Shown: positions 1-64,000 of the stretch, piece after piece | Numbering within the stretch: the first letter of the stretch is position 1 | Layout: each line of letters starts with the position of its first letter | Assembly (NCBI GenBank): GCA_043732705.1 | Contig: JAYTHE010000011.1 | Coordinates: 71,605 to 135,604, forward strand | DNA: 64,000 nucleotides | Direction: 5' to 3' | Origin: Candidatus Omnitrophota bacterium | GTDB lineage: Bacteria; Omnitrophota; Omnitrophia; Omnitrophales; Aquincolibacteriaceae | The notes under the pieces: model-generated | Databases searched by the model: none | What the model saw: the letters and a program-made list of their open reading frames with translations, nothing else | Told to the model about the DNA's origin: nothing | Made by a program: the position numbers and the translations under genes

Positions 1-3000
1 AACGAGCAAATTCAACCAATCCTGCTGTTCCATGACCGAACCCATTTGAGACTTTTGCAGCATTCCATAGATCACGACCAAATTTAATGCCGCCCCAGGC
101 CGACGAGACCAAATATCAAGCAAGGCACGCTGAAGCGGTTGATCGGGAATGCTTAGCCACAAATCAAAAAATCCTGCGACAAGAGCTTCGTCTGAGCTGC
201 CGCCATGTTGAAGTTTTCCAAATAACGGTGTCGGCGGAAAATCATTATTTCGAGTCAATTCTTGCCCTTGAACCATTCCCCGCAACAGCTTTCGGCGGAT
301 TTCTTCAGGCAAAGCCAAATAAGCCGGACGACTGATCAGGGAGTAAATTTGAACAATATAGTTTGCCCAATGGTGGTCGGCATCGCGCTGAACAAAAGCG
401 ACCTGAGTTGCCGCGTCAGGTAAAAATTGCGGCTCGGATAGAATTTTAAATTCTGCCGCAATGCGGCGAATTTCATCTTCAGTAAAAATGAGTTCCCGCG
501 GGTGCCGTGCCGTGGCACCGCGGCTCCTATCGATATGAAATAGTCTTAAACCTCGAAAGAAATAAACCACAGCAACAACACTTCCAAAATCAAGCGGAAT
601 AAGTGCGAAGCAACGCGCATACAATTCAGCAAAAAAACTACGCTCTAAATAGGTCAGCTTGTTGAAATATTCATTTTGTAAAATCTGATTTAACATCCAA
701 AATGCGCCAGAATAAGGTGAAAGCTCACGCATAATCGCAGTGAGACGCATGTTTGAGATGGAATAATGCGGTTGAATTTTTGGCTCTTCGATTGCATGCG
801 ACTTGTGAAACAGCCTGTACCACCCCATTAAAAATGGAACTGCCAACCAGCGGAATGCCGTAAAAATTGCTTCTCCAAATCCCCGCGCTTCCGAGCGTTT
901 AGTGCCATTTCCCAACCACAGCGAGCCTGAATCTCCTGTGCGTGGCTCCGGTTGAACCGAAGAATCTGGCTGACGGGTGGCGCGCGCGTAAAATTGCTCT
1001 AATAGCTTATTCACAGCTGCGTGCAATTGCATGCGCTCCGTGGTTTTTCGGCGGCCTTTTCCAACGGGTTGTCCTTGAGTTTTTAAATGGAGGTCTGCAA
1101 AAATTCGATGTAATGCTTCAGCTTGCTCCGCAGACTTCACAGAAATAAGAATTTTCTGAATTTCATTGAAGAAAGCTCGTTCGGCGTTCAATTTCTTCAT
1201 AAATTCTCGCTCTGTTTTCAACGAAAGTGTCATTCCATCAAAATAGTATTCCCAAAACAACTCCTGTTGCTGCGCATTCCAAATTTGAAAGACCGAAGTT
1301 TGAAAGACCGCCCTTATATGCCCCAACTCAATCTTTGTGGCATCAAAAATGACGCGAATCCATTGAGGATGACTTAAATCCATGTCCCTTGCCAAAACTT
1401 GAACACGACGAATATAGGGCTTCGCCAAATCAAAAGGCACATCCCTCAAATTGGTATAAAGCCATACCCACAGCCACGCAGGAAAATCAGAAAATGAAAC
1501 CTGAGGGCGCATCACACGAATAAAATCAAGCACGCTATTACGCTGACTCAGATCCCACTTAGAGTAAATAAAATGGCGCGATAATTTCCAAGCTGCGTGT
1601 AAAGATTGAATGCTCCACGATGCATCGATAAATAATTGACGCCAACGCGCATCGTATGCGGCTTTTTCTTCCGGCGACACCTTCTGATAACCTTCACTTA
1701 AATCGGGCTGCCAACGCTTAAAAACCTTCCAAACTGTCTTTTGATAAAGCTGCGAAACCCATAACGGCAAACGCATTTCCGAACGCTGTAATTCAACAAC
1801 AGCCGCGACTGGACCACCTGAGAACCACAAACTACCTTTATCTCCATCCTGATTTTCAGTTGATGCCTCAGGTGGCATAGACATACGTTGATGACGTTCC
1901 AACAGTTGTTGGAGAAGTGGTAAAACTTGTTCAGTCGCTTGCCGCAACGTAATGTCCCGCAAGGTCGTTCGTTCTTGCTCAGTAAGCCTATGACCATTGA
2001 ATTGCATTAAACGGGATGCGATGAATGCAACAAAAGAAAAACGATGCCCCTTGGAGGTGCGGTAAAATTCCCTAAGTCGACTCATAAACAATTCCAATTC
2101 CTTGTCATTGCGAATTAATTTCAACCGCAAAACTTGCGCTAAAAATTCAAGCCCATAATAATCATCTCCACCAAAAAAGTGCCTTAGGCTACGCAATAAA
2201 GGATCTTGGAACCACTTTGCGAGAGGCAGAAGGCGTGGATGATTAGCAATATTAAGCAGTAAATATTCACCATCAAACCCGGCAATTCCATATTCAGAAG
2301 TACGCATGACTTTGCGTAATTTTCCAGCTTGATCAATCCAGTAAAGCGGATGGTCTGGAATTCCCATGGATGGTTTCAAAGTTTCATCCGGTCCAACCAT
2401 AAAGACCGCGCTTGCGTCGACCGTCCAGATCTTCCGTTCTCCGGAGAAATTCTTTCGAATCAATAGTTTATGTCCGGTTTTTAAACTTTCCACATACCAG
2501 TTACCGGGATTGCCGGGGCCGCTTTCCGCATTTTCGTTATAAGTCACGTAATCATTACCGACAAACTTTGGAAATGACGGATCTTTGCCGAAGGCAACGA
2601 TTCTCGTCCGTGTTTTACGGTCCCAAATTTCAGCCGGTTTTTTATCCGGATAATTAAATTTCCATAGCAGTACCTTGGTTTGGTCGGGCGAAACTTCAGC
2701 ATGTTCAAAACCATAGTATGTTTCTAATTGCCGGCCAGTACTTTGTTCAAAAATAGTAACCCGGCTGCCTTTCAAATCACTCAAAGCCAAAAAACCATTT
2801 TGTGAGAAAGTACAATGCCGAAAGTTCGTTCCATACTTTGTGACAGGCTCAAGCGTCGCGGAATCGATCAAAATTCCCACAAAGGTTTGAGGATACTGTT
2901 CACCGCCGTCATGATGGTAGTAATCCGCTTGGAAATAGCGTAGTTTTCCGTCAGGTGAATAGTCCGCGTCGTGACTAGGCCCTTGCACATGGTTGTATTT

Positions 3001-3300
3001 GTTGCGCCAAGGGTACCCATGCGCATCAAAATATTTTCTTGCGATTTCTTCGAGCTGGTCACGGGTTAATTCTGCCGGCTTTCGCTGCCCTGTTTTGATA
3101 TCCGTATAGCGATAACTTTGTTTCCAATCGCGCCGCTGGCCAAAATAACTGCGCCCACCTTCAGTAAATAAAATCGTATCGCGTTTCACGCCGCTTCGTT
3201 TTCGGTCAAGCCAGGTCCATTCACGCACAAGCTCTTGAGCCGCTTTCAAAGAAATTTTCCCCGTCGACCGCATTTCTGAGCGGGCTTTCGAACGAGAATT
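1..3300 (-). other. C-terminal propeller-like plus helical module of gene B (an eleventh, partly divergent super-repeat), truncated by the window edge.
   Basis: ARSEMRSTGK verified at ~3270. Blade-like SPDGKLRYF and SPDQTKVLLWKF segments. SLWFSGGPVAAVVELQRSEMRLPLW verified at 1765-1860. SLWLGNGTKRSEARGFGEAIF verified at 850-960. Degenerate RSRGATARHPRELIF at ~500. Confidence 0.45.
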
Positions 3301-6300
3301 TACAGCTTGTGAAGCTGCGCCGAGAATCCCCGCCAAAGCGGCGCGCTGAAACTTTGAAAAATTGCCTGAGCCTTTACGATTGTAAAAAACGCTGCGAATA
3401 ATTTCCTGCAATAATGTTTTAAGTGCAGCAGGCAGCTTCGAGACTTCGTCATCATGCAGATAAATCGACCATTCATGCCCGTAAACATCGGGCACAATGG
3501 CAGTATCATCGCCCAAACCAATACCGAGAAAATCTGTTTTGGTGCGTCCGATCAGACCATTATTTTTCCGAATTCGTTCGAGAATTGTTTGGATCGATTT
3601 AATATCACCAACACCATCGGTCAAAACCATCACAAAATGACGGTCACCGCCTGCTTTTTCAATATCGCGGATCGCGGCTTCAAGCGCCGGGCCTTCATCG
3701 TTCCCGCCATAGGCTCCAATACTATTATGTAAATCATCCACCACCGCGTCCCGGTCTTTTTTCGTCGAATACCCGTCGGGAATGGCTTCGTGTCCGGGAC
3801 GCTCATATTCCTTGCGTTTATCATCGGGAATTTTTTGGCCTTTGAAACGTTTATGCAAATGCGTTCCCGTGCCATAACCGCGAATCGCAAAATCAATGCC
3901 GAGTGCCTCAAGCACTTCCGCAATTAATGTCACGCCGATCAAAGTTTTATAACCTTTGTCCGTCGCCTTCTGTTCGGCTTTTTGCCCTGGTTCACCCATG
4001 CCCGCCATCGAACCGCTTTCATCCACGATAATCGTAAATTTGATATTTTTTTTCTGTGGAATGATCCGATGTTCAAAAACATTCAGGCCATTTGAAAAAC
4101 CATGCGCAATGGCTTGAATCAAATCCTGGACATTGAGCCGGCCTTTTTTCTTATGTCTTTCCCATTTCGGGCGCGTGGAATTCAAAATCAAATCCCGCAA
4201 ATAGCCGGTCAATTCATTAATCATGCGGCTAATTAAAGGCCAGGCCATCAACCGGTCGCGCTCACTCATCGGCCGCGCGCCTTCATGATCCCGTTTGGCC
4301 TGCTGAAAATCTTTGGCGTCTTTCGCTGTGCGGTCCACAGCTTTACCTTCGTCTTCATACTCTTTTTTCATTTCATCTAAAATTTGCCGGCGCACATGAT
4401 CCGGCAATGTCCGATATTCCCGCGCCCACTCTTTCCATCCTTTTGTCTGCCCCGATTGAGGGGGCTGGTTACCCTCGCCTTTGCCGGAACGCGGCATGGT
4501 GGCAGACGCATCACCCTCTTCGCTCTCGCCTTTCTCGTCACCTTCACCCGGCTCACCTTTTTGGCCTTTTTTCCCTGACTGAGATTGACCTGATTTTTGA
4601 CCGCGCTGTCCTTTACCGCCCTGACCTTGTCCTGGCCTCCCTTGACCCTGCATTCCTTTTTGGACCGACTTCACAAACCATTTATAAACACGGGGTAATA
4701 TAATTTCACGGATTAAAACTCCTTGCTGCAAAGATAATTCCTGCAAAGACTGCTCGGAGGGATAGCGGTCAAATTCCCAAACACCGCGGTCATTCTTTCG
4801 CACCGGTACAAGCGAAAAAACACCACGCATCGGCGATATACGCCTGCGTAATTGACTCTTTTCTTCGGCTGTTAAATGTTTTTGCTCTTCATAGTCGTTT
4901 AAAACACCAACCATGTCCTGTTCCGTACCGCCGCCAAAAATGCCGCCGTCGACAAGCTCTTGAGCGTCAGCCGCCAGCTCTGGATCGCGCTCACCTAATT
5001 TTTTGATAAAGTTCGGGATCATTTGCATCGCGTCGGCATCCCAACCGCGCTTCGCCATGAAAAGAAAAAAGTTAAGCAGCGCGTTGACATCATCAATCGG
5101 TTCACCCGGCTTACCAAAAACCATTTTCTGAATCAACTCTTCGGGATTTTTTTCTTTAAAAATAACTTCATCATTCGTAGCCTTCAGCGGCGTGGCGGCC
5201 CCTTGAAAAAGCATGCGCGCCCAGTTTTCAATACGCCCGTCTTCAAGAATGTTGAATACATGCGCGGCCACGCCGAAGGGATCAAAAAATTCCGCAAATT
5301 GATATAAATAGCGTGTGCCGTAGCGATGCATGGCTTCATGAATACCTACGCCGATGAGCGCATTCAAGCTGAGCACATTGATCATTTTTTCATCATAAAA
5401 AAGCGTGCGCGTTGACGGCTGCCAGGCCCAGCCTTCTTCGCTCGCTTTCAACGTAATATCCATGCCTTTTGTGACAGCCGAAAAAGTATCTTCGTAAATT
5501 TGCTTTTTCTTTTCTACCGGCATTTTTTCCCATTCACCTTTGGACGGCAAATTCTCAGGCAACCCACCTTCGCCAAAAGCTGCAATGGGTTTGGCCATCT
5601 TGAGTATTCCTCCCGGCTGCCCAACGGATGAACTTGACTGACTGGACATCGCTAAAAAAGGCGAGCCGCCATGAGGAATGTCTTCACCGCTCATCCCCGC
5701 AATTTGACGCCGCGTTCCGCCTAATGCCTCTGCGACATCCAAATCCGTGCTGGATTCTTCCGGTAACCCGCGTTCAATCATCGCTTGAACAAAAGATTGA
5801 ATCCCGCCAAGCATCATGCGGTATTGCTCGCCTTTACTACGTTGACTGCGCACCCATACTTCGCGAAAACGGCTGCGCAACGCCGGTGAAAGCGGCACAC
5901 GACCGGAATTCATTCCGGTCCGCCCCTCGAGAGGATTCATAGTGCCGGCAAGTCTAAAATTCGGATGAATATTGACCTGCACTTTTTGTCCCTGAATAGT
6001 CAGCGTACCGCGGTCAAAATATTCATTTAAGATTTCAATCACGGCGCTGTCCGCCATGTTCAACTCTTCTAAAACGCATAATGAGCCGCTTTCCATGGCG
6101 CGGATTAAATCACCCTTTTTAAACTGAAAAGTACCTGTCGTTTCATCAATCACAAAATAGCCAATCAACGACTCAACCGTTGCGGCTCCGAGCGCAACCG
6201 AAACATAAGCCCAGCCCAGTTCACGGGCAATATCCGCAAGCATTTCTGTTTTTCCGCCGCCGGATTGCCCAATCAGCGCCAGCGGCTGAGATTGATGCAC

Positions 6301-9300
6301 CCAAACGACCTCTCCTTTTTCATTTCTCCGCTCAACCAACCCTCCGTCACGGAAAAGTTTCATGATTTGAATGCGTTCAATCTGCGTCGACTGCAATTCG
6401 ACTAGCTTTTCAATGCGATCGGCTTGCGTATAAAGCCGCTCGTGGATTAATTTTAAAACTGCTTTCATCAAATCCGGGTATGTGCCGAACTCCTGTTTTG
6501 CCCACGCTTGGACTTTGTCATACAAAATAGCTTTGGGACTGCGTTCATCGCCGCCAAGCCGCGCCGCTTCCATTTCTTGTTCAAAATAACTGCGCAAGGC
6601 TTCCGGATCCAGCTTTGGCAATGCCGGTTGACCGCCTTGATAGGTCAATGCCACCTGTCCCATTTCAATTTGGATTTCTTTGAGTGTGCCCTCCAAAATA
6701 TCGTAAACCGTGAGGCGCGGCACCCAAACTCCTCCTAACTCAAGCCAATCCACTCCCTCGTTCGAAACGCGGCGCAGCCGGTGGAAAGTTTTAAAGAAGT
6801 CATCCGACTCAGGATTCCAATTCAAATATTGTTCAAATAATTTTCGCAGTTTTGAAAGATTATCCGGCAAAGCTTCCGCAGGCGGAACAGATTCGGGCGA
6901 GGTTTCGGCTTCCGCTTTTTTCTTCTTCTTGGAAGCGACAGGTTTTGCGCGGCGGGTTGCCGGCGACCGGCTGGCAGAATTTTTCATCCGTGCTTTCATT
7001 TCAGGATAATCATCGATTGTGGTTTGTCCGAGCAAACCGGCGTATTCAATCCAGGCTTCCCGTAAAAGTGCGGCTTGATAATCCGCGTATTGGGTGCCGT
7101 CCGCACCTGCGATTGGATTATGCTGGGCGCGGACTTTCGCGTCTTTGACAATACGCTCTAAATTGCGTAAAGCAAAACGATAGGTATCATCGATATTAAA
7201 CTGTTCAAAATAATTATGCCGGCTCCGATCATGAATATCTTTTTGCATGGTTGCTAATTGCACTAGCAACTCCATCGAAATATTAGTTTCTTGGAGACTA
7301 TATTTATGCATGAGAATTTCAGCCATTTCCTGCGGAGTGATTTCAGGCACGCGCATAATCTCAAAGCGGTTCATAAAAGCTTCGCTCATGCGATTGCGGC
7401 CGGAATAACTCGCCGGATTGCCGCTGACCAGCAATTGAAATCCGGTTCCGGGAAAAATTTTCCGGCCTTGATATTCAATATAACCAAGCGTCAACAATTG
7501 ATACAAAATACCGATCGCATCTTCATTGGCTAAATTAAACTCATCCAGCAGCACAACCTGGCCTGCGACACCCTGATCACGGTCACCCATCGCTTCAAGC
7601 AACAAACCTTTTTTAAATTCCAGATCAATCCCAATCGAGCCGTTATGGACCAACGCGGCGATGGAACGTGTTAAGTCGCGCAACCGGCCGTTGTTTTGCC
7701 TTGCCCCTTTCAAAACATATTCACGGATAAACTTTTTAATCAATTCCTGCTGCGACACTTGGTGACCAGCAGGAATTCCGGCCAAACGCTGCAATTGCTC
7801 ACGGCTAAAACCCAATGTTTGCAATGATTTTTCCAGAACTCGAAAATTGCGTCCTTGAAGGCTTTCCTGTAAAACTTGATAGCTTTCCTGCAAGGACAAA
7901 TTAAGCTCCACCGGCTGATACGAACCAAGCAAGTCATACTCATCCGTGCGTGGATTCATCTGAATACGGCGGAATCCGACTTGCTCGCTGGCGGTGACGT
8001 TTTGATTCCAAAGATGCACGGCCAATTCAATCATGGTCGACTTACCGCCGCTGGTTTCACCCAACAACATCATGGGATTGAAGCGCCGCGCATATTCAGG
8101 ATCACGATAAAATCCGTCCAGCAAATAGCCCATTTGCTGCCGGGCTTCTTCGGTCATTACAAAACCGCGCTCTTGTAATATGGCTTTGGATACACTCGCA
8201 ATAAACAGATTGCCGCGATAAATATGATAAGCATCCCCTTCGTCATGCCAGGCATAGTCTTGATTTTCAAAATGATATTGCGGAAAAACATCTTTACGGA
8301 CAAGAGCATGATCCGTTTCGTTCCCAAGCCGGCGGTCATAAATTCGTTTAAGTGCGTGACGCAAAGCGTCTTCCTCCGCGATACCGCGCCGCATATCCTG
8401 CGCGACCCAATCCACAACCTTAACGACGTCGCGCAAGCTGGCGTAATAACCCTCGTTGTCGTCATTTTCTTTACCGATTTGCTGGCCCTCAACTTTTGCC
8501 GCGAAAGCAAAATAAGTCCGGCGAATTTCTTCGACTGTTTTTTTTGAAACCTCAACTTGCCGGTTCGAAAATTTCTTGCGAATGATTGCTTCCACTTCTC
8601 CCGAAGTCTTTTCATGCGCCACCCAAACTTCCGAAAAACGGCTGCGCATAGCGGGTGAAAATCCGGCACGCCCGCCGCTTGCCCCCGTCACGCCTTGCAG
8701 CGGATTCATCGTCGCAAAAAGCCGAAAATTAGGATGGATTTTTATTTTTACGCCTGTCAACGGGTTGGTGAAAGTGCCTTCATCAAAATATTCATTCAAG
8801 ATTTCAACCAGACCGGAAGGCATCATGTTAATTTCTTCAAGTACCAGAATCGATCCCTCTTGCATGGCCTGCACGAGCACACCGGCGACATAACGGAATT
8901 TTTTTGTTTCTTCGTCACGTTCAAAGCTACCGACTAGCCTTTCCATATTCGCGTTTGCGAGTGAAACTGAAACATATTTCCAATTTAAACGCCGCGCGAG
9001 ATCCGCCACAATTTCGGTTTTTCCGCCGCCGGATTGTCCGATTAAAAGTACGGCTTGACGAGGATCCATCAAACCTTTGGCTACGGCAAGCCGGATTAAG
9101 TCGGTCTGTTCGGAGTCAGCCAGCTCTTCAACTACTTGCGCATCCTGCGAAGGCCCTCCGCGCTCATAATGCCGTCCGCGCAAACGGAAACCTCCAACTT
9201 CAACTGTAGGCCGGCGGCTGATTCGATCGATGCCGCTGGAAAATGAAATTTTGATTTGACTGGGATTAAAGTTTGGAAAAAATTCTGGGGCTATAAAAAG

Positions 9301-12300
9301 CCGGCGAAAGGCGGCGGTTTCTATCGGACTGCGGCCAAGAATGCCGGAATATTCGAGATAAGCTTGCTCAAGAATCATACTACTTAGCTCACGCGCGCTC
9401 GGCGGCGGCGCGCGTCCTCGCATGCGAATTAAGTAACCAGTATTCTTGATAATTTTTTTCAAATTTCGCAGCGTAAACATATAACCCTGTGTTGTCCCTG
9501 CACGTGCGGACGGAAAGTCACCTTCGGCCAAATGCTTGTTTAAGTGATCCTGGAATGCCGCTAATTTTGAAATAACATCATGCTCAATGGTGGTTCCGCC
9601 AAAAACCTTTTTATTGCGCATCATTTCGGTTTCGACAATTTCCGCCGCCTCGGCTGCCGGCATATTTTTTACAAACTGCATTTCAAAACGGTTCATGAGG
9701 GCTTCGCTTAGCTGATTCCGGCCTTCATAGGTGGTAGGATTTCCGGTAGCAATCAGCTTAAAACCCGCTGCCGGGTAGATTTTCTCAACTTGCCCCGAGT
9801 CCTTGTTATAAGTTTCGATAAAACCCAGCGTTAGCAATTGATAAAGCACCGCGAGCACTTCTTCGTTGGCAATATTCATTTCATCCAACATCGTAACGTG
9901 TCCGTGTTTCATGGCATTCAACAACCGTCCCTCACGAAAATCGAGTTCGACATTTAAAACTCCGTTATGCGTGAGCAAAGCTAACGATTTAATTTTTCGA
10001 ATGGCATCTTCCTTAATCTGAGGATCGGACGAATCCGCAGTACGCAGCCATTCGGTAATTTTTTCACGCATGGCCGCGATTTCAGCACTCCAAATATCGT
10101 CCCATTCAGCCGAAAGCGTTTGATCATCCGATATTGCCGACTGCCCATACTGAATGAGATCCATGGCCCGCTTTAATTTGACCCACTGCCCGCCTTCCAT
10201 GGAGTTTTGGATGACGCGAACGGCCTGGTCCGTGGAAATATTCATTTCACGCGGCTCGTATGACCCAAAAAGATCATAAGCATCGGTTCGTTCACTGAAT
10301 TGAATGCGCGTATAACCCTGCCGTAATAAGTTCAAAGCAAAAAACCGCACAAGCGAGCTTTTACCACCGGCAGTTTCGCCGATTAAAAGCACGGGATTGA
10401 ATTTACCATTCTGAACGTCAGAATTTTCAAGCGCCGTGGACTCTGCCAAAGTCATGAGATTTTCTAAAGTGCGCCGATTTTCCACCAAACGTGAATCAGA
10501 TAAAGTGTTGTTTAGTTTAACCTGCACCGCGCTATCTATTTGCTGACGCGGCATACCTTGCATCGCGGCTTCCATTTCGTGCCGCAACTCATTCTCAAGT
10601 TTTGAAGATTGAACACCGAAATCAAATTCAGCAACAAGCTGCTGATCGTCAAAAAACTGCAACCGTCCCGCGTCCAGATGGTAGCGCGGCACTTTAACTT
10701 CAAACTGTTTAATATTTGCTTTTTTCAAAACTCCGCGCACTGTTTCACCATCGGCCGCGTTTTGCATTCTCAACTCGTAAACACGATGCATCGCACGCGC
10801 AAGCGCCGCATCCATTTTCATTCCCCGCGCATTCCAATAGCCCATTGCTTTTACGACACGCCGTAAGTCACGCAAGCTGGTGTAATAAGCCGGCTCACCG
10901 CGATGACGGAACACCTCACGATACTCTTTAAAGAAAGCCTGTATTTTAAGCGATACAGCAGAATCAAATTTCAAATCATACTGTTCAAAAAGTTTTTGTA
11001 GAATTTCATCCATTTCGGAAGCAGATTTTTCAGCCGGAATCCAAACTTCGCGGAAGCGACTGCGTAACGCGGGCGATAAATGTACACGGCCGCTATTTTG
11101 CCCCGTCACGCCATCCACAGGGTTCATCGTCGCGAAGAGACGAAAATCCGGCGACACCTTGACTTTTTGAAGCGTGAACGGATTGGTAAAGGTTCCTTCA
11201 TCAAAATATTCATTCAGAATTTCTAAAATTCCGGGCTTGGCCATATTAATTTCTTCAAGCACAAGCGCCGAACCTTGATTCATCGCCTTAATCAAAACAC
11301 CAGGGCGGTACACAAAGCGTTTTTCCTTTTTGTCATATTCCATGCTCCCCAACAAATCTTCCAAAGTTGCGTCGCCGAGTGAAACAGAAACATAATCCCA
11401 GCCGAGCTTGTACGCTGCGTCGGCAATCACATCGGATTTACCGCCACCCGATTGCCCCACAACCAGCACGGGTTGATTTTGACGAAAGCCTTTAACAACC
11501 TGGGTCATGGCATATTTTGTAGATTCAACAAATACAAGCGGCTCCGTCCAGCGTCGAACAGTCCGTGCCTTGCCATGGGTCTCAATACCGTCGATTGAGA
11601 CTGTTTTGGATTGATCGTTATGGCGCATCTCAATTGTTTTAAAATTTCGTTCAATTAAATTATCAAATGCGTCCTGCGCCGTCGAAAACTGACCGCGAAA
11701 TAAATCTCCCATTTGCACGCAGAAAATATTGCGTAAACGCTCATAACTTAAATCATTCTTAATCGCATCGGAATTTAAAAGGTACACATCGGAACGCAGC
11801 AAAACTCCGCTAAAAAGCATAAAGGACTCGCGAATCCAAGATTCGAGGTTTAACTCCTGACCGACCTGTTTACGCTCTAAAATATCCCGATAAATTCGCA
11901 AGTAATCGCGAATCGTAAACATGTAATTACTGTCGGCGCCCATATTGAAGCGTCCACCAAGTAAATACTGATTCAATCCTCGCTGGGTATCCGCAAGCGC
12001 GATCAATTCCCTCTGTGTCACGCCAAATTCCTGCTGCAAGTAGCTGTCGATTCGCTTTTGAAATTCAATTTCGCTTTCACCTTGAGCTCGCATGAAATGT
12101 TCGGGGGTATACCCTCGCAAACGGATTAAATCTTTTTGCATGGTTCCGTACAGAATTTCAAACATTTCCTGGCCATTCATTTCTTTGACCCAGAGAATTT
12201 CAAAGCGATTCATGAAGGCCTCACTCATGCGCTTTCGACCGGCATAACTCGAGGGATTCGCCGTCGCGATGACGCGCGGACGACGGCTGGTTTCAGGTTC

Positions 12301-15300
12301 AATAATTTTTCCGTGATATTGCAGCCACCCCATAGTGAGCAGCTGGTAAAGAACCCCCAGCATTTCTTCATTTGCTAAATTGACTTCGTCGAGCAGAATT
12401 AAATCACCTTTTTTGTAAGCCGTAATAAAACGCCCTTCCATATAGCGCAACCCGATTTCATGATTCATTAAATAGGCGAGCGTCCGAATCTCATCAGCCT
12501 CTTTTTTTTGATTTTCGTCAAACTTTACAGCCCCTAACTGAGTCAGCATCTTCCCACGCTCGATTCGATTCTGAATACGTTGAATCAAACGGCTTCGAAT
12601 CGCGGCTTGTTGCTTCTGACGCATCTCATCGCCCGTCGCAGTTCCGATAATTCCCGCACGTTCCTCCTCCGTAAAAAAAGCAGACCAAAATTGACCTTCG
12701 TTGCCTGTGAGCATCCGGCTTAAAGCTTCTTCCAGGTCATTCCATTCGCCACGATCCAAAGCTTCTTCCAATCGCTCCACTGCCTCTTTCAAAGAAATTT
12801 GCATTTCATAAGGCTGGAAAGAACCAAACAAATCAAATTCGTCCGTGCGTTCGTTGATTTGAATGCGGGTATAGCCGGAACCAGTAATCTTGGCTGCCAG
12901 AGCCGCCAGCGTGCTTTTGCCTCCGGCAGTGTAGCCAAATTCAAGAATCGGATTAAAACCTTTTTCATCATCCAAATCCATCGCGAGCAGCAAATGCGCA
13001 AGATTTTTTCGCGTGGTTTGATTAAAAATAACATCTTGAGCAATGTCACCCGGCTCAAGCGGCTTCTTCAATTGAATACGCAGCAATTCCCACGGCGGCG
13101 ACTGTTCCGTGCTGTGAGCGATAACTTCTTTTCCCGGCAACCTCTCACCCGTATCTGTCGCATTTTCCCGTTGAAGATATTGTTTTATTTTTTCACGGCG
13201 TCTTTCGGTAATAATAATTTCGCGGCTGCCTGCCTCATAACCGGTAATATCATAAATGGAGTCCAATTCTTCTTTAGGATCAATGAGACGGTTCGCGACA
13301 AGCGCCATCCGAACACGGCTGCGGTCTTCGTCGCTGTTTAAGCGGTGAACATAACGACGGCGCAGAGCAAGCTCAAGCGCTTCGCGAATATCCCGTTTAC
13401 CGTCAAAATAACGGCGGGCGATTTTGAGAGTTTTCTTAAGATCGCGTAAACTGACATAATAAGCTTCATCGTTGACTTGCCCGATTTCGTGTTTTGTCAC
13501 CATCTGCTCAAACTCATAATGAAAATTAACGACACGCACGAAATAACTAAAACATTGCATGAGTTTATTAAAATCATCCAGCGTATTTCCGGCATGATCT
13601 TTGTAAAGATCAAAAAGTTCCTTTAATAATTCAGCCGTACCCGAACCCGCGGAGCGGCTGATTTTGGCGATCACTTCCAACATACGGTCATATTCCTGCT
13701 GATTTTCAGAAAGTCCGTATTTATCGCGCAAAGCACCGAATGGAATTTGATCAAAAGCTTCCTGTCCGACATATCCCAAAATCAACCCGATTTGCTTGAA
13801 GCGATCCACGCTTTGACCAATAATTCGCAAATACTTATCGCCGGTTTCTGTATCACGCCCTAATAATTTGCCGGTAACAACTCGCAAGTTCTCGCGGCTG
13901 GTGTTTGAAATTGCCGCAAGCGCTTCAAGCAAATCCAGTTCGGACGCCATCGGAAAATAATTTTCCTTAAGCACGCCTAGTCCATTCTGACAAATTCTTT
14001 TAACTTCACCGAAATCAAGCAACGGACCCAAATTATCTTCAGGATTAATGCGAGCCGTATTAAACGTGATCGTCATCATTTGGCGCAAATGCCGCATGTC
14101 TTTTTTGACCAGCGCTTGCATTTCAAGCTCATCCCCTTCTATTTCTTCACGCGCATTCAGCTTATAAAGCAAACTTTTCAATCCTAATGAAAAAACAGCC
14201 CCGATGATATTTGCGTCATAAGGACGAAGTTCCGGATCTTTCTTGCTAGCCTCATTTCCGGGAGTCACTGCGACATAATCACGTCCTGAATAATGCAGCC
14301 TGTATAACTGCGAAATTTCACGCATTACTTTCAAATCCTCAACTTCCCCCATGTCTTTGCGTGCTTGCTGATACCAATCTTCAAATATTTCCGGCCAATC
14401 CTGGCGCGCAATGACATGCTCAAGCACTTCGGTCAATTGTGGTTTTTTCGCTAAGAGATAATTTACGACAAAGTGATCCAGCTCAAAATCCGCCACTTTT
14501 CCCGATCGCCCATAAAAAGTTTTCCATTGAAATAGCGATTGCAGCCTTGCCGTAAATACCTTCAATTTTTCCGGAACAGATTCACTCAGCCGGTCTGTCG
14601 TACCGGAAAAAATTGCCGCATGCACGTAGTTGATACGCTCATTCACTTTGAGAGGATCTAATTCATCACTATTTTCATAATGAGAAATCAGTGACTCCGG
14701 CAAAGTCGACAAAACTAAGTAAGCACGGAGCTGCCGCATCCATTCATCCGGATGATCGATGCGTTGACGCGCTTCTGCTTCAATCGATGCCAACCGCGTG
14801 TGCATATTTTTTTCAGCTTCATCCCAATGATGCGTCATCCATTCGGGTAAGTCGCGGATAAAACCTGCCATTCCCGATTGTTCTGCTTCAGCACGAAACT
14901 GCGTAATAAAATTGCGAATTTCTTTTTTAATTTCACGGATTTCAGAGCGTGCTATTTTTTTCTTTAATGAGTTTACGGGCGCAGCGCCTTCCCCCATAAG
15001 CCACAAGGGATTGCCGTCTGGCGAACTATCCGCCGGACGGACACTCTTTCCGGTCACGCGTTGATTCCGGAACCGCCATGCTTTTAATTTGTTTTGAAAT
15101 TCACCGGGATTTTCCCAAAGCTGCAGAAATTCTTCGCGCGGAATTTCTTCCCAGTTTGCCGTATTGTTAAACTCCAAAAGAAAGGCTGCCAACTCGCGCA
15201 TCTTGTCAGGATGATTTTGCAATCCGTCCAAACTATCCACAAACCATTTAAAGTCTTCCTGAGTCACGATGTAACGACTATCAACCAAAGCTGATAAAAT

Positions 15301-18300
15301 CAGCATTGCGCTTAAAGCATTTGCACCGAAATGTGAAAAAAGTGAGTCGGGGCGCAGGTCCACAACATGATCCAAGGTTGTTGGGCTATCTCTCGGGCTC
15401 GCCGGCGGTAGGACTTGACGCATCAATGCGCGCGTTTCCTGGGGTGCTATTTTTAAACCGGCAAGCGGCAAACCCCAATCCGTACCATCAATATTCAAAA
15501 GCCGGTACTTTGTATCGCTTGTACCGTCGGCCGGGACTTTGGATTCCGATATTTGAAATTTTGTACCTGCCTGCTTGAGCGGATAATCTAAATCGTCTGC
15601 AATAACGTGGCCGTCGCCCAAATTCCGCACACTAAATTTCTTTGTTTGTTTATTTTCAATCCAAAGCCTGCCACCCATAGGATCAAAACTCGGCACAAAC
15701 GATTTTTCCCATTTTTCTAATTCAACACCGGAAGCAACATCCCGCATTTCAAAATGATCTATCTTTTCTAATAGAACCAATTTTTCATCCGGAGAAAATT
15801 GAACGCGCAATGAGTCATTCCCGGCAAAAGCAAGCGCTTGAGACACCCCTCGCAGCGGATAAACAAATTCAGTGCTATGTTTAAGCCCACCAACACTGCG
15901 CTGAACGATGCGATAAGTTCCTTTGGGTGAAAATCGAAAACTTTGAATTTGCATATATTGCTGCAGGCTTCTGGCTGACCGCACGTCATACAATTCAAAT
16001 AAGCCGCCCGAATGCAGGATGAGCGAGCGACTGTCAGGAGAAAAGGACGCATCCAGAACACCAGTCATATTGAAACGCCGCAATAATTTTTTAAGCCTCA
16101 AATCATATAAATTAGCCCGTTGAGTTCCGTCCAACTCAATCACAAGACAGTAGTTTTTATCCGGCGAAAAAACAACGCTTGAAAAAGCTTCGTTCGGATC
16201 GACAAATTCATCATTTTTATCGAGCGCAACTACCTGTTTGCCAATGTCGGTTAGTCCGGTCAAAGTAAAATATTTACCATCAGGAGAAAATGATCCGCCA
16301 AATTCATTGCCAATTTGCCATGCACCATTTTTGCTGCCCGAACCCTGACCGAATTCGTGCAAGCGTTTTCGATGCTCTAAATCCCAAATTTCCGCGGAAG
16401 ATGAATCCTGGATTGGCATAAATAATTTCTTGTCATCTGGAGAAAAAACCGCTGAATTCGGATCTGATCTTTTTCCTAAAGAGTAAAGCCAGCCCTTGTC
16501 AATCCAGCTGTCATCAAAATTGATTTGGCGCTGGCTTAATCTAAAGATCAGCACTTCTTTAACCATCTCATAAAACGAACGTAAGCGCCAATCGCCGGAT
16601 GCGCGCATTTCGGAACGCGCTGGCTTCTTTTCGTCCTCTAGCCACAAAGGATCACCGCCGGGCAAATCTTTGCCGGTCTTTTTCTTGTCATCATCCGCAG
16701 GTTGACGAGCATCGCGTTTTTCCCAATCCTGGAACCGTGCTTTAAAATTTCGCGGATGCTCCCAAAGACGAACAAAAGTCTCGCGAGGCACTTTTGACCA
16801 GGGCGCCAAACCTTCTAAATGCTCCATAAATTGCGCGAGCGCTTCCATTGCCGACGGGTCAGTATTCAGCTCATCTAAGCTTTGTATAAACCAATTCAAG
16901 TCCTGTTGCGTGAGAATATAATGAGCGTTAATCAATACACCCAAAATCTGCATGGCATTAACCGCATTCTTCTCAAAATGTCTAAAAAGCGATCCGGGCT
17001 TTAAATCCACAACAAAGTCCGATGTATTGGCCTCATGCCTTGGAGATTGCCAGGTTCGACGAATTAAGGCTACCGACTCATCACCAGCTATTTTGAGGTT
17101 GCGCAGAGAATGCGCGAGCATCAGTTTTTGATCATCATCTAAAAGCTGATAATCACCGTCCGTACTATCTCGAAACATTCTTCCACGGCTTGATTGAAAA
17201 TTTACTCCCTGTCTTTCGATGGGAAACTCCAGATTATCCGCAAGAATGACGCCGGTTTTCAAATCACGAACGCTAAATCGTTCTGCGTTTACATTTTTAA
17301 TAAAAAGTCGTCCCGCTACGGGGTCAAAACTCGGCTGCTGCGGGTATTGAAATGCTTCAATCAATACTCCTGTCTGAGCGTTTCTTAATTCAACAATATT
17401 TTTTTTCTTCAACAGCGCAAAAGCTTCATCGGATGAGAAATCAACATGCTCCGTGTCACGGTCAATCCAGGCGAGCGATTCCGTTCCTTTTATTGGATAA
17501 ACAGACTCCGTCGCTGGACCTCGCGACCGCGGTCTCTTAATAATGCGGTAAGTTCCGCGTGGTGAAAATCGGAAATTTTGAATCTGAGCATAATGCTGGA
17601 TCAAAGTGCCATGCACCGGCTCACGAACTTCCACTTCTTCGCCCGCTAATAAAGAAAAATAACGGCTATCAGAAGAAAAAGCCGCTTGTTCAATTCCGCG
17701 CAAATTAAAAGTGCGCGGCGCTTCCTTGGAATCCAAATGGTACAGAGTTGCCTGCTTCCAATCTTCTCCGACCGTCAGACAAAACCTACCGTCCGGAGAG
17801 AACACAACCTGGGAAAACCATTGAGTTTCAAGAACAAAACCATCTGCGGGATTAAGCGCAAAAATGCGTTTGATGCCGTTCCGTTCACCTTCGATTAAAT
17901 ATTTTTCGTTTGTAGAAAAGTGAAGGTTGTAGACAAAGGCGTTGGACGTAAAATCAGCCATACTTCCTGCTTGAACTCTTTTTAACCGGCGCAAAAGCTG
18001 TAGTGTTTTTAAATCCCAAATTTCCATCCAAGCCCCGATCGCAGCGCAAAACTTACTCCCATCACGCGAAAAATCAGAGAAACTAAAGTCGAGTTCGGGG
18101 CGCGTCCGCCAGTCGAATTCATTTTTTCGGCCTTGGATTTCTTTGTTTTTTCGATCCTCGATCAAAGTAAAGGTTTTAATTTCTCGGACCAAATCCAAAA
18201 ATGTGCGTGTTTTCCAATCACCGGCGGTACGGACTTCTGAACGCTTTGAAGCCTCAGCCACACCCTGCAGCCAAAGTCCCGCATCACCCTTGCTTGCGTC

Positions 18301-21300
18301 CGGCGGCATTAATTTTTCAGCGCGGCCTGCCTCACCCTGTTCGCGCGACATACGCTCAAGTGTTGCCATTGCCAAAGCAGCGGCATCATCATGACGCTTC
18401 AAAATATCAAAAATGACCGTGCGTCCTTTTTCCAAATTAAATTTTGAATTTCGAATGATTTTTTCAATACCTAACGCGGCAAGAGGAAGTATTTTCGCCG
18501 GAATTTTTTTAAGCAATTGCGTTACCAAGCTATAATCAGCGCTGTCTCGAATCACGCCCGCGTCAAACAATGAAGCAAGTAAATGCATGACATAGGGCGC
18601 GTCATCTTTGAGGCGACGCTGGATCTTGCTTATTTCGGGATTAAGGTTCTTCCAATTCCAAAGCTTGAATTGATAATGATAATCATCTTCATCCACCCAT
18701 GTTATTAATCGACCTGCATATTCACCCCACCGAGCATGAAAATCTTTCGCCTGATCACCGTCATAAGGAATTCCTAAATAAAAAATAATTTCTCCGGTTT
18801 GTGAGTCAAATAAATAGCGACTATTTTCTTCATCTTCCGCATCAGATGTCGTGACAACTGCGCCGTCTGGAGAGAACTCAAAATTACTATTCCCCCTCTT
18901 GCTCTTTAATTTGGCAATGGGCGCTAAAGTTACATTATCAAAGACAGTCGCGCGGCCATCGGGAGTGAGCGCTGCAAACCGCTCACCGGTTTCAGAATAT
19001 TCGGGGCGGCTTACCGGTTCGGACAATTGACGAATTGTCCGGCTTCGAAGATCAAAAACACTTTTAAACTGTTCGGCGCTTGGGGCATGATTTTTTGATC
19101 CTTGAAACCAAAGCCAACGGTTTTGCGGGTCTTGTTGAATCGTAATAGAAATGTCCGTCATCAACGGAAACTCCTCACCACTTCTTAAATCGAGCACAGA
19201 CAAGTGCTGTTCCCCCTTCGGATCCTGTTCACCATCAGTCCGCAAAACAAGAAAACTCCCTAGAAAGAAAATATAGTTATATGCCTTAAAATGACGCGGC
19301 AAGGCTCGCGAAGTAAAATGTTTGGTTTCATAAACATCATTGTTCAGTAAAATCCATTGGCCGTCATCGGAGACACCACTTTTATCGATAACCTCCGGTT
19401 GCTTTCCAAAACCATGCAACTTCTCTCCGGTGGAAAGATTCATCCAAAACAGATGGTTTTCCACATCCAATACTAAAGCAAGATCATCCTCTTTTCGGCC
19501 GGCCGGAAAAAGAACAGCTTCTACCGGTCCCGGCAAAAACACCGGTGGCTTTCCGGTTTTAAACTCAATTAATCCGCGTTTAGCACCAGATGATTTAAAA
19601 TAAAAATACTTTTCACCAGGAGAAACCCAAGCAACTTCAGCAATGCCTGTATGAATGGCCTGTTCCGCCCCGCTAACCAAATCATAGTTTCGAAATGCCC
19701 TTCCACTTAAAAGCAGTAGTTTTTCATTTGTGGCCCGGACCATTTTCCCGGGGACGCGTCGCGCTTGAACGGCGCCCGTTAAATCCATCACCAGCGTCCA
19801 GCTCGAATTGCTCAAAATCCACCACCGGCCGTCTTTTGAAAAATAACTTTCCTGAGCTCCGGGCAATAATTTTTCAGGACTGCTCCAATCTTGAAGCGCT
19901 TTTTTAAACGCTTCATAATCTTTAGTGCTGATCTTTCGTGATTCTGATCTTCGCTTTACCAAGACAACAGCAGCAGACCCGCCCCCTAAAACACCCGTCA
20001 GCCAAAGCTCGTTGGTGCCCGGTTTCGGCAAACCCAAATCGATCTCTTTACCGGATCGCTTACGCTCGATCCGGCTTAAATACAGCTGCATCTGAGTTAA
20101 AAACGAATCAGGCGAGCCCGATCTTAAAATACTCGCAACCATATTCTTGGCGTCGGCTTCTTCGTGCTGAAACAAAATCGCTTCAAGAGCGATAGAAATT
20201 CCCTTTAAATCTTCACATGGTATTTGCTGTAGATGATTTAAATAAAACTGCCAATCCGCCTTTGTTTCGAGTAAATGCAACTGATTCAGCCATGCCAAAA
20301 TATTTAAAATAAAAATACCGTCGAATTTCCAACGGTTAAATATTTTGCGCGACAGCATGTCCGTGATTTTTATCGGCAACCATTTGGCAAAATGGTGCCC
20401 CATTAAATTGACCAGCATAGTATCGCCTGGAGCGGACGGCGGATGAGTTAAATCGATTTGGCGGTACGGCTGCAATATTTTTCCGGTCACTGCATCCATT
20501 ATCATCTGTTGGCCGCCTTGTGTAATATTCCTCATGTCATAAATCCGGACATACAAATATTCGCCTTGGCGTGAAAAATAAAAAGTTGTGCGGCCCGGAA
20601 TGCGACGAATGAGCCGTCGCGTTGAGGTCTCATGCAATTCAAAAGTATCCATACCCTTTCGCTCCGCATAAGTTTTTCCGTCAGAACTAAACGCAAGCAT
20701 TCTCACATGATTTGAATTTTTATGACCGCTCAATTCCCCTAAATAATGACTTGCATCCATGCCCGTCTGAATTAAATTGAAATATTCATCGGGGTCATTC
20801 AGAAATTTTTCATGCGACCCCCACTTGTCATCCCATTCCCGAATAATTTTTTTAGACGGCCACTCCCAAAGCATGTGATGTCCGTTGTCATCACGAGTAT
20901 GGACTTGACCCAATCGATCAGACACAAGCACCAGCTTGTCTTCAAACTCTTTAACAGATTCGCCCGTGCGCATATCATAAGCACGAAAATGAAAATCGTT
21001 TTCGCTTCTAAATTGATTGTTCATGGGATACGTCATGACCAATCCGGTACTCCCATAAAGCGCCGCCAAATCATTTGCCGCCAGATTAAGATGCGACTCC
21101 TCTTGTAAAATAAATTCTAAGCCTGACCTCGCAATTCTCTCAAACATCATCCCCTTAATTCTGTCGCGCCTGCTGGCGCTTTCCCGTACAACCACTCTTT
21201 CTTTCCCCAAAAACTCAATCGCAGCATAAATATCAACATCGGGCTGAACGACTATATTTTCGTGGGTTTGATAATTACGCAAAACATGCTGCTCAGCTTT

Positions 21301-24300
21301 TTCATCATGCAGAATGATGAGCGGGAATTCGGAATGAAATCGATGAAATATTGTTGAAGTCGGGAATGGAAAAGTATCGACCACCGCACCTGTCGCCAAA
21401 TCAAGCAACCCTTCAGCTGGTTCATAGCTTCCGAAAGTCAAATTGTTGTAAAACACCATGCCGTTTCCAACTGAATAAAACTGCTTGTCGCGCGGGAAAT
21501 AATCAAGCGGAATCAACCGCTCACCTTCAACCCGAAAGACAAGCTCGAATCCGTCGCCGTTTCCACGTTCATGCTTCGAAGCTAATAAATATTTTCCGCC
21601 TTCAATTAATTGCGCCGCCCGAAACCTCTCTTTGGCCGGCCAATGAAAGCGTTCAAGCTCAGTTTTCATCCCCGCCACGTCTTTTTTGCTCACGCGAATG
21701 GGGCGCATTTCGGAGCGGACAACAACGCCACCTTGCCCGTGCTCTGTCCCAGCCAACCACAACGCGGGTGAATTTCCGGTTGGATCCGAAGGCTTAGCGA
21801 GATCAGGAATATGGGGTGCCGCAACCTGCCTCTGAAAACGATCACGTAGCGCCTCCATCAATTTTCCACACTGCGCGTTATTTAAAGCATGCTGAATCGA
21901 AGGCAAATCTTGGTTGCGACGAAATCGTTGCGACCGTAAAACTTGCTCCATAGCTACGGAAGCCAATTCAATTTGAGCTCGACCCGCTCCAGACCACAAC
22001 TTTAAGAGCCGATTCATTTCATCGGCCGATGCGATCCAGCCCCATTGATAAGCTCGCGCAAGCAAATTCAAAACATACGGATAAGCCAGGCCAAAATCTT
22101 TTTTTAAATTTTGCAGCGCGTCATCATTTCCAAACGGGATCAATCGACTGGGATGATGATTGGCCAAATATTGAGGCGCATACAATTCCCTTTGTTCAAA
22201 GACATTGTTAGATTGAAAAATTCCAACTTCGGGAACCTTCAAAACCACTTTGCCGGTTTCGCATTCAACAAGAAAATGATTAAAGCCAGCCTTGGGTTTA
22301 ACATAAGCATATTTTTCGTCACGCGAAAATTCGGCAATAAAATACACTTGGCCGGGCACCCGTGGCAAATTAAAGCGTGAGATAACTTTAAACGATAGCG
22401 GATCAATAAATGCCAACTGTTCACGCCGCTTATCTCTTGAAATTCCCAGGGATGCAAGTAGCCACTTCCCTTTTGGACTTATACGAATCGATGAATCATC
22501 GTAACTTAGTAACCTTCGTCCTGTCCAATCTTGCCGGTGCAAGTCCCACTGATGCCACTCTCCATAAGCGGATTCCCCGGAAGGCTGGCTTCTAAAGGGC
22601 CACTTATAAAAATATGCCATTCTCCCCGACGGGTCAAATTTAACATCAACAAAACCCTCGAACCTTTTGAAATCCACACTTTTTTTACCTGTTTTAAGAT
22701 CAAAAAGAATAATCGATCGTGACAAATAAAGTGACAGCCATTGGCCGGAAGAATCAATAAAATTGGATATATGATCTGGCATGGAAAGCGGTTTAAATGT
22801 ATCTAGATCATAAATCTTTTTCCCTGTCACCAACCTATGAGTCAAATTAGAAACACGGACAGTCCCTATCCCTGCATTATCCGAACTAAAATTGCGAATC
22901 AACGTACCTTTTGAACTTATGAGGTCAAATCTCTGCGACCATTGAACGATAAATCGTCCATCGTCCAAATGGGTAGCATCAAGGGGATGATCCCCGCTCG
23001 GCACCTGATAAGAAAAAATTAATTCCGTTTTTTGCAGGTCAAAAATATAAAGTTTTTTTCGACCGACGGCATATAGATATCTTGCCGAATTTGCTTGACG
23101 TAACGAAACCAAACTCCTCTCACCGGTTAGCTTTAATAAATTTGTTTCAACACCGGTACTTAAATCATAAAGCAGTGGGGTCTTTCCAATAGACTGAGGT
23201 GAGTCTGAATCCGTAATTAAGACCTGGTTAAGGTCTGTAAAGTGAATATGCAGCTTGCCTGAGAGCCAATGCTTGACCGCTTTACCGGTTGCGAGATTCA
23301 CCAACCAGGTGGATTGCGGATTTGCACCCTGAATCTGATTAGAAACAAGCATCCACTTGCCATCTTTTGAAAATTCAGCACCTTGCGGGTTTGATGTATA
23401 TTTTTCTAAAGCTAAATATTCATGCAGCACGGGCTTGAGCGCTTCGAATTGCGCCGCGCTTATTTGTCTTAATTCGGAGCGCTGCTCTGCAAGAGCATGC
23501 TCCGTGAGCCAAAGCTCTTGATCAGTCGCGACATCACCAGGATTTTTCGGTCTTGAATTCTCCCCTCTTAGGCGAGTCGCGCGCGCGGCTAAATGCTCTA
23601 AAATCGTACCTAGTTTACCTTCACCCGGGTTTCTTAAAAAATTCTCAATCGAAGCACGCACTTCGAGGGACTTAAAATTAATAGCATTGCTGCGTTGAAT
23701 GAATGCGTCCCAAATATCTTTGAACGCTGCATTCGATTTGATATGCCCAAACGCCTGAAAATAGAGGGCAAATGTAGACTCATCGTAAATCAATCCCAAT
23801 TCATCAAACAAAGCCAGCAAAAAAAGTTTCGAAAGCCATGCTTCCCCACCCAACTCTTGCTTAAGTTGAGAGTCGTCTTGATGCATTTGTTTTGAGTAAA
23901 GCAGCATCGCCTCATATTGAGGATCGCTATTGGGTGAGCCCACCGGATTAACCAAATAAATAAGCGGCCAATCGTCCATCGCTAGGAATGACCGCACATG
24001 AAATCCGTCAGGAAGTGCGATCACTTCATGTGATTTCTTTTCAGCGTGAATCACATGCAGATTAGGCCCTGATTCTAAAATACAAAGGTTAGGGCCGCGG
24101 GCATCGAAAAATTTGTCTCCGCCCCTACCATAATCCCCGCCTTTTAAATTATCCTGATAAATAATTCGAGGCTCACGGGAAGCAGCATCCCAGCTAAAAA
24201 CTTTTACTTCTGCAAAAGGCGCTAAGGCGGAATGATAATTTTTATAAAAAATTGAAAAATTTCCGGCATCTTGAAAAATAAAACCCGAAGGAGTTTCAAT

Positions 24301-27300
24301 GACTTTACCTGTGTTGGGCTCGTAAAAGCTTTGTCGACTGGTTTTACTTTGTAAAAAAACCCAGCCCGGAAACGGTGTCGATTTAATCTTGTCAATATCG
24401 CTTAACGCAGCGGTATGAGCCGGCTGTTCAAGTGGTAAATAATGACCATTACGATATCTATAAAGAATCGTTTCCTGGTCCTTTCCATCCTGTGGATTCA
24501 CATAGGTTACTCGAGCTAATTGCCCCTCAAAAAAATCAACCGTCAACGGAGACCATTTTGGATGGGGCGCAATAAAATCCGGATGCGGCCTGCGGCTTTC
24601 ATAATCCATGATCCAGGAAGGTAAATATCCAGATCTCCTGTGATAAGCTTTAGGGATAGGACTAATGAAAACAACTTTGCCGTCCGGAGAAATGCGAACG
24701 CTCATCTGGGTGGCATTCACCGGTACTGGAATTTTTTCACCGGCTTTCAGACGATCGCCAGCCTTCTCGATTACCACAATACTGTCCGGCTCAATATTCC
24801 TGACCATCCCCGGCTCGTCAGGGTTATCATCCTTGCCACTGCCTGGCCGCTCTAAAAAAATCCCATTTTGTATAAATCGAACACTCGTCACATTTTTATA
24901 TTCGTTCAGCTGATGCCAGTCCTGAGTATCTAAAACTTCCATGCGAAGATCCTTATGTATCACACAGGCCAACCGTCCATCCCATGAAAGATCAATGTGC
25001 TTCACATCCGAAAGCGGCCACTCTTTTACTATTTTTTCTGTCTTTAAATCAAACGCAATATATCTTTTTTCATATTCGAGAATTAAAGCGCGATTGGCCT
25101 GAGGCCGCAGCTCAATATGATTCTCATTTTCTCCGTAAATAACACGTCGAGTGGGCCAATGAACCAGCCGGTTTTGCCTTTGACTACGGTGGAACACGAG
25201 CCAATCGCCCCCAGAACCATAAGGAACTCCCCATAGACGCGGCAAATTAAAATCATGCGTGAGAAAAGTCTTTTTAAAATCTGCGTAGCGCATTTCCGAT
25301 CGCTGGTCACTAGACGTTAACCAAATCGAATCGGGAGTCGTCGGACTTGCCCCGGAATCAGGCGCGGAAGCTTCTCCGGGCTTACGTTCCCAACGCTGCC
25401 TCAAAAGCTTAGCCATTTGTGCGGGATTCTCTGCATTCAAAAAATGTAAAATGACATCGCGATGCTTTTCCGCTGCAAATTGCGGATGCTTTAAAAGATC
25501 AGTGAGTTTAGAAAGAAGGATTAGAAATTGATCTGGCTGGACTCTTTGAAGTAGGCTTAAAACCAGCTCATCATCCTGTTCGCCCCTGATAACTTTTGAA
25601 TTTAAAAGCAGAAGTAATATTTGTAGAGCATACGGCGATGAATCTTTAAATTGTTTCAATGTGTTCAAAAACGAAAAGCTCTTACCGCCACCCGACAACT
25701 CAAAGTAGCGCACCAATCTTTCGATACACAGGCCCAAAATGTTATAAGTACTGGGGTTGAGATCCTGAAGTAATTTCAATGCCGCGTCATAATCGGCGCT
25801 TGTTTGGATCACTCCACCAATCATCAACCATGACAAGATATGCATGACATAGGGCGCGATATCGTGAAACCGGCTTTGCAAATAATCAATTTCTGAATTT
25901 CTATTTTTCCAATTCCACAACTTCTCGTTACCGCGAATTTTGCCGCGGAAGTCGGGATCATGCAGCGGCAGGGAGACCATAAAATCGCCGTTCGTAGGGT
26001 GCATCGAAAATGAATGGGGTCGATATCCTAAATAATAAATGACCTTTCCCGTCTTAGCGTCAAGCAAGCGCCGATTCCCATCTTTTTCGACTAGCGCGAT
26101 GCCGTCATTGATTGAAAATCCTTGCTCAGTGTCATAAGGGCCATCTTCCAATTGAGCGACAGGCTTTAGGTCGGTATTATCATAAATAAAGCTTCGCCCA
26201 TCAGAATAGGTCGCCATGAAATACTCCTCGTCATATTCAGCAAAACTCATCTCCTGTGGAAACGTCTTAACTTCCTTCTTATTCAAATCAAATACAGTTG
26301 AAAATGTTTTACCTTCACCTGCCCTAAACCAAAGACGGTAATTCCCAAATTGAACGTTTATCGCAGAGGGCGTGGTCAAAAGACTATATTTCTTTCCATC
26401 GGTTAAATCGGTTGCTGACAAACGAACCTGTCGTCCCGCATTTGTTCGAGTTGAATGCTGCCGGATTAAAAAATCGCCCTGAAGCACCTGATAATCATCA
26501 CCCCGTGGGGCTGACTTAAAAGTAAAATGCTTCGTTTCGTAAATTTTTCCGGCATAGATAATCCATTTACCATTACCTGAAAGATTTGGAGTCAGTTTTG
26601 GATCGATATCATTTACATCCAAACGCGGATTAATATCAAAGCTATGTAAAATTCTTCCGGTTGGAACATGCACCCAGTGCCATTGCTTTTTATCATCCAA
26701 GACCAATGCATACTGATCCCCCTCAGCATGGGTAAAATGGATTTCCTTAATTGATATTTTCTCTAAAATCTGATGCCCTGTATCAAAATCAAACAGCTTT
26801 AATAACTTCTCTGAGTTAGTGATAAAATACTTTCTATCCGAAGACAGACGAAACAAATCATCATCATGCTCACTTTTTCTTTCGACAACGCTTTCAGGAA
26901 TAAGATTTTCAGAGCCCGTTTCAAAATCGAATATCCCATACTGCCCGTCTCGGCTAAAAACTAACTTTGTTTTTGAATGATCCCTAATTGCCCCTTTAAA
27001 TATTCTATCTTTGACGCGATTCGTTAAATCTACCTGCTTGATCACGTCTCCGTCGCCGTAAACAAACCATCGTCCGTTTTCCGTATAAAACCCGCGCGTC
27101 TTCTTAATTTCCGAGCCGGCTTTATCATGATTATCCCAGCGCAGCAACGCCGTTTTGAATTGCTCGAAATTTTCAGCATTCAAACTTCGCAATTCAGAAC
27201 GTCTTGGGTTTTTCTTGGCAAACCAAATGTGGTCGTCTGTACGGGGGTCACGACCACCCCTCGACTCGGGAACCGCAGGCATTCTTTTGAAGCGAGCATG

Positions 27301-30300
27301 AGCGTCGCGCAACATGGCCAAGGCTTCGGTTTTGTCGACACGGCGCAAAGCAGTATCCAATAAATGCGGCGCCGTATCAGGACTTTCAAATCTGAATCTT
27401 TCACAAAGAATCGCAAACTCTTCTAGGTCAGACGGCGGTATTTTGCGAATGGATTCCAAATAAAAATCATAACTTTTAAGGTCAGAAATCAGCTTTGACC
27501 GTGTCAGCTCATTCAAAAGGCTTAATACAAAAACCGTGTTCCGCCCAAAATCATTCCCCAATGTCCGAATCACCTGCGGCAACCTTTCTAAATCGAATAT
27601 TTTCGGAGAAAGACGACTACTCGCGATACCGCCATATTCAGCAAGAAGCTGGCCTTTGTTTTTGCGTAAAATTTGCGACTGATCTTTCTCTAATGGCGAC
27701 ATCCTCACCGGTCCGAGCGGAAATATTGTCGTATGATTACCTGAATCTAAAATTGTAAAGTCGCCATGTCTATCTTGACGCCATGCCATCCACTTTGTTC
27801 CGGGAAAAAAGAATGCGCTGTGACCTTTTTCAAGAGTTGTGTGTTTAAGACTCCATGTCCGCGTGTCATAAACCATATCGTTTTCGCCAACCCCATGAAA
27901 AATAACCGATGACAAATCGGGTGAGAGTTGAGAGCCGGATGCAACCACGTTAAAGCTTGTGTAGGCAAGCGCACTAAGTGAAAACACCTGATATTTCCAT
28001 TTGCGCCCGCTCGTATCGGCCATTGTCATGACCAATAATTGATTGTTGGGCAAAGCATTAATACTCGCCCCGCCCGGGAAAATATGTAAATTTGTACCAT
28101 CCACGGAATACAAATCTATATCGTTGTAACCTGGCCCAGGTCTTCGAATTAAAAACCAATGGCCTGCAGGATCTGCCAATTCAATATGACCGGGATGAGC
28201 GGAGTGATCCCAAACCATTTCCCCTGAAACAGTTTCAAAAACTTTATTCCCATACTGATACCATCGACCGTCATTGAGAAACCAAGGACGCTCAGCTTGG
28301 GGAAGACTCCGCAATTCTCGCTGGGTTTTCAAATCAAACAAATGATATTGTTCACCCGTCAAAATAAAAACATGCTTTAATGAGAAAATAAAATGATCGA
28401 ATTGCTCGGTGCTGCCAAAAGCATTAATTTCATGCCCCTCTAAATTAGCCAAATAACATCGCCCGTCTTCAATTTCCCCCTTTACTAAGACTATATGTCT
28501 TCCATCCTTGGTGAATTGGATTCCATTGCCTCCAAAATCACGAGCGCTTTCACCGCCCTCCTCATGATTTGTCTTGAGGTCAATGATTTTAAATTTTTCT
28601 TTTCCTGCATAGTCGCTCTCAAGATCAAAGCCCACGATTAAATGCGTACTCAAGATACCGCCTTCAGATCCGTCAATTTGATTAAAATGAGGCGGCAACA
28701 TATTTTTACCCTCGTCTGAGCGCCAGCGGCGAACCGGCATCACGCCCTCCAAATCAACTAAAACAACTTCCTGCTTATTCCAAAGAACGAGCCAACGACC
28801 ATCCGGTGAAAACTTTCCCTCGTCTGCTTCTGCTAAATAGTTTTCAACTGAACCAAAAGTTTGAAGCCAATTTTGGGTAGCCGAATATTCTTCCGGTGAA
28901 GTTTGGCGCTGTTCACTACGAGCACTTTTAATTTTTACATTCTCATCAGACACCGTTTGTCTGAATTCCGAGCGTGCTGGCTCAAGAACGGCGGAGTGCT
29001 CCGTCGCTAACCAAAGATTGCGCGGATGATCATCGCCGGCTGCGCGGGATTGAGTTGCGGCAGGCTTGCGAGAAAGGCGCGCACCCCAATCACGCAACTG
29101 TGAATTAATATGCTCCAAGCTAGGTAACTTGAGCATAGCTATCAATACCGCCCGGGCTGCCCGCGGCAATTCGCCAAGAGAATAGTACGGGGAAAGCAAA
29201 TTTTGAATCATTAATATGGTTTCAAGCGGCAATGCCTTCAACCATTTTTTGTACTCGTCAAAAGACTGCTCGTCGTGAATCACACGAAATTCAAAAAGGA
29301 TACTCAATAGATCAAGTTTGAGCTCCCAGGCCTCACCCCATTCATGCTTTATTTTGGGAAGCATGTCGCGCAGAGACTGCGAATAATAATAGGAAGGACT
29401 GGCAGACAATTTCCCTTTATCAAACCTACGCGACATAAAATAAGTGAGCCAACCATTAAAAGGATCAACAGTAACCAATTGCCAAGAGCCAGGCAGTAAA
29501 AAATCAGAACCCGTTCCATTTTTCACGTCAACGACATGAGTTGTTGTGCTTTGACTACGATCCGGCTTGTCATTAAGGTAAATAAATTGATGATTAACGG
29601 CGAAAGCATTTCGATCCGCAAAATGCTCATTCCAGCTCCCTTCCAGAGTTCCGAGATAGATTCGCTGAGGCCGCTGACGTTCAGGGCTCCAACCATATAT
29701 TTCAAGTTGGACAAAAGGCTTGCCGGAAGGTGGCTTTTGATTTGTAAAAAAAACAAGAAACTCATCTACCCTGAACATCCCCGTAAAATCTTTCGGCGCG
29801 GGAATCACTTCCCCTGAAATAGGCTCATAAAACTGCTGGCGAACTTTTGAGCTTTTTAAAAAAATCCAGCCGGAGAAAGGCGTATGCTTCATCGTGTCAA
29901 CATCGGATAAATCCATGGTTGCCGGCGGCTGTTGTAGCGGCAAATAATGCCCGTCGCGATAACGGTAGAAAGAAGTTTGCTTTTGGGCGTGCGCTAGCCC
30001 CCTAAATGCTGCGCGTGCAGCTTCGTCTCCTTGTACATAAACAGCTTGCGCCACTCCTCCGCCGAAGAAATCAACGTCTGATACTTCATATCCTCGAGGA
30101 GGTTTGAAATCAGCATGGGGCCGGCGGGTATTTATATCCATCACCCAATTATTTCTCGCAAGCCCGCCGCCCTCATTAAAATAAACCGCTCCATCCTCCG
30201 GTGAAACACGGATCGTAAAACTATGACTTGGTGCCGTAGAAGATAATGGAATTCTTTCACCGGCCTTGATCGCATCTCCATCTTTTTTAATAATAATAAA

Positions 30301-32460
30301 GCTGTCTCGTTGGACGACATTCGAACGACCCGGATATCTCGCATCAGGGCGGTCTAAAAATATGACATTCCCTCCCGGATCAACAGATGCCACATTGATG
30401 TATTGATTCAGCAAATGCCAGCCATGTGTATCCCAAATTTCAATTGTAAAATCATTTCGAATAACAAGCGCCAGCCGTCCGGCGTTTGAAAGATAAACCC
30501 GATCAATATCTTTCATTAGCCATTCTTTTTCAACCGCTTCCGTTTTCAGATTGAAAATTAAATACTTCTGGTTACTTCGATCCAAAATGACTGCCAACTG
30601 GGAATGAGGCAAAAAACTAACGTAAATATTATCTTCACGATCGCCGTAAATAACGCGGCGTGTCGGCCAGTGGACAAGCCGATATCGGCCCGTCTTCAAA
30701 TTCTTAAACAAAACCCAGTCTCCAGAACGGATGTGAGGTTCACCCCAAAGATTAGCTAGTTTAAAATCTTGTTGAATTTTCTCAAGGTCGTGAAACCGCA
30801 TTTCTGAGCGCGACTTTGCTTTTGATTGAAGCCCAGAAACTAGCTGAGAAACAACAGGATTAAGATTGACGCGCCGGTGCGTTAGTAATGCTGCTCCGGA
30901 AAGTGCAGCGGGTATATGCGCCTGTCCTAATACTTTCGCAACATTAGAGGGAGTCAGTTGATTGTGCATTTTCAAACCTTTTAACCTCAGCACAAAATCT
31001 TCGACTTCCTTTTCTAGATGCTGCCGCTTAACGACCATATCCCTGCCCGCTTCGTTTAAAAGCGAATCATACCGTCGAAAATCTAAAATTTTATTTTGTG
31101 CCGCTAAGTCTCGAATCAGCTGGTCATGCCAATTCTTGACGGTTTCTGGCGGTGCATTGTCGAGCAAATCATCGCGCAGTGCCCGGGCAAATGATTCAAA
31201 TAACAGCAATTCTCCGCCGCTTCGCACAAAGGATTTTCTCCACGACACGTCACTTCTCATGCGTTGAGTATAAAATTTTTCAACCGGCAAAGTATGGATA
31301 CGCGGCTGAATTACCGTATAAGCGATTCCGGCCTTCCGTAATTCTCCCGTCAATCCGGCAGTATGAAATCCGCCCACGACAGCGATTTGATTTCGTCCCG
31401 CACGCCCGGCAATGTTTTTTAAAATAGTCTTTTCACGACGCTGAGCATTTTTGTAAAACGAGACATAGACATTCACGGCTTCCGGAAGCTCTCTTTTTTG
31501 AATGGCATTCCAATCTTGGCGTGATAATTCCAGCGAAATTAATTTTCTCATCATCCGCGCGCGGTCAATCTTCTCATTCAATTGTGCAACATCCGGTAAT
31601 TTCAGCCACGGCGATTTTGTGCGTAATCGTGCTGACTCCATTTCCAACGATAAATTTTCAGCATTTTGATCAAGCCAGGCTTCGAAGGCCGGGTAGCGCC
31701 GGTTAAACTTCATTTTGCCCGCTGCGAGCAATAGTTTTTCAAGCCGGCTGCCGCGAGTGATTGCCTTTTGCTTTTCAAGCGTCTGCAACAGCAAGCCAAT
31801 GTGCGCGGGCTCACTCGCAAAAAGCGCTTCGGCCTGCGTCAATTCCCATAAAGCCGGCGGGTCGATTTTTTTTGCCTCGCAATAAAGTGCTTTTATTTTT
31901 TTATCAAGCAGCGGCAAAAGAATTTTCTTCTGTTCTGAGGCTTGATAAAAAAGATTTAACCCCTTTTCATAATCACTCCACTTTTCAAGCCCTGAAAATT
32001 CTGCCGTACCCGTCTCCGTAGCCAAGGCAGCTCCGGCCGCACCCGACAACTCACCGCGCGCATAAAATTGACGCAAAGCCCGGATTAGGTTTTTCCGGTC
32101 AGGGAAAGACTGAAAAAGTTGCGTGTCCAATATACCTTCCGCCCCTTCAACCCCAATCTGCTTTACACCGTAGCGGCGATTTAAAAAACGAACAAGTTGG
32201 TGAATATTATTCTGGGCATCCGGAATATCATGCGCATCTTGAATGAGTATCACGCGCAGCTTAGAGTTCTTTAAAAAATTTTCTGTAATCCTTCCAAATT
32301 GCTTGGGAATAATCAAACGCGTTAAATCCTGGTACGCAATTGGGTTGGACACAGGCGTGGCATAAACAGGCTGAACGATTTGTGTCGTCAGAAGGCACAC
32401 CACAAGAATCGCTACGCACCCTGTATTAAACAGTATTTTATGAAGGATTTTTTGCTTCAT
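1..32460 (-). CDS. Giant membrane-anchored midasin-like protein, >=10,820 aa, 3' end beyond window start. Order N to C: signal/TM anchor; ten beta-propeller/helical super-repeats; six tandem AAA+ (AAA_5/MoxR-type) domains; zincin-like HExxH linker; low-complexity tether; VWA/MIDAS domain; further propeller/helical module.
   Basis: ATG at 32458-32460 on the minus strand. An in-frame TGA lies 33 codons upstream (32557-32559) with no alternative start between. The N-terminus MKQKILHKILFNTGCVAILVVCLLTTQIVQPVYA is hydrophobic. I scanned the minus frame (plus-strand triplets starting at positions =1 mod 3, looking for tta/cta/tca) through 1-11040 and 15001-15600 and found no stop. The ORF track lists no ORF in this frame anywhere in 1-32460; the other minus frame and all plus frames carry only short ORFs. 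Hand-translated motifs agree (see domain features). Confidence 0.8.
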   Translation of the reverse strand, partial: MKQKILHKILFNTGCVAILVVCLLTTQIVQPVYATPVSNPIAYQDLTRLIIPKQFGRITENFLKNSKLRVILIQDAHDIPDAQNNIHQLVRFLNRRYGVKQIGVEGAEGILDTQLFQSFPDRKNLIRALRQFYARGELSGAAGAALATETGTAEFSGLEKWSDYEKGLNLFYQASEQKKILLPLLDKKIKALYCEAKKIDPPALWELTQAEALFASEPAHIGLLLQTLEKQKAITRGSRLEKLLLAAGKMKFNRRYPAFEAWLDQNAENLSLEMESARLRTKSPWLKLPDVAQLNEKIDRARMMRKLISLELSRQDWNAIQKRELPEAVNVYVSFYKNAQRREKTILKNIAGRAGRNQIAVVGGFHTAGLTGELRKAGIAYTVIQPRIHTLPVEKFYTQRMRSDVSWRKSFVRSGGELLLFESFARALRDDLLDNAPPETVKNWHDQLIRDLAAQNKILDFRRYDSLLNEAGRDMVVKRQHLEKEVEDFVLRLKGLKMHNQLTPSNVAKVLGQAHIPAALSGAALLTHRRVNLNPVVSQLVSGLQSKAKSRSEMRFHDLEKIQQDFKLANLWGEPHIRSGDWVLFKNLKTGRYRLVHWPTRRVIYGDREDNIYVSFLPHSQLAVILDRSNQKYLIFNLKTEAVEKEWLMKDIDRVYLSNAGRLALVIRNDFTIEIWDTHGWHLLNQYINVASVDPGGNVIFLDRPDARYPGRSNVVQRDSFIIIKKDGDAIKAGERIPLSSTAPSHSFTIRVSPEDGAVYFNEGGGLARNNWVMDINTRRPHADFKPPRGYEVSDVDFFGGGVAQAVYVQGDEAARAAFRGLAHAQKQTSFYRYRDGHYLPLQQPPATMDLSDVDTMKHTPFSGWIFLKSSKVRQQFYEPISGEVIPAPKDFTGMFRVDEFLVFFTNQKPPSGKPFVQLEIYGWSPERQRPQRIYLGTLEGSWNEHFADRNAFAVNHQFIYLNDKPDRSQSTTTHVVDVKNGTGSDFLLPGSWQLVTVDPFNGWLTYFMSRRFDKGKLSASPSYYYSQSLRDMLPKIKHEWGEAWELKLDLLSILFEFRVIHDEQSFDEYKKWLKALPLETILMIQNLLSPYYSLGELPRAARAVLIAMLKLPSLEHINSQLRDWGARLSRKPAATQSRAAGDDHPRNLWLATEHSAVLEPARSEFRQTVSDENVKIKSARSEQRQTSPEEYSATQNWLQTFGSVENYLAEADEGKFSPDGRWLVLWNKQEVVLVDLEGVMPVRRWRSDEGKNMLPPHFNQIDGSEGGILSTHLIVGFDLESDYAGKEKFKIIDLKTNHEEGGESARDFGGNGIQFTKDGRHIVLVKGEIEDGRCYLANLEGHEINAFGSTEQFDHFIFSLKHVFILTGEQYHLFDLKTQRELRSLPQAERPWFLNDGRWYQYGNKVFETVSGEMVWDHSAHPGHIELADPAGHWFLIRRPGPGYNDIDLYSVDGTNLHIFPGGASINALPNNQLLVMTMADTSGRKWKYQVFSLSALAYTSFNVVASGSQLSPDLSSVIFHGVGENDMVYDTRTWSLKHTTLEKGHSAFFFPGTKWMAWRQDRHGDFTILDSGNHTTIFPLGPVRMSPLEKDQSQILRKNKGQLLAEYGGIASSRLSPKIFDLERLPQVIRTLGNDFGRNTVFVLSLLNELTRSKLISDLKSYDFYLESIRKIPPSDLEEFAILCERFRFESPDTAPHLLDTALRRVDKTEALAMLRDAHARFKRMPAVPESRGGRDPRTDDHIWFAKKNPRRSELRSLNAENFEQFKTALLRWDNHDKAGSEIKKTRGFYTENGRWFVYGDGDVIKQVDLTNRVKDRIFKGAIRDHSKTKLVFSRDGQYGIFDFETGSENLIPESVVERKSEHDDDLFRLSSDRKYFITNSEKLLKLFDFDTGHQILEKISIKEIHFTHAEGDQYALVLDDKKQWHWVHVPTGRILHSFDINPRLDVNDIDPKLTPNLSGNGKWIIYAGKIYETKHFTFKSAPRGDDYQVLQGDFLIRQHSTRTNAGRQVRLSATDLTDGKKYSLLTTPSAINVQFGNYRLWFRAGEGKTFSTVFDLNKKEVKTFPQEMSFAEYDEEYFMATYSDGRSFIYDNTDLKPVAQLEDGPYDTEQGFSINDGIALVEKDGNRRLLDAKTGKVIYYLGYRPHSFSMHPTNGDFMVSLPLHDPDFRGKIRGNEKLWNWKNRNSEIDYLQSRFHDIAPYVMHILSWLMIGGVIQTSADYDAALKLLQDLNPSTYNILGLCIERLVRYFELSGGGKSFSFLNTLKQFKDSSPYALQILLLLLNSKVIRGEQDDELVLSLLQRVQPDQFLILLSKLTDLLKHPQFAAEKHRDVILHFLNAENPAQMAKLLRQRWERKPGEASAPDSGASPTTPDSIWLTSSDQRSEMRYADFKKTFLTHDFNLPRLWGVPYGSGGDWLVFHRSQRQNRLVHWPTRRVIYGENENHIELRPQANRALILEYEKRYIAFDLKTEKIVKEWPLSDVKHIDLSWDGRLACVIHKDLRMEVLDTQDWHQLNEYKNVTSVRFIQNGIFLERPGSGKDDNPDEPGMVRNIEPDSIVVIEKAGDRLKAGEKIPVPVNATQMSVRISPDGKVVFISPIPKAYHRRSGYLPSWIMDYESRRPHPDFIAPHPKWSPLTVDFFEGQLARVTYVNPQDGKDQETILYRYRNGHYLPLEQPAHTAALSDIDKIKSTPFPGWVFLQSKTSRQSFYEPNTGKVIETPSGFIFQDAGNFSIFYKNYHSALAPFAEVKVFSWDAASREPRIIYQDNLKGGDYGRGGDKFFDARGPNLCILESGPNLHVIHAEKKSHEVIALPDGFHVRSFLAMDDWPLIYLVNPVGSPNSDPQYEAMLLYSKQMHQDDSQLKQELGGEAWLSKLFLLALFDELGLIYDESTFALYFQAFGHIKSNAAFKDIWDAFIQRSNAINFKSLEVRASIENFLRNPGEGKLGTILEHLAARATRLRGENSRPKNPGDVATDQELWLTEHALAEQRSELRQISAAQFEALKPVLHEYLALEKYTSNPQGAEFSKDGKWMLVSNQIQGANPQSTWLVNLATGKAVKHWLSGKLHIHFTDLNQVLITDSDSPQSIGKTPLLYDLSTGVETNLLKLTGERSLVSLRQANSARYLYAVGRKKLYIFDLQKTELIFSYQVPSGDHPLDATHLDDGRFIVQWSQRFDLISSKGTLIRNFSSDNAGIGTVRVSNLTHRLVTGKKIYDLDTFKPLSMPDHISNFIDSSGQWLSLYLSRSIILFDLKTGKKSVDFKRFEGFVDVKFDPSGRMAYFYKWPFRSQPSGESAYGEWHQWDLHRQDWTGRRLLSYDDSSIRISPKGKWLLASLGISRDKRREQLAFIDPLSFKVISRFNLPRVPGQVYFIAEFSRDEKYAYVKPKAGFNHFLVECETGKVVLKVPEVGIFQSNNVFEQRELYAPQYLANHHPSRLIPFGNDDALQNLKKDFGLAYPYVLNLLARAYQWGWIASADEMNRLLKLWSGAGRAQIELASVAMEQVLRSQRFRRNQDLPSIQHALNNAQCGKLMEALRDRFQRQVAAPHIPDLAKPSDPTGNSPALWLAGTEHGQGGVVVRSEMRPIRVSKKDVAGMKTELERFHWPAKERFRAAQLIEGGKYLLASKHERGNGDGFELVFRVEGERLIPLDYFPRDKQFYSVGNGMVFYNNLTFGSYEPAEGLLDLATGAVVDTFPFPTSTIFHRFHSEFPLIILHDEKAEQHVLRNYQTHENIVVQPDVDIYAAIEFLGKERVVVRESASRRDRIKGMMFERIARSGLEFILQEESHLNLAANDLAALYGSTGLVMTYPMNNQFRSENDFHFRAYDMRTGESVKEFEDKLVLVSDRLGQVHTRDDNGHHMLWEWPSKKIIREWDDKWGSHEKFLNDPDEYFNLIQTGMDASHYLGELSGHKNSNHVRMLAFSSDGKTYAERKGMDTFELHETSTRRLIRRIPGRTTFYFSRQGEYLYVRIYDMRNITQGGQQMIMDAVTGKILQPYRQIDLTHPPSAPGDTMLVNLMGHHFAKWLPIKITDMLSRKIFNRWKFDGIFILNILAWLNQLHLLETKADWQFYLNHLQQIPCEDLKGISIALEAILFQHEEADAKNMVASILRSGSPDSFLTQMQLYLSRIERKRSGKEIDLGLPKPGTNELWLTGVLGGGSAAVVLVKRRSESRKISTKDYEAFKKALQDWSSPEKLLPGAQESYFSKDGRWWILSNSSWTLVMDLTGAVQARRVPGKMVRATNEKLLLLSGRAFRNYDLVSGAEQAIHTGIAEVAWVSPGEKYFYFKSSGAKRGLIEFKTGKPPVFLPGPVEAVLFPAGRKEDDLALVLDVENHLFWMNLSTGEKLHGFGKQPEVIDKSGVSDDGQWILLNNDVYETKHFTSRALPRHFKAYNYIFFLGSFLVLRTDGEQDPKGEQHLSVLDLRSGEEFPLMTDISITIQQDPQNRWLWFQGSKNHAPSAEQFKSVFDLRSRTIRQLSEPVSRPEYSETGERFAALTPDGRATVFDNVTLAPIAKLKSKRGNSNFEFSPDGAVVTTSDAEDEENSRYLFDSQTGEIIFYLGIPYDGDQAKDFHARWGEYAGRLITWVDEDDYHYQFKLWNWKNLNPEISKIQRRLKDDAPYVMHLLASLFDAGVIRDSADYSLVTQLLKKIPAKILPLAALGIEKIIRNSKFNLEKGRTVIFDILKRHDDAAALAMATLERMSREQGEAGRAEKLMPPDASKGDAGLWLQGVAEASKRSEVRTAGDWKTRTFLDLVREIKTFTLIEDRKNKEIQGRKNEFDWRTRPELDFSFSDFSRDGSKFCAAIGAWMEIWDLKTLQLLRRLKRVQAGSMADFTSNAFVYNLHFSTNEKYLIEGERNGIKRIFALNPADGFVLETQWFSQVVFSPDGRFCLTVGEDWKQATLYHLDSKEAPRTFNLRGIEQAAFSSDSRYFSLLAGEEVEVREPVHGTLIQHYAQIQNFRFSPRGTYRIIKRPRSRGPATESVYPIKGTESLAWIDRDTEHVDFSSDEAFALLKKKNIVELRNAQTGVLIEAFQYPQQPSFDPVAGRLFIKNVNAERFSVRDLKTGVILADNLEFPIERQGVNFQSSRGRMFRDSTDGDYQLLDDDQKLMLAHSLRNLKIAGDESVALIRRTWQSPRHEANTSDFVVDLKPGSLFRHFEKNAVNAMQILGVLINAHYILTQQDLNWFIQSLDELNTDPSAMEALAQFMEHLEGLAPWSKVPRETFVRLWEHPRNFKARFQDWEKRDARQPADDDKKKTGKDLPGGDPLWLEDEKKPARSEMRASGDWRLRSFYEMVKEVLIFRLSQRQINFDDSWIDKGWLYSLGKRSDPNSAVFSPDDKKLFMPIQDSSSAEIWDLEHRKRLHEFGQGSGSKNGAWQIGNEFGGSFSPDGKYFTLTGLTDIGKQVVALDKNDEFVDPNEAFSSVVFSPDKNYCLVIELDGTQRANLYDLRLKKLLRRFNMTGVLDASFSPDSRSLILHSGGLFELYDVRSARSLQQYMQIQSFRFSPKGTYRIVQRSVGGLKHSTEFVYPLRGVSQALAFAGNDSLRVQFSPDEKLVLLEKIDHFEMRDVASGVELEKWEKSFVPSFDPMGGRLWIENKQTKKFSVRNLGDGHVIADDLDYPLKQAGTKFQISESKVPADGTSDTKYRLLNIDGTDWGLPLAGLKIAPQETRALMRQVLPPASPRDSPTTLDHVVDLRPDSLFSHFGANALSAMLILSALVDSRYIVTQEDFKWFVDSLDGLQNHPDKMRELAAFLLEFNNTANWEEIPREEFLQLWENPGEFQNKLKAWRFRNQRVTGKSVRPADSSPDGNPLWLMGEGAAPVNSLKKKIARSEIREIKKEIRNFITQFRAEAEQSGMAGFIRDLPEWMTHHWDEAEKNMHTRLASIEAEARQRIDHPDEWMRQLRAYLVLSTLPESLISHYENSDELDPLKVNERINYVHAAIFSGTTDRLSESVPEKLKVFTARLQSLFQWKTFYGRSGKVADFELDHFVVNYLLAKKPQLTEVLEHVIARQDWPEIFEDWYQQARKDMGEVEDLKVMREISQLYRLHYSGRDYVAVTPGNEASKKDPELRPYDANIIGAVFSLGLKSLLYKLNAREEIEGDELEMQALVKKDMRHLRQMMTITFNTARINPEDNLGPLLDFGEVKRICQNGLGVLKENYFPMASELDLLEALAAISNTSRENLRVVTGKLLGRDTETGDKYLRIIGQSVDRFKQIGLILGYVGQEAFDQIPFGALRDKYGLSENQQEYDRMLEVIAKISRSAGSGTAELLKELFDLYKDHAGNTLDDFNKLMQCFSYFVRVVNFHYEFEQMVTKHEIGQVNDEAYYVSLRDLKKTLKIARRYFDGKRDIREALELALRRRYVHRLNSDEDRSRVRMALVANRLIDPKEELDSIYDITGYEAGSREIIITERRREKIKQYLQRENATDTGERLPGKEVIAHSTEQSPPWELLRIQLKKPLEPGDIAQDVIFNQTTRKNLAHLLLAMDLDDEKGFNPILEFGYTAGGKSTLAALAAKITGSGYTRIQINERTDEFDLFGSFQPYEMQISLKEAVERLEEALDRGEWNDLEEALSRMLTGNEGQFWSAFFTEEERAGIIGTATGDEMRQKQQAAIRSRLIQRIQNRIERGKMLTQLGAVKFDENQKKEADEIRTLAYLMNHEIGLRYMEGRFITAYKKGDLILLDEVNLANEEMLGVLYQLLTMGWLQYHGKIIEPETSRRPRVIATANPSSYAGRKRMSEAFMNRFEILWVKEMNGQEMFEILYGTMQKDLIRLRGYTPEHFMRAQGESEIEFQKRIDSYLQQEFGVTQRELIALADTQRGLNQYLLGGRFNMGADSNYMFTIRDYLRIYRDILERKQVGQELNLESWIRESFMLFSGVLLRSDVYLLNSDAIKNDLSYERLRNIFCVQMGDLFRGQFSTAQDAFDNLIERNFKTIEMRHNDQSKTVSIDGIETHGKARTVRRWTEPLVFVESTKYAMTQVVKGFRQNQPVLVVGQSGGGKSDVIADAAYKLGWDYVSVSLGDATLEDLLGSMEYDKKEKRFVYRPGVLIKAMNQGSALVLEEINMAKPGILEILNEYFDEGTFTNPFTLQKVKVSPDFRLFATMNPVDGVTGQNSGRVHLSPALRSRFREVWIPAEKSASEMDEILQKLFEQYDLKFDSAVSLKIQAFFKEYREVFRHRGEPAYYTSLRDLRRVVKAMGYWNARGMKMDAALARAMHRVYELRMQNAADGETVRGVLKKANIKQFEVKVPRYHLDAGRLQFFDDQQLVAEFDFGVQSSKLENELRHEMEAAMQGMPRQQIDSAVQVKLNNTLSDSRLVENRRTLENLMTLAESTALENSDVQNGKFNPVLLIGETAGGKSSLVRFFALNLLRQGYTRIQFSERTDAYDLFGSYEPREMNISTDQAVRVIQNSMEGGQWVKLKRAMDLIQYGQSAISDDQTLSAEWDDIWSAEIAAMREKITEWLRTADSSDPQIKEDAIRKIKSLALLTHNGVLNVELDFREGRLLNAMKHGHVTMLDEMNIANEEVLAVLYQLLTLGFIETYNKDSGQVEKIYPAAGFKLIATGNPTTYEGRNQLSEALMNRFEMQFVKNMPAAEAAEIVETEMMRNKKVFGGTTIEHDVISKLAAFQDHLNKHLAEGDFPSARAGTTQGYMFTLRNLKKIIKNTGYLIRMRGRAPPPSARELSSMILEQAYLEYSGILGRSPIETAAFRRLFIAPEFFPNFNPSQIKISFSSGIDRISRRPTVEVGGFRLRGRHYERGGPSQDAQVVEELADSEQTDLIRLAVAKGLMDPRQAVLLIGQSGGGKTEIVADLARRLNWKYVSVSLANANMERLVGSFERDEETKKFRYVAGVLVQAMQEGSILVLEEINMMPSGLVEILNEYFDEGTFTNPLTGVKIKIHPNFRLFATMNPLQGVTGASGGRAGFSPAMRSRFSEVWVAHEKTSGEVEAIIRKKFSNRQVEVSKKTVEEIRRTYFAFAAKVEGQQIGKENDDNEGYYASLRDVVKVVDWVAQDMRRGIAEEDALRHALKRIYDRRLGNETDHALVRKDVFPQYHFENQDYAWHDEGDAYHIYRGNLFIASVSKAILQERGFVMTEEARQQMGYLLDGFYRDPEYARRFNPMMLLGETSGGKSTMIELAVHLWNQNVTASEQVGFRRIQMNPRTDEYDLLGSYQPVELNLSLQESYQVLQESLQGRNFRVLEKSLQTLGFSREQLQRLAGIPAGHQVSQQELIKKFIREYVLKGARQNNGRLRDLTRSIAALVHNGSIGIDLEFKKGLLLEAMGDRDQGVAGQVVLLDEFNLANEDAIGILYQLLTLGYIEYQGRKIFPGTGFQLLVSGNPASYSGRNRMSEAFMNRFEIMRVPEITPQEMAEILMHKYSLQETNISMELLVQLATMQKDIHDRSRHNYFEQFNIDDTYRFALRNLERIVKDAKVRAQHNPIAGADGTQYADYQAALLREAWIEYAGLLGQTTIDDYPEMKARMKNSASRSPATRRAKPVASKKKKKAEAETSPESVPPAEALPDNLSKLRKLFEQYLNWNPESDDFFKTFHRLRRVSNEGVDWLELGGVWVPRLTVYDILEGTLKEIQIEMGQVALTYQGGQPALPKLDPEALRSYFEQEMEAARLGGDERSPKAILYDKVQAWAKQEFGTYPDLMKAVLKLIHERLYTQADRIEKLVELQSTQIERIQIMKLFRDGGLVERRNEKGEVVWVHQSQPLALIGQSGGGKTEMLADIARELGWAYVSVALGAATVESLIGYFVIDETTGTFQFKKGDLIRAMESGSLCVLEELNMADSAVIEILNEYFDRGTLTIQGQKVQVNIHPNFRLAGTMNPLEGRTGMNSGRVPLSPALRSRFREVWVRSQRSKGEQYRMMLGGIQSFVQAMIERGLPEESSTDLDVAEALGGTRRQIAGMSGEDIPHGGSPFLAMSSQSSSSVGQPGGILKMAKPIAAFGEGGLPENLPSKGEWEKMPVEKKKQIYEDTFSAVTKGMDITLKASEEGWAWQPSTRTLFYDEKMINVLSLNALIGVGIHEAMHRYGTRYLYQFAEFFDPFGVAAHVFNILEDGRIENWARMLFQGAATPLKATNDEVIFKEKNPEELIQKMVFGKPGEPIDDVNALLNFFLFMAKRGWDADAMQMIPNFIKKLGERDPELAADAQELVDGGIFGGGTEQDMVGVLNDYEEQKHLTAEEKSQLRRRISPMRGVFSLVPVRKNDRGVWEFDRYPSEQSLQELSLQQGVLIREIILPRVYKWFVKSVQKGMQGQGRPGQGQGGKGQRGQKSGQSQSGKKGQKGEPGEGDEKGESEEGDASATMPRSGKGEGNQPPQSGQTKGWKEWAREYRTLPDHVRRQILDEMKKEYEDEGKAVDRTAKDAKDFQQAKRDHEGARPMSERDRLMAWPLISRMINELTGYLRDLILNSTRPKWERHKKKGRLNVQDLIQAIAHGFSNGLNVFEHRIIPQKKNIKFTIIVDESGSMAGMGEPGQKAEQKATDKGYKTLIGVTLIAEVLEALGIDFAIRGYGTGTHLHKRFKGQKIPDDKRKEYERPGHEAIPDGYSTKKDRDAVVDDLHNSIGAYGGNDEGPALEAAIRDIEKAGGDRHFVMVLTDGVGDIKSIQTILERIRKNNGLIGRTKTDFLGIGLGDDTAIVPDVYGHEWSIYLHDDEVSKLPAALKTLLQEIIRSVFYNRKGSGNFSKFQRAALAGILGAASQAVNSRSKARSEMRSTGKISLKAAQELVREWTWLDRKRSGVKRDTILFTEGGRSYFGQRRDWKQSYRYTDIKTGQRKPAELTRDQLEEIARKYFDAHGYPWRNKYNHVQGPSHDADYSPDGKLRYFQADYYHHDGGEQYPQTFVGILIDSATLEPVTKYGTNFRHCTFSQNGFLALSDLKGSRVTIFEQSTGRQLETYYGFEHAEVSPDQTKVLLWKFNYPDKKPAEIWDRKTRTRIVAFGKDPSFPKFVGNDYVTYNENAESGPGNPGNWYVESLKTGHKLLIRKNFSGERKIWTVDASAVFMVGPDETLKPSMGIPDHPLYWIDQAGKLRKVMRTSEYGIAGFDGEYLLLNIANHPRLLPLAKWFQDPLLRSLRHFFGGDDYYGLEFLAQVLRLKLIRNDKELELFMSRLREFYRTSKGHRFSFVAFIASRLMQFNGHRLTEQERTTLRDITLRQATEQVLPLLQQLLERHQRMSMPPEASTENQDGDKGSLWFSGGPVAAVVELQRSEMRLPLWVSQLYQKTVWKVFKRWQPDLSEGYQKVSPEEKAAYDARWRQLFIDASWSIQSLHAAWKLSRHFIYSKWDLSQRNSVLDFIRVMRPQVSFSDFPAWLWVWLYTNLRDVPFDLAKPYIRRVQVLARDMDLSHPQWIRVIFDATKIELGHIRAVFQTSVFQIWNAQQQELFWEYYFDGMTLSLKTEREFMKKLNAERAFFNEIQKILISVKSAEQAEALHRIFADLHLKTQGQPVGKGRRKTTERMQLHAAVNKLLEQFYARATRQPDSSVQPEPRTGDSGSLWLGNGTKRSEARGFGEAIFTAFRWLAVPFLMGWYRLFHKSHAIEEPKIQPHYSISNMRLTAIMRELSPYSGAFWMLNQILQNEYFNKLTYLERSFFAELYARCFALIPLDFGSVVAVVYFFRGLRLFHIDRSRGATARHPRELIFTEDEIRRIAAEFKILSEPQFLPDAATQVAFVQRDADHHWANYIVQIYSLISRPAYLALPEEIRRKLLRGMVQGQELTRNNDFPPTPLFGKLQHGGSSDEALVAGFFDLWLSIPDQPLQRALLDIWSRRPGAALNLVVIYGMLQKSQMGSVMEQQDWLNLLV
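3400..4060 (-). other. VWA domain with an intact MIDAS motif, at the C-terminal side of the AAA hexad.
   Basis: Verified translation KFTIIVDESGSMAGMGEPGQKAEQKAT at 3961-4062 (DxSxS = DESGS). Downstream reads ...AYGGNDEGPALEAAIRDIEKAGGDRHFVMVLTDGVGD. Confidence 0.75.
4450..4680 (-). other. Low-complexity Gly/Gln/Lys/Glu-rich tether between the linker and the MIDAS domain.
   Basis: Encodes MQGQGRPGQGQGGKGQRGQKSGQSQSGKKGQKGEPGEGDEKGESEEGDASA. It is visible on the plus strand as a run of cct/ttt/ccc/gac-rich triplets. No stop codons. Confidence 0.7.
5200..5340 (-). other. Zincin-like metallopeptidase motif (HExxH plus a downstream Glu) in the linker between AAA6 and the MIDAS domain.
   Basis: Hand translation verified: VLSLNALIGVGIHEAMHRYGT (5281-5342), then PFGVAAHVFNILEDGRIENW (5221-5280). 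This is HEAMH with a Glu 28 residues later. Confidence 0.4.
5800..6340 (-). other. AAA+ domain 6 (AAA_5-type, variant Walker B) of gene B.
   Basis: Walker A LALIGQSGGGKTEM verified at 6241-6300. LCVLEELNMADS verified at 6061-6100. FRLAGTMNPLEGRTGMNSGRVPLSPALRSRFREVWV at ~5850-5960. Confidence 0.7.
7300..8120 (-). other. AAA+ domain 5 (AAA_5/MoxR-type) of gene B.
   Basis: Walker A PMMLLGETSGGKST verified at ~8031-8076. Walker B VVLLDEFNLANEDA. FQLLVSGNPASYSGRNRMSEAFMNRFE at ~7350-7440. Confidence 0.7.
8580..9110 (-). other. AAA+ domain 4 (AAA_5-type, variant Walker B) of gene B.
   Basis: Walker A RQAVLLIGQSGGGKTEIVAD verified at 9001-9060. ILVLEEINMM verified at 8821-8868. FRLFATMNPLQGVTGASGGRAGFSPAMRSRFSEVWV at ~8620-8740. 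Confidence 0.7.
9650..10450 (-). other. AAA+ domain 3 (AAA_5/MoxR-type) of gene B.
   Basis: Walker A VLLIGETAGGKSS at ~10347-10385. Walker B VTMLDEMNIANEEV. FKLIATGNPTTYEGRNQLSEALMNRFE at ~9700-9775. Confidence 0.7.
10950..11520 (-). other. AAA+ domain 2 (AAA_5-type, variant Walker B) of gene B.
   Basis: Walker A VLVVGQSGGGKSDVIAD verified at 11401-11460. Walker B position reads ALVLEEINMAKPG (EE instead of DE), verified at 11221-11280. FRLFATMNPVDGVTGQNSGRVHLSPALRSRFREVWI at ~11045-11160. Confidence 0.7.
12150..13050 (-). other. AAA+ domain 1 (AAA_5/MoxR-type) of gene B.
   Basis: Walker A FGYTAGGKST at ~12913-12939. Walker B LILLDEVNLANEEM at ~12365-12405. Sensor/arginine region PRVIATANPSSYAGRKRMSEAFMNRFE at ~12180-12300. 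Confidence 0.7.
14900..31000 (-). repeat. Ten tandem ~1.75-kb (~590-aa) in-frame super-repeats in gene B. Each has a PD40/WD40-like beta-propeller plus a helical segment with a conserved LWL...RSEMR motif.
   Basis: Verified motif copies, approximate minus-strand positions: 30810 KSRSEMRFHD; 29040/28950 NLWLATEH...PARSEFRQT; 27210 HIWFAKKNPRRSELRSL; 25320 SIWLTSSDQRSEMRYADF; 23520/23470 ELWLTEHALAEQRSELRQI; 21760/21710 ALWLAGTEHGQGGVVVRSEMRPI; 20010/19950 ELWLTGVLGGG...RRSESRKI; 18290/18240 GLWLQGVAEASKRSEVRTAGDW; 16660/16610 PLWLEDEKKPARSEMRASGDW; 15000/14950 PLWLMGEGAAPVNSLKKKIARSEIRE. Spacing is 1630-1910 nt. Blade-like FSPDG[KR]/FSKDG[KR]W segments recur between the motifs. Confidence 0.65.
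32341..32460 (-). other. N-terminal signal peptide or signal-anchor of gene B.
   Basis: Hand translation: MKQKILHKILFNTGCVAILVVCLLTTQIVQPVYATPVSNP. A basic n-region, a ~20-residue hydrophobic core and an AxA-like site (VYA|TP). Confidence 0.5.
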
Positions 32461-32604
32461 TTTGTAAGTAAAATTGTTGATACCAAAATGTATATGGCAG
32501 AGCTTAATATTACAAAAAAGAGGCGTTTTGAATTGATCATTCTTCTTCGCTCTAAATCAAAACATAGCAAGTTTGCTCATACATACGATGGCAAAAAGTA
32601 CAAA

Positions 32605-32645
32605 ATTTTAATAATTGGAAAGCAGACTTTGGCAGGTCAAACGCC
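32605..32645 (-). promoter_or_regulatory. Candidate sigma70-like promoter for gene B.
   Basis: On the minus strand, TTGACC (plus 32635-32640) - 18 nt - AATTAT (plus 32611-32616). This would give a ~140-nt 5' UTR. A weak -10; a by-eye call only. Confidence 0.25.
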
Positions 32646-32687
32646 TCATTCTTAGTTTAAATAACTAAGCATAAAGAAAAGACAGGT

Positions 32688-32720
32688 TAATCAAAAATTT
32701 ATAATTTAAATTTTTGATTA
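32688..32720. promoter_or_regulatory. Perfect 14-bp inverted repeat with a 5-bp spacer (candidate operator or regulator-binding site) ~45 bp upstream of the putative -35.
   Basis: taatcaaaaattta-taatt-taaatttttgatta. The arms at 32688-32701 and 32707-32720 are exact reverse complements. Confidence 0.35.
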
Positions 32721-33365
32721 CAAATTTTTTTCAAAATCCGCGGCATAAATTTAAAAAAGACAATCAATAACTTATGATGTTTTTTACTGCACGCTTTGGC
32801 ATAGTCAGAGGCTTGAGCAAGAACAATGGCGCGGAATATGGAATAGCGCCCCTTCCTCAATTCCTAATTTTGTAATCCAAGCGTTCAAAATAACCTGAAT
32901 ATCGGGCGTGAAATTCCGGATGCGTGTCGAGTCGGGTTTGCCGCCGCACGCAAAATAATACAGCGAGCGGGATAGGAAATCTTGAAAGAATTTCTATAAC
33001 TCTAATAAAATATAGACTTACAAAAAGAAACTCCATTTCTGCCACTTATCCTGCACTTAAATTACGGATTATTGATAACTTCGTAATTGATTCAATATAC
33101 AAAATCAATGAGTTCTGACAAAACGAAGAATCGCAATTATTATTATTGCGACATCAAAACAATTCTATTTGCAATCAAATGGCTTGGCTTAACTGACGAC
33201 ACCCCTAGTCGTAGATCGAATGCAAGCCACCAATCCCTCTCACGCGAAGGCTACTTGCGCGAGAACTATTAAAAGCTTTCGCGGGGAATTTCTGCCGAAG
33301 GACGAATTCATCCCGTCAAAGACCAGACGGAGAAATGAATCGCGGAATTCTTAGCCTGACAACTA

Positions 33366-33827
33366 CTATGAATTGACTTTCTTACCAATTGAAATGACTT
33401 GAACGGCAGGCTTTTGAACTGTTGGCGCGTAAGACGAATGAATCGGAATTGGCTGAACTTTCGGCGCCATCTTATTGGCCGGAGTAACCAGGGGCACGAT
33501 CGCATTACCAACTGATTGAATATGACCAACAGAAACCTTGACCGCACCCACTTGAGTGACGCTCTTCTCAGAAAGCTGAAATGCTGAATGAGTCGTGTCA
33601 ATAATTTTGTAAGGAATATAAGAGCCGGGAACAGACGGCATTTGCGACGGACTCGCTTGAACCCCTTGAATATTCTCAGGAACTTCGGCGCCCGAGGTCT
33701 TCTCACCCATGAAAATCTCAGCATTTCCATGCATACGGCTCTGGCTTTTTAAAAAAAAGATGACGGCAGTGCACGCCGCAACCCCTATTACTATTGAGAC
33801 TATCATTTTTGTGGAAATGTTTTTCAT
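33366..33827 (-). CDS. Small N-terminally membrane-anchored protein (153 aa).
   Basis: ATG at 33825-33827 (minus), 35 nt after the preceding ORF. Hydrophobic segment IVSIVIGVAACTAVIFFL near the N-terminus. Weak AGGACC about 12 nt upstream. Ser/Pro/Val-rich remainder. No recognisable family. Confidence 0.5.
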   Translation of the reverse strand: MKNISTKMIVSIVIGVAACTAVIFFLKSQSRMHGNAEIFMGEKTSGAEVPENIQGVQASPSQMPSVPGSYIPYKIIDTTHSAFQLSEKSVTQVGAVKVSVGHIQSVGNAIVPLVTPANKMAPKVQPIPIHSSYAPTVQKPAVQVISIGKKVNS

Positions 33828-33862
33828 GAATTTAATTAGGTCCTGTTTTTAGAGAACTACGT

Positions 33863-34270
33863 TTAACTCACTTGTTGGGCTTCAGTTTCGGCCGGAAGCG
33901 CCGCTTGCTTGACCAATTTTAATTGATTGTCATACTTGAAAAGACGCCCGCCGATCAACACAACAAACGATCCGTCTCCGAAAGCGGTAACAACGGGTTG
34001 ATAAGATTGTGCACCCATCATCCGTGAGCCGGGAGGCATCATCCCCATCATAGAATAAGGCGGGTAACTGTGCCGAGCTGCACGATTGGCTGCGGCAAGT
34101 CGAGCTCGCTCCGTAGCAGACATCGGCATTGATATTGCGGCAGCAGGATCAGTCTTGGCCTCGACAGTCTTAGCCGGATCCGTTTTTGTCGGCGTTTCAG
34201 CAGCCAAAGCGGAACATGCAAATACAAAGCAAAATAAAAAAAACAACGAGACCGTTTTTTGTATATTCAC
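33863..34270 (-). CDS. Small secreted Met/Pro-rich protein (135 aa) with signal peptide and GTG start.
   Basis: GTG start at 34268-34270 sits 4 nt after a strong SD, AGGGGGA (minus strand of 34275-34281). N-terminus NIQKTVSLFFLFCFVFACSALAAE is signal-peptide-like. It begins 66 nt downstream of the gene A stop on the same strand. Confidence 0.6.
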   Translation of the reverse strand: MNIQKTVSLFFLFCFVFACSALAAETPTKTDPAKTVEAKTDPAAAISMPMSATERARLAAANRAARHSYPPYSMMGMMPPGSRMMGAQSYQPVVTAFGDGSFVVLIGGRLFKYDNQLKLVKQAALPAETEAQQVS

Positions 34271-34284
34271 AATATCCCCCTGTG
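34271..34284 (-). promoter_or_regulatory. Shine-Dalgarno sequence for the 135-aa ORF.
   Basis: Minus strand reads ACAGGGGGATATT-GTG, i.e. AGGGGGA 4 nt before the GTG start. Confidence 0.5.
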
Positions 34285-34336
34285 CTGAACGCAGAGCACT
34301 ATACCATAATTTAAATATTTTTAAACACCGATCAGA

Positions 34337-37300
34337 TTAAGCGGCTGATTTGACTTTTTGGACGGCAAGCATTTCGTCTATTAACGATTTTAGCATTTCG
34401 CGCAGTGCACTATAGTGCATGATATTTCCTGGCTTCACGTCCCCACGCAATAAGTGTTCAAGAAATTCTTCCTTACCTAAAATTGCCGCAAGATGACCAG
34501 CCATAGCTGGTCTTTCTGCGGACTCATTTACCTCCACCTGAATAACGTTGGCAGTTTTTCCAAGTTCATCGAAAAATTTATCTTCGGCCGAGTGGGCAAC
34601 AATGCCTCCCAACACCAAGAACGTGGTGTGAATCATACTACCGCGTAGCTTAATCGCTTTTTGCGTTTCCGCGAGCGCAGTTAGACTGCGAATTACTTTA
34701 TAACCAAGCTCTTCGTAGCTCTTGATCAAATCCGGTGACGCGTCCGACAAAGCATAAACAAATGTAGCTGTATTCAACCGTCCAAACATAGATTGAAGAG
34801 GATGGGATGCAGTTCCGCCTTTAAGAAATCCTTCAATGTCTTCTACGACTGACAGACTTGTTGTTTCTGTTCCAAGCAGATAGAGCAAACGATCGATTGT
34901 GTCAATATTTTGGGCTGTAAATTCATTTTGATCAATAATCATCCCTAGCTTCGTCGCATAGTAAGCAAGAATTTCTTGCAAGATATCCCGGTTCCGATCT
35001 GTATCTTCATGACCATAGCGACTGTTAAACACGGCGTAATAAGTTGCAAGTTCCGGAATTTGTTTAATACGTATGAGCAATGCTCTAACATTTTCGTCTT
35101 TTAAGTTTGCATGAACAGCTTCATGCAATATTCCTGCTGCAATTAAATTAACATTTTCCGGGGTGAGTTTTTTGCCGTTGATCAACGTCTGCTCTCGATA
35201 CTGCTCCAACAATCCCGTCGCGTCATTATCAACATAGGCCATCACTTGACCATTTCTAAAAATTTCATCATGGTCAAGTGTTCCCGGCTGAATCACTTCG
35301 AACTTATCTTTCGTGGGCAATTCCTCATCTCCCATCAATACCCCTAAGATTGACCCCTTAGCGTTAGAACGAGTTGCCTCAGCCTGCGCCCAAGCCAAAT
35401 TAAGCAACTCTTGCGAGTCAGATTCAACGGGGATTGTCGCTATGGGGGCAGACCCTGCCCGATCTTCCAATCGAACGGATCCATCAGCGCCATGGTTAGC
35501 GTTCGACACACCTTGAGACAAGCCCACACCATCTCTCAACTCAGAACGTTTGGTCCCGTCACGCATCTGATCCCCGGTACCCGCAGGAAGCTCCACAGAA
35601 GTCGCTTCAACCACTGCAGCTTCATCGGAAGTTACCCCGGTAACAACAGGTTTTGTTAAGTCAATAACGTAGCTTTCAACTTTTGTTCCGCGCTTCCAAC
35701 CTTCCATCTCCTTGCCTTTATACACTTCAAAGCCCACCTTATCCTTGTTAGTCAACGAGGACCCTTTCAAGGTTGTCCCACGAATCCGTGCCACGCCAGC
35801 TTGCCGCAATACCTCTAATGCAGTTTTTTGAAAAGCAGCTCCTAAACCACTACCTCTGAAATCTGGACTAACAACAATGTCATCAATCATATAATCACTA
35901 TCATCAACCAGAATAGTCGCAAATTCCGCATCAATCGGTGATTCATTATCAGCAATAAAGTGGCGTGCTTTTAATTCTGGTTTTTGTTTCCAAACAGACT
36001 GGTAATTTTTTACGGGACTCGTGCTGATCATTGCCGCCACATCCGAAGGATCCGACGGATTTAACCATACAAAAATCTCACTCCCACCCTTACTTACACT
36101 GTTCTCAATATTCGCAAGAATACCTATAGCAGCAGCGCGCGCTTGCGCAGGAGACTGCCCTTCTTTTAACGCATCTTTTTCATGTAAGGCAAGCATGCTT
36201 GCATACATTTCACCTTGGGGAGAAAAGTAGCTTGAAAGCTCCGCTTCTGTTTTAAGCGTGACAAGATTAAATGAATTTGGATCTGATTTAGCAGCCTGAG
36301 CTCTCTTTGCAGCATTTTTTACTAAACCAGGCAATTTAAACTCACTGTCCTTGTTAAATAAATCATCGTGGGGGGCCGCATCAGAAATAGTTGAAAGCAA
36401 GTCAAAAAGCTTGCCCCTGCCTTCCGCACCGGTCGCGCCAAAATTTGTTGCCGCCTCTTCCATAAATTGGCTAAACTGACGAAGCTCAATACCCACCTGA
36501 TCTCTTATTGATCGCCGCTCCGAAGCACTCATTTTTAAATGCTTCATCAAGAAATTGGGTAAATAACCTCTTTCCAGATTATCACGGAGATCGCGTAAGA
36601 ATGAAACCGCAAGAATGGCATCTCCTTCTCGCGGAATTTGCGCTAAATGAGATTTATATTCACGAATAATTTCACGCCAAACATAATTTAATCGATCTGC
36701 GCGATTCGCGCGCGCCTTGTCCGGAGAACTCTGCAGAGGATCAATTAAGTGATTATATTCATGCGCCAAAGTTTCTTTTTGATCAACGCGTGCTTTCCGA
36801 GTCATTCTTTCAACCGGACTCATGAAAATCATGCCGCCCATCTTATTAAAGAGAGAGTTCTTGCCAAATTGCCACTTCATATCTGCCCAACCCAAAACAC
36901 CTGAATCGTGAGTTGCGGCAACAGCAAAAGTGTCCCAACCTTTACGTGTTTTGAAGCGAACTGACACAGCTTCTCCACTCAAATCCATTGGAAGCATGTT
37001 TCCATTCTCATCTTTCAAGTCTTCAAGTCTTGTCAAAACAATTTCAGCCTCTTTGAGCATATCTGCAGTAACTTTGGGAGCCATAGACTCCCCGGCATCA
37101 TTAAGTCTAGGGTCATCAGAATCACCATTTACAAGATCTGCTATCTTTTGACGAAGCGCTTCAGAATCAGCATCATCTCCTGACAAAACAACATACTTTT
37201 CTATCGTTTTATCAATTAAGGTCCGCGTCTGTGGTGTTAAACCTAACTGCACGATAAGATCGGCAATGCCAGACTGAATGGCATCATGACTATCCTTCAT

Positions 37301-40300
37301 TCTTTTCTTAAATTCAGCTATCTTACCCGCTGTTTCAGGGTCCTTTAAAGTTGCGTTAAGACCTTCTTTTTTCTCTTCATCGACATTGGGTTTCTCCTGA
37401 TAAACGTCCATCATCCACACCAAACCACGCACCCACTTCTCAGCATACTCCATGCCCTTACGCTGCATTTTCAGAGGGTCATTATCGAGCAACGCCTTGA
37501 GTTCTTTAATTTCTCGCGCGCTCACAACATCTTCCCCGCGCTTAATATTTTCAGGCTTTTTATTCTCAGCAGCTTTTTGTTTTAAAATTTCTTTTGCTAA
37601 TTTTTTATCGCCAGATTGAACCGCATTCAAAAACCTCATCAACCAACGCGACATATCCACACGCGCAAAATATTTATCCTGCATTTCAAAAGTTGAGCGT
37701 ACTTTCCCCATATACCAATTTTGCAGACGTTGTAACTCACTCAGCCCGCCTGATTTAAGGGAACGTTCGTTAGCCTGTAATTCTTTCATACGTAAAAAGT
37801 TATCACGAGTTTCCTTGTCAAGCGCACCTAACCGCGCTTTAAAGCCTTTAATCTCCTCTGTCTCGCGCCCGAGCGACATAAACTTTTTAATATTTTTCTG
37901 GCTTAATGCCTTAATTAGATTGGTGCGCTGTTCTTCCAGGCTCTTTAATTTCTTTGATAACCCCATGATCTCTGAATGTGATTTTTGATTCAAATCAACC
38001 ATAACAGAAATCTCATCCTGATACTTTTTAAATGGATCATCGTTAAGATCCGCTGCTTCACGATAGGTTGACATCTTGCGCTGATAGAGTGGGTCCATAT
38101 ATTTCAACATTTTTCCAAGCCCCGAATAAATATCTTGGCGTTCTTGAGAATCAGGCGGTAACGCGCGCAAATAAAGCGCTGCAAAGTACTCCGCAAAAAA
38201 GTCACGGAAAATTTGTCCTTGAGAGTCCGAACCTTGTTTCTCAAGATGCTTTTCAACCTGCTGAAGCATTTCAAGCTGTCGTTTACCGGCGGCTCCTTGC
38301 TTCTTCAATGCAGCAATTTGCATTTTTAAAATTGGCTTAATAACCGCATCTTCGTCATGCTCCATCGTTTCATGCAACATAAACGCGCGCAATACAGAAT
38401 TCACTTCTTCGCGCGATCCACCATCCACAAAAAGCATATTCGCTTTTAAGAGCAAGTCTTTATTAAAGAACATCGTGTCACCACGCATATAAGCCGCCGT
38501 GTCAGCATCGGGATCACTTCGCTTTTTAATTTTTGCAATTGAATGCGCGCCACGAGCCTTATGGGCGCACTCTTGATCCGTCTTGCATTGATCCGCTGAC
38601 TTAAGTAGTGTTGCCTTTGTTTGTATAGCAATTTCATCAAGCAAGTCTTCGCGCGCAGCACCTAATCCAAATGCGGTTAATAAGTTTGCCCACTCCAAAA
38701 CATGCCCAGGGTGATTTTTTGACGAAGCCAGCCTTTGAATCTCATCTTCAAATGCTTTTTTCTCACTATCAATTTCATCCTGTGGCTTAGCCCCCCAAGT
38801 AGCTGAAGCAGTCTTCAATTTAGTTGCCATATCCCTGTAATCTTTTAAGAAATCTGCTTTCTTACTCTGACGCGCCGTGCTTTCAATAAGGTTTGGTGAA
38901 TAATTTTCAACGTTATACGCCCTAGCTAAAATTTGAATGGTTTCAGAACCCAAACCTTCCATTGAACTCCATAAGGCATCCAAATCCTGAGTAGTTACTG
39001 TCCGACCATCGCGAACTATTCTTGCTAAAACAGTGTCTGCATGAGCAACCGCCGTTAATTCACCGACGAGCAAATCACTCAAATCACCTCTCGCGCGCAT
39101 GGCCAAATATACTTGCTCACTCAGTGGTACCGCATTTTTATCAATTGCAAGTAGCGCGGCATTAAACTGCTCAAAATTTGGATTTTCAATTCCCTGTTTT
39201 GCAAGTTCATCCATAATAAGCGGAACGGCTACAGGCCCTTGTCCAAACTGTTTCCCCGCCGCAATCGCGATGGTTGCATAGGCGAATTGCTCCTTGGCAA
39301 GGGGGTCTGATACTATCGTCGCTTCAACCCGCTTCTTAAATTTTTCAGTTAATCCCGAACTCAAATCATCGCTTGGCTTTCCAATAAAAAAACTGGATAG
39401 ACGCAAACGCACTTGAACAAACCAATAAGGTAAAACATATTTAAATAGCAAGCCAAAGCGCGTTTTAAATGCCTTCGGACCGAATCCGCTACCATCAATC
39501 GTTATTTGGCGATCCAAAACTTCTTTAAGAGCTTTAGTCGCATCAGCACCAAGCATTGATGCGGGTTGAGCAGCTAAAATCTTCATGATCCTAGGTGAAA
39601 GCAAAAACAAGCTCGCGCCAATCACAATAATCGCTGCGCCGATTCCAACTAAGGTTAAAACCCCTGCTACGAATCCAAGAGCACTACCTCCCACCAAACC
39701 AAACCCAGCCAGCTTAACAAATCCAACGGCAAAAGCGGCTGCAGCCGCAAATAAGATTGATGCGCTCTTCATGCTTGGAACCGACACCATAGATTTAAAT
39801 ACAGATGTGAAAATTGACGCAACAAACTTTGCAAATCCTTCACGCCATTTACCCACTCCGCGCGTCTCGTTAAGGGCCTCTTGAGCAATGTGCGCAAAAG
39901 CTGCAAGAGGTTTTTTAGGAATTCCTTCTACTGTTGACTTAAGGGTTTTGAGATATTGCTCCACCGTCATCGTCGAGTACGCCGATCCAACAGCCGCAAC
40001 AAATTTATCGTGGTATTTTTCCATTCGGATCAAATCTTCATCCGAAAATCCTTGTGCCTGCAACAAAAGAAGATTGAATGTACTCGGATCATATTTATTC
40101 CCATCAAGAAGATATTGAATAGTATCTGTACGATCAAATACGCCACCCGGCATCCAGGTGCTCAGTAAGTCACGAATACCATTAATTAAATGTCCAAGCC
40201 CAGGAATACGAACTGCCAAAGCTACGAGGCTATTTTGCCAAACCCAATTATCAAAGAAGGCTTTTGTTTTTTCCCGAACAGATGAATCTAAACGACTGCT

Positions 40301-43300
40301 AAAAAATCGGCTTAGCAAAAGGGCGCCACCCGCAACTGAGGCAATAATCGGAACCAAGACCGGCAATCCAACGACCAGAGCCACGGTACCCGCTGCAAGA
40401 GCCGCAACTCCCGCGAGCCCGCGCCAAGAGAACATTTGTTTACCAATCAGCGCAGCGCTCAATCCGAAGGTTGCCGCAATCCCCAATCCCACCGCCGCAA
40501 CCGGCAATAGCGCGCCAAAACCCAATAAAATCTCAGGGGCAAGAACAGCTGTTGCAATCGTGCCCGTCAGCCATTTATTTTCACCACGCTCAAAACTAAG
40601 CGGCCCATATTTCGCGGTTAAGATTGCGACTTTCCATGAATTCCAACTAAAAAATTTCTGCCCTAGAGGCGTCAGCGCAGAAAACCACCAGCCACCCCGA
40701 GTGCGCTTCGAGTCAAGCACTCTATATAGATCATCTTCTGCCGAACGTAACGCGGCCTGCCCTTCCATTTTTGTTTGAGCTTCGCGAATGTCACGCTTTT
40801 CTTCTTTTAGCCGTCCGGTATAAACATTTTGCTGTCTATCACTGATCTCTCCACCCAAACTGCGATGAAAACGCGCCAAATCTGCTTTAAAATATTGGCT
40901 ATTCAAAATCCCCGCAGCGGCTTTCCAAACAAACCCAGTGCCTATATTCGCATTATTAAGTCCGACAGCCCCACCAAACAACGCGAGTCGGCGCATCATT
41001 TCTTCACCATTGGATGCAACTGAAGCGTCAAAAAGACCAAGAGTCATCAGAACTTGAATGGCTCCCTCGAGAGCTGCATTGATTTCAGCCGCGGTGGGGG
41101 TTTTATCTGAACCCATATTTGCAAAGTCATGCAATGCTTTAATAGCGGGATCTGTTGCAGCAGGATCTGTTTTGTTTACTACTAAGCTCTTCCCCAAGTT
41201 CATTTGCGCTTCCGCATCGGCGTCATTTGCTATGGCTGCAACGCCTTGCAATGCCATCTTCACAGCTGGACTAAAAAGACCTTGGCCTGCAACCTTTCCC
41301 ATAAAGCTTTTTGCAAATTGAACTGCGTTATAGACCCTACTTGATATAAAGTTTTGCCCCCACCCGCCCCGCGAAGCATTACGAATTCCAGCAATGACAT
41401 CCGCCGAAACGCCAGCCTTTTCGGCATCCCCTTCAACTGTCTTTGGATTGGATGTTTGGGTTGCTTTCTGTTGAGCGTAAAGCTCCTGTTGTGCACGCGC
41501 TAAACCACGGCTTTCATGTGTTGTTAAAATAAACTCGCCAAACAAAATTAATGTCTTAGCAAAACCAATGACTGACCCGTTTTGCTGATGCGCAATTGCG
41601 TATCTACCATCAGTTTTATTTTCCTTCTTAATGGCATCTAATTGAAAACCGAGCTGTCCACCATCTTTCAACGCGGACTCGATCATCTCCAAACTATTCA
41701 CATCAAATTTGACATTTAAATCTTCAAGTTTAAATCCAGCTTTTATTAAATCAGCAAAGACAGAGTCTTGGAAAACCCGCTTAGTCGTTCCTTCAACTCG
41801 ATCACCAATTACTTCGCGAATAACTGTCTTCAATTGATTTCTCACGTATTCTTCGCCCGTGACACCGTTCTCAGTTAAAATTGCACGCTCATTAGAATAC
41901 TTGCCGCTTTCGGCCTTTGAAATAATTGCACGTAAAGCCTTATCTTCTTCCTTAAGCGATGGGTCTGATGAAGTTAATTCAAGCAAAGACCTTAATCCAC
42001 GCATGAGGAATCGATCAAACGCATAGGTCCGCACAACAGCCATGGCGCCTTGTGATTGATGCAACGCTTCCCGATACTCAACGTTGAGACTAATTAAATC
42101 AATCAAACTGCTGTCTTTCCCAACTTCAGCCCTGAGAACAGACTCTAACTTCGTGCGAGAAAAATCTGCCCCACCTTCACCTCTTAAGCTCTCGAGCTTC
42201 GTAATAAACCGCTTCAAATCCTCAACTCGCTGGTCATAAAGTTTGCTGGTATCAGAGTTATTTGTTGTTTTAGTTGCAAGATCCCGATCTTCCTCAGCGC
42301 GAATTAATGCTCGATTAAGAAAACCCTTAAAAGTGTCATATCGAATTCCCGCAATTGCATCACTTAAATTTTTAACAAGAGCTTCGCTGTCGTAAAACAG
42401 ATTCACCGCGCCTTTATTGCTGCGGTCACGCCCAATAATCTGAGCCAAAAAATGAGATGCATAATTTTGCACATCAAAAGCAAAAACATGCGTAGGAAGT
42501 TTATTGCCTGAATCTGACGCCTCAAGTTTTCTGGCTAAGTCAAATCCTGTGCCAGCTCTTTCGGTCGCAATAATATAGCGATTTCCGTTCTCTCCACCCT
42601 CAGCGATGTCCCCAAGCTCTTTCGCTGTTGTTTCTTTGTGAACCTTATCAATTTGATTCGGATTTATCTTCATATCTGCTGCTAGCAGCGCTTCTTCGAT
42701 CCATTTAGCATGCAAATCCTTATTCACAACAAAAATATAATTGTGCCCATTTTTTTGAGCCTTCCTCACAGCATCTTTTACTTGATCTTTAAATGTCTTT
42801 TCATCCGCGCTATAGTTTTGAGTTGAGAGCCGATTTCGAGACTTATACCACGATAAATCAGGCATACTTCGTCCTAATTCCATGCGCGCATTACCCGTAA
42901 AAAGCGTGATGTATTCGGGTAGTGTTGCAGATAAACCAACGACTCCACGTCCAAAGTTGGACTGTACCGGCGTTCCCATTTTTGTCTCAAGCTTCCCAAT
43001 CGAGCCAATATCAAACCACTTTTTCAGCTGATCAAAATTAACTTCACCCGATGCATCAAATCCGTTTAATTTCTGATCTAAAAGTTCTTTTTTAATCGCT
43101 TCAGGAGCTTTATCACTGACATCCGCTGGCGACAACTTAGCTGTCTCCATACCAAAAATATTTTTGACTTGGGCATCAATTATCTTCAATTCACTTCGAT
43201 CCAAAACCCTATCCCGCTCTGGCGGGTTGCCTCGTTGGGTTTCAATGAGCCGCGCTAATGAGGCAATTTGCAATGGAATATCGCTCGACTGTTGCTCACG

Positions 43301-46300
43301 GTAAACATATTTCTCGTCGGAAGGTTTCAATACTATTTTTTGATATCCATTGGCATCTACACCAAGTGTAAATCCCATCCGGCTTTTTTCATCATAAAGA
43401 CCCAAAATAAACGAACTAATTTCTGGATCACGCGCAAAATCCGTGATTTTCCACTCAGCTATCATTTCATGAGCCGATTTTGAAATAAAAACTGTCCCCT
43501 GATCATCAATATAAAATACTTTTTCATCTGCTGCCCGTCTTGCTGCAGGATCTTTATCAGTTGCAATTGTTGTTTTATCGATATATTCTTTTTCATTAAA
43601 AATCTGCTTGAGCCGCCCCGCTTTAACCTCTTCACGTAAACGCGCGACCATTTTCGCACCGGCTATAAACATACTCGGACTGACGGGCTCGGGACGATTA
43701 CCATTTGCAATAATGGCTTTGGTCTGACTAAATGCGGCAAATTGCGCCTCATCCAAAACAGTGCGGTCTATTTTGCGAGCAATGTAATCAAGTAACGCGC
43801 GCGCCTCTGCGCTATCGACATTATTATAAGAATGTGTTTTTGTAAAAATATCAGTCACTAAAACGCCATCATGATTTCTCAACATAGCATCTTTTAATCC
43901 AGCAAAATCCTGCTTACCTTCTGCGATAAAATTGTTGGCATTAATAAAGTCAACCCCCAACCCTAATGCATTTCGAGAAATCACACCTTCATCTTTTGTC
44001 ATCTTCAGAACTGGGTCCGAGCTTTCTAAAACAAGCGCCATGCGATCGCCCCCGTGAATGTGACGGTTCGCCATCCAGAAAGCCGCGCCAAGAACCTGGG
44101 CGTTTGTTTTACCGACACCCGTTCCGGCCGAAACATCAAATCCAAACTCAAGCCCCAAAGCCGCTAAAAATTGTGACCGGCCACGTCCTAAATAATCTGA
44201 GGCCGGACGATCAACACGGCTATTTGACTCGGTGCCAAGAAGATGTCCATGTCCTGTTCTCAGAAGTTCAAGCCTGTCGATAACCTTGTCAGTAGGTTTC
44301 TTTATCTTATTACCCTCTTCAAACCCCCATTGCGACAGCAAATTAAATTCATGAAGCGTTGTTAGGAGTAAATGATTGATAAGCCGCTCTTCGTTATTTC
44401 CACTTCGTTCTTCTGTAATAGGTCCATACTCTCCCTCTCGCAGCCCACCCGAAAGCGCTTTAAGTCCACTTAGTTCAAGCATTTGACGTATTTGATTTGT
44501 GGCATCACGAATCCCAAGCTTGTTCTTCTTTTTAACAGCTGCGTCATAAGCATCCATAACATCAACGCCCTCTCTAGAATTCAAAACCCTAATAATTTCA
44601 TTTCTCTTCTCCTGAACCGCATTCTTCAGCTGCCCATCTGTTTCAAAATACACGGCTTGCAATTGCTCAAAAAGCTTCATGCGTCCGTCAAGGTCAGCAA
44701 AATCTTCCTTGCTGATTAAGCTTCCGTGGTCTATCACAAAACTTATTAAGCTTTCATATTTCGATTCAAAGTCAGCTAATTTGGACGTATTTTTTTCGAT
44801 CAAATATTGAGTTTTTATTAACTCTTGCTTAACTGTGTCGAGTTTTTTCCGCAACTCAGCCATCTCTGACTCATCTTGCTGTTTTTGCTCGCTCTTTTTT
44901 TGAATTTCGGCAATCAAAGCTTTCGCCTCCTTGCCTTTCTCTTGGTACTTATCAAAAAGTGCCGGCAATGCCCTAATAAGTAGCGTGTTTGTAATTTCTT
45001 CAACAGTTGAAAACTCTTTAGCCAAACGAGTATCTGAATAGCTAGCCAACTCATTTATCGCGGCTTTAAGAATATTAACTTGCTCTTCAAATTCAAAAGT
45101 TCGAAGCTCCATCCGCTGCTTAATAATGGATTTCTCTGCTTCACTTTGAGCTTTTTCTAGCTTATCGCCAAGCTCCGTCATTTTTTCGCTATAAGTCTTT
45201 TCCTCATGAACTATTTTTAAATTTAGAGATTCATGCGCATCTAGCTTGCGATTAAATCCACTAACTTCGATTAACGCCCGCGGCGCACCTTCAAGAAGAG
45301 CCATCAATTCGACTGTGCGCATACTTAGTATGACCGTGTGCCCATTGATAACTGCCAACACAGCTTCTGCCTTTTCGCCTTCAATTTTTGCACTTTCAGT
45401 TGATTCAGCCTTATTTTTTCTGCTAAACCAACCACGCACCGAACTTAGCATTTCACGCAGGGTTAAGACAGAACCTGCTTCCGAAGCATTCTTCTTACGC
45501 AACATTTTGGCGGGTGCCGAAGGTCCGGAACTTGCCGGACTGCTTGCTTTTCCAGCCAAAGCATCTGATCTAACCGGCGAGGACGCCGGCTTTTCGCTTC
45601 GAATCACATAAAATCCATCAAGCAAAATTCCGCTTACATTACGGCCATCCATTTGCCCAAACATTTCACTGCGCGCATCCTGCAGCTTGGTGGGTTCTTG
45701 CGCTCGTTTCTCTGCAGGCTTAGTTGTAATTCCCGCCTTGTCAGCAGCATTTTTTTCAGCCGCAGCATTTTTCGATGGAGAGTCTACGACCTTCGGAGCC
45801 TCTGATCGCGCATGAGCATTTGAAATTTTCTCGACAATGCCTTTTGCGGTCTGATTATCTAGAATCGAAGGGACTTTGCCGCCGGCATTGAGTGAGCGCA
45901 TAACAATCGTAAGAAGAGGTTCTAAGTAACTTTCATTTAAAAGGCGCGCATCTAACTTTAAAAAATCTGTTGGAAGCATTGATTTCTTGCCATCCGCATA
46001 TTGCCCCGTAGTCAAATCGACTCCAAGCAATTCTGCAACGCTTGTACTAACTCTTTCCTTTTTCTGTACTTGCGGTGTAGTAGTCGATTCATCCGGTTTT
46101 TCGGCTGCTAAAGTATTTAAGCGCCAAGAGTCGGTTAGTCGGCTCACAACTTGAAGCACCTCATCAGTCGCATTAGTTGATGCAACACCAGGAAGGCTAA
46201 TCACACCCGAGACGTACATCGCAACAACATTCGCAAAGATAAAATCAAAGACGCCGATCACGCCAGCATCAACCGGTTCTTTACCTAACAACGTCTCCAT

Positions 46301-49300
46301 CGCCGCGGATGCTTCAATTGAAGAACGAATACCTAGTTTTTCTAATGCCTGGCGAAAGCCTTCCTTGCTTCCAATTTTAAATTCAATTGTGCGCGTAGGC
46401 TGACCTGCGGCTGTTGGTTTCACTGGAGCGCTTTGATTAAAACCAAGATCGATATTTTCTGTCAAATGGGGTTTGAGAACTTGGTTAAAATATTCAGCTC
46501 TTGCATTTACTAAATTCTGGTAAAACTTATTTGCCCAATCTTGCGGAACAGAGGCAGCCACTGCATCGTTATATGCTTTGAGAGCCTTTGTATAAGCTTC
46601 CTCGGCAGGATGTGCTGCCTTCGCAGCCCCTTCTATAACCCCAAGTGCTTCTGACCGACCCGGAGCCGGCGGTGAAGATTGTGATTTATCAGGCCCAATT
46701 AATTGAGCAGACCTGATTCCATTAATATGCGTTATTACCCCTTCAAATGCCAGATTAAGTTGCGCACGCATTTCTTGAATGGTATGCACATCGCCACCCA
46801 AATGTGCTTCTTCCAAATCTTTTTGCGCTTTTTGAAAGGTTTCGAAAGCAGGGTGAACCAATTTTGTTGCATCAGCTGTCTTTTGAGACTCGGGCGCGGC
46901 AGATGAACTCGGCGCTTCACTTTTCTCTTGAAGCTTAGCTTGCAGTTCCACAAGATGATCCCAGTTGGTCACTCTCAGTCCCATGGCTTCCGAGGCTTCA
47001 ATCATAACAGCCCGCAAGATGACTCCAGAAAAATCGCTTCTTAAAAGCGGCGGCAAACTTCCTTCTGGAGTTGCGGCAACAACCGGACTCACCGGCTCAC
47101 CAGCAGGCGCTTCTTCAGCTAAAAATTTGCGTAACGCATGGGCGTCCGCGTAGGTGCCATTTTCTTTCATTTTTTCAAGTCGCTCACGTTGCTCTGCTGA
47201 CCAATTGCCTTTTTCGATTCTCTCCGCAATCGCGGCATGACGCATCATGATAAACTCTTTTACTGCCACCGCATGAGAGTTATGATCTCCCTGAGGAACA
47301 AGAAGAATTGCTGACTTGCTCAAATCAGTAAAGAATACCTTTGTAGAATTTCCCGCGGCATTATTTTCTAAAACCGCAACTCCCAACAACACGGGCAAAG
47401 TTAAGAACGCCATGATCATGTCAGGTAATTCATTTAATTTTCCACCGCTCTGCCCATCTACCGCCGTGGGATCTTTCCCTATTATATAATTTTGAGTTAA
47501 TGTAATACCATTCATCACGACATTGAACATCAACATGTTATCTACAAAACCGTACACACCAAAAAGCGCTTTTTCACCATTGTTTCTAATGAATCTTTCA
47601 TATGATTTTGGACTCAAAATACGCCAAAGTGCTTTGGTTAAACCGCCTGCATTGGAAAGCTCACCCGCAAATCCGCGTGAATAAGTCACCCCAAAAACAT
47701 GGAGCAGAAACCCCATCGCAATATCGTGCACAAGACGGCTCGATGTCCATCCCTCTGCATTAAAAAACTCATGCTTAAATTTCATATAAGCCAACCTGAA
47801 GTTTGAGCCCCAGCCGTGAATAGCCTCACCATCAACAGTAATATCTATTTCATTGCCTGTGATCCATTGCATGAGATGTTTCAATCCAAACAGCGATTCA
47901 AAAACCGGAAACGCTTTGAAGAACATAATGCTTCCAACCGCAGAAGACCATAAACCGTTAATAGTTTCAGTCACTGATTTTTTAATCAACATGTCTTTAA
48001 GTTTCAAAGACACCTGAGCAGCAAGACTGCCTTCCATAATCGCAATTTTATTAAATAATCGCGCTGTAAAAATTGATCCAACTTGCAAACCCAAGCCCCA
48101 TTTAAGAAGGCTTGAACCCCACGATTCATACCAGGCTCCATCTTGACCTTGAAAAGTTTTAAATTTACCAATTCCAAATAATATTGCACCCGTCCACGCC
48201 GTCAACACTCCTATAATTTGAACTGAGTTAAAAATTCGGTTTGCAATCGTGCCTGTAAATCCCGCGAAAAGCTTAATCGGATTACCAAACATAAACAGTC
48301 CGGCACGCAAGCCAAGAGCGAGTCCACCAATTAAAAGCACACCCTTTTTAATTGACTCAGAAAGCTCACTTTCGCCGCTGAAATTATTTGCATAAAACCA
48401 AATTAGGGCTGATCCTAAGACAATTGCATTTGTTATGCTGTTGAATGTTACCTTCCCCTGCAACGCGGCTCCAATACGACCAAAAAGACCCAGCTCAACT
48501 GCCTTTGCACCTGCGGCCGGCGCCAACTTTGTAGCAGCCCTCGCTGCAAGAATCTTTTCAACGCCTTTAACAAACAGGCTCACGGCAGCAATCGCACCCA
48601 TAACGATTAAGCCAACATTTTTAAACTCATCTATTCCGGTCAAGTAACCTAGTCCAACTGTTGCGGCACCCGCAAAAAATATGGATAATTTGACCATGTT
48701 CCAAATTCCTCGTCCGGTTCCCAGACCAGTTAATTCAAGTCCTAAAATAGCCAAGGGTCGCTCTGCCGCAAACCACAGTCCGTAAGCCAGTGTTTTACCA
48801 GCGCCCCAGTTTGCAGCTCCGATAAAATTTGCTTTTCCAGCTGCTGCTCGTAATGCCTGTCCCAGCGTCAATTTCTCTGCAGCCGCCACGCCACCTTTCT
48901 CCATAGCCATCAAAGTTAGTTTTTGCCCAATCGAACGGCCAATTGACGATAAAATGCCGACAAACATACCAACCAAAGAAATAATTTTCATCGTTTGAAT
49001 AGTGAAACTATTCGCATCCCAACCCCTTCCAACCATAATATCCGCAGCAAACCCGGTTACGAAACCGATAATTCCGGCAAGTGATGATAAAATCGTGGGA
49101 CCGATAAAAGTTGCGGTAACAGCTGGGAGAGCAAAGCCTGCCATCCACAAAAGACCGCCACTTTTTAAGACATTAATATCTAAAATAAGTCCGGTGACTG
49201 CAGCAATGAAACCAGGGACAATAAACACTTGAACACCGCCAAGAAGCAGTGCTTTAACAGAACTTACAGCAACAACTTTGGTCATTGTTGTGCCCACTCC

Positions 49301-52300
49301 TGCAGCCGCAAAACCAAAACCTGCTGCTGCCGCGATGCCCGCAACCGCACCTACAAATAAAGTAATTCCATAAAACCATTTCTCGCCTGTTGAGAGTTGG
49401 TCAATTTTATCTCCAAGGCCAAAAGCTCCGGCGAAGAAATTTTCAGAGGAGCCGTAAACACCATCATTAAAATGATGCACGAAAAACATTTTGGTAGCAC
49501 TCATTCCCAGAGCGCCTGTTAAAAGACTATTTTCTATGATATTTAATACTTGCCCATGGCTGTCATAAGTAATCTGCATTCGAAATGCATCGTCATAAGC
49601 AAAGGTGTGTGTAGACATATCCAAAAGTTTGATCATGGTCAGTTGTCCATGTTCGTTGAGGCCAATCGTAATTTGTGAGGTTCTCGACAAATTAATTTGT
49701 AAAGTACCGTTATCCACTTTGATGTTATATCCACCCAAGTCGCTCATCTTCGCTAAATCAGCAATTGAAGATGAAAAGTCAAGCGTTTCAAAGCCGCGAG
49801 CCGTCGACATCCAGCGATCAAGTTGCAATTGATAACCCGCCGGCTCAATCATATTGTCTTTGTTGTATTTAACAACCAACCCCTTCAGAAGCGTTTCTTG
49901 CTTACCAATTAAAGAGCCGGTATAAGTCACCCAAACTTGATTACCAACAATTTTGACGGAGGTTCCATCGGTATCATAAGGTGTCAACGGAACATATAAG
50001 CCGGTAGCATTGCTGCGCACAAAAGCACCTGTCTTTCCAGCTGTGAAGACAAAGTCATTGAAGCCATCATGCTGTTGATTAAGTAAATGATATTGTTGAT
50101 TAAGAGGCAAGGCTGCATCGTCTGCAAGCCACGCCCAGGACAAGGAGGGATTTACATTGTCATGATACTGGGCATTATATATCGCGGTCGAAGACTGCGA
50201 TGAGACAACCCCATCAACTGAAATTTCGGTCTTATTTATGCGCCGGGTGTAAGTTGATCCATTGTCAAAATAAATGACCTCATTAACCAAATCAACTTGC
50301 TTTGTCTTTGCACTGTCATTTTTGGCCGCAATCGAGTAGCTCGACGTTCTTGATACAGAGTAGCTTTCAAACAATAAATCAAGTTTATTATTCAGCACAA
50401 CCAAATCCCCATTTAAGTAAGTGATTTGGATAGCGCCATCTAAATTTACCCCACCAAGCTGATTGTTCTGATTCGCAGTTTTAATTTCTTGAATACCATT
50501 TTGAACTGCATGAGCAATTTTCTGCGAAACAGCTGCCGCTGGATCAAGAATAATTTTTCCATCTTTACGTTCAAAGCCCACAGCAAAATTTGTTGAATCT
50601 GGCTTGAAAAACTTTACAACTTCGTGACCACTTTGTGCGCCGCCAACTTGCTGTTTAAAAATACGTAAACCGTCATCGGTAAATGCAAAACTCACCGCGT
50701 TTAAGAGGGCTGCTGTAAAACCTTGGCTCCTTGTGATTTCTTTAAATTCTGCCGATTCCAATCCGCGAAATTGAGCAACCGCATCACCGTGCGTATCGAC
50801 AAACAAGTAGCTTTGAGACTTTAAACTCTCTTGATATTTTTCTTTGTTGGCGACTGAAACCTTGGAAAACTTTTGACCTTCTTTCCAATCGTTTCCATCA
50901 GGTGATTTAAAAATATACGCCGCATTGGCAAAGCTCGCTTCAAGCGCTTGTCCATTTACATCTAACGCGCCCGTGACTTGACCTTTAATAATTGCACTGT
51001 CACTAAGCAAAATGAATCGTTCAATTTCCTTAGTTGTCGGGTTAACTATATTTGACGCAAGGCCATAAAACTTTTGATCAAGAACTCCATTATCGTCATA
51101 AGTTAAACGACTTACTTTCACCGCTGAGGACGCGTTTCTTGATTGGCTCGCAGTCCATCCACCATGCACGCCATCATCAGTATTGACATAAACATTTTCA
51201 AATCCATTCTTGCCAAAAAATGCTGCGTGAACACCGTCGCCAAGATGATCTCCGACAGCTTGAATTTCGCCGTTAATCATTTGAAATTGATCTGCATTGA
51301 AAAAGAGTGTCGGTCCATCACCACCAAGCAATGGACTCGCAACAAATTGCATACCTTTCAACGCTAAAATTTTTGTGTCATATTCTGAACCACGCGCGCT
51401 CCCTCCCGGATAAACCGTAGGCTCTAAACTAATTCGGATATCTTGACTTTCACCGGGAACCTTTGTGGGCAATAAAAACTGGGCATAATTGTTTACTTTT
51501 CTTTGCTGATTAATATTCCATGCGGCGGTTTGGTTGGGATCATATGCTACAGGCATCGGATTACCCGAAGCCGTTGAATAACCAAAAAATTGGCCATTTT
51601 TTGAAACAGTATAAAAGGAAGATTCAGGACGAAATTGGCCATCAGAAAATTGATTAAAAAGCTGAACATAAGCATTTCCATTTTGAAAGTACTGAAGACG
51701 CTCATCAAGAATGCTTCCAACCAATTTTCCGCCACTGAGGTAAAAACCAATTTCGGGGAGAACTTTTCCATCGCGACTGATTGTCGAATTAGAAACAATC
51801 AACTCATCAGCAATCATGCCAAAAGATTGTTTGTCCCCACCATTGAGTGGCACCGCAGAAACGACAACATCTAAATGTTTATCTCGCATAGTTTCATTGT
51901 GGAATATCACTGCTCTTTTCCCGCGAAGATCAATAGCTTCGCTTACCTTTTCGGCTGACAAGTCTGTTTTAATAAAGATGCCGGCCTGGCGCTGCTCATA
52001 GAGAATATCGAGGCTATCAACGCCGCCTCCAGTCTGAAAGAAATCAATGTTGACACCGACAATGCCATGCCAAAAATGCGCCTCATCTAAAGTCTTCGTT
52101 CCCATAGAGGAAATCATGGCTTGAATATTTCCGGTGTCTGACAAAAACAACCCAAAGGTTTTAGCTTTACCGCTATCGTCCAATCCATGCAGTGAGACAA
52201 AACGAGAATATCCGACTTGAGTTTTATCAATCGCATTATTGCCAGTCGCAGTAAAAGGATGCGCCACACCCGTTTCAGATTTTGGAATTAAATTAAATGG

Positions 52301-55300
52301 AGTGAATCCATCGCTCGCAAGGAAACCACCCAGATTTCCAAGTTTGTCGAATGCCATAAAAAGTGAACTCCCCGCATCCAAAGTACGCAGGTTATATAAA
52401 ACATCTCCGTTGCGCTGCACACTCAGGGACGATTGAATCCCCCAGCCTGAGAGAATTCCCTGCAATTCGGAGCCGGCTTTTAAAATCTCTCCCACCATTC
52501 TGTCAGTAACATTTAATCCATTTGTCGCTTCACCCACTTCTAAGGCGCGATCAACACGTTTAAATTTAAAATGATCAATATCGGCAACAGAAATATTTTT
52601 ACCTTCAGCATCCTTACGAGTTTGAATCACAGCCACTTGGCCAAGATACAACATATTGGGAGTTGCGTACGCCTTCAACTCACCATTAACTGTAGACGCG
52701 CGCGCAAAAAAATCTCCATCACGTGTAATAATGGATTGGCTTTGAATTCCAACACCGGATAGCACGCCGAGCAATATCGCATGAGCATTGACGGTTTGGC
52801 TTTCTAATTGATCACCTGCTTTCACTTGATCCGCGCCAAGCAAGCCATTTAATTTGTTAAACAGACCGACGATTTCAGCATTAAGAGTGCTGGTCTTTTT
52901 TGTAATATCAAAATTCCAAACACCCGCCTCAAGGGTTCTTCCGGTCTTTGTATCCCGAAGCTCGGTTGTCGCAATTTGGCCTTTAAAAAGCATGTCCGGT
53001 GTTGCATATGCTTTTAGCTCACCACCTAAAACAGATGCTCTTGCAAAAAATTCGCCATTGCGGGTAATGATGGTTTGACTTTGAATACCAAAACCAGCCA
53101 GCGCATCGAGCAATAATGCATGCGCTACTATGGTTTGAGTTTCAAGCTTGTCGCCTTCTTTCAATTGGTTAGTTACCAGCAAACCGTCTAAATTAAACTT
53201 TTTAAGCATTTCTGCAGTCATTGTCTGGCTGGGTGATTTCAAAATACTGAAGCTATAAACACCAGCCCCAATTTTTTCTCCAGCTTTTCCATGCAATTCC
53301 GTTGTCGCAATTTGACCGCTATACAACATATTGGCGGTTGCATACGCTCGCAATTCTCCATCAACGGTTATGGCTCGTGCAAAAAATTCTCCGTTACGCG
53401 TAATGATCGACTGATTCATCATGCCGAAACCCGCTAAGACATTTGTCAATAGCTGATCAGCCTTCACTATTTGAGCTTCGATAACATCGCCAACTTTGAT
53501 TTGATTAACTTCAGCTAAGTCAGCTAATACAAACCCGTTCACCAACATCTCCTGCGTTACAGTTTTTGGGTTTATAGAAAGTTTAAAGTTGTACACACCC
53601 GCATCAAGCTTTTCACCAGGTTTGCTGCCATGAATTTCAGTCGTCGCAATTTGCCCATTAAATAACATATTGGGCGTGGCATAAGCTTCTAATGTTCCAT
53701 TCGCCAATGTTGCTCGCGCAAAAAATTGTCCGCCGCGAGTAATGATCGCTTGGCTTTGAATGCCCATACCCGCCAACATTCCCGTAACGAGAAAATTAGC
53801 CAACACAGTTGTAATTTCAAGGTTATCGCCCGCACGCACCTGATCGGCTTTAACCAGACCACCAATTGACAGACCATCCAATCTTTCTTCTACGAGAACT
53901 TCCGTCTCTTTTACAACCTTAAAGCTATAAACTCCGGCTTGAAGCATTTCACCCGGTTTGCTGCCGTGCAACTCAGTTGTAGCAATCTGCCCATTAGAAA
54001 GCATGTTTGAAGTTGCATACGCACGCAACTCTCCATCCACCACTACTGCCCGTCCGAAGAATTCCCCATTTCGCAAAATGCTCTGTTGATTTTGAATTCC
54101 CCAACCCGCCAAAACACCTAGCACCAAGTTAAAACTATTATTCGAATTCGCTCCATCAATCGTCACCGTACTCGTCAAGAGCGAATCCGTTAAAATATTT
54201 AACTTATTTGCTTCGGCTAATTTGCCCAAATTAAATTTATTAACCATAAGCTGGGTCAAAGTACTTGAGGTCTTCATATCTTTAAAGTTGTACACACCCG
54301 CTGACACCTCGCGGTGATCTTTTTCCTTTAACCAGCCGCCCGCAACCGCTACCTGCCCATTGAAAAGCATGTCCGGTGTCGCATAAGCTTTAAGCTCGCC
54401 GCCGATGATTGTTGCGCGAGCGAAAAATTCTCCGTTCCGCAAAACACTCTGCTGATTTTGAATACCCCACCCGTTTAGAATGGCTAGCATAGAATTAAGT
54501 CCGTTACTTGGATCCGCTCCAACAATCGAAAGTTCTACATTGAGCAAAGTGTCCGTCGTTGTATTCAATTGATTTACAAGATCAAGTTTGCCAACATTAA
54601 AGGTGTTAGCCATCGCTTGGTTCACCCTGCCTGTAACTTTGTTTTCTTTCCAGTTATAAACACCGGCAGAAATAAACTCCCGATCATTACTTTTCAGCCA
54701 GTCCCCAGCTACGGCGAATTCTTTGTTCTTGATCATATTGGGTGTAGCATAAGCTTCCAAATTTACGCCGTCGAAAGCGGCAAGCGCGAAAAATTCTCCG
54801 TTCCGCATCAAGAGCTGCTTGCTTTGAATTCCCAGGCCGGAAAGCACTTGGGTTAGCAGATCATTGCCGTCTGTGCCGATCGTAATTTGAAATAAAGTGT
54901 CTCCGACTCTGGCTGTGTCGGCTTTGGCAAGGCTCGTCAAATTAAATTTATTGAGCATGCTTTCCGTCACCGTGTTGAGGGTTTTTCTATCCTCACTATA
55001 TCTATAGGTTCCGGCTTTAAGAACCTGCCCATCAACTCCGTGCTGATCCACCACAACCACCACCTGTTTCTGCCGCTCCAATTCAGGCGTGGTGTAAGTA
55101 TTCAAAATACCCCCCTGCATGTTGATCGTAATCGGCGAAAAGATGCTGCCGTCATTGTTAACAAGGACATGCTGAATCAGGGCGGCTGTGATTTCTTGGG
55201 TTTCGGCGGTGGTCAGGCCGGCGGGCAGGTCGCCGATAAATTGATTTTGTTGAATCTTGCGCTCAACATTCACGAGTTTGCCTTCAACGAAATCGGTTTC

Positions 55301-58300
55301 ATGCGTCTTTATATTTATTTCACGTCCATTTTTATCGATTGTGTTGATTCGTCCGTTAGCAAAATCAATAGACGTCGCGGCAAATGCGGCTTCTTTCCCA
55401 TCGGCAAAGGCAAATATACCGGTAACATAACGCGCTTCTCCACTAAGTGAAAAGGACGTTACGATAATGGATTGGCCGGATAGAATAGTTTGTCCGGGCC
55501 CAATCAATTTAGCGATTTCGTTACGGAAAGTAGACGCTCCACCTTCGGTCGTAAGGTTCGAATTGTTCTGAGTGATTACATTCGTCTGCGCATCAATCAG
55601 TTTTTGCAGCTGATCAAACGTCTTTGATTTGGCTGAAATGTTAATTGAATTACCCGCCGCGTCTTTGCGGCTATACAAGTTGGCGGTCACTTCATTCCCG
55701 CCAAAACTATAAGCTCCGGCTAGGGAGTGATCGGAATTAAACAGAATCGCTTTGACGGTGGTGTCATTCGCCAAAGCGAAAGTATTTACGCTCTCAAGAA
55801 AGACGTTTTGCCCGGCGATCGCAGAAAGGTCAACCGCAGAAGTGAAATTGTTCGGGTTCACAATTTCGCCGGCTGAAGCAATCACAAAAGCCAAGCTGCC
55901 GTCGTTGCCTTTAACCCAATCGCTATTGGCCGTAATCGCCACATTTCCGATATGCGTGAATCCTACGCCAAGCAATTGTGCGCCATTGTGTTCGCTAGCA
56001 ACAAAACCAGCCTTTGCGTTGACTAAAGCAAGATTCCAGTTGGCGGCCGTAATCGTCACCCCATCAGCGCCGCGAAATTGAAATGCTGCGCCAGAATCGA
56101 TACCCGCAAAAACTCCGTTCAAAGCTTGTTCGATGAGCACGGCTTCGCGCACTACATCATTCGCCGCGCCGAGAATATGTGTCTCGAGGGATATTGCCTG
56201 CAGTGTGCCGTTCTTGACGCTATAGTTAACCGTCTCAAAGTTTTTGGTTATGCTGTTGAATCGATTGACCGTTAGACGTGCTTCGCCGGAATTGAAGAAT
56301 ATGTATTGCCGGTCGCCATTGACTCCGAGCCCTCTTGCGACGATGGATGTGAGCGGATTAATAAAATCGTTAAGATTGGACGAGTTGAACGAGAAAAGCG
56401 CATTGCCACTTACACCAAAAAAGGTTGTCGAGTTCAGCCCGGCATTATTGATCAGAATCTCAAGGCCTTGGAGGAAAGCGCCGTTTTGCTGTTGGAATGC
56501 ATCGCCCAAAACGGCGGTGCTTGTCACGGCGTATTGCGATTGATTTAACCCTTGTGTTTGTTGCCCTACATTTGATTGCACAAAATCCGCTAATTTGTTG
56601 CCGGTCAAAAATGCCGCAACCTGATCAATGCTGTCTTTGACACCCGTCTGGCCGACTTGCGCGAAATAAAGCCCGGCATTCGTGCCCGCACCGCGCAAGA
56701 GAAAATCTGCCCCAGTCAACTTCACGCTTCCGTTAAGCGACTCATAGATGACTTGCCCCTGGGTGTCGGTGAAAGCGGCAATATCACGTATACCAAAACT
56801 ACCAAATGCTTTTATTGCGAGAGCATATAAACTGTCGGCATTGCTGTTGGAAGCGACAATAGATCCATTTTGCGTCGAGACAACCAGTTTTTGTGTAAAC
56901 TCACCGCCAATCTCATCCACTTTTGCATGATTAGCCGCAGTTAGAGCCGCAGAGCCCCAAACCTTATCGCTCAAACTACCGTTAAGCGCATTTTCCCACT
57001 TGCCCAACGTTCGCATAATAAGATGGCCGGTTAAATTCCCCTGCGCGTCAATTTGCAGCAGATTGATCTGCGCGGATTGATTGTAAAGATCAACCGTGAT
57101 GTTGCCATCTGCCCCGCCGTTATTTACAAGGAAACGTTTGCCAGCCGGCGTCACAAGAAAATTTTTGTCGCTTAAACCGGCCGCGGCTATTTCCGCTCCG
57201 ACGGCAACTTTAAATTCGGCGGGATTATCAAACCCTACCAGTCTGTTCCCGTTCACATCCGTAACGTAAATACCGCTGTGATAGAGCGTGCCCTGCCGAA
57301 CATTGCCGTTTTTTATGTTTGACTCGTAACGGCCAATTTGCAACGCCCCGTTATTGGCCTGATTTTGTCTAACAATGAAAACGCCGTCCCTGCCACTGAC
57401 TGTGACCGCAGTACTAAAAATAGCCAGCCCGAAGAGATCTATCGACTCTTGATTCAGTGCACCATTCTTGTCGATAGAAATATGTATTTTATCAATCCCT
57501 GCCGCTGCAAAACTTTCACTATGCTGTAGCGCATCAGAGAAAGCGTCGTTGACTAATTGGCTTACAATATTTCCGCTTGCATCAGCGGCAGAAATTTTAC
57601 CGACGAGCGTCTTGCCATCATTGATTACTCTAAACGATTGATTCGCGAAAGCAGTGCCATCCGCCATGCGGCCAAAGGTCGAAAAACTAATAAGATCCGG
57701 AATTTGTTCAATATAAGAATTTGCGTCGGCGAGATTATTAAAATTAACCAACCCTGAGTCGTGGCGAAAATCCGTGTCGAGAGGAGTCGCTGCGCGATAG
57801 ATAATAAAACCGGATTCACCTCTCAGAATATTTGTGTCAGCGCGAATGGCTTCACCGTTAAATTTATCGAAGCCGGCCGCAGTTAATTTTGCCCCGGTGA
57901 AAGCGTCGCCCACAAGTGAATACAATCCATCAATTTTTAACTGGTTAAATGTACCACCGCGAACGTCTGTTTCTGTACTCACAGTGCCCAAATGAAGGAT
58001 ATTCTTTACCGCCGTATCCGCAGAAACACCGTCCTTGGCCCCAAGCGAGATCACGGTGCCATCTTTTAACGTGACATAAACTTGAATATGCCCGTTCATA
58101 TCTTCGTTGACTTTTATTTTTTCTGAAAATTGCGTGCTACCGATACCCAACCACTGTGTGGTGATTTTACCGGTAAACGAATCTTTTGTTTCAATACCGA
58201 ATAAACTGCCCCGGTTACGAAGCTCTTGCGTTGGAACCACATTGGCTCTTATGGAATCAATTTCTTTTGTCTTATTTCTTTCATAAGCAGCCGGATCGAC

Positions 58301-61300
58301 GGTTGCATTACCAATTCCAAAGCCGCCTAAAGTAAGACCCGCACTAATCGTTCCGTCGAAAGCGATATTAAAAAATGAATCAGCCTGAATAAGGTTGCCA
58401 GTCAAATCATAAGTCACCTGATTTAAAATTCTGGTTGATCCGTCTTGGAGCAGCCCTTTTTGCTGCCATGTGGTTGTCCCATCTGCGTTTTTAAATTTGA
58501 TTAACGAAGTCGCTGTTAGCGTGGTGCCACGATCCGTTTGATTACCTGAGTTATTAAAGTTGGATTGAACCCCCATCAAATGCCCTGACGAACTATAACT
58601 GTAACTATCAGTACCGCCGCGATCATTCAGCCTTGATTCGAAAACAACTTTGCCGGCGTCATTGACAAGCTGATAACCGGTCGCCGTGAAATGCATTATT
58701 TGACCCGTGGACTCATCTGTGGCAATCACGTTGCCTGCTTTATCAATGCGGCCGTTGTTTAGATTAGTTTCTTCTACTGTATTACTTTGTTCATTGATAA
58801 GTTCGGACTTATCAACCACCACCCGGCTGCGGCCTTGGCTATCGACTTTCAAACGCGAAGTAAATTTTTGATAATGTCCTTCATTATCTTTGATCGCATT
58901 AAACGTCACGCCTTTAAAATAACCTTGCGCTCCATTTTTAATAAAATCGAGCGTCCCCTGGTCCAGGTTGCCACCGCTACCGGTTTCTTGAAGTTTGTCA
59001 AACCCAGCCTTTCTGTCAAATGCATGCCAATCCCCAGCAATTCCATACCCAGCATCAACTAAATTATCAATCATTTGCCCTGTCCATATTGTTTCCTGAC
59101 CATATATAAGGCCATTCATGGGTGAAGCCCCGCCGTAAACACCCGCGCAATGTAAGTAATTGTAACCACTACATGTAAAATCCGGAATCCTGAGCGGATC
59201 CTCAAGTTGTTTCTTATAGTCATCAAGTGATTTATTCGCATCGTCCTTGATCTTTTGGATGTCGGCAATTTTTTGGTCATATTGCACTTTAAGGGAAGCC
59301 AGTTTATTCGCAGCGGTATTACGCGCCTTGTTCTCAGATTCATTCAGTTTATCGCGAGTATGTTCCCAAGTTTTTAACGCCTGCAATTTTTTGGCCGCCG
59401 CCCACGTCTGCGCATTGTCATAGCGACCTGCGCCGACACCCACTTTAATATCTAAATACCCCTCGGCCATGACCTGCGCAAATGCCGCGTCATAAGTCAA
59501 TCCGTGCAATTGCCAATAAGTAACACGTTCATTAACAACTCGAACCCCCTCGTCGGCATCCGCATTCGCATTATCAAGATTTTGCTGCGCTTCGTCGCGC
59601 TGCTTTTGAATAGAAGCTAAAGTTTTATTTAAATTAGTAACGATCGGATCTTTTTGTTGTTTGTACCAAGCATCAATCAACGCTTTCATGTTGTTATATT
59701 GAGTCGAATTGTTCGTCCTTAATGTGGCGATGGTAGTAAGTTCATCACCGGCGCGTTTTGTTTCGTTATAATCCTTGATGATATTGTCGTAGTCACGACG
59801 ATAGGCATCCCACAAATCGTTATGTTGCTTAAGATAGTCCTTAGCCGTACTCGTTTTGGGCCCTTGAAAATACTGTGAAAAATCAGTAAATGCGTAAACC
59901 TGCGCGGACAAGCTTGACCCCACCGCACTGTAGAAGCTTCTGATTTGGGGGTAAGACTCATGACAAATATCGCCGGCGTTAGAAAGACAGTCGGTGATTT
60001 TTCGGTATTCCATATCTTGGTCTTGGGCTTTCTTAAAAAGTGCTCCCATCTTTATTTTCCAGGCATCCACGATTTCTTTTGTTGTGTCACCCTTATTGAT
60101 GTCCTTTAATGCAGGATCGGAGTTGTCGGCATTCATTGTTGCGTACCCAAGATAATATTTTAGTTCAAGTCTTTCCGCTTGCCAGCCGTTTCCAAAATAA
60201 TTTGGTACCACGTCACCATTTGCATCTTTATTATCAACGCAATTTTTACCGTCCGCGTCACAATTTTGTAAAAAGCGATCTATCGTCCAATCCTTATCGT
60301 AAAGGCCGTTCTCATCCTGAAAAATAGCGCGCTCGCGATAGAAGGTATTGATCGCTTCTTCCAAGCCGCCGGCGTATTCATCCGCATGCGTTGCGGCCTT
60401 ATTAATATCTTTTTCCAGGCCCAAGAGCCTTGAATTATCAAAAACTAAATCAGCCGTATTGGTGGGATAAGCGACCGGCAATACGACATTCGTTTCATAG
60501 TTATCATTTTTGCCAATCAAACTGTTAACTTGCGCCCTGGCAGCGGCACTCTTGGCACCCTTTGCATTTCGACCGGCTATATAATCTGCCTGCAATGTCG
60601 CTGTCAATGTAGCTGCAGCTTGCTGGCATATCGGGAGACCACCACCAGCCCCATCACAATGATGCGCAACATTAACAGTCTGATAAGCAGCATTTGCGGC
60701 ATCATCTTTTGATTGTGTGTCCTGATCGATAAGAGCATTATCCGTTTTATTCTTTTTTGCGATAACATCGACTTGGCTGTTTAAGCTTTGAACTTGTGTG
60801 TCAATCGCCTGAATTTGAGAAATCATTGACTGATAAGCGGCGATGGACTTATCGTAATGGTCTCTTGTATCTTGATTGCGCTTTTCAAAAGTGTCTTTTT
60901 GAAGTGCTGTTTTGAGCTCATTCAATGCTGCAATGTACTTTGTGAGCATCGCGTTGGTTTTAAGACCTGCCCCCGTAGTCAGCCGATCAACATAAGCCAA
61001 TTTCGAGTCAATAATGTCGATTTGATCCTGGCGATAAGGGCCTGTACCCCCATAATACCGGCTGGGGTCATTCCTTTCGGCAGTCAGCTCAGCAATTTTT
61101 TCTTGAACGCCTGCAATCCGATTTGCTTGGCTGTAGGAAAGATATATTCCGTCCGCGCTCACAGGTACTGCAGTGCAAAAATTCGGAGTTGTTCTGCAAT
61201 CATAACCATATTCTCCGATTTGATACTCGTTCCAATTCGAGCCCCATGTCGAGAGGTACCATTTCTGATCGTCTTCGGCATCCTTTTTATCATCGGTAAA

Positions 61301-63997
61301 TGCCTTAGCCCAATCGGTTTTGGCTTTCGTAATATAAGCAGTTGCGGCATCCGACAAATCTTTGTAAGTCGTATCACTCATGTCAATAATATCCGCAACG
61401 AGTTGCTCTTCACGGGTATTAAATTGAGCGTAATAGATACCTTGATCCGCGTAATACGAGGCGTAAGTGTTGTCTATTTTTTGAACCAACAAATCCATAT
61501 CATGTGTCCAAGGTGCCCAAAGATCTTTTTCTTGGCGCGTAATTTCGCCCGTAGCGGAAGTTTTAGTTTGGCCTTGCACAACACCGTAGGAAATTGAGTA
61601 AATTTCTTTTGTTTTAGAATCGTATTTGACGCGAATAGTCGCTTGGCTCGTATTTTGAGCATCGGCATAAATATCCACACAAATGCTTGTGCTGCCGCAT
61701 GTGTAGGTTCTACGATTCCAATATTGAGATCCTTCTTCATCCTTGTTGTCATTAGTTTGCGCTTCCAAAATTGAAATATCTAAAAATTGACCGGCGCCTT
61801 GTTGGTCATACCCACGCGTATGAATGGTGGTAATAGAGGTCGCACCATAAGTGATGCTTTCGGTAATGTCAGGATGATATTTTGTTTCGTTCCTACTCGT
61901 GTCAGTTTGCTTGTTGCCTTCATCATCATAGGAAATCGTCGTGGTCTTGGAGGTACTATGGTCCGGATTGCCGTCAGGTTGAGACCATTGCTCCGTATCA
62001 GTTGTTGTAACAGTCGGCGGATTTTTATTGTTATCTGTATCCACTCCATGAGTCTTTGTGTAATGTCTGTTTCCATTAGAATAAAAATCTGTGGTACTCG
62101 TTGAGTCTATTTGTACACCATGGGAATCACCTGTCGTTCGGGCTACTTCTGAAACTGTAACAGTGGCATAGCCGATCAACCCATCATTTCCGCAATTCGG
62201 GGTCCCATTTTTACAAACCGGTGTGCTTACATACTGGGTCGTTGTAACCGTATCCGTGCCACTCGGATCATGCGAGGTTGAAACAGATAAAGTAAGGTTG
62301 CCGTTTAAATAAGTTGACGTTGTTTCACTCGATGATCCGGCGGCAACAACAGCCGATGAAGATCCGGAAGTTCCATCTTCAGGTCGGCCGTCCTTATAAG
62401 CCTGTGTGTTCGAGTAGGCCTGACCTCGGTCATTCGTTCCCATTGAAGCCACGAGAATAATTTCGCCACGGTCATTGTAATCTGTTTGCTCTAAATAGGC
62501 TGCCGGGCTATTTCTATAATCGAGCCCTACTTTTTGATTTTGCAGAACGCCGTCTACGTCATAACTGCTCTCCCCGCGGAAATCGGTAACTTTTTCCAAT
62601 GTCCCATCATTGTTAAACTCATTGCGGTAACCGGAACTATACCCTTTAAGCGCCAGGCTTCCCTGCTCCGTAAAATAATCCACATTTTTATTTACGGAAC
62701 TGAAATGGTGCTTAATGAAGTCATATTGCGCCCCGTCGGTCGTGGTGTACATATCGACATTCACCGGTCTTGTTTTACCTGTTGGAAGATAAGTGGCGTC
62801 AGCTGTTGCAAAATTAGCATCCGATTCATAATGATAGGTTGCGGTGGTGAAATGAGATTGGTCAGTATCTTCCGTGTAATTGGCCAAGACACCAAAAATT
62901 GTTTTTGAAACAGTCCGATCAATACGATCCGGCTCAGTCGAGCGATAGGTAGAAAGCGTCTTTTGTTGAACCGAGCCGATTTGCTTGCCCACTTCAAACA
63001 TCAGCGAAAGCGCATAATCAATTTGGTCGCCGTTTGCGGTATAGGAGTTTCTTGAACTCATCCAACCACTTGCTCCGACCACTCCCGCTTTAAACGCGCT
63101 TGTGGAGTCATATTGCGCTTGGACACTGCCGATTATTTTTTTCCAACTGTCGGCGGACATGAGAATGTCAGGAATATCAGTACGATAAGTAATGGTAGTG
63201 GCACCAATCACGACCCCTGTTGAATCATATTGAACACTACCGACTGATTTTTCTGACGCGTCAAAAAATGTTTTTTCCTTAATAATTCCGGAGGGCGTCA
63301 CGGTTTGAACAAAGTTTTCAGAATCAAGCGCGATAGTGCCACCACTGCGGTATGTCTCTGTGCGACGCAGTCTAGAGTTTATATTAACATATTTTGTGAT
63401 CGTCTTCACACTTCCGTCTTTACGGTAATTTTGAGCCGCAGCCGTTTTTCCATCGATGGAAAGATAGGTCGTAGATAATTTGTAATCAAAATACTGGCTT
63501 TGAACGTTCACGTCAGACATGTCGAAAAATACAGTTCCATCAAATGCGGGAGTATTTTTTAGCTGGTAAGTATCGACGCGCACAGTTTGGTAATGACTGT
63601 TCCAAATCTGCATTGAGAGATTGAGCACCGTTCCGTTCGGACGCAACGACACCGAGTAAAGCGCGACATCCGCTGCGGCATGATGCACGTAAAAGGTTCT
63701 TGAAGAAACGTAGGATTTAGGCTGGCCATTAGCATTGTAATCGGTTGTCGCGCTTTGCGTTAAAAAGCCGGTCACATTATCATAAGTGAAATCCGTGCGA
63801 GAAACCGTGCGGCCATGCGCAATCGAAACGGATGATTCTCTCGCGCGCGTTTGGTTTGTAAGCACATTGCCGGCCACGCTGACTGTTTCGTAAATATCAA
63901 AACCCTGATGTGAAGAAGCCAAAACCTTACTATTCGCCGTATCAACCAGCACAAGCTGGGATGTCGCCAAAGAGTTAGCGGTGCATGTTCCCGACAA
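34337..63997 (-). CDS. Giant multidomain membrane protein, >=9,886 aa, 5' end beyond window end. Beta-rich N-terminal region; ~9 tandem ~110-aa repeats; multi-pass TM block; coiled-coil; SF2 helicase-like ATPase; HExxH motifs; GNAT acetyltransferase.
   Basis: Single 29.6-kb ORF in the supplied track, ending at TAA 34337-34339 (minus). Domain motifs are read from the supplied translation; see domain features. Confidence 0.9.
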   Translation of the reverse strand: MSGTCTANSLATSQLVLVDTANSKVLASSHQGFDIYETVSVAGNVLTNQTRARESSVSIAHGRTVSRTDFTYDNVTGFLTQSATTDYNANGQPKSYVSSRTFYVHHAAADVALYSVSLRPNGTVLNLSMQIWNSHYQTVRVDTYQLKNTPAFDGTVFFDMSDVNVQSQYFDYKLSTTYLSIDGKTAAAQNYRKDGSVKTITKYVNINSRLRRTETYRSGGTIALDSENFVQTVTPSGIIKEKTFFDASEKSVGSVQYDSTGVVIGATTITYRTDIPDILMSADSWKKIIGSVQAQYDSTSAFKAGVVGASGWMSSRNSYTANGDQIDYALSLMFEVGKQIGSVQQKTLSTYRSTEPDRIDRTVSKTIFGVLANYTEDTDQSHFTTATYHYESDANFATADATYLPTGKTRPVNVDMYTTTDGAQYDFIKHHFSSVNKNVDYFTEQGSLALKGYSSGYRNEFNNDGTLEKVTDFRGESSYDVDGVLQNQKVGLDYRNSPAAYLEQTDYNDRGEIILVASMGTNDRGQAYSNTQAYKDGRPEDGTSGSSSAVVAAGSSSETTSTYLNGNLTLSVSTSHDPSGTDTVTTTQYVSTPVCKNGTPNCGNDGLIGYATVTVSEVARTTGDSHGVQIDSTSTTDFYSNGNRHYTKTHGVDTDNNKNPPTVTTTDTEQWSQPDGNPDHSTSKTTTISYDDEGNKQTDTSRNETKYHPDITESITYGATSITTIHTRGYDQQGAGQFLDISILEAQTNDNKDEEGSQYWNRRTYTCGSTSICVDIYADAQNTSQATIRVKYDSKTKEIYSISYGVVQGQTKTSATGEITRQEKDLWAPWTHDMDLLVQKIDNTYASYYADQGIYYAQFNTREEQLVADIIDMSDTTYKDLSDAATAYITKAKTDWAKAFTDDKKDAEDDQKWYLSTWGSNWNEYQIGEYGYDCRTTPNFCTAVPVSADGIYLSYSQANRIAGVQEKIAELTAERNDPSRYYGGTGPYRQDQIDIIDSKLAYVDRLTTGAGLKTNAMLTKYIAALNELKTALQKDTFEKRNQDTRDHYDKSIAAYQSMISQIQAIDTQVQSLNSQVDVIAKKNKTDNALIDQDTQSKDDAANAAYQTVNVAHHCDGAGGGLPICQQAAATLTATLQADYIAGRNAKGAKSAAARAQVNSLIGKNDNYETNVVLPVAYPTNTADLVFDNSRLLGLEKDINKAATHADEYAGGLEEAINTFYRERAIFQDENGLYDKDWTIDRFLQNCDADGKNCVDNKDANGDVVPNYFGNGWQAERLELKYYLGYATMNADNSDPALKDINKGDTTKEIVDAWKIKMGALFKKAQDQDMEYRKITDCLSNAGDICHESYPQIRSFYSAVGSSLSAQVYAFTDFSQYFQGPKTSTAKDYLKQHNDLWDAYRRDYDNIIKDYNETKRAGDELTTIATLRTNNSTQYNNMKALIDAWYKQQKDPIVTNLNKTLASIQKQRDEAQQNLDNANADADEGVRVVNERVTYWQLHGLTYDAAFAQVMAEGYLDIKVGVGAGRYDNAQTWAAAKKLQALKTWEHTRDKLNESENKARNTAANKLASLKVQYDQKIADIQKIKDDANKSLDDYKKQLEDPLRIPDFTCSGYNYLHCAGVYGGASPMNGLIYGQETIWTGQMIDNLVDAGYGIAGDWHAFDRKAGFDKLQETGSGGNLDQGTLDFIKNGAQGYFKGVTFNAIKDNEGHYQKFTSRLKVDSQGRSRVVVDKSELINEQSNTVEETNLNNGRIDKAGNVIATDESTGQIMHFTATGYQLVNDAGKVVFESRLNDRGGTDSYSYSSSGHLMGVQSNFNNSGNQTDRGTTLTATSLIKFKNADGTTTWQQKGLLQDGSTRILNQVTYDLTGNLIQADSFFNIAFDGTISAGLTLGGFGIGNATVDPAAYERNKTKEIDSIRANVVPTQELRNRGSLFGIETKDSFTGKITTQWLGIGSTQFSEKIKVNEDMNGHIQVYVTLKDGTVISLGAKDGVSADTAVKNILHLGTVSTETDVRGGTFNQLKIDGLYSLVGDAFTGAKLTAAGFDKFNGEAIRADTNILRGESGFIIYRAATPLDTDFRHDSGLVNFNNLADANSYIEQIPDLISFSTFGRMADGTAFANQSFRVINDGKTLVGKISAADASGNIVSQLVNDAFSDALQHSESFAAAGIDKIHISIDKNGALNQESIDLFGLAIFSTAVTVSGRDGVFIVRQNQANNGALQIGRYESNIKNGNVRQGTLYHSGIYVTDVNGNRLVGFDNPAEFKVAVGAEIAAAGLSDKNFLVTPAGKRFLVNNGGADGNITVDLYNQSAQINLLQIDAQGNLTGHLIMRTLGKWENALNGSLSDKVWGSAALTAANHAKVDEIGGEFTQKLVVSTQNGSIVASNSNADSLYALAIKAFGSFGIRDIAAFTDTQGQVIYESLNGSVKLTGADFLLRGAGTNAGLYFAQVGQTGVKDSIDQVAAFLTGNKLADFVQSNVGQQTQGLNQSQYAVTSTAVLGDAFQQQNGAFLQGLEILINNAGLNSTTFFGVSGNALFSFNSSNLNDFINPLTSIVARGLGVNGDRQYIFFNSGEARLTVNRFNSITKNFETVNYSVKNGTLQAISLETHILGAANDVVREAVLIEQALNGVFAGIDSGAAFQFRGADGVTITAANWNLALVNAKAGFVASEHNGAQLLGVGFTHIGNVAITANSDWVKGNDGSLAFVIASAGEIVNPNNFTSAVDLSAIAGQNVFLESVNTFALANDTTVKAILFNSDHSLAGAYSFGGNEVTANLYSRKDAAGNSINISAKSKTFDQLQKLIDAQTNVITQNNSNLTTEGGASTFRNEIAKLIGPGQTILSGQSIIVTSFSLSGEARYVTGIFAFADGKEAAFAATSIDFANGRINTIDKNGREINIKTHETDFVEGKLVNVERKIQQNQFIGDLPAGLTTAETQEITAALIQHVLVNNDGSIFSPITINMQGGILNTYTTPELERQKQVVVVVDQHGVDGQVLKAGTYRYSEDRKTLNTVTESMLNKFNLTSLAKADTARVGDTLFQITIGTDGNDLLTQVLSGLGIQSKQLLMRNGEFFALAAFDGVNLEAYATPNMIKNKEFAVAGDWLKSNDREFISAGVYNWKENKVTGRVNQAMANTFNVGKLDLVNQLNTTTDTLLNVELSIVGADPSNGLNSMLAILNGWGIQNQQSVLRNGEFFARATIIGGELKAYATPDMLFNGQVAVAGGWLKEKDHREVSAGVYNFKDMKTSSTLTQLMVNKFNLGKLAEANKLNILTDSLLTSTVTIDGANSNNSFNLVLGVLAGWGIQNQQSILRNGEFFGRAVVVDGELRAYATSNMLSNGQIATTELHGSKPGEMLQAGVYSFKVVKETEVLVEERLDGLSIGGLVKADQVRAGDNLEITTVLANFLVTGMLAGMGIQSQAIITRGGQFFARATLANGTLEAYATPNMLFNGQIATTEIHGSKPGEKLDAGVYNFKLSINPKTVTQEMLVNGFVLADLAEVNQIKVGDVIEAQIVKADQLLTNVLAGFGMMNQSIITRNGEFFARAITVDGELRAYATANMLYSGQIATTELHGKAGEKIGAGVYSFSILKSPSQTMTAEMLKKFNLDGLLVTNQLKEGDKLETQTIVAHALLLDALAGFGIQSQTIITRNGEFFARASVLGGELKAYATPDMLFKGQIATTELRDTKTGRTLEAGVWNFDITKKTSTLNAEIVGLFNKLNGLLGADQVKAGDQLESQTVNAHAILLGVLSGVGIQSQSIITRDGDFFARASTVNGELKAYATPNMLYLGQVAVIQTRKDAEGKNISVADIDHFKFKRVDRALEVGEATNGLNVTDRMVGEILKAGSELQGILSGWGIQSSLSVQRNGDVLYNLRTLDAGSSLFMAFDKLGNLGGFLASDGFTPFNLIPKSETGVAHPFTATGNNAIDKTQVGYSRFVSLHGLDDSGKAKTFGLFLSDTGNIQAMISSMGTKTLDEAHFWHGIVGVNIDFFQTGGGVDSLDILYEQRQAGIFIKTDLSAEKVSEAIDLRGKRAVIFHNETMRDKHLDVVVSAVPLNGGDKQSFGMIADELIVSNSTISRDGKVLPEIGFYLSGGKLVGSILDERLQYFQNGNAYVQLFNQFSDGQFRPESSFYTVSKNGQFFGYSTASGNPMPVAYDPNQTAAWNINQQRKVNNYAQFLLPTKVPGESQDIRISLEPTVYPGGSARGSEYDTKILALKGMQFVASPLLGGDGPTLFFNADQFQMINGEIQAVGDHLGDGVHAAFFGKNGFENVYVNTDDGVHGGWTASQSRNASSAVKVSRLTYDDNGVLDQKFYGLASNIVNPTTKEIERFILLSDSAIIKGQVTGALDVNGQALEASFANAAYIFKSPDGNDWKEGQKFSKVSVANKEKYQESLKSQSYLFVDTHGDAVAQFRGLESAEFKEITRSQGFTAALLNAVSFAFTDDGLRIFKQQVGGAQSGHEVVKFFKPDSTNFAVGFERKDGKIILDPAAAVSQKIAHAVQNGIQEIKTANQNNQLGGVNLDGAIQITYLNGDLVVLNNKLDLLFESYSVSRTSSYSIAAKNDSAKTKQVDLVNEVIYFDNGSTYTRRINKTEISVDGVVSSQSSTAIYNAQYHDNVNPSLSWAWLADDAALPLNQQYHLLNQQHDGFNDFVFTAGKTGAFVRSNATGLYVPLTPYDTDGTSVKIVGNQVWVTYTGSLIGKQETLLKGLVVKYNKDNMIEPAGYQLQLDRWMSTARGFETLDFSSSIADLAKMSDLGGYNIKVDNGTLQINLSRTSQITIGLNEHGQLTMIKLLDMSTHTFAYDDAFRMQITYDSHGQVLNIIENSLLTGALGMSATKMFFVHHFNDGVYGSSENFFAGAFGLGDKIDQLSTGEKWFYGITLFVGAVAGIAAAAGFGFAAAGVGTTMTKVVAVSSVKALLLGGVQVFIVPGFIAAVTGLILDINVLKSGGLLWMAGFALPAVTATFIGPTILSSLAGIIGFVTGFAADIMVGRGWDANSFTIQTMKIISLVGMFVGILSSIGRSIGQKLTLMAMEKGGVAAAEKLTLGQALRAAAGKANFIGAANWGAGKTLAYGLWFAAERPLAILGLELTGLGTGRGIWNMVKLSIFFAGAATVGLGYLTGIDEFKNVGLIVMGAIAAVSLFVKGVEKILAARAATKLAPAAGAKAVELGLFGRIGAALQGKVTFNSITNAIVLGSALIWFYANNFSGESELSESIKKGVLLIGGLALGLRAGLFMFGNPIKLFAGFTGTIANRIFNSVQIIGVLTAWTGAILFGIGKFKTFQGQDGAWYESWGSSLLKWGLGLQVGSIFTARLFNKIAIMEGSLAAQVSLKLKDMLIKKSVTETINGLWSSAVGSIMFFKAFPVFESLFGLKHLMQWITGNEIDITVDGEAIHGWGSNFRLAYMKFKHEFFNAEGWTSSRLVHDIAMGFLLHVFGVTYSRGFAGELSNAGGLTKALWRILSPKSYERFIRNNGEKALFGVYGFVDNMLMFNVVMNGITLTQNYIIGKDPTAVDGQSGGKLNELPDMIMAFLTLPVLLGVAVLENNAAGNSTKVFFTDLSKSAILLVPQGDHNSHAVAVKEFIMMRHAAIAERIEKGNWSAEQRERLEKMKENGTYADAHALRKFLAEEAPAGEPVSPVVAATPEGSLPPLLRSDFSGVILRAVMIEASEAMGLRVTNWDHLVELQAKLQEKSEAPSSSAAPESQKTADATKLVHPAFETFQKAQKDLEEAHLGGDVHTIQEMRAQLNLAFEGVITHINGIRSAQLIGPDKSQSSPPAPGRSEALGVIEGAAKAAHPAEEAYTKALKAYNDAVAASVPQDWANKFYQNLVNARAEYFNQVLKPHLTENIDLGFNQSAPVKPTAAGQPTRTIEFKIGSKEGFRQALEKLGIRSSIEASAAMETLLGKEPVDAGVIGVFDFIFANVVAMYVSGVISLPGVASTNATDEVLQVVSRLTDSWRLNTLAAEKPDESTTTPQVQKKERVSTSVAELLGVDLTTGQYADGKKSMLPTDFLKLDARLLNESYLEPLLTIVMRSLNAGGKVPSILDNQTAKGIVEKISNAHARSEAPKVVDSPSKNAAAEKNAADKAGITTKPAEKRAQEPTKLQDARSEMFGQMDGRNVSGILLDGFYVIRSEKPASSPVRSDALAGKASSPASSGPSAPAKMLRKKNASEAGSVLTLREMLSSVRGWFSRKNKAESTESAKIEGEKAEAVLAVINGHTVILSMRTVELMALLEGAPRALIEVSGFNRKLDAHESLNLKIVHEEKTYSEKMTELGDKLEKAQSEAEKSIIKQRMELRTFEFEEQVNILKAAINELASYSDTRLAKEFSTVEEITNTLLIRALPALFDKYQEKGKEAKALIAEIQKKSEQKQQDESEMAELRKKLDTVKQELIKTQYLIEKNTSKLADFESKYESLISFVIDHGSLISKEDFADLDGRMKLFEQLQAVYFETDGQLKNAVQEKRNEIIRVLNSREGVDVMDAYDAAVKKKNKLGIRDATNQIRQMLELSGLKALSGGLREGEYGPITEERSGNNEERLINHLLLTTLHEFNLLSQWGFEEGNKIKKPTDKVIDRLELLRTGHGHLLGTESNSRVDRPASDYLGRGRSQFLAALGLEFGFDVSAGTGVGKTNAQVLGAAFWMANRHIHGGDRMALVLESSDPVLKMTKDEGVISRNALGLGVDFINANNFIAEGKQDFAGLKDAMLRNHDGVLVTDIFTKTHSYNNVDSAEARALLDYIARKIDRTVLDEAQFAAFSQTKAIIANGNRPEPVSPSMFIAGAKMVARLREEVKAGRLKQIFNEKEYIDKTTIATDKDPAARRAADEKVFYIDDQGTVFISKSAHEMIAEWKITDFARDPEISSFILGLYDEKSRMGFTLGVDANGYQKIVLKPSDEKYVYREQQSSDIPLQIASLARLIETQRGNPPERDRVLDRSELKIIDAQVKNIFGMETAKLSPADVSDKAPEAIKKELLDQKLNGFDASGEVNFDQLKKWFDIGSIGKLETKMGTPVQSNFGRGVVGLSATLPEYITLFTGNARMELGRSMPDLSWYKSRNRLSTQNYSADEKTFKDQVKDAVRKAQKNGHNYIFVVNKDLHAKWIEEALLAADMKINPNQIDKVHKETTAKELGDIAEGGENGNRYIIATERAGTGFDLARKLEASDSGNKLPTHVFAFDVQNYASHFLAQIIGRDRSNKGAVNLFYDSEALVKNLSDAIAGIRYDTFKGFLNRALIRAEEDRDLATKTTNNSDTSKLYDQRVEDLKRFITKLESLRGEGGADFSRTKLESVLRAEVGKDSSLIDLISLNVEYREALHQSQGAMAVVRTYAFDRFLMRGLRSLLELTSSDPSLKEEDKALRAIISKAESGKYSNERAILTENGVTGEEYVRNQLKTVIREVIGDRVEGTTKRVFQDSVFADLIKAGFKLEDLNVKFDVNSLEMIESALKDGGQLGFQLDAIKKENKTDGRYAIAHQQNGSVIGFAKTLILFGEFILTTHESRGLARAQQELYAQQKATQTSNPKTVEGDAEKAGVSADVIAGIRNASRGGWGQNFISSRVYNAVQFAKSFMGKVAGQGLFSPAVKMALQGVAAIANDADAEAQMNLGKSLVVNKTDPAATDPAIKALHDFANMGSDKTPTAAEINAALEGAIQVLMTLGLFDASVASNGEEMMRRLALFGGAVGLNNANIGTGFVWKAAAGILNSQYFKADLARFHRSLGGEISDRQQNVYTGRLKEEKRDIREAQTKMEGQAALRSAEDDLYRVLDSKRTRGGWWFSALTPLGQKFFSWNSWKVAILTAKYGPLSFERGENKWLTGTIATAVLAPEILLGFGALLPVAAVGLGIAATFGLSAALIGKQMFSWRGLAGVAALAAGTVALVVGLPVLVPIIASVAGGALLLSRFFSSRLDSSVREKTKAFFDNWVWQNSLVALAVRIPGLGHLINGIRDLLSTWMPGGVFDRTDTIQYLLDGNKYDPSTFNLLLLQAQGFSDEDLIRMEKYHDKFVAAVGSAYSTMTVEQYLKTLKSTVEGIPKKPLAAFAHIAQEALNETRGVGKWREGFAKFVASIFTSVFKSMVSVPSMKSASILFAAAAAFAVGFVKLAGFGLVGGSALGFVAGVLTLVGIGAAIIVIGASLFLLSPRIMKILAAQPASMLGADATKALKEVLDRQITIDGSGFGPKAFKTRFGLLFKYVLPYWFVQVRLRLSSFFIGKPSDDLSSGLTEKFKKRVEATIVSDPLAKEQFAYATIAIAAGKQFGQGPVAVPLIMDELAKQGIENPNFEQFNAALLAIDKNAVPLSEQVYLAMRARGDLSDLLVGELTAVAHADTVLARIVRDGRTVTTQDLDALWSSMEGLGSETIQILARAYNVENYSPNLIESTARQSKKADFLKDYRDMATKLKTASATWGAKPQDEIDSEKKAFEDEIQRLASSKNHPGHVLEWANLLTAFGLGAAREDLLDEIAIQTKATLLKSADQCKTDQECAHKARGAHSIAKIKKRSDPDADTAAYMRGDTMFFNKDLLLKANMLFVDGGSREEVNSVLRAFMLHETMEHDEDAVIKPILKMQIAALKKQGAAGKRQLEMLQQVEKHLEKQGSDSQGQIFRDFFAEYFAALYLRALPPDSQERQDIYSGLGKMLKYMDPLYQRKMSTYREAADLNDDPFKKYQDEISVMVDLNQKSHSEIMGLSKKLKSLEEQRTNLIKALSQKNIKKFMSLGRETEEIKGFKARLGALDKETRDNFLRMKELQANERSLKSGGLSELQRLQNWYMGKVRSTFEMQDKYFARVDMSRWLMRFLNAVQSGDKKLAKEILKQKAAENKKPENIKRGEDVVSAREIKELKALLDNDPLKMQRKGMEYAEKWVRGLVWMMDVYQEKPNVDEEKKEGLNATLKDPETAGKIAEFKKRMKDSHDAIQSGIADLIVQLGLTPQTRTLIDKTIEKYVVLSGDDADSEALRQKIADLVNGDSDDPRLNDAGESMAPKVTADMLKEAEIVLTRLEDLKDENGNMLPMDLSGEAVSVRFKTRKGWDTFAVAATHDSGVLGWADMKWQFGKNSLFNKMGGMIFMSPVERMTRKARVDQKETLAHEYNHLIDPLQSSPDKARANRADRLNYVWREIIREYKSHLAQIPREGDAILAVSFLRDLRDNLERGYLPNFLMKHLKMSASERRSIRDQVGIELRQFSQFMEEAATNFGATGAEGRGKLFDLLSTISDAAPHDDLFNKDSEFKLPGLVKNAAKRAQAAKSDPNSFNLVTLKTEAELSSYFSPQGEMYASMLALHEKDALKEGQSPAQARAAAIGILANIENSVSKGGSEIFVWLNPSDPSDVAAMISTSPVKNYQSVWKQKPELKARHFIADNESPIDAEFATILVDDSDYMIDDIVVSPDFRGSGLGAAFQKTALEVLRQAGVARIRGTTLKGSSLTNKDKVGFEVYKGKEMEGWKRGTKVESYVIDLTKPVVTGVTSDEAAVVEATSVELPAGTGDQMRDGTKRSELRDGVGLSQGVSNANHGADGSVRLEDRAGSAPIATIPVESDSQELLNLAWAQAEATRSNAKGSILGVLMGDEELPTKDKFEVIQPGTLDHDEIFRNGQVMAYVDNDATGLLEQYREQTLINGKKLTPENVNLIAAGILHEAVHANLKDENVRALLIRIKQIPELATYYAVFNSRYGHEDTDRNRDILQEILAYYATKLGMIIDQNEFTAQNIDTIDRLLYLLGTETTSLSVVEDIEGFLKGGTASHPLQSMFGRLNTATFVYALSDASPDLIKSYEELGYKVIRSLTALAETQKAIKLRGSMIHTTFLVLGGIVAHSAEDKFFDELGKTANVIQVEVNESAERPAMAGHLAAILGKEEFLEHLLRGDVKPGNIMHYSALREMLKSLIDEMLAVQKVKSAA
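35105..35135 (-). other. Second HExxH motif near the gene A C-terminus.
   Basis: AAGILHEAVHANLKDENV at ~35100-35150. Confidence 0.3.
35690..36010 (-). other. GNAT N-acetyltransferase core in gene A.
   Basis: DDIVVSPDFRGSGLGAAFQKTALEVLRQAG at ~35790-35880 matches GNAT motif A (R/Q-x-x-G-x-G/A). Confidence 0.6.
36740..36780 (-). other. HExxH motif (candidate zinc metallopeptidase site) in the gene A C-terminal region.
   Basis: ETLAHEYNHLIDP located at ~36740-36780. No third zinc ligand assigned. Confidence 0.35.
42400..44200 (-). other. SF2 helicase/translocase-like ATPase domain of gene A.
   Basis: Walker A FDVSAGTGVGKTNAQV (~44100-44135). Motif II DRTVLDEAQ verified at ~43742-43768. Motif III GLSATLP (~42905-42950). 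Helicase-C-like YIIATERAGTGFDL (~42545-42615). Motif VI AQIIGRDRSNKGAV (~42425-42470). Confidence 0.6.
47800..49420 (-). other. Multi-pass transmembrane block (~540 aa, Gly/Ala-rich hydrophobic helices) in the middle of gene A.
   Basis: Starts after ...DGVYGSSENFFAGAFGLG (verified ~49411-49470). Contains >=10 segments of 18-25 hydrophobic residues, e.g. WFYGITLFVGAVAGIAAAAGFGFAAAGV, LLWMAGFALPAVTATFIGPTILSSLAGIIGFV, IIGVLTAWTGAILFGIG. Ends near ...FFKAFPVFESLFGLKHLMQWITG. Confidence 0.6.
52300..55050 (-). repeat. About 9 tandem ~330-bp (~110-aa) in-frame protein repeats in gene A.
   Basis: Repeated unit ...GIQ[NS]Q[QST][SI][ILV]xRNGEFFARAxxxxGEL[KR]AYATP[ND]ML[FY]NGQIATTE[LI]HG... First copy LLMRNGEFFAL verified at 54782-54840. 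Last, degenerate copy SVQRNGDVLYNL at ~52380. The periodicity is also visible in the DNA (gcaaaaaattctcc... recurs). Confidence 0.75.
55051..63997 (-). other. N-terminal beta-rich, presumably extracellular region of gene A (Thr/Ser/Asn/Asp/Gly/Tyr-rich, Cys pairs).
   Basis: From the supplied translation: compositionally adhesin-like with no hydrophobic helices and scattered Cys-x(n)-Cys pairs (e.g. CRTTPNFC, HCDGAGGGLPIC, NCDADGKNC). The fold cannot be assigned by eye. Confidence 0.35.
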
Positions 63998-64000
63998 ACA

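Follow-up and report, generated by a model that had tools for sequence, protein, structure and literature searches.

A minus-strand open reading frame of at least 10,820 codons (ORF A) probably encodes a single-chain MoxR–vWA remodelling machine with a midasin-like core, in which the AAA+ ring would have come from an independent threefold multiplication of an (a,b) module pair, a reading to which we give a probability of roughly 0.65. ORF A belongs to a conserved, previously undescribed family. In this bacterial family, present in at least 17 species, a single polypeptide unites six MoxR-type modules with a MIDAS domain.

A computed six-frame scan of the window (the whole 64-kb stretch of DNA analysed) found no stop codon from base 1 to 32556 in the minus frame with codon tops at positions divisible by three. 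This run covers 10,852 codons, for which about 632 stops are expected from base composition (probability of none ~1e-283). The scan bears out the open frame proposed in a first-pass annotation of this DNA, including the parts of 1–32460 that had gone unscanned there. An in-frame TGA (32557..32559, minus strand), located by sequence reading and a start-codon scan, precedes the ATG at 32458–32460, which is the first ATG, GTG or TTG downstream of it. Because this is the first start and the frame is open to base 1, ORF A (1..32460, minus strand) comprises at least 10,820 codons, with its 3′ end past the left edge of the window, as had been proposed. The first-pass description of this ATG, placed after an in-frame stop and before a signal-anchor-like sequence, also agrees with the hydrophobic signal-like segment found downstream. 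Both of the remaining minus frames are broken over this region (508 and 881 stops), not just one as had been stated. The predicted ORF A protein has a mass of over 1.2 MDa.

Codon-position GC of ORF A was 0.55/0.38/0.44 and uniform across all 3-kb slices. The closest DNA repeats within the window share 68% identity over 382 bp, which answers an earlier concern that repeats had driven a chimeric assembly. An independent 12-kb Logan contig, found by exact-protein look-up of a 135-aa neighbour, was 100% identical at window positions 32998–44270 and stops short of ORF A. A sigma-70-like promoter match (TTGACC-18-AATTAT; 32611..32640, minus strand) lies ~150 bp upstream of the ATG, matching the consensus at 9/12 positions and identified by consensus match only. 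No tRNA, rRNA, Rfam family or marker gene was found in the 64-kb window, and megablast of positions 20000–32460 against plasmids gave no match. The supplied ORF list leaves out any ORF that runs off an end of the source, hence the absence of ORF A; a length cap had been suggested as the cause, but the same list reports a neighbouring 9,886-aa ORF. Judged by these sequence features, ORF A is a genuine uninterrupted giant protein-coding gene from an Omnitrophota-type (PVC) bacterium that has not been cultured. What it encodes was absent from the first-pass annotation, as was a second giant ORF at 34340–64000.

Six AAA_5 (MoxR/dynein-clade) ATPase modules occupy aa 6475–8945 of ORF A (5626..13038, minus strand) in the order a1-b1-a2-b2-a3-b3, matched by Pfam AAA_5 in six stretches with E 4.9e-102. 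Walker A motifs lie at aa 6509, 7002, 7361, 7808, 8134 and 8731, and every module has the sensor-1 NP and the RF arginine. Walker B reads LLDExN in the insert-bearing a-modules and VLEExN in the compact b-modules (DE and EE, respectively). Since the b-modules carry Glu for the Walker-B Asp, half of the sites may be regulatory or inactive. Pfam AAA_3 also matched ORF A, together with weak matches to AAA_6, AAA_7, Dynein_heavy and DYN_lid. No NCBIfam family reached its cut-off against ORF A, with GvpN, CobS and BchD falling below theirs, and PADLOC returned generic P-loop matches only, below threshold. The best solved-structure match of the ring was midasin, with E 3.3e-73 by sequence and 2.3e-85 by profile, ahead of CobS, NorQ and CbbQ.

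Module relationships were examined in a simple neighbour-joining tree built without single-domain MoxR outgroups. The a-modules formed one clade and the b-modules another (60/60 bootstraps each). Modules of ORF A paired by position with those of an orthologue, P0001 (59–60 of 60 bootstraps), and fungal and plant midasin modules paired by position in 60/60; ORF A modules grouped with a particular midasin module in 0/60. This lack of one-to-one orthology with midasin modules implies that the ring was tripled independently. We infer that an (a,b) pair was multiplied threefold in this prokaryotic lineage and that the ring was not inherited from midasin AAA1–6.

Downstream of the ring, a putative zincin-like domain (aa 8967–9274; 4639..5562, minus strand) carries HEAMH at aa 9041–9045 and EDGRIENW at aa 9073–9080. 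Across 15 species these motifs read HE(A/S)MH and (E/D)D(G/A)RIE, and domain residues H75, E76, H79, D108, R110 and E112 are invariant. An AF2 model of the domain built on a 5-sequence alignment (pLDDT 85.3, pTM 0.84) had as its best Foldseek matches jannalysin and selecase, which are minimal metallopeptidases (minigluzincins), at probability 0.87–0.99 but with a weak E of ~0.2 and a target-normalised TM of ~0.45. A profile of this HExxH domain retrieved nothing meaningful from PDB sequences and two fragments only from a word-indexed database search. A low-complexity spacer rich in G/Q/K/E, defined by composition, follows (aa 9275–9345; 4426..4638, minus strand) and also occurs in orthologues, with different sequence.

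The predicted MIDAS/vWA domain (aa 9385–9700; 3361..4308, minus strand) contains D-E-S-G-S at aa 9480–9484 and TDG at aa 9614–9616 and matched Pfam VWA weakly (E 0.0099). The family profile of this domain matched the Rea1 MIDAS-domain crystal 6qt8 with E 5.2e-5 and no other vWA chain, while alignment of the single ORF A sequence to Rea1 MIDAS gave E 0.13. The domain is not at the C-terminus of ORF A, as at least 1,120 aa lie downstream of it. An AAA+ ring and a vWA/MIDAS domain were found in the same chain in all orthologues examined.

The remainder of ORF A combines conserved and lineage-specific segments. Its N-terminus (aa 1–35; 32356..32460, minus strand) resembles a signal peptide or signal anchor, with MKQKILHK, a hydrophobic core and VYA|TP, and a hydropathy peak of 2.06. 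This call was made from hydropathy and orthologue comparison; four orthologues, including P0006, P0062 and the L013 ORF, have equivalent signal-like N-termini. A conserved N-terminal domain (aa 36–470; 31051..32355, minus strand) with motifs QDAH, EG..G and GGFH shows the alpha/beta fold and the His/Glu motifs near both domain ends that mark the TraB/ChaN/EreA/TIKI-like group, in a model of moderate confidence (pLDDT 69) from three sequences. It is followed by a lineage-specific middle scaffold of ~5,300 aa (aa 471–5799; 15064..31050, minus strand) that has no match in relatives, where the middle region spans just ~1,000–2,800 aa. Ancient segmental duplications are visible in the scaffold as self-similarity between aa 400–1100 and 2250–2900, aa 1000–2400 and 4000–4700, and aa 4626–5250 and 5126–5750, and sub-threshold Pfam matches gave weak WD40/beta-propeller signals at aa ~3100–4550 and 5337–5516. 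A pre-ring region (aa 5800–6474; 13039..15063, minus strand) is conserved in 17 loci at 26–42% identity by tblastn and had no PDB sequence match.

The variable C-terminal tail (aa 9701–10820 and beyond; 1..3360, minus strand) is cut by the window edge. No relative matched it at E 1e-3, Pfam, NCBIfam and PADLOC gave no hit, and peptide scans of genome, metagenome and viral contigs with the C-terminal 920 aa of ORF A also returned none. Tail length varies among relatives between 620 aa and more than 8,800 aa, and tail sequences are unalignable between species. A Kyte–Doolittle scan identified two hydrophobic segments in ORF A, at aa 5–23 and, within the tail, at aa ~10617, and no hydrophobic or transmembrane segment between aa 30 and ~10,600. 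The conserved core of ~3,300 aa sits between the signal and TraB/TIKI-like N-terminal domain and the hypervariable regions formed by the middle scaffold and the tail.

Orthologues with 39–52% identity to ORF A were found in 17 GTDB species-level genomes, nearly all labelled Omnitrophota; all close homologues lie in metagenome-assembled genomes (MAGs) labelled Omnitrophota or in Ca. Theseobacter/Verrucomicrobiae MAGs. ORF A is collinear with orthologues over aa 1–470 and aa 5800–9750, with catalytic motifs kept. In many orthologues the frame is open over the entire 21–24-kb locus, and one extends to at least 15,960 codons. The L002 and L005 orthologues have one in-frame stop each, so decay or splitting of the gene is possible in part of the family. 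Stop-codon recoding in the family was rejected, as the orthologue stops differ (TAG and TAA) and occur at unrelated positions, and ORF A has none. The neighbours of the family in relatives are ordinary housekeeping genes.

The capture-and-remodel mechanism of MoxR–vWA systems (PMC7159879 and PMC3495828) is the best available model for ORF A, by analogy. The six modules would assemble in cis as a pseudo-hexameric ring, an acidic residue of a target protein would be captured through the MIDAS metal ion, and ATP hydrolysis by the ring would pull on or remodel the captured target, as in midasin and the two-component MoxR–vWA chaperones. The zincin-like domain, perhaps also the N-terminal TraB/TIKI-like domain, may then cleave the target, and the ~5,300-aa scaffold and variable tail could provide tethering and target specificity. 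Given the lifestyle of the phylum, the target probably functions in host- or prey-cell interactions. The two-component chaperones (CbbQ–CbbO, NorQ–NorD, CobS–CobT, RavA–ViaA and BchI–BchD) share the AAA+ clade of ORF A, as indicated by the sub-threshold matches to CobS, NorQ, CbbQ, GvpN and BchD, and likewise couple AAA+ activity to a MIDAS-containing vWA domain. Each of them forms a homo-hexamer from subunits of ~30 kDa and keeps its vWA partner as a separate protein, whereas ORF A has six diverged modules and the vWA partner covalently linked in one chain.

The location of the predicted ring is harder to reconcile with this model. The Sec-like signal, a TraB/ChaN-type domain that is normally extracytoplasmic and the lack of any hydrophobic segment from aa 30 to ~10,600 together would place the ATPase ring outside the cytoplasm, in conflict with an ATPase role. 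It is possible, though we consider it unlikely, that ORF A is instead an exported predation or attachment protein, secreted or displayed on the surface in its entirety, in a 'coat' or adhesin role such as has been proposed for other Omnitrophota giants, with the ring active only once inside a host or prey cell, or structural and nucleotide independent. Such a protein would have the same architecture as the remodelling machine and differ in the site and target of its action. The signal-like N-terminus kept in four orthologues and the absence of a transmembrane segment from aa 30 to 10,600 fit export; so does the N-terminal fold, as both extracytoplasmic proteins and toxin effectors that are injected belong to the TraB/ChaN/TIKI/RRSP/HopBA1 fold family, and the literature ties Omnitrophota giants to prey contact. 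However, ATP-binding and hydrolysis motifs are complete in all six modules, which is unexpected where ATP is absent. Adhesin, dockerin and glycoside-hydrolase domains were not found in ORF A, no secretion-system genes are present in the window and the relatives' loci are flanked by housekeeping genes.

The MoxR–vWA ternary conflict systems (Kaur, Burroughs, Iyer and Aravind 2020, PMC7159879) offer another comparison, with a MoxR and vWA core, a hypervariable region after the vWA domain, and beta-propeller and peptidase associations. ORF A could be a fused version of such a conflict or defence system, with the tail as effector payload and the beta-propeller-rich scaffold as sensor, which we regard as improbable. 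The region C-terminal to vWA in the ternary systems is highly variable and effector bearing, and beta-propeller variants exist (PMC7159879); the ORF A family has its unalignable, length-variable tail at this position, and ORF A has peptidase-like domains. The ternary systems, however, are encoded by operons of several genes, have single MoxR domains and use VMAP, iSTAND or FtsH as third components, none of which was detected in ORF A. Known effector domains were likewise not found, the PADLOC and NCBIfam results were confined to the generic or below-threshold matches described above, the relatives' loci have no mobile or defence-island context and at least 17 species retain the family as one large gene.

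Midasin (Rea1/MDN1) is a eukaryotic AAA+ ATPase that remodels pre-60S particles and removes assembly factors with UBL domains. Like ORF A, it has six MoxR/dynein-clade AAA+ modules in one polypeptide, alternating between insert-bearing and compact, then a spacer and a MIDAS domain with DxSxS. It is also the best solved-structure match for ring and MIDAS alike, and eukaryotic midasins are the next-best database matches after the Omnitrophota relatives. It is nonetheless very improbable that ORF A is a true orthologue of midasin, gained horizontally from a eukaryote and acting in ribosome assembly. The modules are not one-to-one orthologues of AAA1–AAA6 (0/60 bootstraps) and identity is only 22–25%. 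Midasin's helical linker of ~1,700 aa and its D/E-rich region are absent; in ORF A, b3 and MIDAS are separated by ~440 aa that hold the ~300-aa HExxH domain and the 70-aa G/Q/K/E-rich spacer. ORF A further has ~6,400 aa before the ring, with the signal-like N-terminus and TraB-like domain, a tail after MIDAS, a bacterial host and a wide spread inside one bacterial phylum. Midasin acts on UBL domains, those of Rsa4 and Ytm1, that are specific to eukaryotes, which also counts against this origin. The dynein heavy chain shares the clade and the single-chain six-AAA+ ring, but ORF A lacks the stalk, microtubule-binding domain and linker architecture of dynein, has P-loops in all six modules and contains a MIDAS domain. 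Least credible of all is a non-functional frame (assembly chimera, pseudogene remnant or chance opening): two orthologues do have in-frame stops, but the probability of ~1e-283, the uniform coding periodicity, the lack of high-identity repeats able to mis-join and the collinear, motif-preserving orthologues (aa 1–470 and 5800–9750) all speak against it.

Length alone does not set ORF A apart. Omnitrophota commonly have giant ORFs longer than 20 kb (PMC10066038), with proteins of up to 85,804 aa (bioRxiv 10.1101/2023.11.21.568195) and, in one study that counted 5,761 proteins of 10,000 aa or more, a maximum of 147,155 aa (bioRxiv 10.64898/2026.06.07.730766). The first-pass suggestion that ORF A ranks among the largest bacterial genes known does not hold given these far longer proteins, and its length by itself contributes little, since the phylum is already known for far longer genes. 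ORF A resembles the giant Omnitrophota proteins (Archaeovorin-type and others; West-Roberts et al. 2023; Seymour et al. 2023; Nielsen & Lui 2026) in probable phylum, as judged by homologue taxonomy. Like them it is extremely long, offers few domains that can be annotated, has variable regions of poor conservation and carries ancient duplications within its sequence. The giant-protein literature lists AAA_5 within the 20 commonest domains of these giants; the six-AAA-plus-MIDAS reading is absent from those papers, in which 'midasin', 'dynein' and 'MoxR' occur zero times. The giants of West-Roberts et al. 2023 have numerous transmembrane regions, a divergent SecA_DEAD helicase domain and a gene longer than 90 kb, whereas ORF A has two hydrophobic segments and no such helicase domain. 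Of the ORF A gene at least 32.5 kb is visible, with its 3′ end outside the window. No secretion-system or pilZ neighbours were seen for ORF A, in a further difference from the giants.

The second giant ORF in the window, ORF B (34340–64000), encodes at least 9,887 aa (9,886 aa in the ORF list). It has 12 hydrophobic segments in the Kyte–Doolittle scan and SF2-like motifs in an NTPase region, for which exhaustive HMMER searching recovered 12 homologues and word-indexed searching none. Because no link to SecA was found in PDB or Pfam, even with a family profile, ORF B is not claimed to be SecA-like. ORF A and ORF B have no sequence similarity, and the relatives of ORF A lack a B-like neighbour.

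In the accepted view of Iyer et al. 2004, as restated in PMC3495828, dynein and midasin descend from an ancestor with six tandem AAA+ modules that evolved from MoxR at an early stage of eukaryote history. The alternating six-module layout of ORF A also occurs in a Thermoproteota protein of 4,005 aa. More speculatively, and doubtful at present, six-AAA+ single-chain rings with a midasin-type MIDAS may not be a eukaryotic invention, in which case the Omnitrophota family and the Thermoproteota protein, which share the alternation of insert-bearing and compact modules with midasin, would represent sister or precursor forms, among prokaryotes, of the midasin–dynein lineage. Under the same proposal the ATPase may also be delivered into another cell and use host or prey ATP, a suggestion based on the conserved export signal and the absence of a membrane-spanning segment before the ring. 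The ORF A family is a natural comparison for the evolution of single-chain AAA+ rings, with a two-class alternation of modules as in midasin, and it provides a tractable conserved core (~3,300 aa) within otherwise unannotatable giant proteins. Its apparently exported ATPase is a puzzle relevant to the way in which these episymbiotic or predatory bacteria affect other cells.

ORF A, the giant minus-strand ORF at window positions 1–32460, is a real, very large gene. In a computed six-frame scan, the minus frame with codon tops at positions = 0 mod 3 contained zero stops from base 1 to 32556 (10,852 codons), against ~632 expected from the base composition of the strand (P of none ~1e-283). A TGA at 32557–32559 shuts the frame upstream and the ATG at 32458–32460 is the first possible start thereafter; ORF A therefore comprises at least 10,820 codons and exits the window at base 1, this length being a lower bound as the 3′ end lies beyond. 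The stop-free frame, the in-frame stop preceding the ATG, the minimum length with exit at the left edge and a signal-anchor-like start (aa 1–35) had all been proposed in the first-pass annotation and were borne out. Its statement that only one minus frame is broken was incorrect, as both other minus frames are interrupted, by 508 and 881 stops. Nor can a length cap account for the absence of ORF A from the ORF list, since a 9,886-aa ORF next door is in the same list; ORF A was left out since the lister skips any ORF extending past the source. GC contents at codon positions 1/2/3 were 0.55/0.38/0.44 and steady in each 3-kb slice, and no Shine–Dalgarno-like sequence was visible before the ATG at 32460. 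No DNA repeat above 68% identity was detected in the window (best, 382 bp), so repeat collapse or mis-joining is unlikely. Window 32998–44270, which takes in the intergenic region and the neighboring gene but not ORF A, is matched at 100% identity by an independent Logan assembly (run SRR23617244).

The domain architecture of the product was mapped with amino acids numbered from the ATG at 32460, all features lying on the minus strand. The signal-like segment (aa 1–35) consists of MKQKILHK followed by a hydrophobic core and VYA|TP; orthologues P0006 and P0062, like the ORF of the related locus L013, begin with a segment of the same kind. A lineage-specific scaffold (aa 471–5799) gave only sub-threshold WD40/β-propeller signals and is made of ancient segmental duplications, seen at the protein level and not at the DNA level. 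It is followed by a conserved pre-ring region without fold assignment (aa 5800–6474) and by six AAA_5 modules (aa 6475–8945, Pfam E 4.9e-102) with Walker A motifs at aa 6509, 7002, 7361, 7808, 8134 and 8731. Two types alternate along the chain as a1-b1-a2-b2-a3-b3: in the a-type modules, an insert of ~115 aa separates Walker A from Walker B (LLDExN), whereas the b-type modules are compact (Walker B, VLEExN). The P-loop lysine, acidic pair, sensor-1 NP and RF arginine are retained in all six.

Downstream of the modules, aa 8967–9274 contain HE(A/S)MH and (E/D)D(G/A)RIE motifs that are invariant in 15 species. An AF2 model of this domain was confident (pLDDT 85.3, pTM 0.84), and its best structural matches were the minimal zinc metallopeptidases jannalysin and selecase, with probabilities of 0.87–0.99 but E ~0.2 and a target-normalized TM of ~0.45; the modeled domain is therefore termed zincin-like, short of a proven zincin. 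A low-complexity spacer rich in G/Q/K/E (aa 9275–9345) leads to a vWA domain (aa 9385–9700) with a full MIDAS signature (DESGS at 9480, TDG at 9614). In the PDB, the Rea1 MIDAS domain (crystal structure 6qt8, E 5.2e-5) was the only vWA chain hit by the family profile, the aligned element being GRLN..LI..IA..F....F..R.IP.KK.IKF.IIVDESGSM. The tail (aa 9701–10820 and beyond) has one hydrophobic segment at ~10617 and matched no relative and no family.

Among all solved structures, midasin (Rea1/MDN1) was by far the best match (E 3.3e-73 by sequence, 2.3e-85 by profile), aligning over seven stretches and ahead of CobS, NorQ and CbbQ. In database searches, the matches next after Omnitrophota relatives were eukaryotic midasins (22–25% identity) and one 4,005-aa Thermoproteota protein. 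ORF A and midasin share the order of ring, spacer and MIDAS, but the modules of ORF A are not those of midasin. In all-against-all comparisons, a-modules were mutual best matches at 170–206 bits and b-modules at 176–232 bits, whereas the highest scores to midasin modules were 68 bits for the a type (AAA2/AAA4) and 85 bits for the b type (AAA3). A neighbor-joining tree of trimmed cores (182 columns) placed all a-modules in one clade and all b-modules in another (60/60 bootstraps each). Each ORF A module grouped with the same-position module of orthologue P0001 (59–60/60). Neither class joined a particular midasin module (0/60), in contrast to fungal and plant midasin modules, which paired by position (60/60). 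Judged from these sequence comparisons, the six-module array is therefore old within its bacterial family and goes back to the triplication of an (a,b) pair, an event separate from the origin of midasin AAA1–6.

The six modules of midasin itself (P0023, P0012) fall into odd (1, 3, 5) and even (2, 4, 6) similarity classes, which suggests that a unit of two modules was triplicated long ago, in the same pattern as in the bacterial family; the even modules, like the a type, have the longer Walker A-to-B spacing. Because the tree was built without single-domain MoxR outgroups, these likenesses are leads toward a deeper link and not tests of it. The Thermoproteota protein (P0009, NCBI) is likewise equipped with six AAA_5 modules, which alternate between two classes (GETA.GKT and GPTASGKT), and its precomputed Pfam matches include vWA and midasin lid domains. 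In 33/60 bootstraps, the even modules of P0009 grouped with midasin AAA3.

Relatives of ORF A comprised eight partial proteins (41–49% identity) from MAGs labeled Omnitrophica, Verrucomicrobiae or Ca. Theseobacter, and 17 loci at 35–52% identity, found by scanning a single genome for each GTDB species with a profile; almost all of these loci bear the title Candidatus Omnitrophota. Fragments of the family already in databases bear no annotation beyond 'AAA family ATPase' or 'MoxR-like ATPase'. Several frames were open over the whole 21–24 kb fetched (L007, 7,708 codons; L013, 7,568; L019, 7,137; L022, 7,098), and an orthologue in GCA_023247055.1 extends past the edge of its contig after no fewer than 15,960 codons. 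The fixed parts of the family, by conservation, are the N-domain and aa ~5800–9750. No counterpart of aa 471–5799 was found in relatives, in which the scaffold is far shorter (~1,400 aa in L002, ~2,800 aa in L005), and tails measure between 620 aa and over 8,800 aa. The compact member at L013 (1517–24221) has the signal and a TraB-like domain, then only ~2,800 aa to module b3 (8,680 aa in ORF A), and shows that the middle scaffold is both dispensable and expandable. The orthologues at L002 (JGI 3300031576, and two other assemblies) and L005 (GCA_023247055.1) are each split within an AAA module by a single in-frame stop, TAG at 9887–9889 and TAA at ~22849–22851, respectively, past which the frame continues unchanged; gene callers thus report two proteins. 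Apparent frameshifts were seen in L006 and L014.

The second giant minus-strand ORF, ORF B (window 34340–64000), runs from the right edge, beyond which its N terminus lies, to a stop at 34337–34339 and encodes at least 9,887 aa; together the two giants fill ~97% of the window. ORF B has no similarity to ORF A and contains 12 hydrophobic segments in two clusters. About eight tandem repeats of 112–122 aa (window ~52400–55000, B aa ~3000–3870) share the core RNGEFFARA...ELKAYATPNML, are 63–69% identical in DNA and have no fold assignment. An SF2/DEAD-like NTPase region (window ~42400–44200, B aa ~6600–7200) displays the SF2-type motifs GTGVGKT, VLDEAQ, GLSATLP, ERAGTGFD and IGRDRSN; a set of 1.84 billion representative proteins yielded only 12 relatives of this region. 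Divergent SecA_DEAD is the literature label for Omnitrophota giants (bioRxiv 10.1101/2023.11.21.568195); neither PDB nor Pfam matched the region, even when a family profile was used, and that label could not be confirmed for ORF B. The sole Pfam match over 9,000 aa was a GNAT acetyltransferase signature near the C terminus (PF00583; window ~35800–36100, B aa ~9347–9407; 22.1 bits where the cut-off is 20.7), with an HExxH motif on either side (B aa 9080 and 9626).

Between the giants lie two small minus-strand ORFs of 135 aa (33863–34270) and 153 aa (33366–33827), each with an N-terminal hydrophobic or signal-like segment, no family match and an identical copy on the SRR23617244 Logan contig, and a ~900-bp AT-rich spacer upstream of ORF A (32461–33365) without convincing ORFs. 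The spacer contains a perfect 14-nt inverted repeat (32688–32701/32707–32720), a terminator-like hairpin (33152–33130) and 12 promoter-like sites, compared to 4.4 in shuffles. As no B-like neighbor was found beside ORF A relatives, the pairing of A and B looks incidental.

In several Omnitrophota classes, most genomes contain ORFs above 20 kb (PMC10066038), giant proteins of the phylum reach 85,804 aa (bioRxiv 10.1101/2023.11.21.568195) and one study documents 5,761 proteins that are 10,000 aa or longer, the largest having 147,155 aa (bioRxiv 10.64898/2026.06.07.730766). The size of ORF A is therefore ordinary for its phylum: the first-pass reading of a real, very large ORF stands, and its ranking among the largest bacterial genes does not. 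AAA_5 is among the 20 commonest domains of Omnitrophota giants (bioRxiv 10.1101/2023.11.21.568195); the papers on these giant genes make no mention of midasin, dynein or MoxR, and literature searches turned up no description of a prokaryotic six-AAA-plus-MIDAS protein. ORF A lacks both hallmarks of the 'Archaeovorin' giants, many transmembrane regions and a SecA_DEAD domain, and can be classed as a single-chain (a,b)x3 MoxR–vWA machine inside a giant protein.

ORF A itself possesses the domain inventory, intact nucleotide-site motifs and MIDAS site; its mode of action is modeled on the behavior of midasin and MoxR–vWA pairs (PMC3495828, PMC7159879). By this analogy, the six modules would form a closed ring in cis. 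The MIDAS domain would hold an acidic residue of the target via a metal ion, ATP hydrolysis would remodel or extract the target and the adjoining zincin-like domain may cut it, a step that fits the MoxR–vWA–peptidase logic proposed by Zhang and Aravind. The protein would depend on its variable scaffold and tail for location and specificity. The Sec-like signal is conserved, the N-domain comes from a family that is usually extracytoplasmic and aa 30 to ~10,600 contain no hydrophobic segment; together, these features would place a fully equipped ATPase where ATP is absent. This topology is the main unexplained point: either the putative N-terminal signal is non-translocating, or the protein acts within another cell. 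The interest of ORF A thus lies in its conserved midasin-like core and this export paradox, not in its size.

What the first reader, a model, noticed from the sequence alone, without database searches (positions are those of the whole stretch)
3400..4680. A low-complexity tether followed by a VWA domain with an intact MIDAS motif, C-terminal to the AAA hexad. This completes the midasin architecture.
KFTIIVDESGSMAGMG... (DxSxS, verified) lies ~600 aa after AAA6. It is immediately preceded by a Gly/Gln/Lys/Glu-rich unstructured stretch (GQGRPGQGQGGKGQRGQKSGQSQSGKKGQKGEPGEGDEKGESEEGDASA). The order AAA ring, helical linker, flexible acidic/low-complexity segment, MIDAS is exactly that of Rea1/Mdn1, where the MIDAS domain binds substrate UBL domains and transmits force. 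In bacteria the MoxR ATPase and its VWA partner (CbbO/NorD/ViaA-type) are normally separate proteins, not a six-AAA fusion.
Basis: partly seen in the sequence, partly recalled or inferred. Interest (0 to 1): 0.8.

Follow-up and report, generated by a model that had tools for sequence, protein, structure and literature searches.

The report
Bacterial midasin-like AAA ring plus MIDAS
Inside a giant (>10,800-residue) gene of an Omnitrophota-like bacterium sits a single-chain ring of six ATPase domains tethered to a metal-dependent adhesion (VWA/MIDAS) domain, an arrangement otherwise known from the eukaryotic ribosome-assembly motor midasin, which here was built independently from bacterial CobS/CobT-type parts.

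Summary
On the minus strand, one stop-free frame (window 1-32556, >=10,820 aa, C-terminus beyond the window) holds six AAA_5 ATPase modules, then a 300-aa domain, a 70-aa Gly/Gln/Lys/Glu-rich disordered stretch, and a VWA domain with DxSxS and the distal Asp. The MIDAS Thr is Asn.

The VWA call rests on homologues, profile searches and a confident model. The nearest solved folds are NorD VWA and the Rea1/MDN1 MIDAS domains.

"Completes the midasin architecture" is only partly right.
- The "helical linker" is a CobT-N-like domain with an invariant HExxH zincin signature, not the 1,700-aa Rea1 linker.
- The ring is a triplicated AAA pair whose insert-bearing modules are at positions 1/3/5, against 2/4/6 in midasin.
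- The VWA is not the end of the ORF.

The same module recurs in about 12 Omnitrophota species and, with 2, 4 or 6 AAA domains, in other bacteria. The triplications were independent. About 90 of the 150 listed hits are standalone proteins of about 600 aa with the same HExxH-VWA layout.

Most likely it is a self-contained MoxR/VWA-type remodelling engine. It is a new variant of a known kind, with moderately high interest. A recurrent LW...RSE[VM]R junction motif flanks the unit and may mark processing sites.

The parts
1..32460 (-). Giant ORF-A. ATG at 32460; stop-free to the left edge of the window, so the C-terminus is missing; at least 10,820 aa.
   Evidence: Stop-free frame over 1-32556. Candidate start codons. 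One N-terminal hydrophobic segment and none across the ring-VWA region.
14935..14949 (-). Junction motif RSEIR (pA 5869-5873), preceded by PLWL. Upstream boundary of the 3,889-aa unit that holds the ring and the VWA.
   Evidence: A motif at the same relative position in L008, L009, L013 and L018.
13072..14934 (-). N-terminal region of the unit, about 620 aa, with no recognised domain.
   Evidence: No Pfam hit apart from the edge of AAA1.
11593..13071 (-). AAA1. Insert-bearing type: Walker A GYTAGGKS, Walker B LILLDEVNL.
10516..11592 (-). AAA2. Compact type: GQSGGGKS, Walker B ALVLEEINM.
9175..10515 (-). AAA3. Insert-bearing type: GETAGGKS, with a roughly 100-aa insert in the H2 hairpin.
   Evidence: The alignment to Mdn1 AAA2 breaks at the same place.
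8197..9174 (-). AAA4. Compact type: GQSGGGKT.
   Evidence: Best solved match is Rea1 AAA3 (66 bits).
6406..8196 (-). AAA5. Insert-bearing type: GETSGGKS. Followed by a Lys/Ala/Pro-rich spacer.
5581..6405 (-). AAA6. Compact type: GQSGGGKT.
4642..5550 (-). CobT-N-like domain with a zincin signature: H9072-E-x-x-H9076 (codons 5326-5340) and E9104-D9105 (codons 5239-5244).
   Evidence: HExxH invariant and ED at least 90% conserved in 49 sequences. Full-length profile match to CobT. The N-domain profile hits only zinc metallopeptidases, best the minigluzincin MJ1213 at E 4e-5. pLDDT about 90 for residues 1-130 of the model.
4432..4641 (-). Gly/Gln/Lys/Glu-rich low-complexity tether, predicted disordered.
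   Evidence: Composition. pLDDT 33-39. Length and sequence vary among relatives.
4057..4431 (-). Charged helical spacer plus the pre-VWA 'finger' (finger about 4057-4266: LISRMINELTGYLRDLILNSTRPKWERHKKKGRLNVQDLI...).
   Evidence: Aligns to the midasin MIDAS N-terminal element and to the region that holds the NorD finger. Invariant Gly9471. Model helix 430-459 plus hairpin, pLDDT 87-94.
3382..4056 (-). VWA domain with MIDAS residues: D9511, S9513, S9515 (codons 4009-4023), Asn9618 at the Thr position (3700-3702), D9646 (3616-3618).
3268..3282 (-). Junction motif RSEMR (pA 9758-9762), about 30 aa after the last VWA helix. Downstream boundary of the unit.
   Evidence: Same relative position in L007, L008, L010, L013 and P0001.

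Best explanation
The region encodes a self-contained MoxR/VWA-type mechanochemical engine embedded in a giant Omnitrophota-type protein.

A single polypeptide supplies all six subunits of an AAA_5 ring, built as three copies of a two-module unit (an insert-bearing module plus a compact module). The ring is covalently followed by a complete CobT/NorD-like adaptor. The adaptor has an N-domain with an intact zincin HExxH site, a disordered tether, a helical 'finger' and a MIDAS-bearing VWA domain.

Shown here:
- the domain order;
- the intact ATPase motifs in all six modules;
- the VWA fold and four of the five MIDAS ligands;
- homology of the adaptor to CobT, NorD and the midasin MIDAS domain;
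- conservation of the whole unit in many species;
- its independent assembly from AAA-pair ancestors.

Inferred from solved NorQ-NorD and Rea1/Mdn1 structures: the finger docks in the ring pore, and the MIDAS metal binds an acidic residue of a protein substrate. ATP-driven movement of the ring then rotates or pulls the VWA relative to the N-domain, stretching the tether and remodelling or extracting the bound protein.

More speculative: the zincin domain cleaves the engaged substrate. The recurrent LW...RSE[VM]R junctions that flank this 3,889-aa unit and the other modules of the giant protein may be its recognition or processing sites. Cleavage at them would release a midasin-sized protein ending in the VWA.
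For: - Ring. There are six AAA_5 modules, and all keep Walker A, Walker B and an Arg finger. Midasin is the best solved relative at E 1e-75, followed by CobS, NorQ and CbbQ.
- Pair structure. Modules 1/3/5 are 31-33% identical to one another and modules 2/4/6 are 45-56% identical.
- Invariant residues are HExxH, DxSxSM and DG.
- Zincin. The N-domain profile hits minigluzincins (4e-5), Ste24 (M48), M1 aminopeptidases and FtsH/YME1.
- Disorder. The tether is predicted disordered.
- Conservation. Ten GTDB loci, seven titled Omnitrophota, hold six alternating Walker A motifs, HExxH and, where the locus reaches that far, DxSxSM in one frame. Further six-AAA fusions are seen in P0003, P0022, P0036 and P0149. 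Relatives with 2 or 4 AAA domains also exist.
- Standalone forms. In the 104 hits that carry both motifs, HExxH and DxSxSM lie 250-620 aa apart. One standalone gene lies 3 kb from an AAA_5 gene.
- Mechanistic template: the NorQD finger-in-pore mechanism and the midasin MIDAS loop (PMC13036017).
- Junction motif. It occurs 11 times against 0.14 expected, flanks the unit, and is conserved in other species.
Against: - No substrate is identified.
- Docking of the VWA on the ring was not modelled.
- The MIDAS Thr is Asn, and metal binding is untested.
- The compact AAA modules have Walker B 'EE' rather than 'DE', so their hydrolytic competence is uncertain.
- The zincin assignment rests on a short profile match (E 4e-5) and motif conservation. 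The homologous CobT N-domain lacks HExxH and is not a protease.
- The junction motif is absent from about half of the orthologous loci. It may simply be a conserved inter-module linker.
- Whether the giant protein is cleaved at all is unknown.
Confidence: 0.6

Rival explanations
1. It is a metal-insertion chaperone in the strict CobS-CobT or NorQ-NorD sense. The ring and VWA would open a target metalloenzyme, perhaps another domain of the giant proteins, to load a metal cofactor. They would not extract or process a protein.
For: The closest sequence relative of the whole adaptor family is cobaltochelatase CobT, over its full length. CobS and NorQ are among the best ring matches after midasin. 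Asn at the MIDAS Thr position is shared with CobT. One relative is named cobaltochelatase CobT by its source, and several carry Pfam CobT and CobT_C.
Against: No CobN-like or other recognisable metalloenzyme target was found in the 64-kb window. The N-domain keeps an invariant HExxH that canonical CobT lacks. The AAA-fused clade's finger and VWA match midasin rather than CobT or NorD.
Confidence: 0.15
2. It is primarily an AAA+ protease analogous to FtsH, with an ATPase ring and a zincin. Its main job would be to cut the giant polyprotein at the LW...RSE[VM]R junctions, with the VWA serving only to hold the substrate.
For: The HExxH...ED signature is invariant and zincin-like. The junction motif is strongly over-represented (11 against 0.14 expected), lies in Pro/Gly/Ser/Asp-rich linkers exactly at the boundaries of paralogous units, and brackets the ring-VWA unit. 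It is conserved in several species. The literature on these giants treats cleavage as an open question and cleavage points as unknown.
Against: MoxR-class rings are not known to thread substrates into a protease chamber. The zincin domain follows the ring on a flexible chain rather than forming a chamber. The motif is missing in about half of the orthologues that keep the zincin. The roughly 90 standalone HExxH-VWA proteins are not part of polyproteins.
Confidence: 0.15
3. It is a true midasin orthologue, acquired from a eukaryote or ancestral to eukaryotic midasin with conserved function, acting on ribosome or large-RNP assembly.
For: Midasin is the top solved hit for both the ring and the MIDAS. 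The alternating H2 helical inserts and the finger are shared.
Against: Identity is only about 30%. There is no Rea1 linker. The module order is shifted by one. Within the protein, same-type modules are much closer to each other (45-56%) than to any midasin module. Corresponding positions are orthologous only within Omnitrophota, and other lineages triplicated independently. Relatives with 2 and 4 AAA domains form the outgroup. No Ytm1/Rsa4-like UBL ligand was looked for or seen in the window (from general knowledge, bacteria are not known to have them). The unit sits inside a protein of more than 10,800 aa anchored by an N-terminal hydrophobic segment.
Confidence: 0.03

Closest known systems
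Midasin (Rea1/Mdn1/MDN1), the eukaryotic 60S pre-ribosome remodelling AAA+ protein
   Different: There is no ~1,700-aa structured linker; a roughly 300-aa CobT-N-like zincin domain stands in its place. The insert-bearing modules are 1/3/5, not 2/4/6. The tether is Gly/Gln/Lys/Glu-rich, not D/E-rich. The MIDAS Thr is Asn. All six modules keep ATPase motifs. The VWA is not at the end of the ORF. The hexad arose by a lineage-specific triplication. The host is bacterial and no UBL ligands are known.
Aerobic cobaltochelatase CobS-CobT (solved as 9uka and related entries)
   Same: The adaptor family aligns to CobT over its whole length: N-domain, charged linker and VWA (E 1.9e-46). Asn stands at the MIDAS Thr position. 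CobS is an AAA_5 relative of the ring modules (E 3e-9).
   Different: ATPase and adaptor are fused, and the ATPase is a single-chain hexad of two module types. The N-domain has an invariant HExxH that CobT lacks. There is no CobN in the neighbourhood.
NorQ-NorD (and CbbQ-CbbO) MoxR-VWA chaperones
   Different: NorQ is a homohexamer of separate 30-kDa chains. NorD has the canonical MIDAS Thr and no HExxH. Its C-terminus, which is free and essential in NorD, is followed here by more protein unless the chain is cleaved at the RSEMR junction.
Minigluzincins and M48 (Ste24) zinc metallopeptidases; FtsH as an AAA-plus-zincin precedent
   Same: Edge strand plus an HExxH helix, and a downstream acidic ligand motif (E 4e-5 to 0.04). 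Like FtsH, an AAA+ module and a zincin lie in one chain.
   Different: The match covers only about 60 residues. Catalysis is untested. The ring belongs to the MoxR clade, not the classical FtsH clade.
Omnitrophota giant proteins ('Archaeovorins', bioRxiv 10.1101/2023.11.21.568195)
   Same: The host protein is of this kind: more than 10,000 aa, mostly without recognised domains, with closest relatives in Omnitrophota MAGs. That study lists AAA_5 among the frequent domains.
   Different: That study does not describe a six-AAA ring, a VWA/MIDAS, the zincin domain or junction motifs. It states that cleavage points are unknown.

Membership tests
Midasin (Rea1/Mdn1) | Six tandem AAA_5 modules in one polypeptide | tested here: met
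   Six Walker A, Walker B and Arg-finger sets. Pfam AAA_5 E 1e-59 and 3e-54.
Midasin (Rea1/Mdn1) | H2 helical inserts on AAA2, AAA4 and AAA6 | tested here: not met
   Inserts sit at the homologous site but on modules 1, 3 and 5, so the ring is shifted by one. Rea1 pattern taken from PMC6286127.
Midasin (Rea1/Mdn1) | Structured linker of about 1,700 aa (stem, middle, top) after AAA6 | tested here: not met
   Only about 300 aa lie between AAA6 and the tether. They are homologous to the CobT N-domain and to zincins. No midasin match covers them.
Midasin (Rea1/Mdn1) | D/E-rich disordered region before the MIDAS domain | tested here: inconclusive
   A disordered tether is present, but it is Gly/Gln/Lys/Glu-rich rather than acidic.
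Midasin (Rea1/Mdn1) | C-terminal MIDAS domain with DxSxS...T...D and a ring-docking loop | tested here: inconclusive
   DxSxS, the distal Asp and the finger are present. Thr is replaced by Asn. The VWA is not terminal in the ORF, though an RSEMR junction follows it by about 30 aa.
Midasin (Rea1/Mdn1) | Orthology: each AAA position corresponds to the same position in eukaryotic midasin | tested here: inconclusive
   Not tested against midasin modules in a tree. Among bacteria the triplications are lineage-specific, which argues against position-by-position orthology.
Midasin (Rea1/Mdn1) | Acts on pre-60S particles through UBL-domain ligands (Ytm1, Rsa4) | not testable with these tools
   No functional data are available. 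The organism is bacterial.
CobT / NorD-type VWA adaptors of MoxR-class ATPases | N-domain, charged or disordered linker, and a VWA at the end of the adaptor | tested here: met
   Full-length profile match to CobT. The same layout occurs in about 90 standalone proteins. Supported by the model.
CobT / NorD-type VWA adaptors of MoxR-class ATPases | VWA fold with a MIDAS | tested here: met
CobT / NorD-type VWA adaptors of MoxR-class ATPases | Works with an AAA_5 (CobS/NorQ/CbbQ-like) hexamer | tested here: met
   Here the partner is fused upstream. One standalone relative has an AAA_5 gene 3 kb away.
CobT / NorD-type VWA adaptors of MoxR-class ATPases | Metal insertion into a defined target (CobN with hydrogenobyrinic acid diamide; cNOR) | not testable with these tools
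   No target gene was recognised in the window.
Zincin (gluzincin-type) metallopeptidases | HExxH plus a downstream acidic third ligand on a zincin fold | tested here: inconclusive
   HExxH is invariant and ED is at least 90% conserved. The profile hits only zincins, best E 4e-5. The fold of this domain could not be searched separately, and Pfam gives no hit.

The most novel reading that the evidence does not exclude
Eukaryotic midasin, and so possibly the dynein/midasin lineage, may descend from this bacterial family of 'AAA-pair plus CobT-like adaptor' proteins. It would then not have arisen from a single-domain MoxR that was multiplied after eukaryogenesis.

On this reading, four features all pre-existed in bacteria: the alternating compact and H2-helical-insert modules, the pore-docking finger, the disordered tether, and the MIDAS domain. 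In bacteria the pair has repeatedly been doubled or tripled into single-chain rings.

In addition, the Omnitrophota giants would be polyproteins, punctuated by LW...RSE[VM]R sites from which this 3,889-aa motor is released.
Probability: 0.3. Interest if true: 0.85.

Novelty: new variant of a known kind. Interest (0 to 1): 0.62.

Why it matters
The accepted account is that a MoxR-like ATPase became a six-AAA single chain 'early in eukaryotic evolution', giving midasin and dynein (PMC3495828). This window and its relatives show that bacteria have fused an AAA pair, a CobT-like adaptor and a MIDAS domain, and have tripled the pair into single-chain rings several times. The family shares midasin-specific traits: alternating H2 helical inserts, and a finger-MIDAS whose only solved sequence match is midasin.

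That gives a concrete, sequence-rich outgroup for testing where midasin's ring came from. It also offers a smaller set of natural 2-, 4- and 6-AAA variants for studying how such rings work.

For the Omnitrophota giant proteins, whose function and processing are open questions, it identifies an ATP-driven engine and a candidate protease. With the junction motif, it also provides the first testable candidates for cleavage or docking points.

Tried and rejected
- Word-indexed homologue searches with the linker plus VWA, and with the VWA alone, found nothing. Low-complexity words probably swamped the candidate list. The exhaustive search was needed instead.
- A single-sequence AlphaFold run was useless, with pLDDT 37.
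- Pfam and NCBIfam on the window sequence alone gave only a sub-threshold VWA and nothing for the HExxH domain. My first guess of DUF2201_N was not supported.
- A close-relative scan of GTDB genomes found nothing, so the source genome is not among the species representatives. The profile scan worked.
- I considered a seventh, degenerate AAA module. No further P-loop or AAA_5 stretch was found.
- ORF-B was checked for a paralogous ring or VWA and has none.
- A literature search for a prior description of bacterial six-AAA/MIDAS fusions found little. There is a passing note of 'midasin AAA ATPase (MDN1 superfamily)' annotations in Endozoicomonas, and AAA_5 appears in a figure legend of the giant-gene preprint. 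The part of PMC7203096 that mentions midasin lies beyond the text held.
- No tRNA genes were found in the window.
Full report
**What is in the window.** The window holds two enormous minus-strand reading frames. ORF-A is stop-free from 32556 to the left edge (10,852 codons, first ATG at 32460). ORF-B runs from the right edge to a stop at 34337 (9,887 codons). The finding lies in ORF-A. Both quoted peptides are there: KFTIIVDESGSM at window 4041 and GQGRPGQGQGG at 4647. Below, 'pA' is the 0-based residue index counted from 32556, and window coordinate = 32556 - 3 x pA.

**The AAA hexad.**
- Pfam finds AAA_5 (dynein-related) at E 1e-59 and 3e-54 on two overlapping pieces.
- Six Walker A motifs lie at pA 6540, 7033, 7392, 7839, 8165 and 8762. 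Each has a Walker B and an Arg-finger-like motif.
- Midasin is by far the best solved relative (E 1e-75). CobS, MCM, NorQ and CbbQ follow.
- The six modules are of two alternating kinds. Modules 1/3/5 (GETxGGKS) are 31-33% identical to each other and carry an insert of about 100 aa. Modules 2/4/6 (GQSGGGK[ST]) are 45-56% identical and compact.
- The insert splits the H2 hairpin at the same place where the alignment to Mdn1 AAA2 and AAA4 breaks. The compact type aligns without a break, best to Rea1 AAA3 and AAA5.
- Rea1 has this alternation too, with helical H2 extensions on AAA2, AAA4 and AAA6 (PMC6286127). The order here is therefore shifted by one.

**The VWA domain.**
- DxSxS alone is weak evidence: it occurs five times in ORF-A against 2.8 expected. 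Pfam VWA on the window sequence alone is below threshold (20.1 bits against 23.8).
- Two word-indexed homologue searches found nothing.
- The exhaustive search found 173 relatives. Their VWA domains pass Pfam's threshold and also hit CobT_C and VWA_CoxE.
- An alignment of the window segment with 48 standalone relatives has these invariant residues: H-E-x-x-H, D-x-S-x-S-M and D-G.
- Its profile hits cobaltochelatase CobT over its full length (E 1.9e-46), midasin MIDAS (7e-21; Mdn1 4e-19) and NorD (9e-18).
- With that alignment, AlphaFold gives pLDDT about 90 for the first 130 residues, below 40 for the low-complexity stretch, and 85-95 for the VWA.
- Foldseek's best matches are NorD VWA (E 1.5e-9) and human MDN1 MIDAS (5e-6).
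- Of the distal ligands, the Asp (LTDG, D9646) is invariant. The Thr position is Asn9618 in the window and its three closest relatives, as in CobT. More distant fused relatives keep Thr.

**What lies between the ring and the VWA.** It is not a midasin-type linker. Residues pA 9002-9305 form a domain with an invariant HExxH and a nearly invariant E-D 28 residues later.
- This domain corresponds to the N-domain of CobT, which lacks the HExxH.
- A profile of the domain alone hits only zinc metallopeptidases. These are the minigluzincins MJ1213/projannalysin (E 4e-5) and proabylysin, Ste24p (M48), M1 aminopeptidases and FtsH/YME1.
- After it come the 70-aa Gly/Gln/Lys/Glu-rich disordered stretch and a charged helical spacer.
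- Next is a conserved helix plus hairpin just before strand 1 of the VWA. It aligns with the N-terminal element of the midasin MIDAS domain. It also aligns with the part of NorD that holds the 'finger' inserted into the NorQ pore (PdNorD 403-448).
- When the profile is restricted to the AAA-fused clade, the only solved hits are midasin MIDAS domains (6qt8 E 3e-10; 6or5 5.6e-6). CobT and NorD drop out.

**Distribution and origin.**
- Of the 150 listed relatives, 104 have HExxH and DxSxSM 250-620 aa apart. About 90 of these are standalone proteins of roughly 600 aa, with HExxH near residue 60 and the VWA at the C-terminus. One of them lies 3 kb from an AAA_5 gene.
- The rest are fusions with 2 AAA modules (P0013, P0015, P0074, P0130), 4 (P0009) or 6 (P0003, P0022, P0036, P0149; P0020 is N-terminally cut).
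- A profile scan of GTDB species genomes found 19 loci. Those at 35-48% identity are nearly all Candidatus Omnitrophota MAGs.
- In ten of these loci one stop-free frame holds the six alternating Walker A motifs, HExxH about 70 aa after the start of the match and, in the seven that extend far enough, DxSxSM at about +450-520. These ORFs run off the 22-kb loci. The source genome itself is not among the representatives.
- Module-by-module BLAST shows that window module i is most similar to module i of P0003, so the hexad predates that divergence.
- The three same-type modules of P0149, of the P0020/P0036 clade and of P0022 (85-93% identical) are each closest to one another. The 2- and 4-AAA proteins are the outgroup of the Omnitrophota clade.
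- The single-chain hexad was therefore assembled from an AAA pair several times in bacteria.

**Mechanism.** The parts and their conservation are shown here. How they act is inferred from solved relatives.
- In NorQD, the VWA finger sits in the AAA pore and the MIDAS is thought to hold an acidic residue of the target. ATP-driven steps rotate the VWA relative to the N-domain and stretch the unresolved linker. Midasin also places a MIDAS loop in its pore (PMC13036017).
- The window encodes every one of these elements in one chain, so the same scheme is the most economical reading.
- The region has no hydrophobic segments. The only ones in ORF-A are at the N-terminus and near pA 10648. This fits an ATP-using, cytoplasm-facing module.
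- The intact zincin signature suggests that the engaged substrate may also be cut, but this is untested.

**A side observation that bears on function.** [RK]SE[VMAIL]R occurs 11 times in ORF-A against 0.14 expected.
- Nine copies are preceded by [LI]W[LF] and a Pro/Gly/Ser/Asp-rich stretch.
- The stretches between copies are paralogous units of about 550-600 aa whose alignments begin right after the motif.
- No copy lies between pA 5869 and 9758. That 3,889-aa interval holds an N-terminal region, the ring, the zincin-like domain, the tether and the VWA. The downstream copy follows the last VWA helix by about 30 aa.
- The motif recurs at the same relative positions in several Omnitrophota orthologues (for example L008 at -3190 and +730, and L013 at -3274 and +759). 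It is absent from others.
- If these are processing sites, the product would be a midasin-sized protein ending in its VWA, as NorD, CobT and midasin do.
- The giant-gene preprint states that cleavage points are unknown.

**Comparison with what is known, and novelty.**
- The literature I could search holds that the six-AAA chain arose in early eukaryotes from MoxR (PMC3495828).
- It notes 'midasin AAA ATPase' annotations in bacteria only in passing (PMC10664990).
- It lists AAA_5 among frequent domains of Omnitrophota giants without further comment.
- I found no description of this ring-zincin-tether-MIDAS unit.
- It fails several defining features of midasin (linker, module order, terminal position, Thr), so I do not file it as a midasin. 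It meets the structural features of CobT/NorD-type adaptors fused to their ATPase.
- I rate it a new variant of a known kind, of moderately high interest mainly for the origin of midasin-type motors and for the biology of giant bacterial proteins.

Noticed in passing
window 897-30810, minus strand (motif copies begin at 30810, 27201, 25302, 23481, 21717, 18243, 16617, 14949, 3282, 1785, 897): A junction motif, [LI]W[LF]-x(5-20)-[RK]SE[VMAIL]R, occurs 11 times in ORF-A against 0.14 expected, in Pro/Gly/Ser/Asp-rich linkers. It sits exactly at the boundaries of paralogous units of about 550-600 aa and brackets the 3,889-aa ring-VWA unit. It is conserved in several Omnitrophota orthologues and absent in others. 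These may be polyprotein cleavage or docking sites.
   Followed up: partly
window 34340-64000, minus strand: A second giant reading frame, ORF-B, has 9,887 codons and its N-terminus lies beyond the window. It has almost no Pfam matches, only a weak GNAT acetyltransferase hit near window 35,780-35,910. It has about 14 strongly hydrophobic segments in clusters (window about 49,400-46,300 and 40,600-39,600), unlike ORF-A.
   Followed up: partly
window 11268-11270, 8850-8852 and 6081-6083, minus strand (the first Glu of the Walker B 'EE' in AAA2, AAA4 and AAA6): The three compact AAA modules have Walker B hhhhEE (LVLEEINM) rather than the usual hhhhDE. The insert-bearing modules have LDE. The EE form is also seen in the P0009 and P0013 sequences.
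   Followed up: no
window 16000-19000, minus strand (pA about 4500-5500): Faint beta-propeller/WD40-like Pfam hits, far below threshold, fall in the two paralogous units U7 and U8 (38% identical) just upstream of the ring unit.
   Followed up: no
window 33366-34270, minus strand: Two small ORFs lie between the giants. One of 135 aa (33863-34270) has a signal-peptide-like N-terminus. One of 153 aa (33366-33827) has one hydrophobic segment. Neither has a Pfam match.
   Followed up: partly
whole window: GC skew is negative in every 2-kb bin of the plus strand (cumulative -4.0). This is consistent with both giant genes lying on the minus strand. GC content is 41-49%.
   Followed up: no
L004/L005 1-7100: In a metagenomic contig, a standalone HExxH-VWA gene (P0161) is separated from an 828-aa AAA_5 gene by the accessory gene (bAvd) and reverse transcriptase of a diversity-generating retroelement.
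   Followed up: no
protein P0022 (4,471 aa): Its three AAA pairs are 85-93% identical to one another and are separated by repeat-rich spacers, which indicates a very recent triplication. Here the order is compact then GET-type, as in midasin.
   Followed up: partly

Follow-up and report, generated by a model that had tools for sequence, protein, structure and literature searches.

The window analysed here, 64,000 nucleotides of a contig from a Candidatus Omnitrophota bacterium, contains two giant genes only, and one of them, gene B, raises the question of what a metallopeptidase-like motif is doing between an array of ATPase modules and a MIDAS domain. A first-pass annotation had singled out the peptides GIHEAMHRYG and NILEDGRIE, read them as the HExxH and downstream-Glu signature of gluzincins, and proposed an unusual protease inserted into a midasin-type motor, possibly for self-processing at recurring RSEMR sequences. 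We examine whether the motif marks a genuine domain, to which family that domain belongs, and how far its site can be taken as catalytic.

Six-frame scanning and translation place gene B on the minus strand (1..32460), with a likely start at the Met at 32460 and a signal- or TM-like N-terminus (MKQKILHKILFNTGCVAILV...). The frame is open from 32556 to base 1 and encodes at least 10,852 aa, or at least 10,820 aa from that Met, and it runs past the window edge at base 1. Both peptides are found in this single frame, with the reported spacing of 28 residues between the second His (H9077) and E9105. Their location between the sixth AAA module and the MIDAS motif is also borne out, with the Walker A at residue 8763, HEAMH at 9073-9077 and DESGS at 9512-9516 (window 4009-4023, minus strand). 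Pfam and a self-search delineate six tandem AAA_5 modules of the MoxR/CobS/dynein-midasin type (5842..12969, minus strand; residues ~6530-8905; Pfam E 7e-45 and 8e-50), whose Walker A residues fall at 6541, 7034, 7393, 7840, 8166 and 8763; a simple regular expression for the hhhEE Walker B pattern matches only modules 2, 4 and 6 of the six. Among PDB sequences these modules match eukaryotic Midasin best (E 1.4e-75), with CobS at 3e-9. The modules are followed by the domain under study (4657..5496, minus strand; residues 9021-9300), by a 95-residue stretch recognizable from the sequence as a low-complexity linker rich in Gly, Gln, Lys and Glu (4372..4656, minus strand; residues 9301-9395), and by a VWA/MIDAS domain delimited through Pfam, PDB and tblastn searches (3352..4359, minus strand). 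This last domain matches Pfam VWA weakly (E 0.011), as it does the Midasin MIDAS structure 6qt8 (E 0.41), while tblastn matched it to phage CobT-like proteins (2e-4); a VWA beta4 motif, VMVLTDG, is present at ~9642. Linker motifs of the R-S-E-M-R type lie on either side, the last one ahead of the AAA ring being RSEIR (14935..14949, minus strand; residues 5870-5874) and the first one past the VWA domain RSEMR (3268..3282, minus strand; residues 9759-9763).

Given the composition of the ORF, chance alone predicts 0.44 HExxH motifs over its 10,852 residues, and at 7% Glu a glutamate 20-40 residues downstream of any HExxH is near-certain. The HExxH alone is thus no better than chance, and the case rests on conservation and fold. 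An exhaustive HMMER search with the zincin domain alone as query provided 22 relatives, and a search with a 4-sequence alignment as query located 14 genome loci. The H, E and H of the motif are kept in 22/22 HMMER relatives, in all 11 site-covering relatives from an index search and at each of the 14 genome loci, with no case of HExxH loss among the homology-found relatives that cover the site in these three sets. A further alignment has members picked by a regular expression for the motif, so the unbiased statement of conservation is that for the homology-found relatives only. A word-index homology search with the zincin domain, linker and VWA domain jointly as query returned no match, probably because the low-complexity linker saturated the candidate list.

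Median pairwise identity over a 115-residue core is 28%, and the conserved columns of the domain are W, H, E, H, Y, N and D. The tryptophan (W9043, in the predicted sheet) is near-invariant (42/44 sequences), and every sequence that includes the region has N9102 and D9106. The alignments thereby show that H9073, E9074, H9077, N9102 and D9106 are strictly conserved, which confirms that the HExxH-bearing domain is non-random; the His and acidic residues on which the original proposal hinged are retained in relatives. E9105 is kept in 45/46 sequences, with Arg in relative P0004 and Asp in P0002 at this position, and E9110 is less conserved (Asn or Asp in several relatives). Because both glutamates vary among relatives, the label of a gluzincin with a downstream Glu is uncertain: the HExxH part of the proposed signature stands, and the invariant acid is D9106 rather than a Glu. 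In view of the substitutions in P0004 and P0002, Asp is likelier than Glu to act as the third metal ligand, and D9106 is the best candidate. The two HExxH motifs of gene A have no Pfam or PDB match and no relative among the fetched loci and proteins.

The fold was assessed with AlphaFold2, Foldseek and a profile search against PDB. Prediction from the single sequence gave a pLDDT of 45, and only the model based on a 17-sequence alignment (pLDDT 87.9, pTM 0.85) was used. Its elements are ordered as alpha1, three-stranded sheet, HExxH helix and acidic helix, which is the order of a zincin and differs from the all-helical linker that had been considered as an alternative. The predicted sheet (TLKASEEGWAWQPSTRTLFYD; 5392..5454, minus strand), with DSSP strands at model positions 15-19, 24-26 and 31-35 (pLDDT 83-95), is directly N-terminal to the active-site helix. 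HEAMH (5326..5340, minus strand), which would contribute two putative metal-ligand His and a putative general-base Glu, is helical in the middle of helix 44-60, and NILEDGRIE (5227..5253, minus strand; residues 9102-9110) falls in the next long helix (model 76-96), which bears the invariant N9102 and D9106 and the near-invariant E9105.

When the modelled segment was compared with solved structures, in a check of zincin topology suggested by the first-pass annotation, Foldseek ranked two minigluzincins highest in PDB, selecase and jannalysin (probability 0.85-1.0), with the ArdC metalloprotease domain and BlaR1 next; in BFVD it matched phage CobT-like/VWFA proteins (E 3e-4 to 1e-2). A sequence profile run against 177,635 PDB sequences likewise ranked selecase best, at a weak E of 0.15, in an alignment that takes in the strands and the helix and keeps the HExxH in register; CobT chains and midasin are present in that database, and this search found neither. 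Taken singly, the zincin matches are weak (E 0.15-0.3), and none extends beyond the first ~100 residues of the domain. One relative (P0010) has a faint SprT match across its HExxH-bearing stretch. Scans of the gene B zincin segment with Pfam, NCBIfam, PADLOC and PHROGs gave no usable match, and the PADLOC scan lent no support to an anti-phage defence system. We consider it highly probable that the domain is a genuine CobT_N-type zincin fold with a selected site.

The zincin domain has its homologue at the N-terminus of CobT-like proteins, which combine a zincin fold, a charged linker and a VWA/MIDAS domain and are paired with CobS/MoxR AAA_5 ATPases. The CobT_N crystal structure comprises alpha1, a three-stranded sheet and eight helices and has been likened to the M48C peptidase domain; in the same study CobT_N is a non-catalytic adaptor that binds the CobS small subdomain and also contacts CobN, and a disordered linker of ~90 residues connects it to the CobT_C VWA domain (bioRxiv 10.64898/2026.07.21.739949). 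The 95-residue linker of gene B is the counterpart of this disordered linker and of the D/E-rich tether of midasin. What had been taken for an odd protease inserted into a midasin-type motor is hence a CobT N-terminal domain next to its normal AAA_5 and VWA partners; a zincin-type site in an AAA_5/MIDAS partner is already known, and the novelty lies in its fusion into a giant protein.

CobT-like zincin units occur in three contexts: three-gene operons, 'peptidase' genes of T4-like cyanophages, and the 14 genome loci, most of which are labelled Omnitrophota MAGs. The order ring, zincin, linker, VWA is conserved. At all 14 loci the HExxH lies 306-358 residues past the last Walker A found, and at 12 of them a DxSGS follows 367-456 residues past the HExxH, the frames of the remaining two ending sooner. 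Linkers in the genome-locus relatives where one can be measured are rich in G, K and E and span 32-121 residues; the value obtained for L018 is an artefact of an earlier chance DxSxS. In gene B and at the genome loci the AAA_5 partnership takes the form of a zincin fused behind AAA_5 modules. At L003-L005 an AAA_5 gene adjoins the zincin gene, joined in L005 by a CobT_C gene; these contigs also bear integrase or transposase genes, and those of L003 and L004 carry Rep3 and ParA/ParB genes besides. Relatives of ~600 aa bear Pfam CobT_C VWA domains, and P0020 and P0028 show faint Pfam CobT matches at the ED.R.E motif, with agreeing profile positions. The PHROGs family phrog_459, annotated as 'peptidase', matches P0034 (4e-74) and the HExxH region of P0020. 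In cyanophage Syn30 the 'peptidase' (YP_007877924) combines HEVGH, NVLEDARIE, an acidic linker and DWSGS, and a 359-aa gene with the annotation 'porphyrin biosynthesis', which we take as a putative cobS-like gene, lies nearby. Jumbo phages of group 2.2 have been described to carry MoxR-vWA pairs whose vWA partner has an N-terminal metallopeptidase domain (PMC7824862), and the 'peptidase' label of phage cobT has been regarded as a mis-annotation (PMC8651126).

Cobaltochelatase CobT proper (TIGR01651) was considered and rejected as an identity for the domain: the gene B zincin segment has no NCBIfam match, and its relatives reach 15-39 bits where the cut-off is 759, a value that canonical CobT far exceeds. 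No CobN-like gene or B12 context was found within the window. Hhalign pairs NILEDGRIE with AVEQARVE of canonical CobT (E 0.01-0.013), the one sequence-level link to canonical CobT_N, and as this match is local, at the acidic helix only, it leaves the register of the HExxH helix in doubt; longer hhalign alignments to CobT_N are of low confidence and place the HExxH otherwise than in the ungapped register. In the ungapped register canonical CobT reads D-[S/A]-x-A-L in place of HExxH, and it has no Asn/Asp pair. With the register uncertain, our claim is confined to canonical CobT having no complete HExxH in any register. At the corresponding site an Acinetobacter plasmid CobT-like protein reads DQEVAK and a Burkholderia CobT-like protein is degenerate. 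Canonical cobaltochelatase CobT has lost both histidines, and so have two plasmid CobT-like proteins.

With the site lost in adaptor lineages and kept in the gene B clade, a metal-binding and probably catalytic peptidase is the most likely explanation. The HExxH motif would mark the metal site of a CobT_N-homologous zincin-fold domain. Along with a disordered, charged linker and the VWA/MIDAS domain, this domain makes up the standard co-factor of CobS/MoxR-type AAA_5 rings, and in gene B, whose closest relatives are mostly from Omnitrophota MAGs, the co-factor follows the six midasin-like AAA_5 modules in cis. The two His together with D9106 (or E9105) may bind a divalent metal, probably zinc, and the domain may act as a peptidase on a polypeptide held by the MIDAS, remodelled by the ring, or both; candidate substrates are a captured client protein or the RSEMR linkers of gene B itself. 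By analogy with the docking of CobT_N on the CobS lid, the zincin would probably be seated on a lid subdomain of the AAA ring. Taken in full, with an intact CobT_N-type site that includes peptidase activity alongside ring and MIDAS, this explanation is one that we favour with modest conviction. A more specific version, in which ring, zincin, linker and MIDAS together work as a protease driven by ATP and targeted through the MIDAS, appears unlikely to us. The midasin-like ring would there take a Glu-bearing peptide on the MIDAS and pass it to the in-cis zincin, and the captured peptide could be one of the protein's own RSEMR linkers.

The explanations that dispense with cleavage differ in how they account for the invariant site. 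The domain might be a pseudo-peptidase adaptor that only docks the VWA co-factor on the AAA lid, its site holding a structural metal or binding peptides without cutting them. CobT_N is itself such an adaptor, touching the CobS small subdomain and CobN; the CobT residue that the ungapped register aligns with the first His is D80, a salt-bridge partner of the CobS lid; and MoxR-vWA systems often have inactive peptidase domains (PMC7159879). We nevertheless hold this reading to be rather doubtful, because bacterial, plasmid-like and phage lineages all keep both His and the general-base Glu at ~28% identity, because the site is replaced in known or probable adaptor lineages, and because a Glu is superfluous in a purely structural metal site. 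It is very improbable that the His-His-Asp set instead holds a metal for delivery to a client, by analogy with the chelatase-type MoxR-VWA pairs CobST and NorQD. The family does count a cobaltochelatase subunit, CobT, among its relatives, and metal insertion by MoxR-VWA pairs is known, but canonical CobT, the true metal-insertion member, is the one without the site; moreover, a conserved Glu beside the first His is characteristic of hydrolytic sites, and a CobN-like gene is absent from the window. As for a functionless HExxH arising in a helical linker, which the expectation of 0.44 motifs in the ORF and the blank Pfam result on the segment might suggest, its invariance in all relatives and the confidently modelled sheet-plus-helix domain with zincin matches leave that reading next to no probability.

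Polyprotein self-processing, in which the zincin would cut gene B at its R-S-E-M-R linker motifs and free modules including a midasin-like unit of ~3,900 aa, is one particular form of the active-peptidase reading. Gene B contains 12 copies of the motif, whereas shuffling yields 0.3, and most copies are preceded by LWL, behind a low-complexity stretch. None lies between residues 5870 and 9759, so that such sites flank precisely the ring-zincin-VWA unit. In L006, L007, L012 and L014 the distance from the VWA domain to the first motif past it is similar, and seven relatives show enrichment of the motif. Yet an intact zincin site occurs without the motif in P0002, P0003/L017, L013, L015, L018 and L019, and the domain is also present in three-gene operons and phages, where there is no polyprotein. 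There is no known zincin specificity for R-S-E-M-R, whose invariant Glu could equally be a MIDAS ligand. Cleavage at RSEMR, as first put forward, may occur but is not coupled to the zincin domain, several intact-site relatives having no such motif, and we judge self-processing decidedly unlikely.

If the active-peptidase reading is correct, two states of one domain can be told apart, a dead adaptor in cobaltochelatase and a form with an intact site. Judged from its residues, the intact-site CobT N-domain clade looks active, and it spans core genes of T4-like cyanophages, AAA_5-zincin operons on contigs with mobile-element genes and giant proteins, mostly from Omnitrophota MAGs. H9073, E9074, H9077 and D9106 would then provide a residue-level test of the long-standing 'peptidase' label of phage cobT. 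For giant proteins of Omnitrophota, post-translational cleavage by C39 and S8 peptidase domains has been proposed (bioRxiv 10.1101/2023.11.21.568195), and to these the zincin would add a further candidate peptidase and R-S-E-M-R a candidate recurring site. Were the unit an ATP-driven protease, it would be intermediate between CobS/CobT-type pairs and eukaryotic midasin, and with capture of RSEMR linkers the giant gene would be a self-processing polyprotein.

Gene B combines, in a single prokaryotic chain, a MIDAS domain and six midasin-like AAA modules in tandem, an arrangement whose origin has been placed in early eukaryotes (PMC3495828). Our search of the literature for bacterial midasin-like proteins or for a ring-zincin-VWA module in Omnitrophota giant genes yielded only AAA_5 in a domain legend. 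Midasin (Rea1/Mdn1) and gene B share six tandem AAA_5 modules per chain, a charged tether and a C-terminal MIDAS domain, the match to 6qt8 being weak. Midasin has a helical linker of ~1,700 aa past AAA6 and no known zincin domain; it appeared among the matches of the gene B domain neither in the PDB profile search nor in the best 50 of Foldseek. In gene B, by contrast, the zincin starts ~120 residues past AAA6 with no such long linker, the tether is Gly/Gln/Lys/Glu-rich rather than D/E-rich, and the chain extends more than 1,000 residues beyond the VWA domain, whereas the MIDAS domain of midasin is terminal. The minigluzincins selecase (MJ1213) and jannalysin, soluble models of M48/M56 catalytic domains, are the best structure and sequence matches of the domain in PDB, with sheet and HExxH helix in register, although these matches are weak (E 0.15-0.3; TM ~0.47 across ~80 residues); unlike them, the gene B domain has Asp as its invariant downstream acid, 29 residues past the second His, and a further helical region of ~180 residues. 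With CobT/CobS (PDB 9uka, 21vu, 21vt) gene B has in common the N-domain topology of alpha1, three-stranded sheet and helices, the disordered linker, the MIDAS VWA domain and the AAA_5 partner, as well as an (A/N)xxE(Q/D)xR(V/I)E helix. The phage and plasmid CobT-like 'peptidase'-VWA proteins, at ~20-30% identity to gene B, share with it an intact HExxH, N-x-x-E-D-x-R-I/V-E, a charged linker, a DxSGS VWA domain and an AAA_5 ATPase partner, while additional helices and a hairpin enlarge the gene B domain. The phage and plasmid ATPases are proteins of their own with a single module each and have to oligomerise, whereas gene B carries six AAA_5 modules and their co-factor in one chain.

We hold it very probable that residues 9021-9300 of gene B form a CobT_N-type domain, akin to the N-terminal domain of cobaltochelatase subunit CobT, with an HExxH site kept under selection. 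The 64-kb window (44.7% G+C) is filled almost completely by two giant ORFs lying in tandem on the minus strand, and both run off it. The open frame of gene A has at least 9,887 aa (64000 to 34340). That of gene B has at least 10,852 aa (32556 to base 1, likely start at 32460), and gene B residue r starts at window coordinate 32556-3(r-1). Pfam searches of both ORFs returned almost no match beyond the AAA modules, apart from faint beta-propeller-like ones around gene B residues 4500-4580. The gene B N-terminus is a signal- or TM-like segment, and hydrophobic stretches occur around residues 10560-10670. The two HExxH motifs that the first-pass annotation had reported in gene A were both located on the minus strand, LAHEYNHL at residue 9080 (window 36749-36763) and ILHEAVHA at residue 9626 (35111-35125), versus 0.11 expected; they could be placed in no family, with no Pfam or PDB sequence match and no relative in the set of sequences retrieved. 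Between them, at residues ~9363-9406, lies a faint match to GNAT (Acetyltransf_1).

Both gene B motifs from which a zincin had been proposed are found in its translation, HEAMH (within GIHEAMHRYG) at residues 9073-9077 (window 5326-5340, minus strand) and NILEDGRIE at residues 9102-9110 (5227-5253, minus strand). The spacing of 28 residues from second His to E9105 agrees with the earlier count, as does the placement after the sixth AAA module (Walker A at 8763, core end ~8905) and before a VWA domain with the MIDAS motif DESGS (9512-9516). HExxH by itself is not significant, with 0.44 occurrences expected in the gene B ORF. An exhaustive HMMER search with residues 9021-9300 against 1.84 billion representatives yielded 22 relatives, 22 of which carry HExxH, and a profile search of the indexed database added 12 more, with the motif in 11 of the 11 covering the site. 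Scanning GTDB genomes produced 14 loci with 32-48% identity to the window's sequence, mostly labelled Candidatus Omnitrophota/Omnitrophica MAGs (several are 'uncultured bacterium', one Chlamydiae and one Elusimicrobiota); HE[AS]MH and FN(I/T/A)(L/I/V)ED(G/P)R(I/V)E are present in all of them. Across a 17-sequence alignment W9043, H9073, E9074, H9077, Y9083, N9102 and D9106 are invariant, and E9105 and E9110 are conserved at 90% or above. E9110 drops below 90% in a wider sequence set, and E9105 is replaced by Arg in one relative (P0004) and by Asp in another (P0002). D9106, the only acidic residue of the second helix that never varies, is therefore a better candidate for third ligand than the Glu initially put forward.

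AlphaFold2 modelled the domain poorly from a single sequence; with the 17-sequence alignment, the model reached a pLDDT of 87.9 and a pTM of 0.85. It comprises a helix (2-8), three strands (15-19, 24-26, 31-35), a helix bearing HExxH (44-60), a helix bearing N-x-x-E-D-x-x-x-E (76-96) and a helical region with a short hairpin, and this modelled order of elements is that of a zincin and not of an all-helical linker. The zincin reading survives both observations named beforehand as speaking against it, an all-helical segment and homologues without the His and Glu residues, since the model contains a sheet, the HExxH helix and the acidic helix, and every relative covering the site has HExxH. In a Foldseek search of the PDB the top places went to two minigluzincins, selecase and jannalysin (E 0.3-1.3, probability 0.85-1.0), with further matches to BlaR1, an M1 aminopeptidase and the metalloprotease domain of ArdC. 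Independently of the model, the best match of a sequence profile among 177,635 PDB sequences was selecase (E 0.15), with sheet and HExxH in register. Individually weak, these signals converge on one small family.

Relatives of ~600 aa possess a C-terminal CobT_C VWA domain, and two of them show faint Pfam CobT matches whose location is precisely the ED.R.E motif and whose profile positions agree. Fold matches in BFVD are to phage proteins named 'VWFA domain', 'cobalt chelatase CobT subunit' and 'metallopeptidase domain', and phrog_459 ('peptidase') matches relative P0034 at 4e-74 as well as the HExxH region of relative P0020. We found P0034-like genes in 463 phage records, mainly of T4-like cyanophages; the 721-aa 'peptidase' of Syn30 combines HEVGH, NVLEDARIE, an acidic linker and a VWA domain with DWSGS, and lies near a 359-aa gene annotated 'porphyrin biosynthesis', a candidate that we take to be cobS-like. 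On three metagenomic contigs (L003, L004, L005) an AAA_5 ATPase gene directly precedes the HExxH-protein gene, and integrase or transposase genes are also present; L005 has a CobT_C gene after the HExxH-protein gene, and L003 and L004 carry Rep3 and ParA/ParB genes as well. PADLOC holds no model for this type of operon. Such small operons beside mobile-element genes suggest that the intact-site version travels on mobile elements. In CobT, CobT_N binds the CobS small subdomain and also CobN, and a disordered linker of ~90 residues joins it to the VWA domain, the shaft of which inserts into the CobS pore (bioRxiv 10.64898/2026.07.21.739949). Iyer et al. described jumbo-phage MoxR-vWA pairs whose vWA partner has an N-terminal metallopeptidase domain (PMC7824862), and Liu et al. 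regarded the 'peptidase' label of phage cobT as a mis-annotation (PMC8651126). The CobT_C relatives, BFVD and phrog matches, AAA_5 neighbours and literature therefore identify the segment as the N-domain of a CobT-like co-factor fused to its motor, and the original picture of an anomalous protease inside a midasin gives way to that of a co-factor domain of ancestral CobT type whose active site has stayed intact.

Canonical CobT was represented by three genes adjoining cobS on plasmids of Rhizobium, Cereibacter and Sphingomonas (L020-L022) and by the solved CobT (9uka). These sequences read ...ARG.ADAFALRL..HD... and ...AVE(Q/A/T)AR.E..., and hhalign pairs the latter with the clade's NALED.RIE (E 0.01-0.013). 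Asp and Leu occupy the two His positions in an ungapped register that is not secure, and no complete HExxH is conserved across the three canonical CobT in any register. A CobT-like protein beside a MoxR gene on an Acinetobacter plasmid has DQEVAK, and the site of a Burkholderia CobT-like protein is fully degenerate. Certain or probable adaptor lineages have therefore lost both His, the Asn and mostly the Asp. They retain the equivalent of E9105, which suggests a structural role for this residue. The window's clade, spanning bacteria, plasmid-like contigs and phages, retains the whole set; this clade-wide retention, against loss in adaptors, makes the chief case for a site selected for metal binding and, probably, catalysis.

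With fold, conservation, architecture and partnership established, a mechanism can be proposed in which the two His and D9106 (or E9105) would hold the metal and E9074 would act as general base. The domain would dock onto a lid subdomain of the ring, by analogy with CobT_N on CobS, and would cleave polypeptides that the MIDAS domain presents or that the ring remodels. We give peptidase activity somewhat better than even chances. Its main rival, a pseudo-peptidase adaptor whose old cleft may be a docking face, appears distinctly less likely. CobT D80, which salt-bridges the CobS lid (bioRxiv 10.64898/2026.07.21.739949), coincides in 9uka and L020-L022 with the first His of HExxH in the same insecure ungapped register, and in the chelatase the old active-site face may have turned into a docking surface. 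A role in metal delivery is unlikely, because the true chelatase subunit has no such site.

Self-processing of the giant protein by the zincin at the recurring RSEMR linker motif, raised in the first-pass annotation, we consider improbable. Gene B contains R-[SGAT]-E-[MVLIAF]-R 12 times versus 0.3 in shuffles (minus strand, residues 583, 1195, 1786, 2419, 3026, 3614, 4772, 5314, 5870, 9759, 10258 and 10554), usually 5-25 residues past an LWL or LWH that comes after a low-complexity stretch. The motif is absent between residues 5870 (window 14935-14949) and 9759 (3268-3282), so the sites bracket a ~3,900-aa ring-zincin-VWA unit. Seven relatives (P0001, L006, L007, L009, L011, L012, L014) are likewise enriched in the motif, and several others have an intact zincin site and lack it. 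This distribution fits polyprotein processing without linking such processing to the zincin. Its invariant central Glu could equally be a MIDAS ligand, and the motif itself might mark a module boundary, be cut as a cleavage site or serve as a MIDAS ligand.

Earlier publications or annotations already contain the co-factor of MoxR/CobS ATPases built from zincin, linker and VWA, the resemblance between CobT_N and a peptidase fold, and the naming of phage cobT as 'peptidase'. Our literature search found no description of giant proteins in which this co-factor is fused behind a midasin-like ring of six modules, and no explicit contrast of intact-site and degenerate-site CobT_N clades. The six tandem AAA_5 modules span gene B residues ~6530-8905 (window 5842-12969, minus strand), with Walker A motifs at 6541, 7034, 7393, 7840, 8166 and 8763. 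In the PDB they match eukaryotic midasin chains best (E 1.4e-75), with CobS (3e-9) and NorQ far behind; the window's VWA domain matches the midasin MIDAS structure weakly (E 0.41) and phage CobT-like VWA domains at 2e-4. The order of six AAA modules, zincin, G/K/E-rich linker and VWA is repeated in the genome loci, with 306-358 residues from the last Walker A found to HExxH and 367-456 from HExxH to the MIDAS motif. At one locus (L016) the open frame stops 264 residues after HExxH, ahead of any VWA, and at another (L006) it begins only ~630 residues upstream; both cases reflect either gene splitting or an assembly frameshift in this family of giant genes. The origin of six-tandem AAA proteins has been placed in early eukaryotes (PMC3495828), and a prokaryotic midasin-like ring with MIDAS, mostly in Omnitrophota MAGs, merits a separate phylogenetic study. 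Like midasin, the gene B module joins an in-cis ring to a tethered MIDAS; unlike midasin, it dispenses with the long post-AAA6 linker and has a CobT N-domain.

Follow-up and report, generated by a model that had tools for sequence, protein, structure and literature searches.

The window, by which we mean the whole 64,000-nucleotide stretch of Omnitrophota DNA analysed, encodes a giant protein, p1, whose modules are separated by linkers carrying a short bipartite signature. The RSE-Φ-R signature is a family-wide short linear motif of inter-module linkers and is under selection at the protein level. We found no earlier description of this bipartite linker motif in the literature. The best-supported reading of the motif is proteolytic processing, which we put forward as putative and with somewhat less than even confidence.

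The p1 frame occupies positions 1-32460 on the (-) strand, as do all p1 features given below. It begins with an ATG at 32460 inside a stop-free frame covering 1-32556, it is >10,820 aa long, and its C-terminus lies beyond the start of the window. The N-terminus resembles a signal peptide (…VQPVYA/TPV) and includes a hydrophobic segment at aa 37-55. Its size and its N-terminal hydrophobic segment agree with those of Omnitrophota giant proteins (ORFs of >10,000 aa). The Sec-like signal peptide, set against the ATP need of the protein's core, puts the compartment of any processing in question. A second giant ORF, p2, lies in tandem with it at 34337-64000. The N-terminal domain of p1 (U1, aa 33-587, 30796-32460) is not homologous to the modules that follow and closes with the first copy of the motif. 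Its pattern QDAH…EGA…R[DE]…GGFH is kept in relatives, and no match to it was found in Pfam, NCBIfam or PDB, with homologues and a profile included in the search. A guess from the QDAH…GGFH pattern that U1 might have a ChaN/TIKI/TraB-like, possibly protease, fold was left unsupported by the same three databases, and the single-sequence AF2 model of U1 (pLDDT 36) was unusable.

RSE.R occurs 14 times in p1, where 0.25 occurrences are expected from composition; over the window and the relatives described below, the figures are 56 and 2.9. Ten copies N-terminal to the core are 542-633 aa apart (1.63-1.90 kb), which bears out the spacing of about 1.63-1.91 kb in the initial annotation. They begin with RSEMR at aa 583 (30796-30810), where the upstream LW is absent, and RSEFR at aa 1195 (28960-28974), with LWL 14 aa upstream and an extra RSEQR beside it at aa 1213 (28906-28920). 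Next are RSELR at aa 1786 (27187-27201), with IWF upstream, and RSEMR at aa 2419 (25288-25302), with IWL. The series continues, each time with LWL upstream, through RSELR at aa 3026 (23467-23481), RSEMR at aa 3614 (21703-21717), RSESR at aa 4203 (19936-19950), RSEVR at aa 4772 (18229-18243) and RSEMR at aa 5314 (16603-16617) to RSEIR at aa 5870 (14935-14949). This tenth copy borders the core on its N-terminal side, and its position is kept in relatives. The copies noticed earlier behind the MIDAS motif, at about 3,270, 1,780 and 870, are placed at 3282, 1785 and 897. The first of these, RSEMR at aa 9759 (3268-3282), directly follows the VWA domain, forms the C-terminal core border and lacks the upstream LW. 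It is followed by SLWF…RSEMR at aa 10258 (1771-1785) and SLWL…RSEAR at aa 10554 (883-897), and the three bound one more propeller module and a module consisting only of helices. In p2, where 0.06 copies are expected, there is a single RSELR (in GTKRSELR; 35534-35548, (-) strand) between a GNAT domain and the C-terminal region. Since this copy stands at a domain boundary of a second protein, a reader of the motif would be common to proteins of one genome.

The linkers have a common layout: …R-x-[RK]-x-P, then a stretch rich in acidic residues, Pro and Gly, then [LI]W[LF], 5-16 variable residues and finally [small/basic]-R-S-E-Φ-R. The upstream half had been described as [ST]LW[LF]. The element does stand 5-16 aa before RSE in all but the copies at aa 583 and 9759; the residue preceding it, however, is variable, and [LI]W[LF] is the form actually conserved. 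All 56 copies retain Glu and both Arg, and Ser can be replaced by Ala, as in the RAEVR of relative L005. Given RAEVR, Ser-dependent chemistry (N-O acyl shift or phosphorylation) is unlikely as a universal mechanism. With five residues, four of them at invariant positions, plus an upstream element, the motif exceeds most protease sites in complexity, and a docking motif fits it equally well.

A signal in the nucleic acid could in principle produce the same pattern: translation might begin internally at the Met of RSEMR, or the sites might serve recoding or recombination, and conservation of the peptide would be incidental. Met does occupy the fourth position in 6 of the 14 copies, and Glu is encoded by GAA in all 14. 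Against this, L, F, V, I, S, A and Q are also found at the fourth position; of the Glu codons in the whole gene, 71% are GAA, and in the motifs of relatives GAA is found 45 times and GAG 18 times. Arg and Ser are written with 4-6 codons that differ freely between copies, and there is neither a conserved nucleotide string nor a Shine-Dalgarno-like sequence. This free variation of the codons places selection on the peptide. The codon tables largely refute internal starts and a Shine-Dalgarno-like RSE codon string, and we regard a nucleic-acid signal as very improbable.

Between the motif copies lies an array of nine homologous modules of 547-638 aa each (U2-U10, 14935-30810), recognized by BLASTP, leave-one-out HMM and AF2: U2 (28960-30810), U3 (27187-28974), U4 (25288-27201, with its helical segment duplicated), U5 (23467-25302), U6 (21703-23481), U7 (19936-21717), U8 (18229-19950), U9 (16603-18243) and U10 (14935-16617). 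Each is recovered when a profile is built from the remaining eight (E values of 1e-25 to 1e-79), and full-length BLASTP identities are, for example, 34% for U2 and U5, 28% for U4 and U8 and 38% for U9 and U10. The periodicity reported at the outset thus survives automated self-comparison. The count of ten super-repeats of about 590 aa does not, since the first segment (aa 33-587) is unrelated to the others and merely ends in the motif. Beyond the MIDAS motif, a profile built without either of them recovered the propeller and helical module U11 (aa 9759-10262, 1771-3282; E 7.7e-11) and the helix-only module (aa 10258-10558, 883-1785; E 1.3e-4).

In the AF2 prediction, a module consists of an N-terminal helix, an 8-9-bladed WD40/PD40-like propeller whose four-stranded antiparallel blades close into a ring, a bundle of five helices (~100 aa in U8) and then a low-confidence linker. 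In the U8 model, the motif and linker have pLDDT <40 beside a confident propeller and helical bundle, which places the motif in an inter-domain linker, outside any folded core. The outcome that the initial annotation had named as its refutation, motifs inside well-folded domain cores, is thus not what the model shows; this view of linker disorder comes from one AF2 model, of U8, made from a 9-sequence alignment. By composition the enrichment of disorder-promoting residues in the linkers is mild (0.61 vs 0.57). Sequence matches of the propellers to Pfam are faint (WD40 at 21.5 bits with a cutoff of 27; Beta-prop_THOC3 at E 5e-10, far under the family cutoff), and WDR5-type propellers are among the structural neighbors. 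The module profile pulls in thousands of PD40/WD40 proteins. When the module alignment, the boundary alignment and the HExxH-MIDAS region served as queries in word-indexed protein searches, they retrieved generic PD40 proteins and no true relatives, the best match being named 'PD40 domain-containing protein'. An exhaustive profile search, likewise dominated by PD40/WD40, had two informative matches: P0149, a 208-aa fragment with ~70% identity to the helical segment of U4, and P0022, to which we return below.

Homologous loci were found in 18 MAGs of the PVC group, mostly labelled Omnitrophota, by a genome scan whose query aligned the even-numbered AAA domains; a first genome scan and a metagenome scan, each queried with one sequence or little more, had found no relatives. 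They have in common a core of ~3,900 aa. The propeller array is missing from every relative with a visible N-terminal flank, and by this comparison the propeller fusion is lineage-specific cargo and no property of the motor. In Omnitrophota homologues, the motif is kept with inter-motif modules unrelated to propellers. The bipartite motif of the relatives is confined to the variable flanks; no family member has it within the AAA-MIDAS core, which it brackets at a conserved distance (aa 5870…9759 in the window, 855…4716 in L005, 1358…5278 in L006 and 1326…5359 in L010). One copy directly follows the VWA domain in nearly all members. Other lineages have alternative classes at equivalent positions, namely RAEVR, DWL…[KA]SLG and EDEIF…AKSLG, and at the N-terminal core border RSE-Φ-R, KSELR, RAEVR and EDEIF…AKSLG share one alignment position. 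In L004, L002 and L009 the class is exchanged as a set across the genome or protein.

These comparisons bear on whether the motif needs a reader at all. It might be passive structural punctuation, capping the final helix of one module and the opening helix of the next or keeping the linker soluble or extended, and be duplicated with its module as a unit. This would account for the amphipathic helix that opens the next module always within 3-8 residues after RSE-Φ-R (helix 9-20 in AF2), and for duplication units that match the motif, as in L015, where three identical 256-aa repeats carry one copy each. However, four of the five motif residues stayed invariant across modules that now share 17-38% identity, and unrelated types of module are flanked by the motif in different genomes and proteins. 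The alternative motif likewise stands between domains of differing kind: in the unrelated 5,036-aa protein P0022, it flanks a Methyltransf_28 module exactly. Finally, switching of the class as a set is predicted by co-evolution with a reader and not by a helix cap. We consider punctuation unlikely, if less so than a signal in the nucleic acid.

A reader need not be a protease. RSE-Φ-R, together with LW, could be an uncleaved docking motif, the ligand of a domain in the same machine such as the MIDAS domain or the channel of an adjacent propeller, and could serve to organise or tether a bead-on-a-string array or to let the motor grip its own extension. There are precedents for both sites: in integrin RGD and GFOGER ligands and in the contact of Rea1 with UBL domains, an acidic residue completes the metal coordination of a MIDAS, and the central channel of the WDR5 propeller takes ARS/ARA 'Win' peptides. 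The invariant Glu would play the first part at the DESGS MIDAS of p1, and in the other variant the motif would enter the central channel of a propeller like the WDR5-type neighbors. Invariance of Glu and both Arg with Ser exchangeable for Ala, the copy right behind the VWA domain, and a two-part layout whose halves are set apart by a variable spacer within flexible sequence, as is typical of docking motifs, all speak in its favor. Yet the equivalent [KA]SLG motif has no acidic residue, and the proteins bearing it retain the MIDAS. Giant proteins that lack the AAA/MIDAS core or lack propellers carry the motif as well (P0022, p2 and the relatives' modules), and AF2 placed neither terminal motif copy on the U8 propeller. 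Docking seems to us a possibility of lesser weight, a little ahead of punctuation.

The conserved core itself (aa ~5840-9775, 3232-15039) is 40-48% identical to PVC-group homologues, mostly from Omnitrophota, and has zero motif copies. It is composed of a helical pre-ring region, six AAA_5 domains, an HExxH domain, a low-complexity stretch rich in Gly, Lys and Glu, and a VWA/MIDAS domain. The six AAA_5 stretches are found by Pfam at E 5e-102, with Walker A motifs at aa 6541, 7034, 7393, 7840, 8166 and 8763, and the odd and even domains are of two alternating types. Among solved structures in the PDB, midasins match the ring best (E 2e-75), compared with 3e-9 for CobS and 5e-6 for NorQ. The MIDAS motif DESGS (aa 9512-9516, 4009-4023) is conserved in relatives, and its putative VWA domain scores 16.5-18.2 bits in Pfam, below the cutoff of 23.8. 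About 500 aa separate the sixth AAA domain from DESGS, comprising the HExxH domain and ~100 aa rich in Gly/Lys/Glu/Gln.

The HExxH motif pointed out in the initial annotation is HEAMH (aa 9073-9077, 5326-5340). It goes beyond chance, since it lies in a zincin-motif (HExxH…E) domain whose signature HE[AS]MHR...FN.[LI]EDGRIE.W is kept unchanged in 14 members of the family. No protease family can be assigned to it. The domain had no match to any Pfam or PDB family, nor to a peptidase family of NCBIfam; a faint resemblance to YgjP (E 0.07) came from a single member. No match was found to the DUF2201_N-type arrangement of 'putative metallopeptidase + VWA'. Elsewhere, no peptidase family of Pfam or NCBIfam was found in p1 or the scanned parts of p2, and none of PDB in p1; Pfam finds no C39 or S8 peptidase, dockerin or SecA domain in p1, and two small ORFs near p1 have no precomputed Pfam matches on the matching Logan contig of run SRR23617244.

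As for proteolytic processing, we lean tentatively to the view that the motif is the recognition signal of a dedicated, co-evolving factor and that its copies are most likely endoproteolytic sites in a polyprotein-like precursor. As in polyproteins, p1 has conserved short sites in unstructured inter-domain linkers. The factor would read the motif and change along with its class, and cleavage would release the modules and the ~3,900-aa motor core. The HExxH domain beside the AAA ring, a pairing of AAA+ and zincin motif like that of FtsH, is the only candidate protease visible in the window. We also entertain, as a quite doubtful extension, that W…RSE-Φ-R and …SLG are a processing code of Omnitrophota giant proteins, and that the six-AAA ring, zincin-like domain and MIDAS together form an ATP-driven maturase cutting the linkers of giant precursors, its own included. 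If so, a relative of midasin in prokaryotes would gain a function, and there would be a rule by which proteins of 10,000-147,000 aa can be dissected.

Omnitrophota have the largest known proteins, which may act as single chains or be cut into pieces. A motif that is confined to linkers, occurs across genomes and covaries as a set is a concrete, testable candidate for the cleavage points. Even if uncleaved, it gives an objective way of splitting modules for structure prediction. In addition, a clearly midasin-like six-AAA ring with MIDAS in PVC bacteria is relevant to the idea that the six AAA domains became fused in early eukaryotes (PMC3495828).

Among known systems, p1 and p2 resemble the Omnitrophota giant proteins (West-Roberts et al. 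2023, 10.1101/2023.11.21.568195; 2026 preprint, 10.64898/2026.06.07.730766) in being ORFs of >10,000 aa that form a tandem pair, start with a segment resembling a signal peptide and are for the most part unannotatable. AAA_5 is among the domains listed for those proteins, and the closest homologues of the p1 core all come from PVC-group MAGs, chiefly Omnitrophota. Post-translational cleavage has been proposed for those proteins; one of the papers states that it is suspected and that its points are not known (10.1101/2023.11.21.568195), and neither paper reports an inter-module motif like that of p1. MARTX and large clostridial toxins, which process themselves by an internal cysteine protease domain, are likewise huge modular proteins with short conserved sites in unstructured linkers. 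MARTX is processed at Leu residues situated in the unstructured stretches that separate its effectors (PMC2900308); the site there is a single Leu, whereas p1 has a two-part one, W…RSE-Φ-R (or …SLG). Neither a C80/CPD domain nor RTX repeats nor an InsP6-binding domain turned up in p1.

The core is also comparable to FtsH and to the membrane-proximal MoxR-VWA degradation systems proposed by Aravind and colleagues (PMC3495828), with an engine of the MoxR/midasin clade of AAA+, a VWA/MIDAS domain for substrate binding and possibly a peptidase. p1 differs in fusing all parts in one chain, in having six AAA domains and in an HExxH domain with no match to known peptidase families. The modules, for their part, recall eIF3b, eIF2A, Utp and the COPI/IFT 'protocoatomer' proteins, but those have a helical solenoid, whereas the p1 modules have a ~100-aa bundle and are concatenated nine times in a motor protein. 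Their sequence matches to WD40 fall below Pfam thresholds. The protocoatomer-like coat proteins of PVC bacteria combine a propeller with a long alpha-solenoid, and five helices over ~100 aa fall short of that.

Midasin (Rea1/Mdn1), the best structural match of the ring, also has six AAA domains per chain; its C-terminal MIDAS (DxSxS) has a putative counterpart in the DESGS-bearing domain of p1. A further parallel had been drawn to the action of midasin on WD40 substrates through the UBL domains of Ytm1 and Rsa4. In the U8 model a single helix (residues 9-20) and no UBL precedes the propeller, and Pfam finds no ubiquitin-like domain in aa 33-10000 of p1; with no UBL before the propellers, the analogy to Ytm1/Rsa4 fails. 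The segment between ring and MIDAS differs as well, being a structured linker of ~1,700 aa plus a long D/E-rich region in midasin and ~500 aa with the HExxH domain in p1. Finally, p1 is set apart from midasin by its alternating odd and even AAA types and by the huge variable arrays of modules on its N- and C-terminal sides.

The giant minus-strand ORF p1 consists of a conserved midasin-like AAA6-HExxH-MIDAS core flanked on each side by variable module arrays, and every inter-module linker carries a conserved bipartite linear motif. The stop-free frame of p1 spans 1..32556 with a first ATG at 32460; the protein exceeds 10,820 aa, and its C-terminus lies past the window. The boundary-motif array occupies the N-terminal half. 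The N-terminus (32346-32460, minus strand, aa 33-70) has a basic n-region, a hydrophobic core and VYA|TP, and resembles a Sec signal peptide of the cleavable type, at odds with the ATP-dependent motor core. Such a Sec-type start is common to p1, its homologue at locus L005 and P0022, an unrelated 5,036-aa protein from a JGI metagenome. A non-coding gap of ~900 bp lies ahead of p1. The neighbouring giant ORF p2 is open over 34337..64000 on the minus strand (at least 9,887 aa, N-terminus past the window) and is nearly without Pfam matches. It has ~6-8 tandem repeats of ~112-122 aa (…GWGIQ.Q.I..RNGEFFARA…AYATP.ML…) at its aa ~3000-3900 (window ~52300-55000). Hydrophobic segments of TM-like character cluster at aa ~4880-5910 and ~7810-8125, the GNAT domain covers aa ~9350-9410, and HExxH is found at aa 9080 and 9626. 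Between the giant genes, at 33366-34270 on the minus strand, are two small ORFs of 153 and 135 aa, both with N-terminal hydrophobic segments, an arrangement repeated on a 12-kb Logan contig of run SRR23617244.

The Pfam matches in the C-terminal half of p1 are six stretches of AAA_5 (E 5e-102) and, weakly, VWA. Walker A motifs number six, and there is a single MIDAS-type DESGS. Among solved structures the ring matches eukaryotic midasins best (E 2e-75, compared with 3e-9 for CobS and 5e-6 for NorQ), which justifies the initial annotation's label of a midasin-like motor. The AAA domains (5557-13056, minus strand, aa 6500-9000) alternate between two types. AAA1/3/5 carry G[YE]T[AS]GGKS, a long insertion and …LDE.NLANEE…LYQLLT, and AAA2/4/6, among themselves 44-49% identical, carry GQSGGGK[ST] and …VLEEINM…EILNEYFDEGTFTNP. 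The ring resembles a two-domain unit that was triplicated. Between AAA6 and MIDAS (4657-5709, minus strand, aa ~8950-9300) is the single HExxH in 10,800 residues of p1, a number near chance (0.44 expected). HE[AS]MHR and, ~24 residues on, FN.[LI]EDGRIE.W are invariant in all 14 family members covering the region, as are ~38 more positions across ~340 aa; judged by this conservation, the region is a real domain that bears a zincin-like signature. In p1 it has no match among Pfam or NCBIfam models, and per-member Pfam scans and a profile search of PDB sequences leave it unclassified; the motif itself would suggest a peptidase. A Gly/Gln/Lys/Glu-rich low-complexity stretch separates it from the MIDAS domain.

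The downstream half of the boundary motif is RSE-Φ-R, where Φ is variable and mostly hydrophobic. The count of RSE.R in p1 is 14, where 0.25 would be expected: at ten N-terminal positions spaced 542-633 aa apart, in an additional copy 18 aa downstream of the second of these, and at aa 9759, 10258 and 10554. The upstream half, [LI]W[LF], precedes 11 of the 14 by 5-16 residues. The initial annotation's ten N-terminal positions were all recovered, and the periodicity it described is upheld by BLASTP and leave-one-out profiles. Full-length similarity is seen by BLASTP between U2 and U5 (34%), U4 and U8 (28%) and U9 and U10 (38%), with weaker links for U3, U6 and U7, and a profile built from any eight of U2-U10 detects the ninth (E 1e-25 to 1e-79). 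The N-terminal domain U1 (aa 33-587) had no homology to the module profile in this test. Therefore, the ten motif copies delimit nine homologous modules, not the ten super-repeats first proposed. The three copies noted after MIDAS are present. A module profile built without the C-terminal copies matches aa 10115-10262 (helical segment, linker and motif; E 7.7e-11) as well as aa 10513-10558 (the motif region), and by eye aa 9759-10262 appears to be an eleventh propeller and helix module. In U4 (25288-27201, minus strand) the helical segment is duplicated, with profile positions 464-590 matched twice. P0149, a 208-aa ENA fragment ~70% identical over the aligned part, has the same duplication, which indicates a close relative with propeller modules in another metagenome.

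The modules themselves are ordinary propeller and helix domains. Over the first 5,900 residues, Pfam gives nothing beyond WD40/propeller matches below threshold. An AlphaFold2 model of U8, from a shallow alignment of the nine modules, is of moderate confidence (mean pLDDT 71.6, pTM 0.62). Residues 9-20 form a helix, residues 34-431 hold 34 beta-strands, and five helices follow at 438-534. In this single model, the tail holding LWL and RSEVR (residues 538-574) falls to pLDDT 34-37; linker composition by itself has a slight bias only.

Word-indexed protein searches found no relatives, and an exhaustive profile search returned mostly ordinary PD40/WD40 proteins. Scanning genomes with the conserved even-numbered AAA domains as seed gave 19 loci, 18 of which encode AAA domains 52-69% identical. 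These 18 are from PVC-group MAGs, most labelled Candidatus Omnitrophota, one Auribacterota and one Chlamydiae. The taxonomic placement of the window is based on these homologues. The core shared by BLASTP is p1 aa ~5840-9775 (40-48% identity). No visible N-terminal flank of the relatives contains an equivalent of the propeller array; weak helical-segment or blade matches occur only C-terminal to MIDAS, in L005 and L018. The parallel drawn between the fused propellers and midasin's WD40 substrates lacks support: the UBL domain is absent, and the array is missing from relatives. U1 is conserved in L005, L014, L015 and L017 (30796-32358, minus strand, aa 67-587; [QE]D[AV]H…EGA…R[DE]…GGFH). On visual inspection this pattern resembles a ChaN/TIKI/TraB-type signature, for which the tools gave no support.

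The motif extends to the relatives. RSE-Φ-R occurs in 2-11 copies per protein in L003, L006, L007, L010, L015, L016 and L018, and in most cases [LI]W precedes it by 5-30 residues. L005 has RAEVR with PIW upstream, which shows that Ala can stand in for the Ser. Counted across all ORFs, the copies total 56 where 2.9 would be expected. None falls within an AAA-MIDAS core, and the core is bracketed at a near constant distance (window 3,889 aa, L005 3,861, L006 3,920 and L010 4,033). Other loci have alternative bipartite signatures at module boundaries: [ED]DWL.R…[AG][KA]SLG in L002 and L009, and E[DE]EIF…AKSLG in L004. When the N-terminal core borders are aligned, RSE-Φ-R, KSELR, RAEVR and EDEIF…AKSLG share one place, ahead of a conserved helix, and the situation immediately downstream of the VWA domain is comparable. 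At its domain boundaries, P0022 (contig of 196 kb) has 13 copies of the EDEIF…KSLG form, more fully (P)E[DE]EIF.x.[AG][KAR]SLG. They separate PD40 propellers, window-type helical segments, hydrophobic segments and enzymes, and one pair exactly encloses a Methyltransf_28 domain. P0022 also has winged-helix repeats and, by eye only, a caspase-like His…Cys pattern (FFNGHGG…IIIDSCYS). One RSELR (0.06 expected) lies in p2 between the GNAT domain and the C-terminal region, its GTKRSELR resembling GTKRSEAR of p1. From these comparisons, the motif is independent of module type, common to different giant proteins and switched as a set between lineages, which is how a signal recognised by a co-evolving partner should behave.

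Two relatives have further variations. L015:10001-18580 has three identical 256-aa tandem repeats (aa 1526, 1782, 2038), each ending …EDLWLEKPGDGARSEVRSEVQ, which look like a very recent duplication of module and motif or are possibly an assembly artefact. At some C-terminal copies in the second ORF of L007 (aa 1883, 2320), …GEK[AV]RMR.RTLDLPLTP.LSP.GRGRSS.RSEVRTK.Y… replaces the LW half, which suggests more sub-variants of the upstream half.

The constraint at the motif acts on the peptide, since both Arg codons and the Ser codon vary freely between copies, no shared nucleotide string or Shine-Dalgarno-like sequence was found at them, and the bias in the Glu codon is gene-wide (GAA in 14 of 14 window copies, and in 71% of Glu codons across the gene; GAA 45 versus GAG 18 at the motif in relatives). 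A nucleic-acid-level signal is thereby essentially excluded. Passive structural punctuation would leave unexplained both the invariance of the motif despite 17-38% module identity and the class switching, and we consider it improbable. An uncleaved docking motif, serving as ligand of MIDAS or a propeller, we rank second and a little less improbable: the invariant Glu between Arg residues would suit binding at a metal site, but the equivalent [KA]SLG motifs contain no acidic residue and are seen in proteins that have no MIDAS domain. We rank first, tentatively and at somewhat under an even chance, a proteolytic processing site, because the motif copies sit in flexible linkers, enclose functional units, fall at boundaries of unrelated domains, and switch class by lineage.

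Giant modular or polyprotein-like bacterial proteins are of a kind already known. The inter-module motif, its alternative classes and the bracketing of a bacterial midasin-like core appear to be undescribed in the literature searched, and together they make the processing question testable. The processing reading also draws on two known systems. Cleavage of Omnitrophota giant proteins has been suspected without known sites (10.1101/2023.11.21.568195), and MARTX toxins are a precedent from bacteria, the Leu residues of their processing sites falling in unstructured stretches that separate the effectors (PMC2900308).
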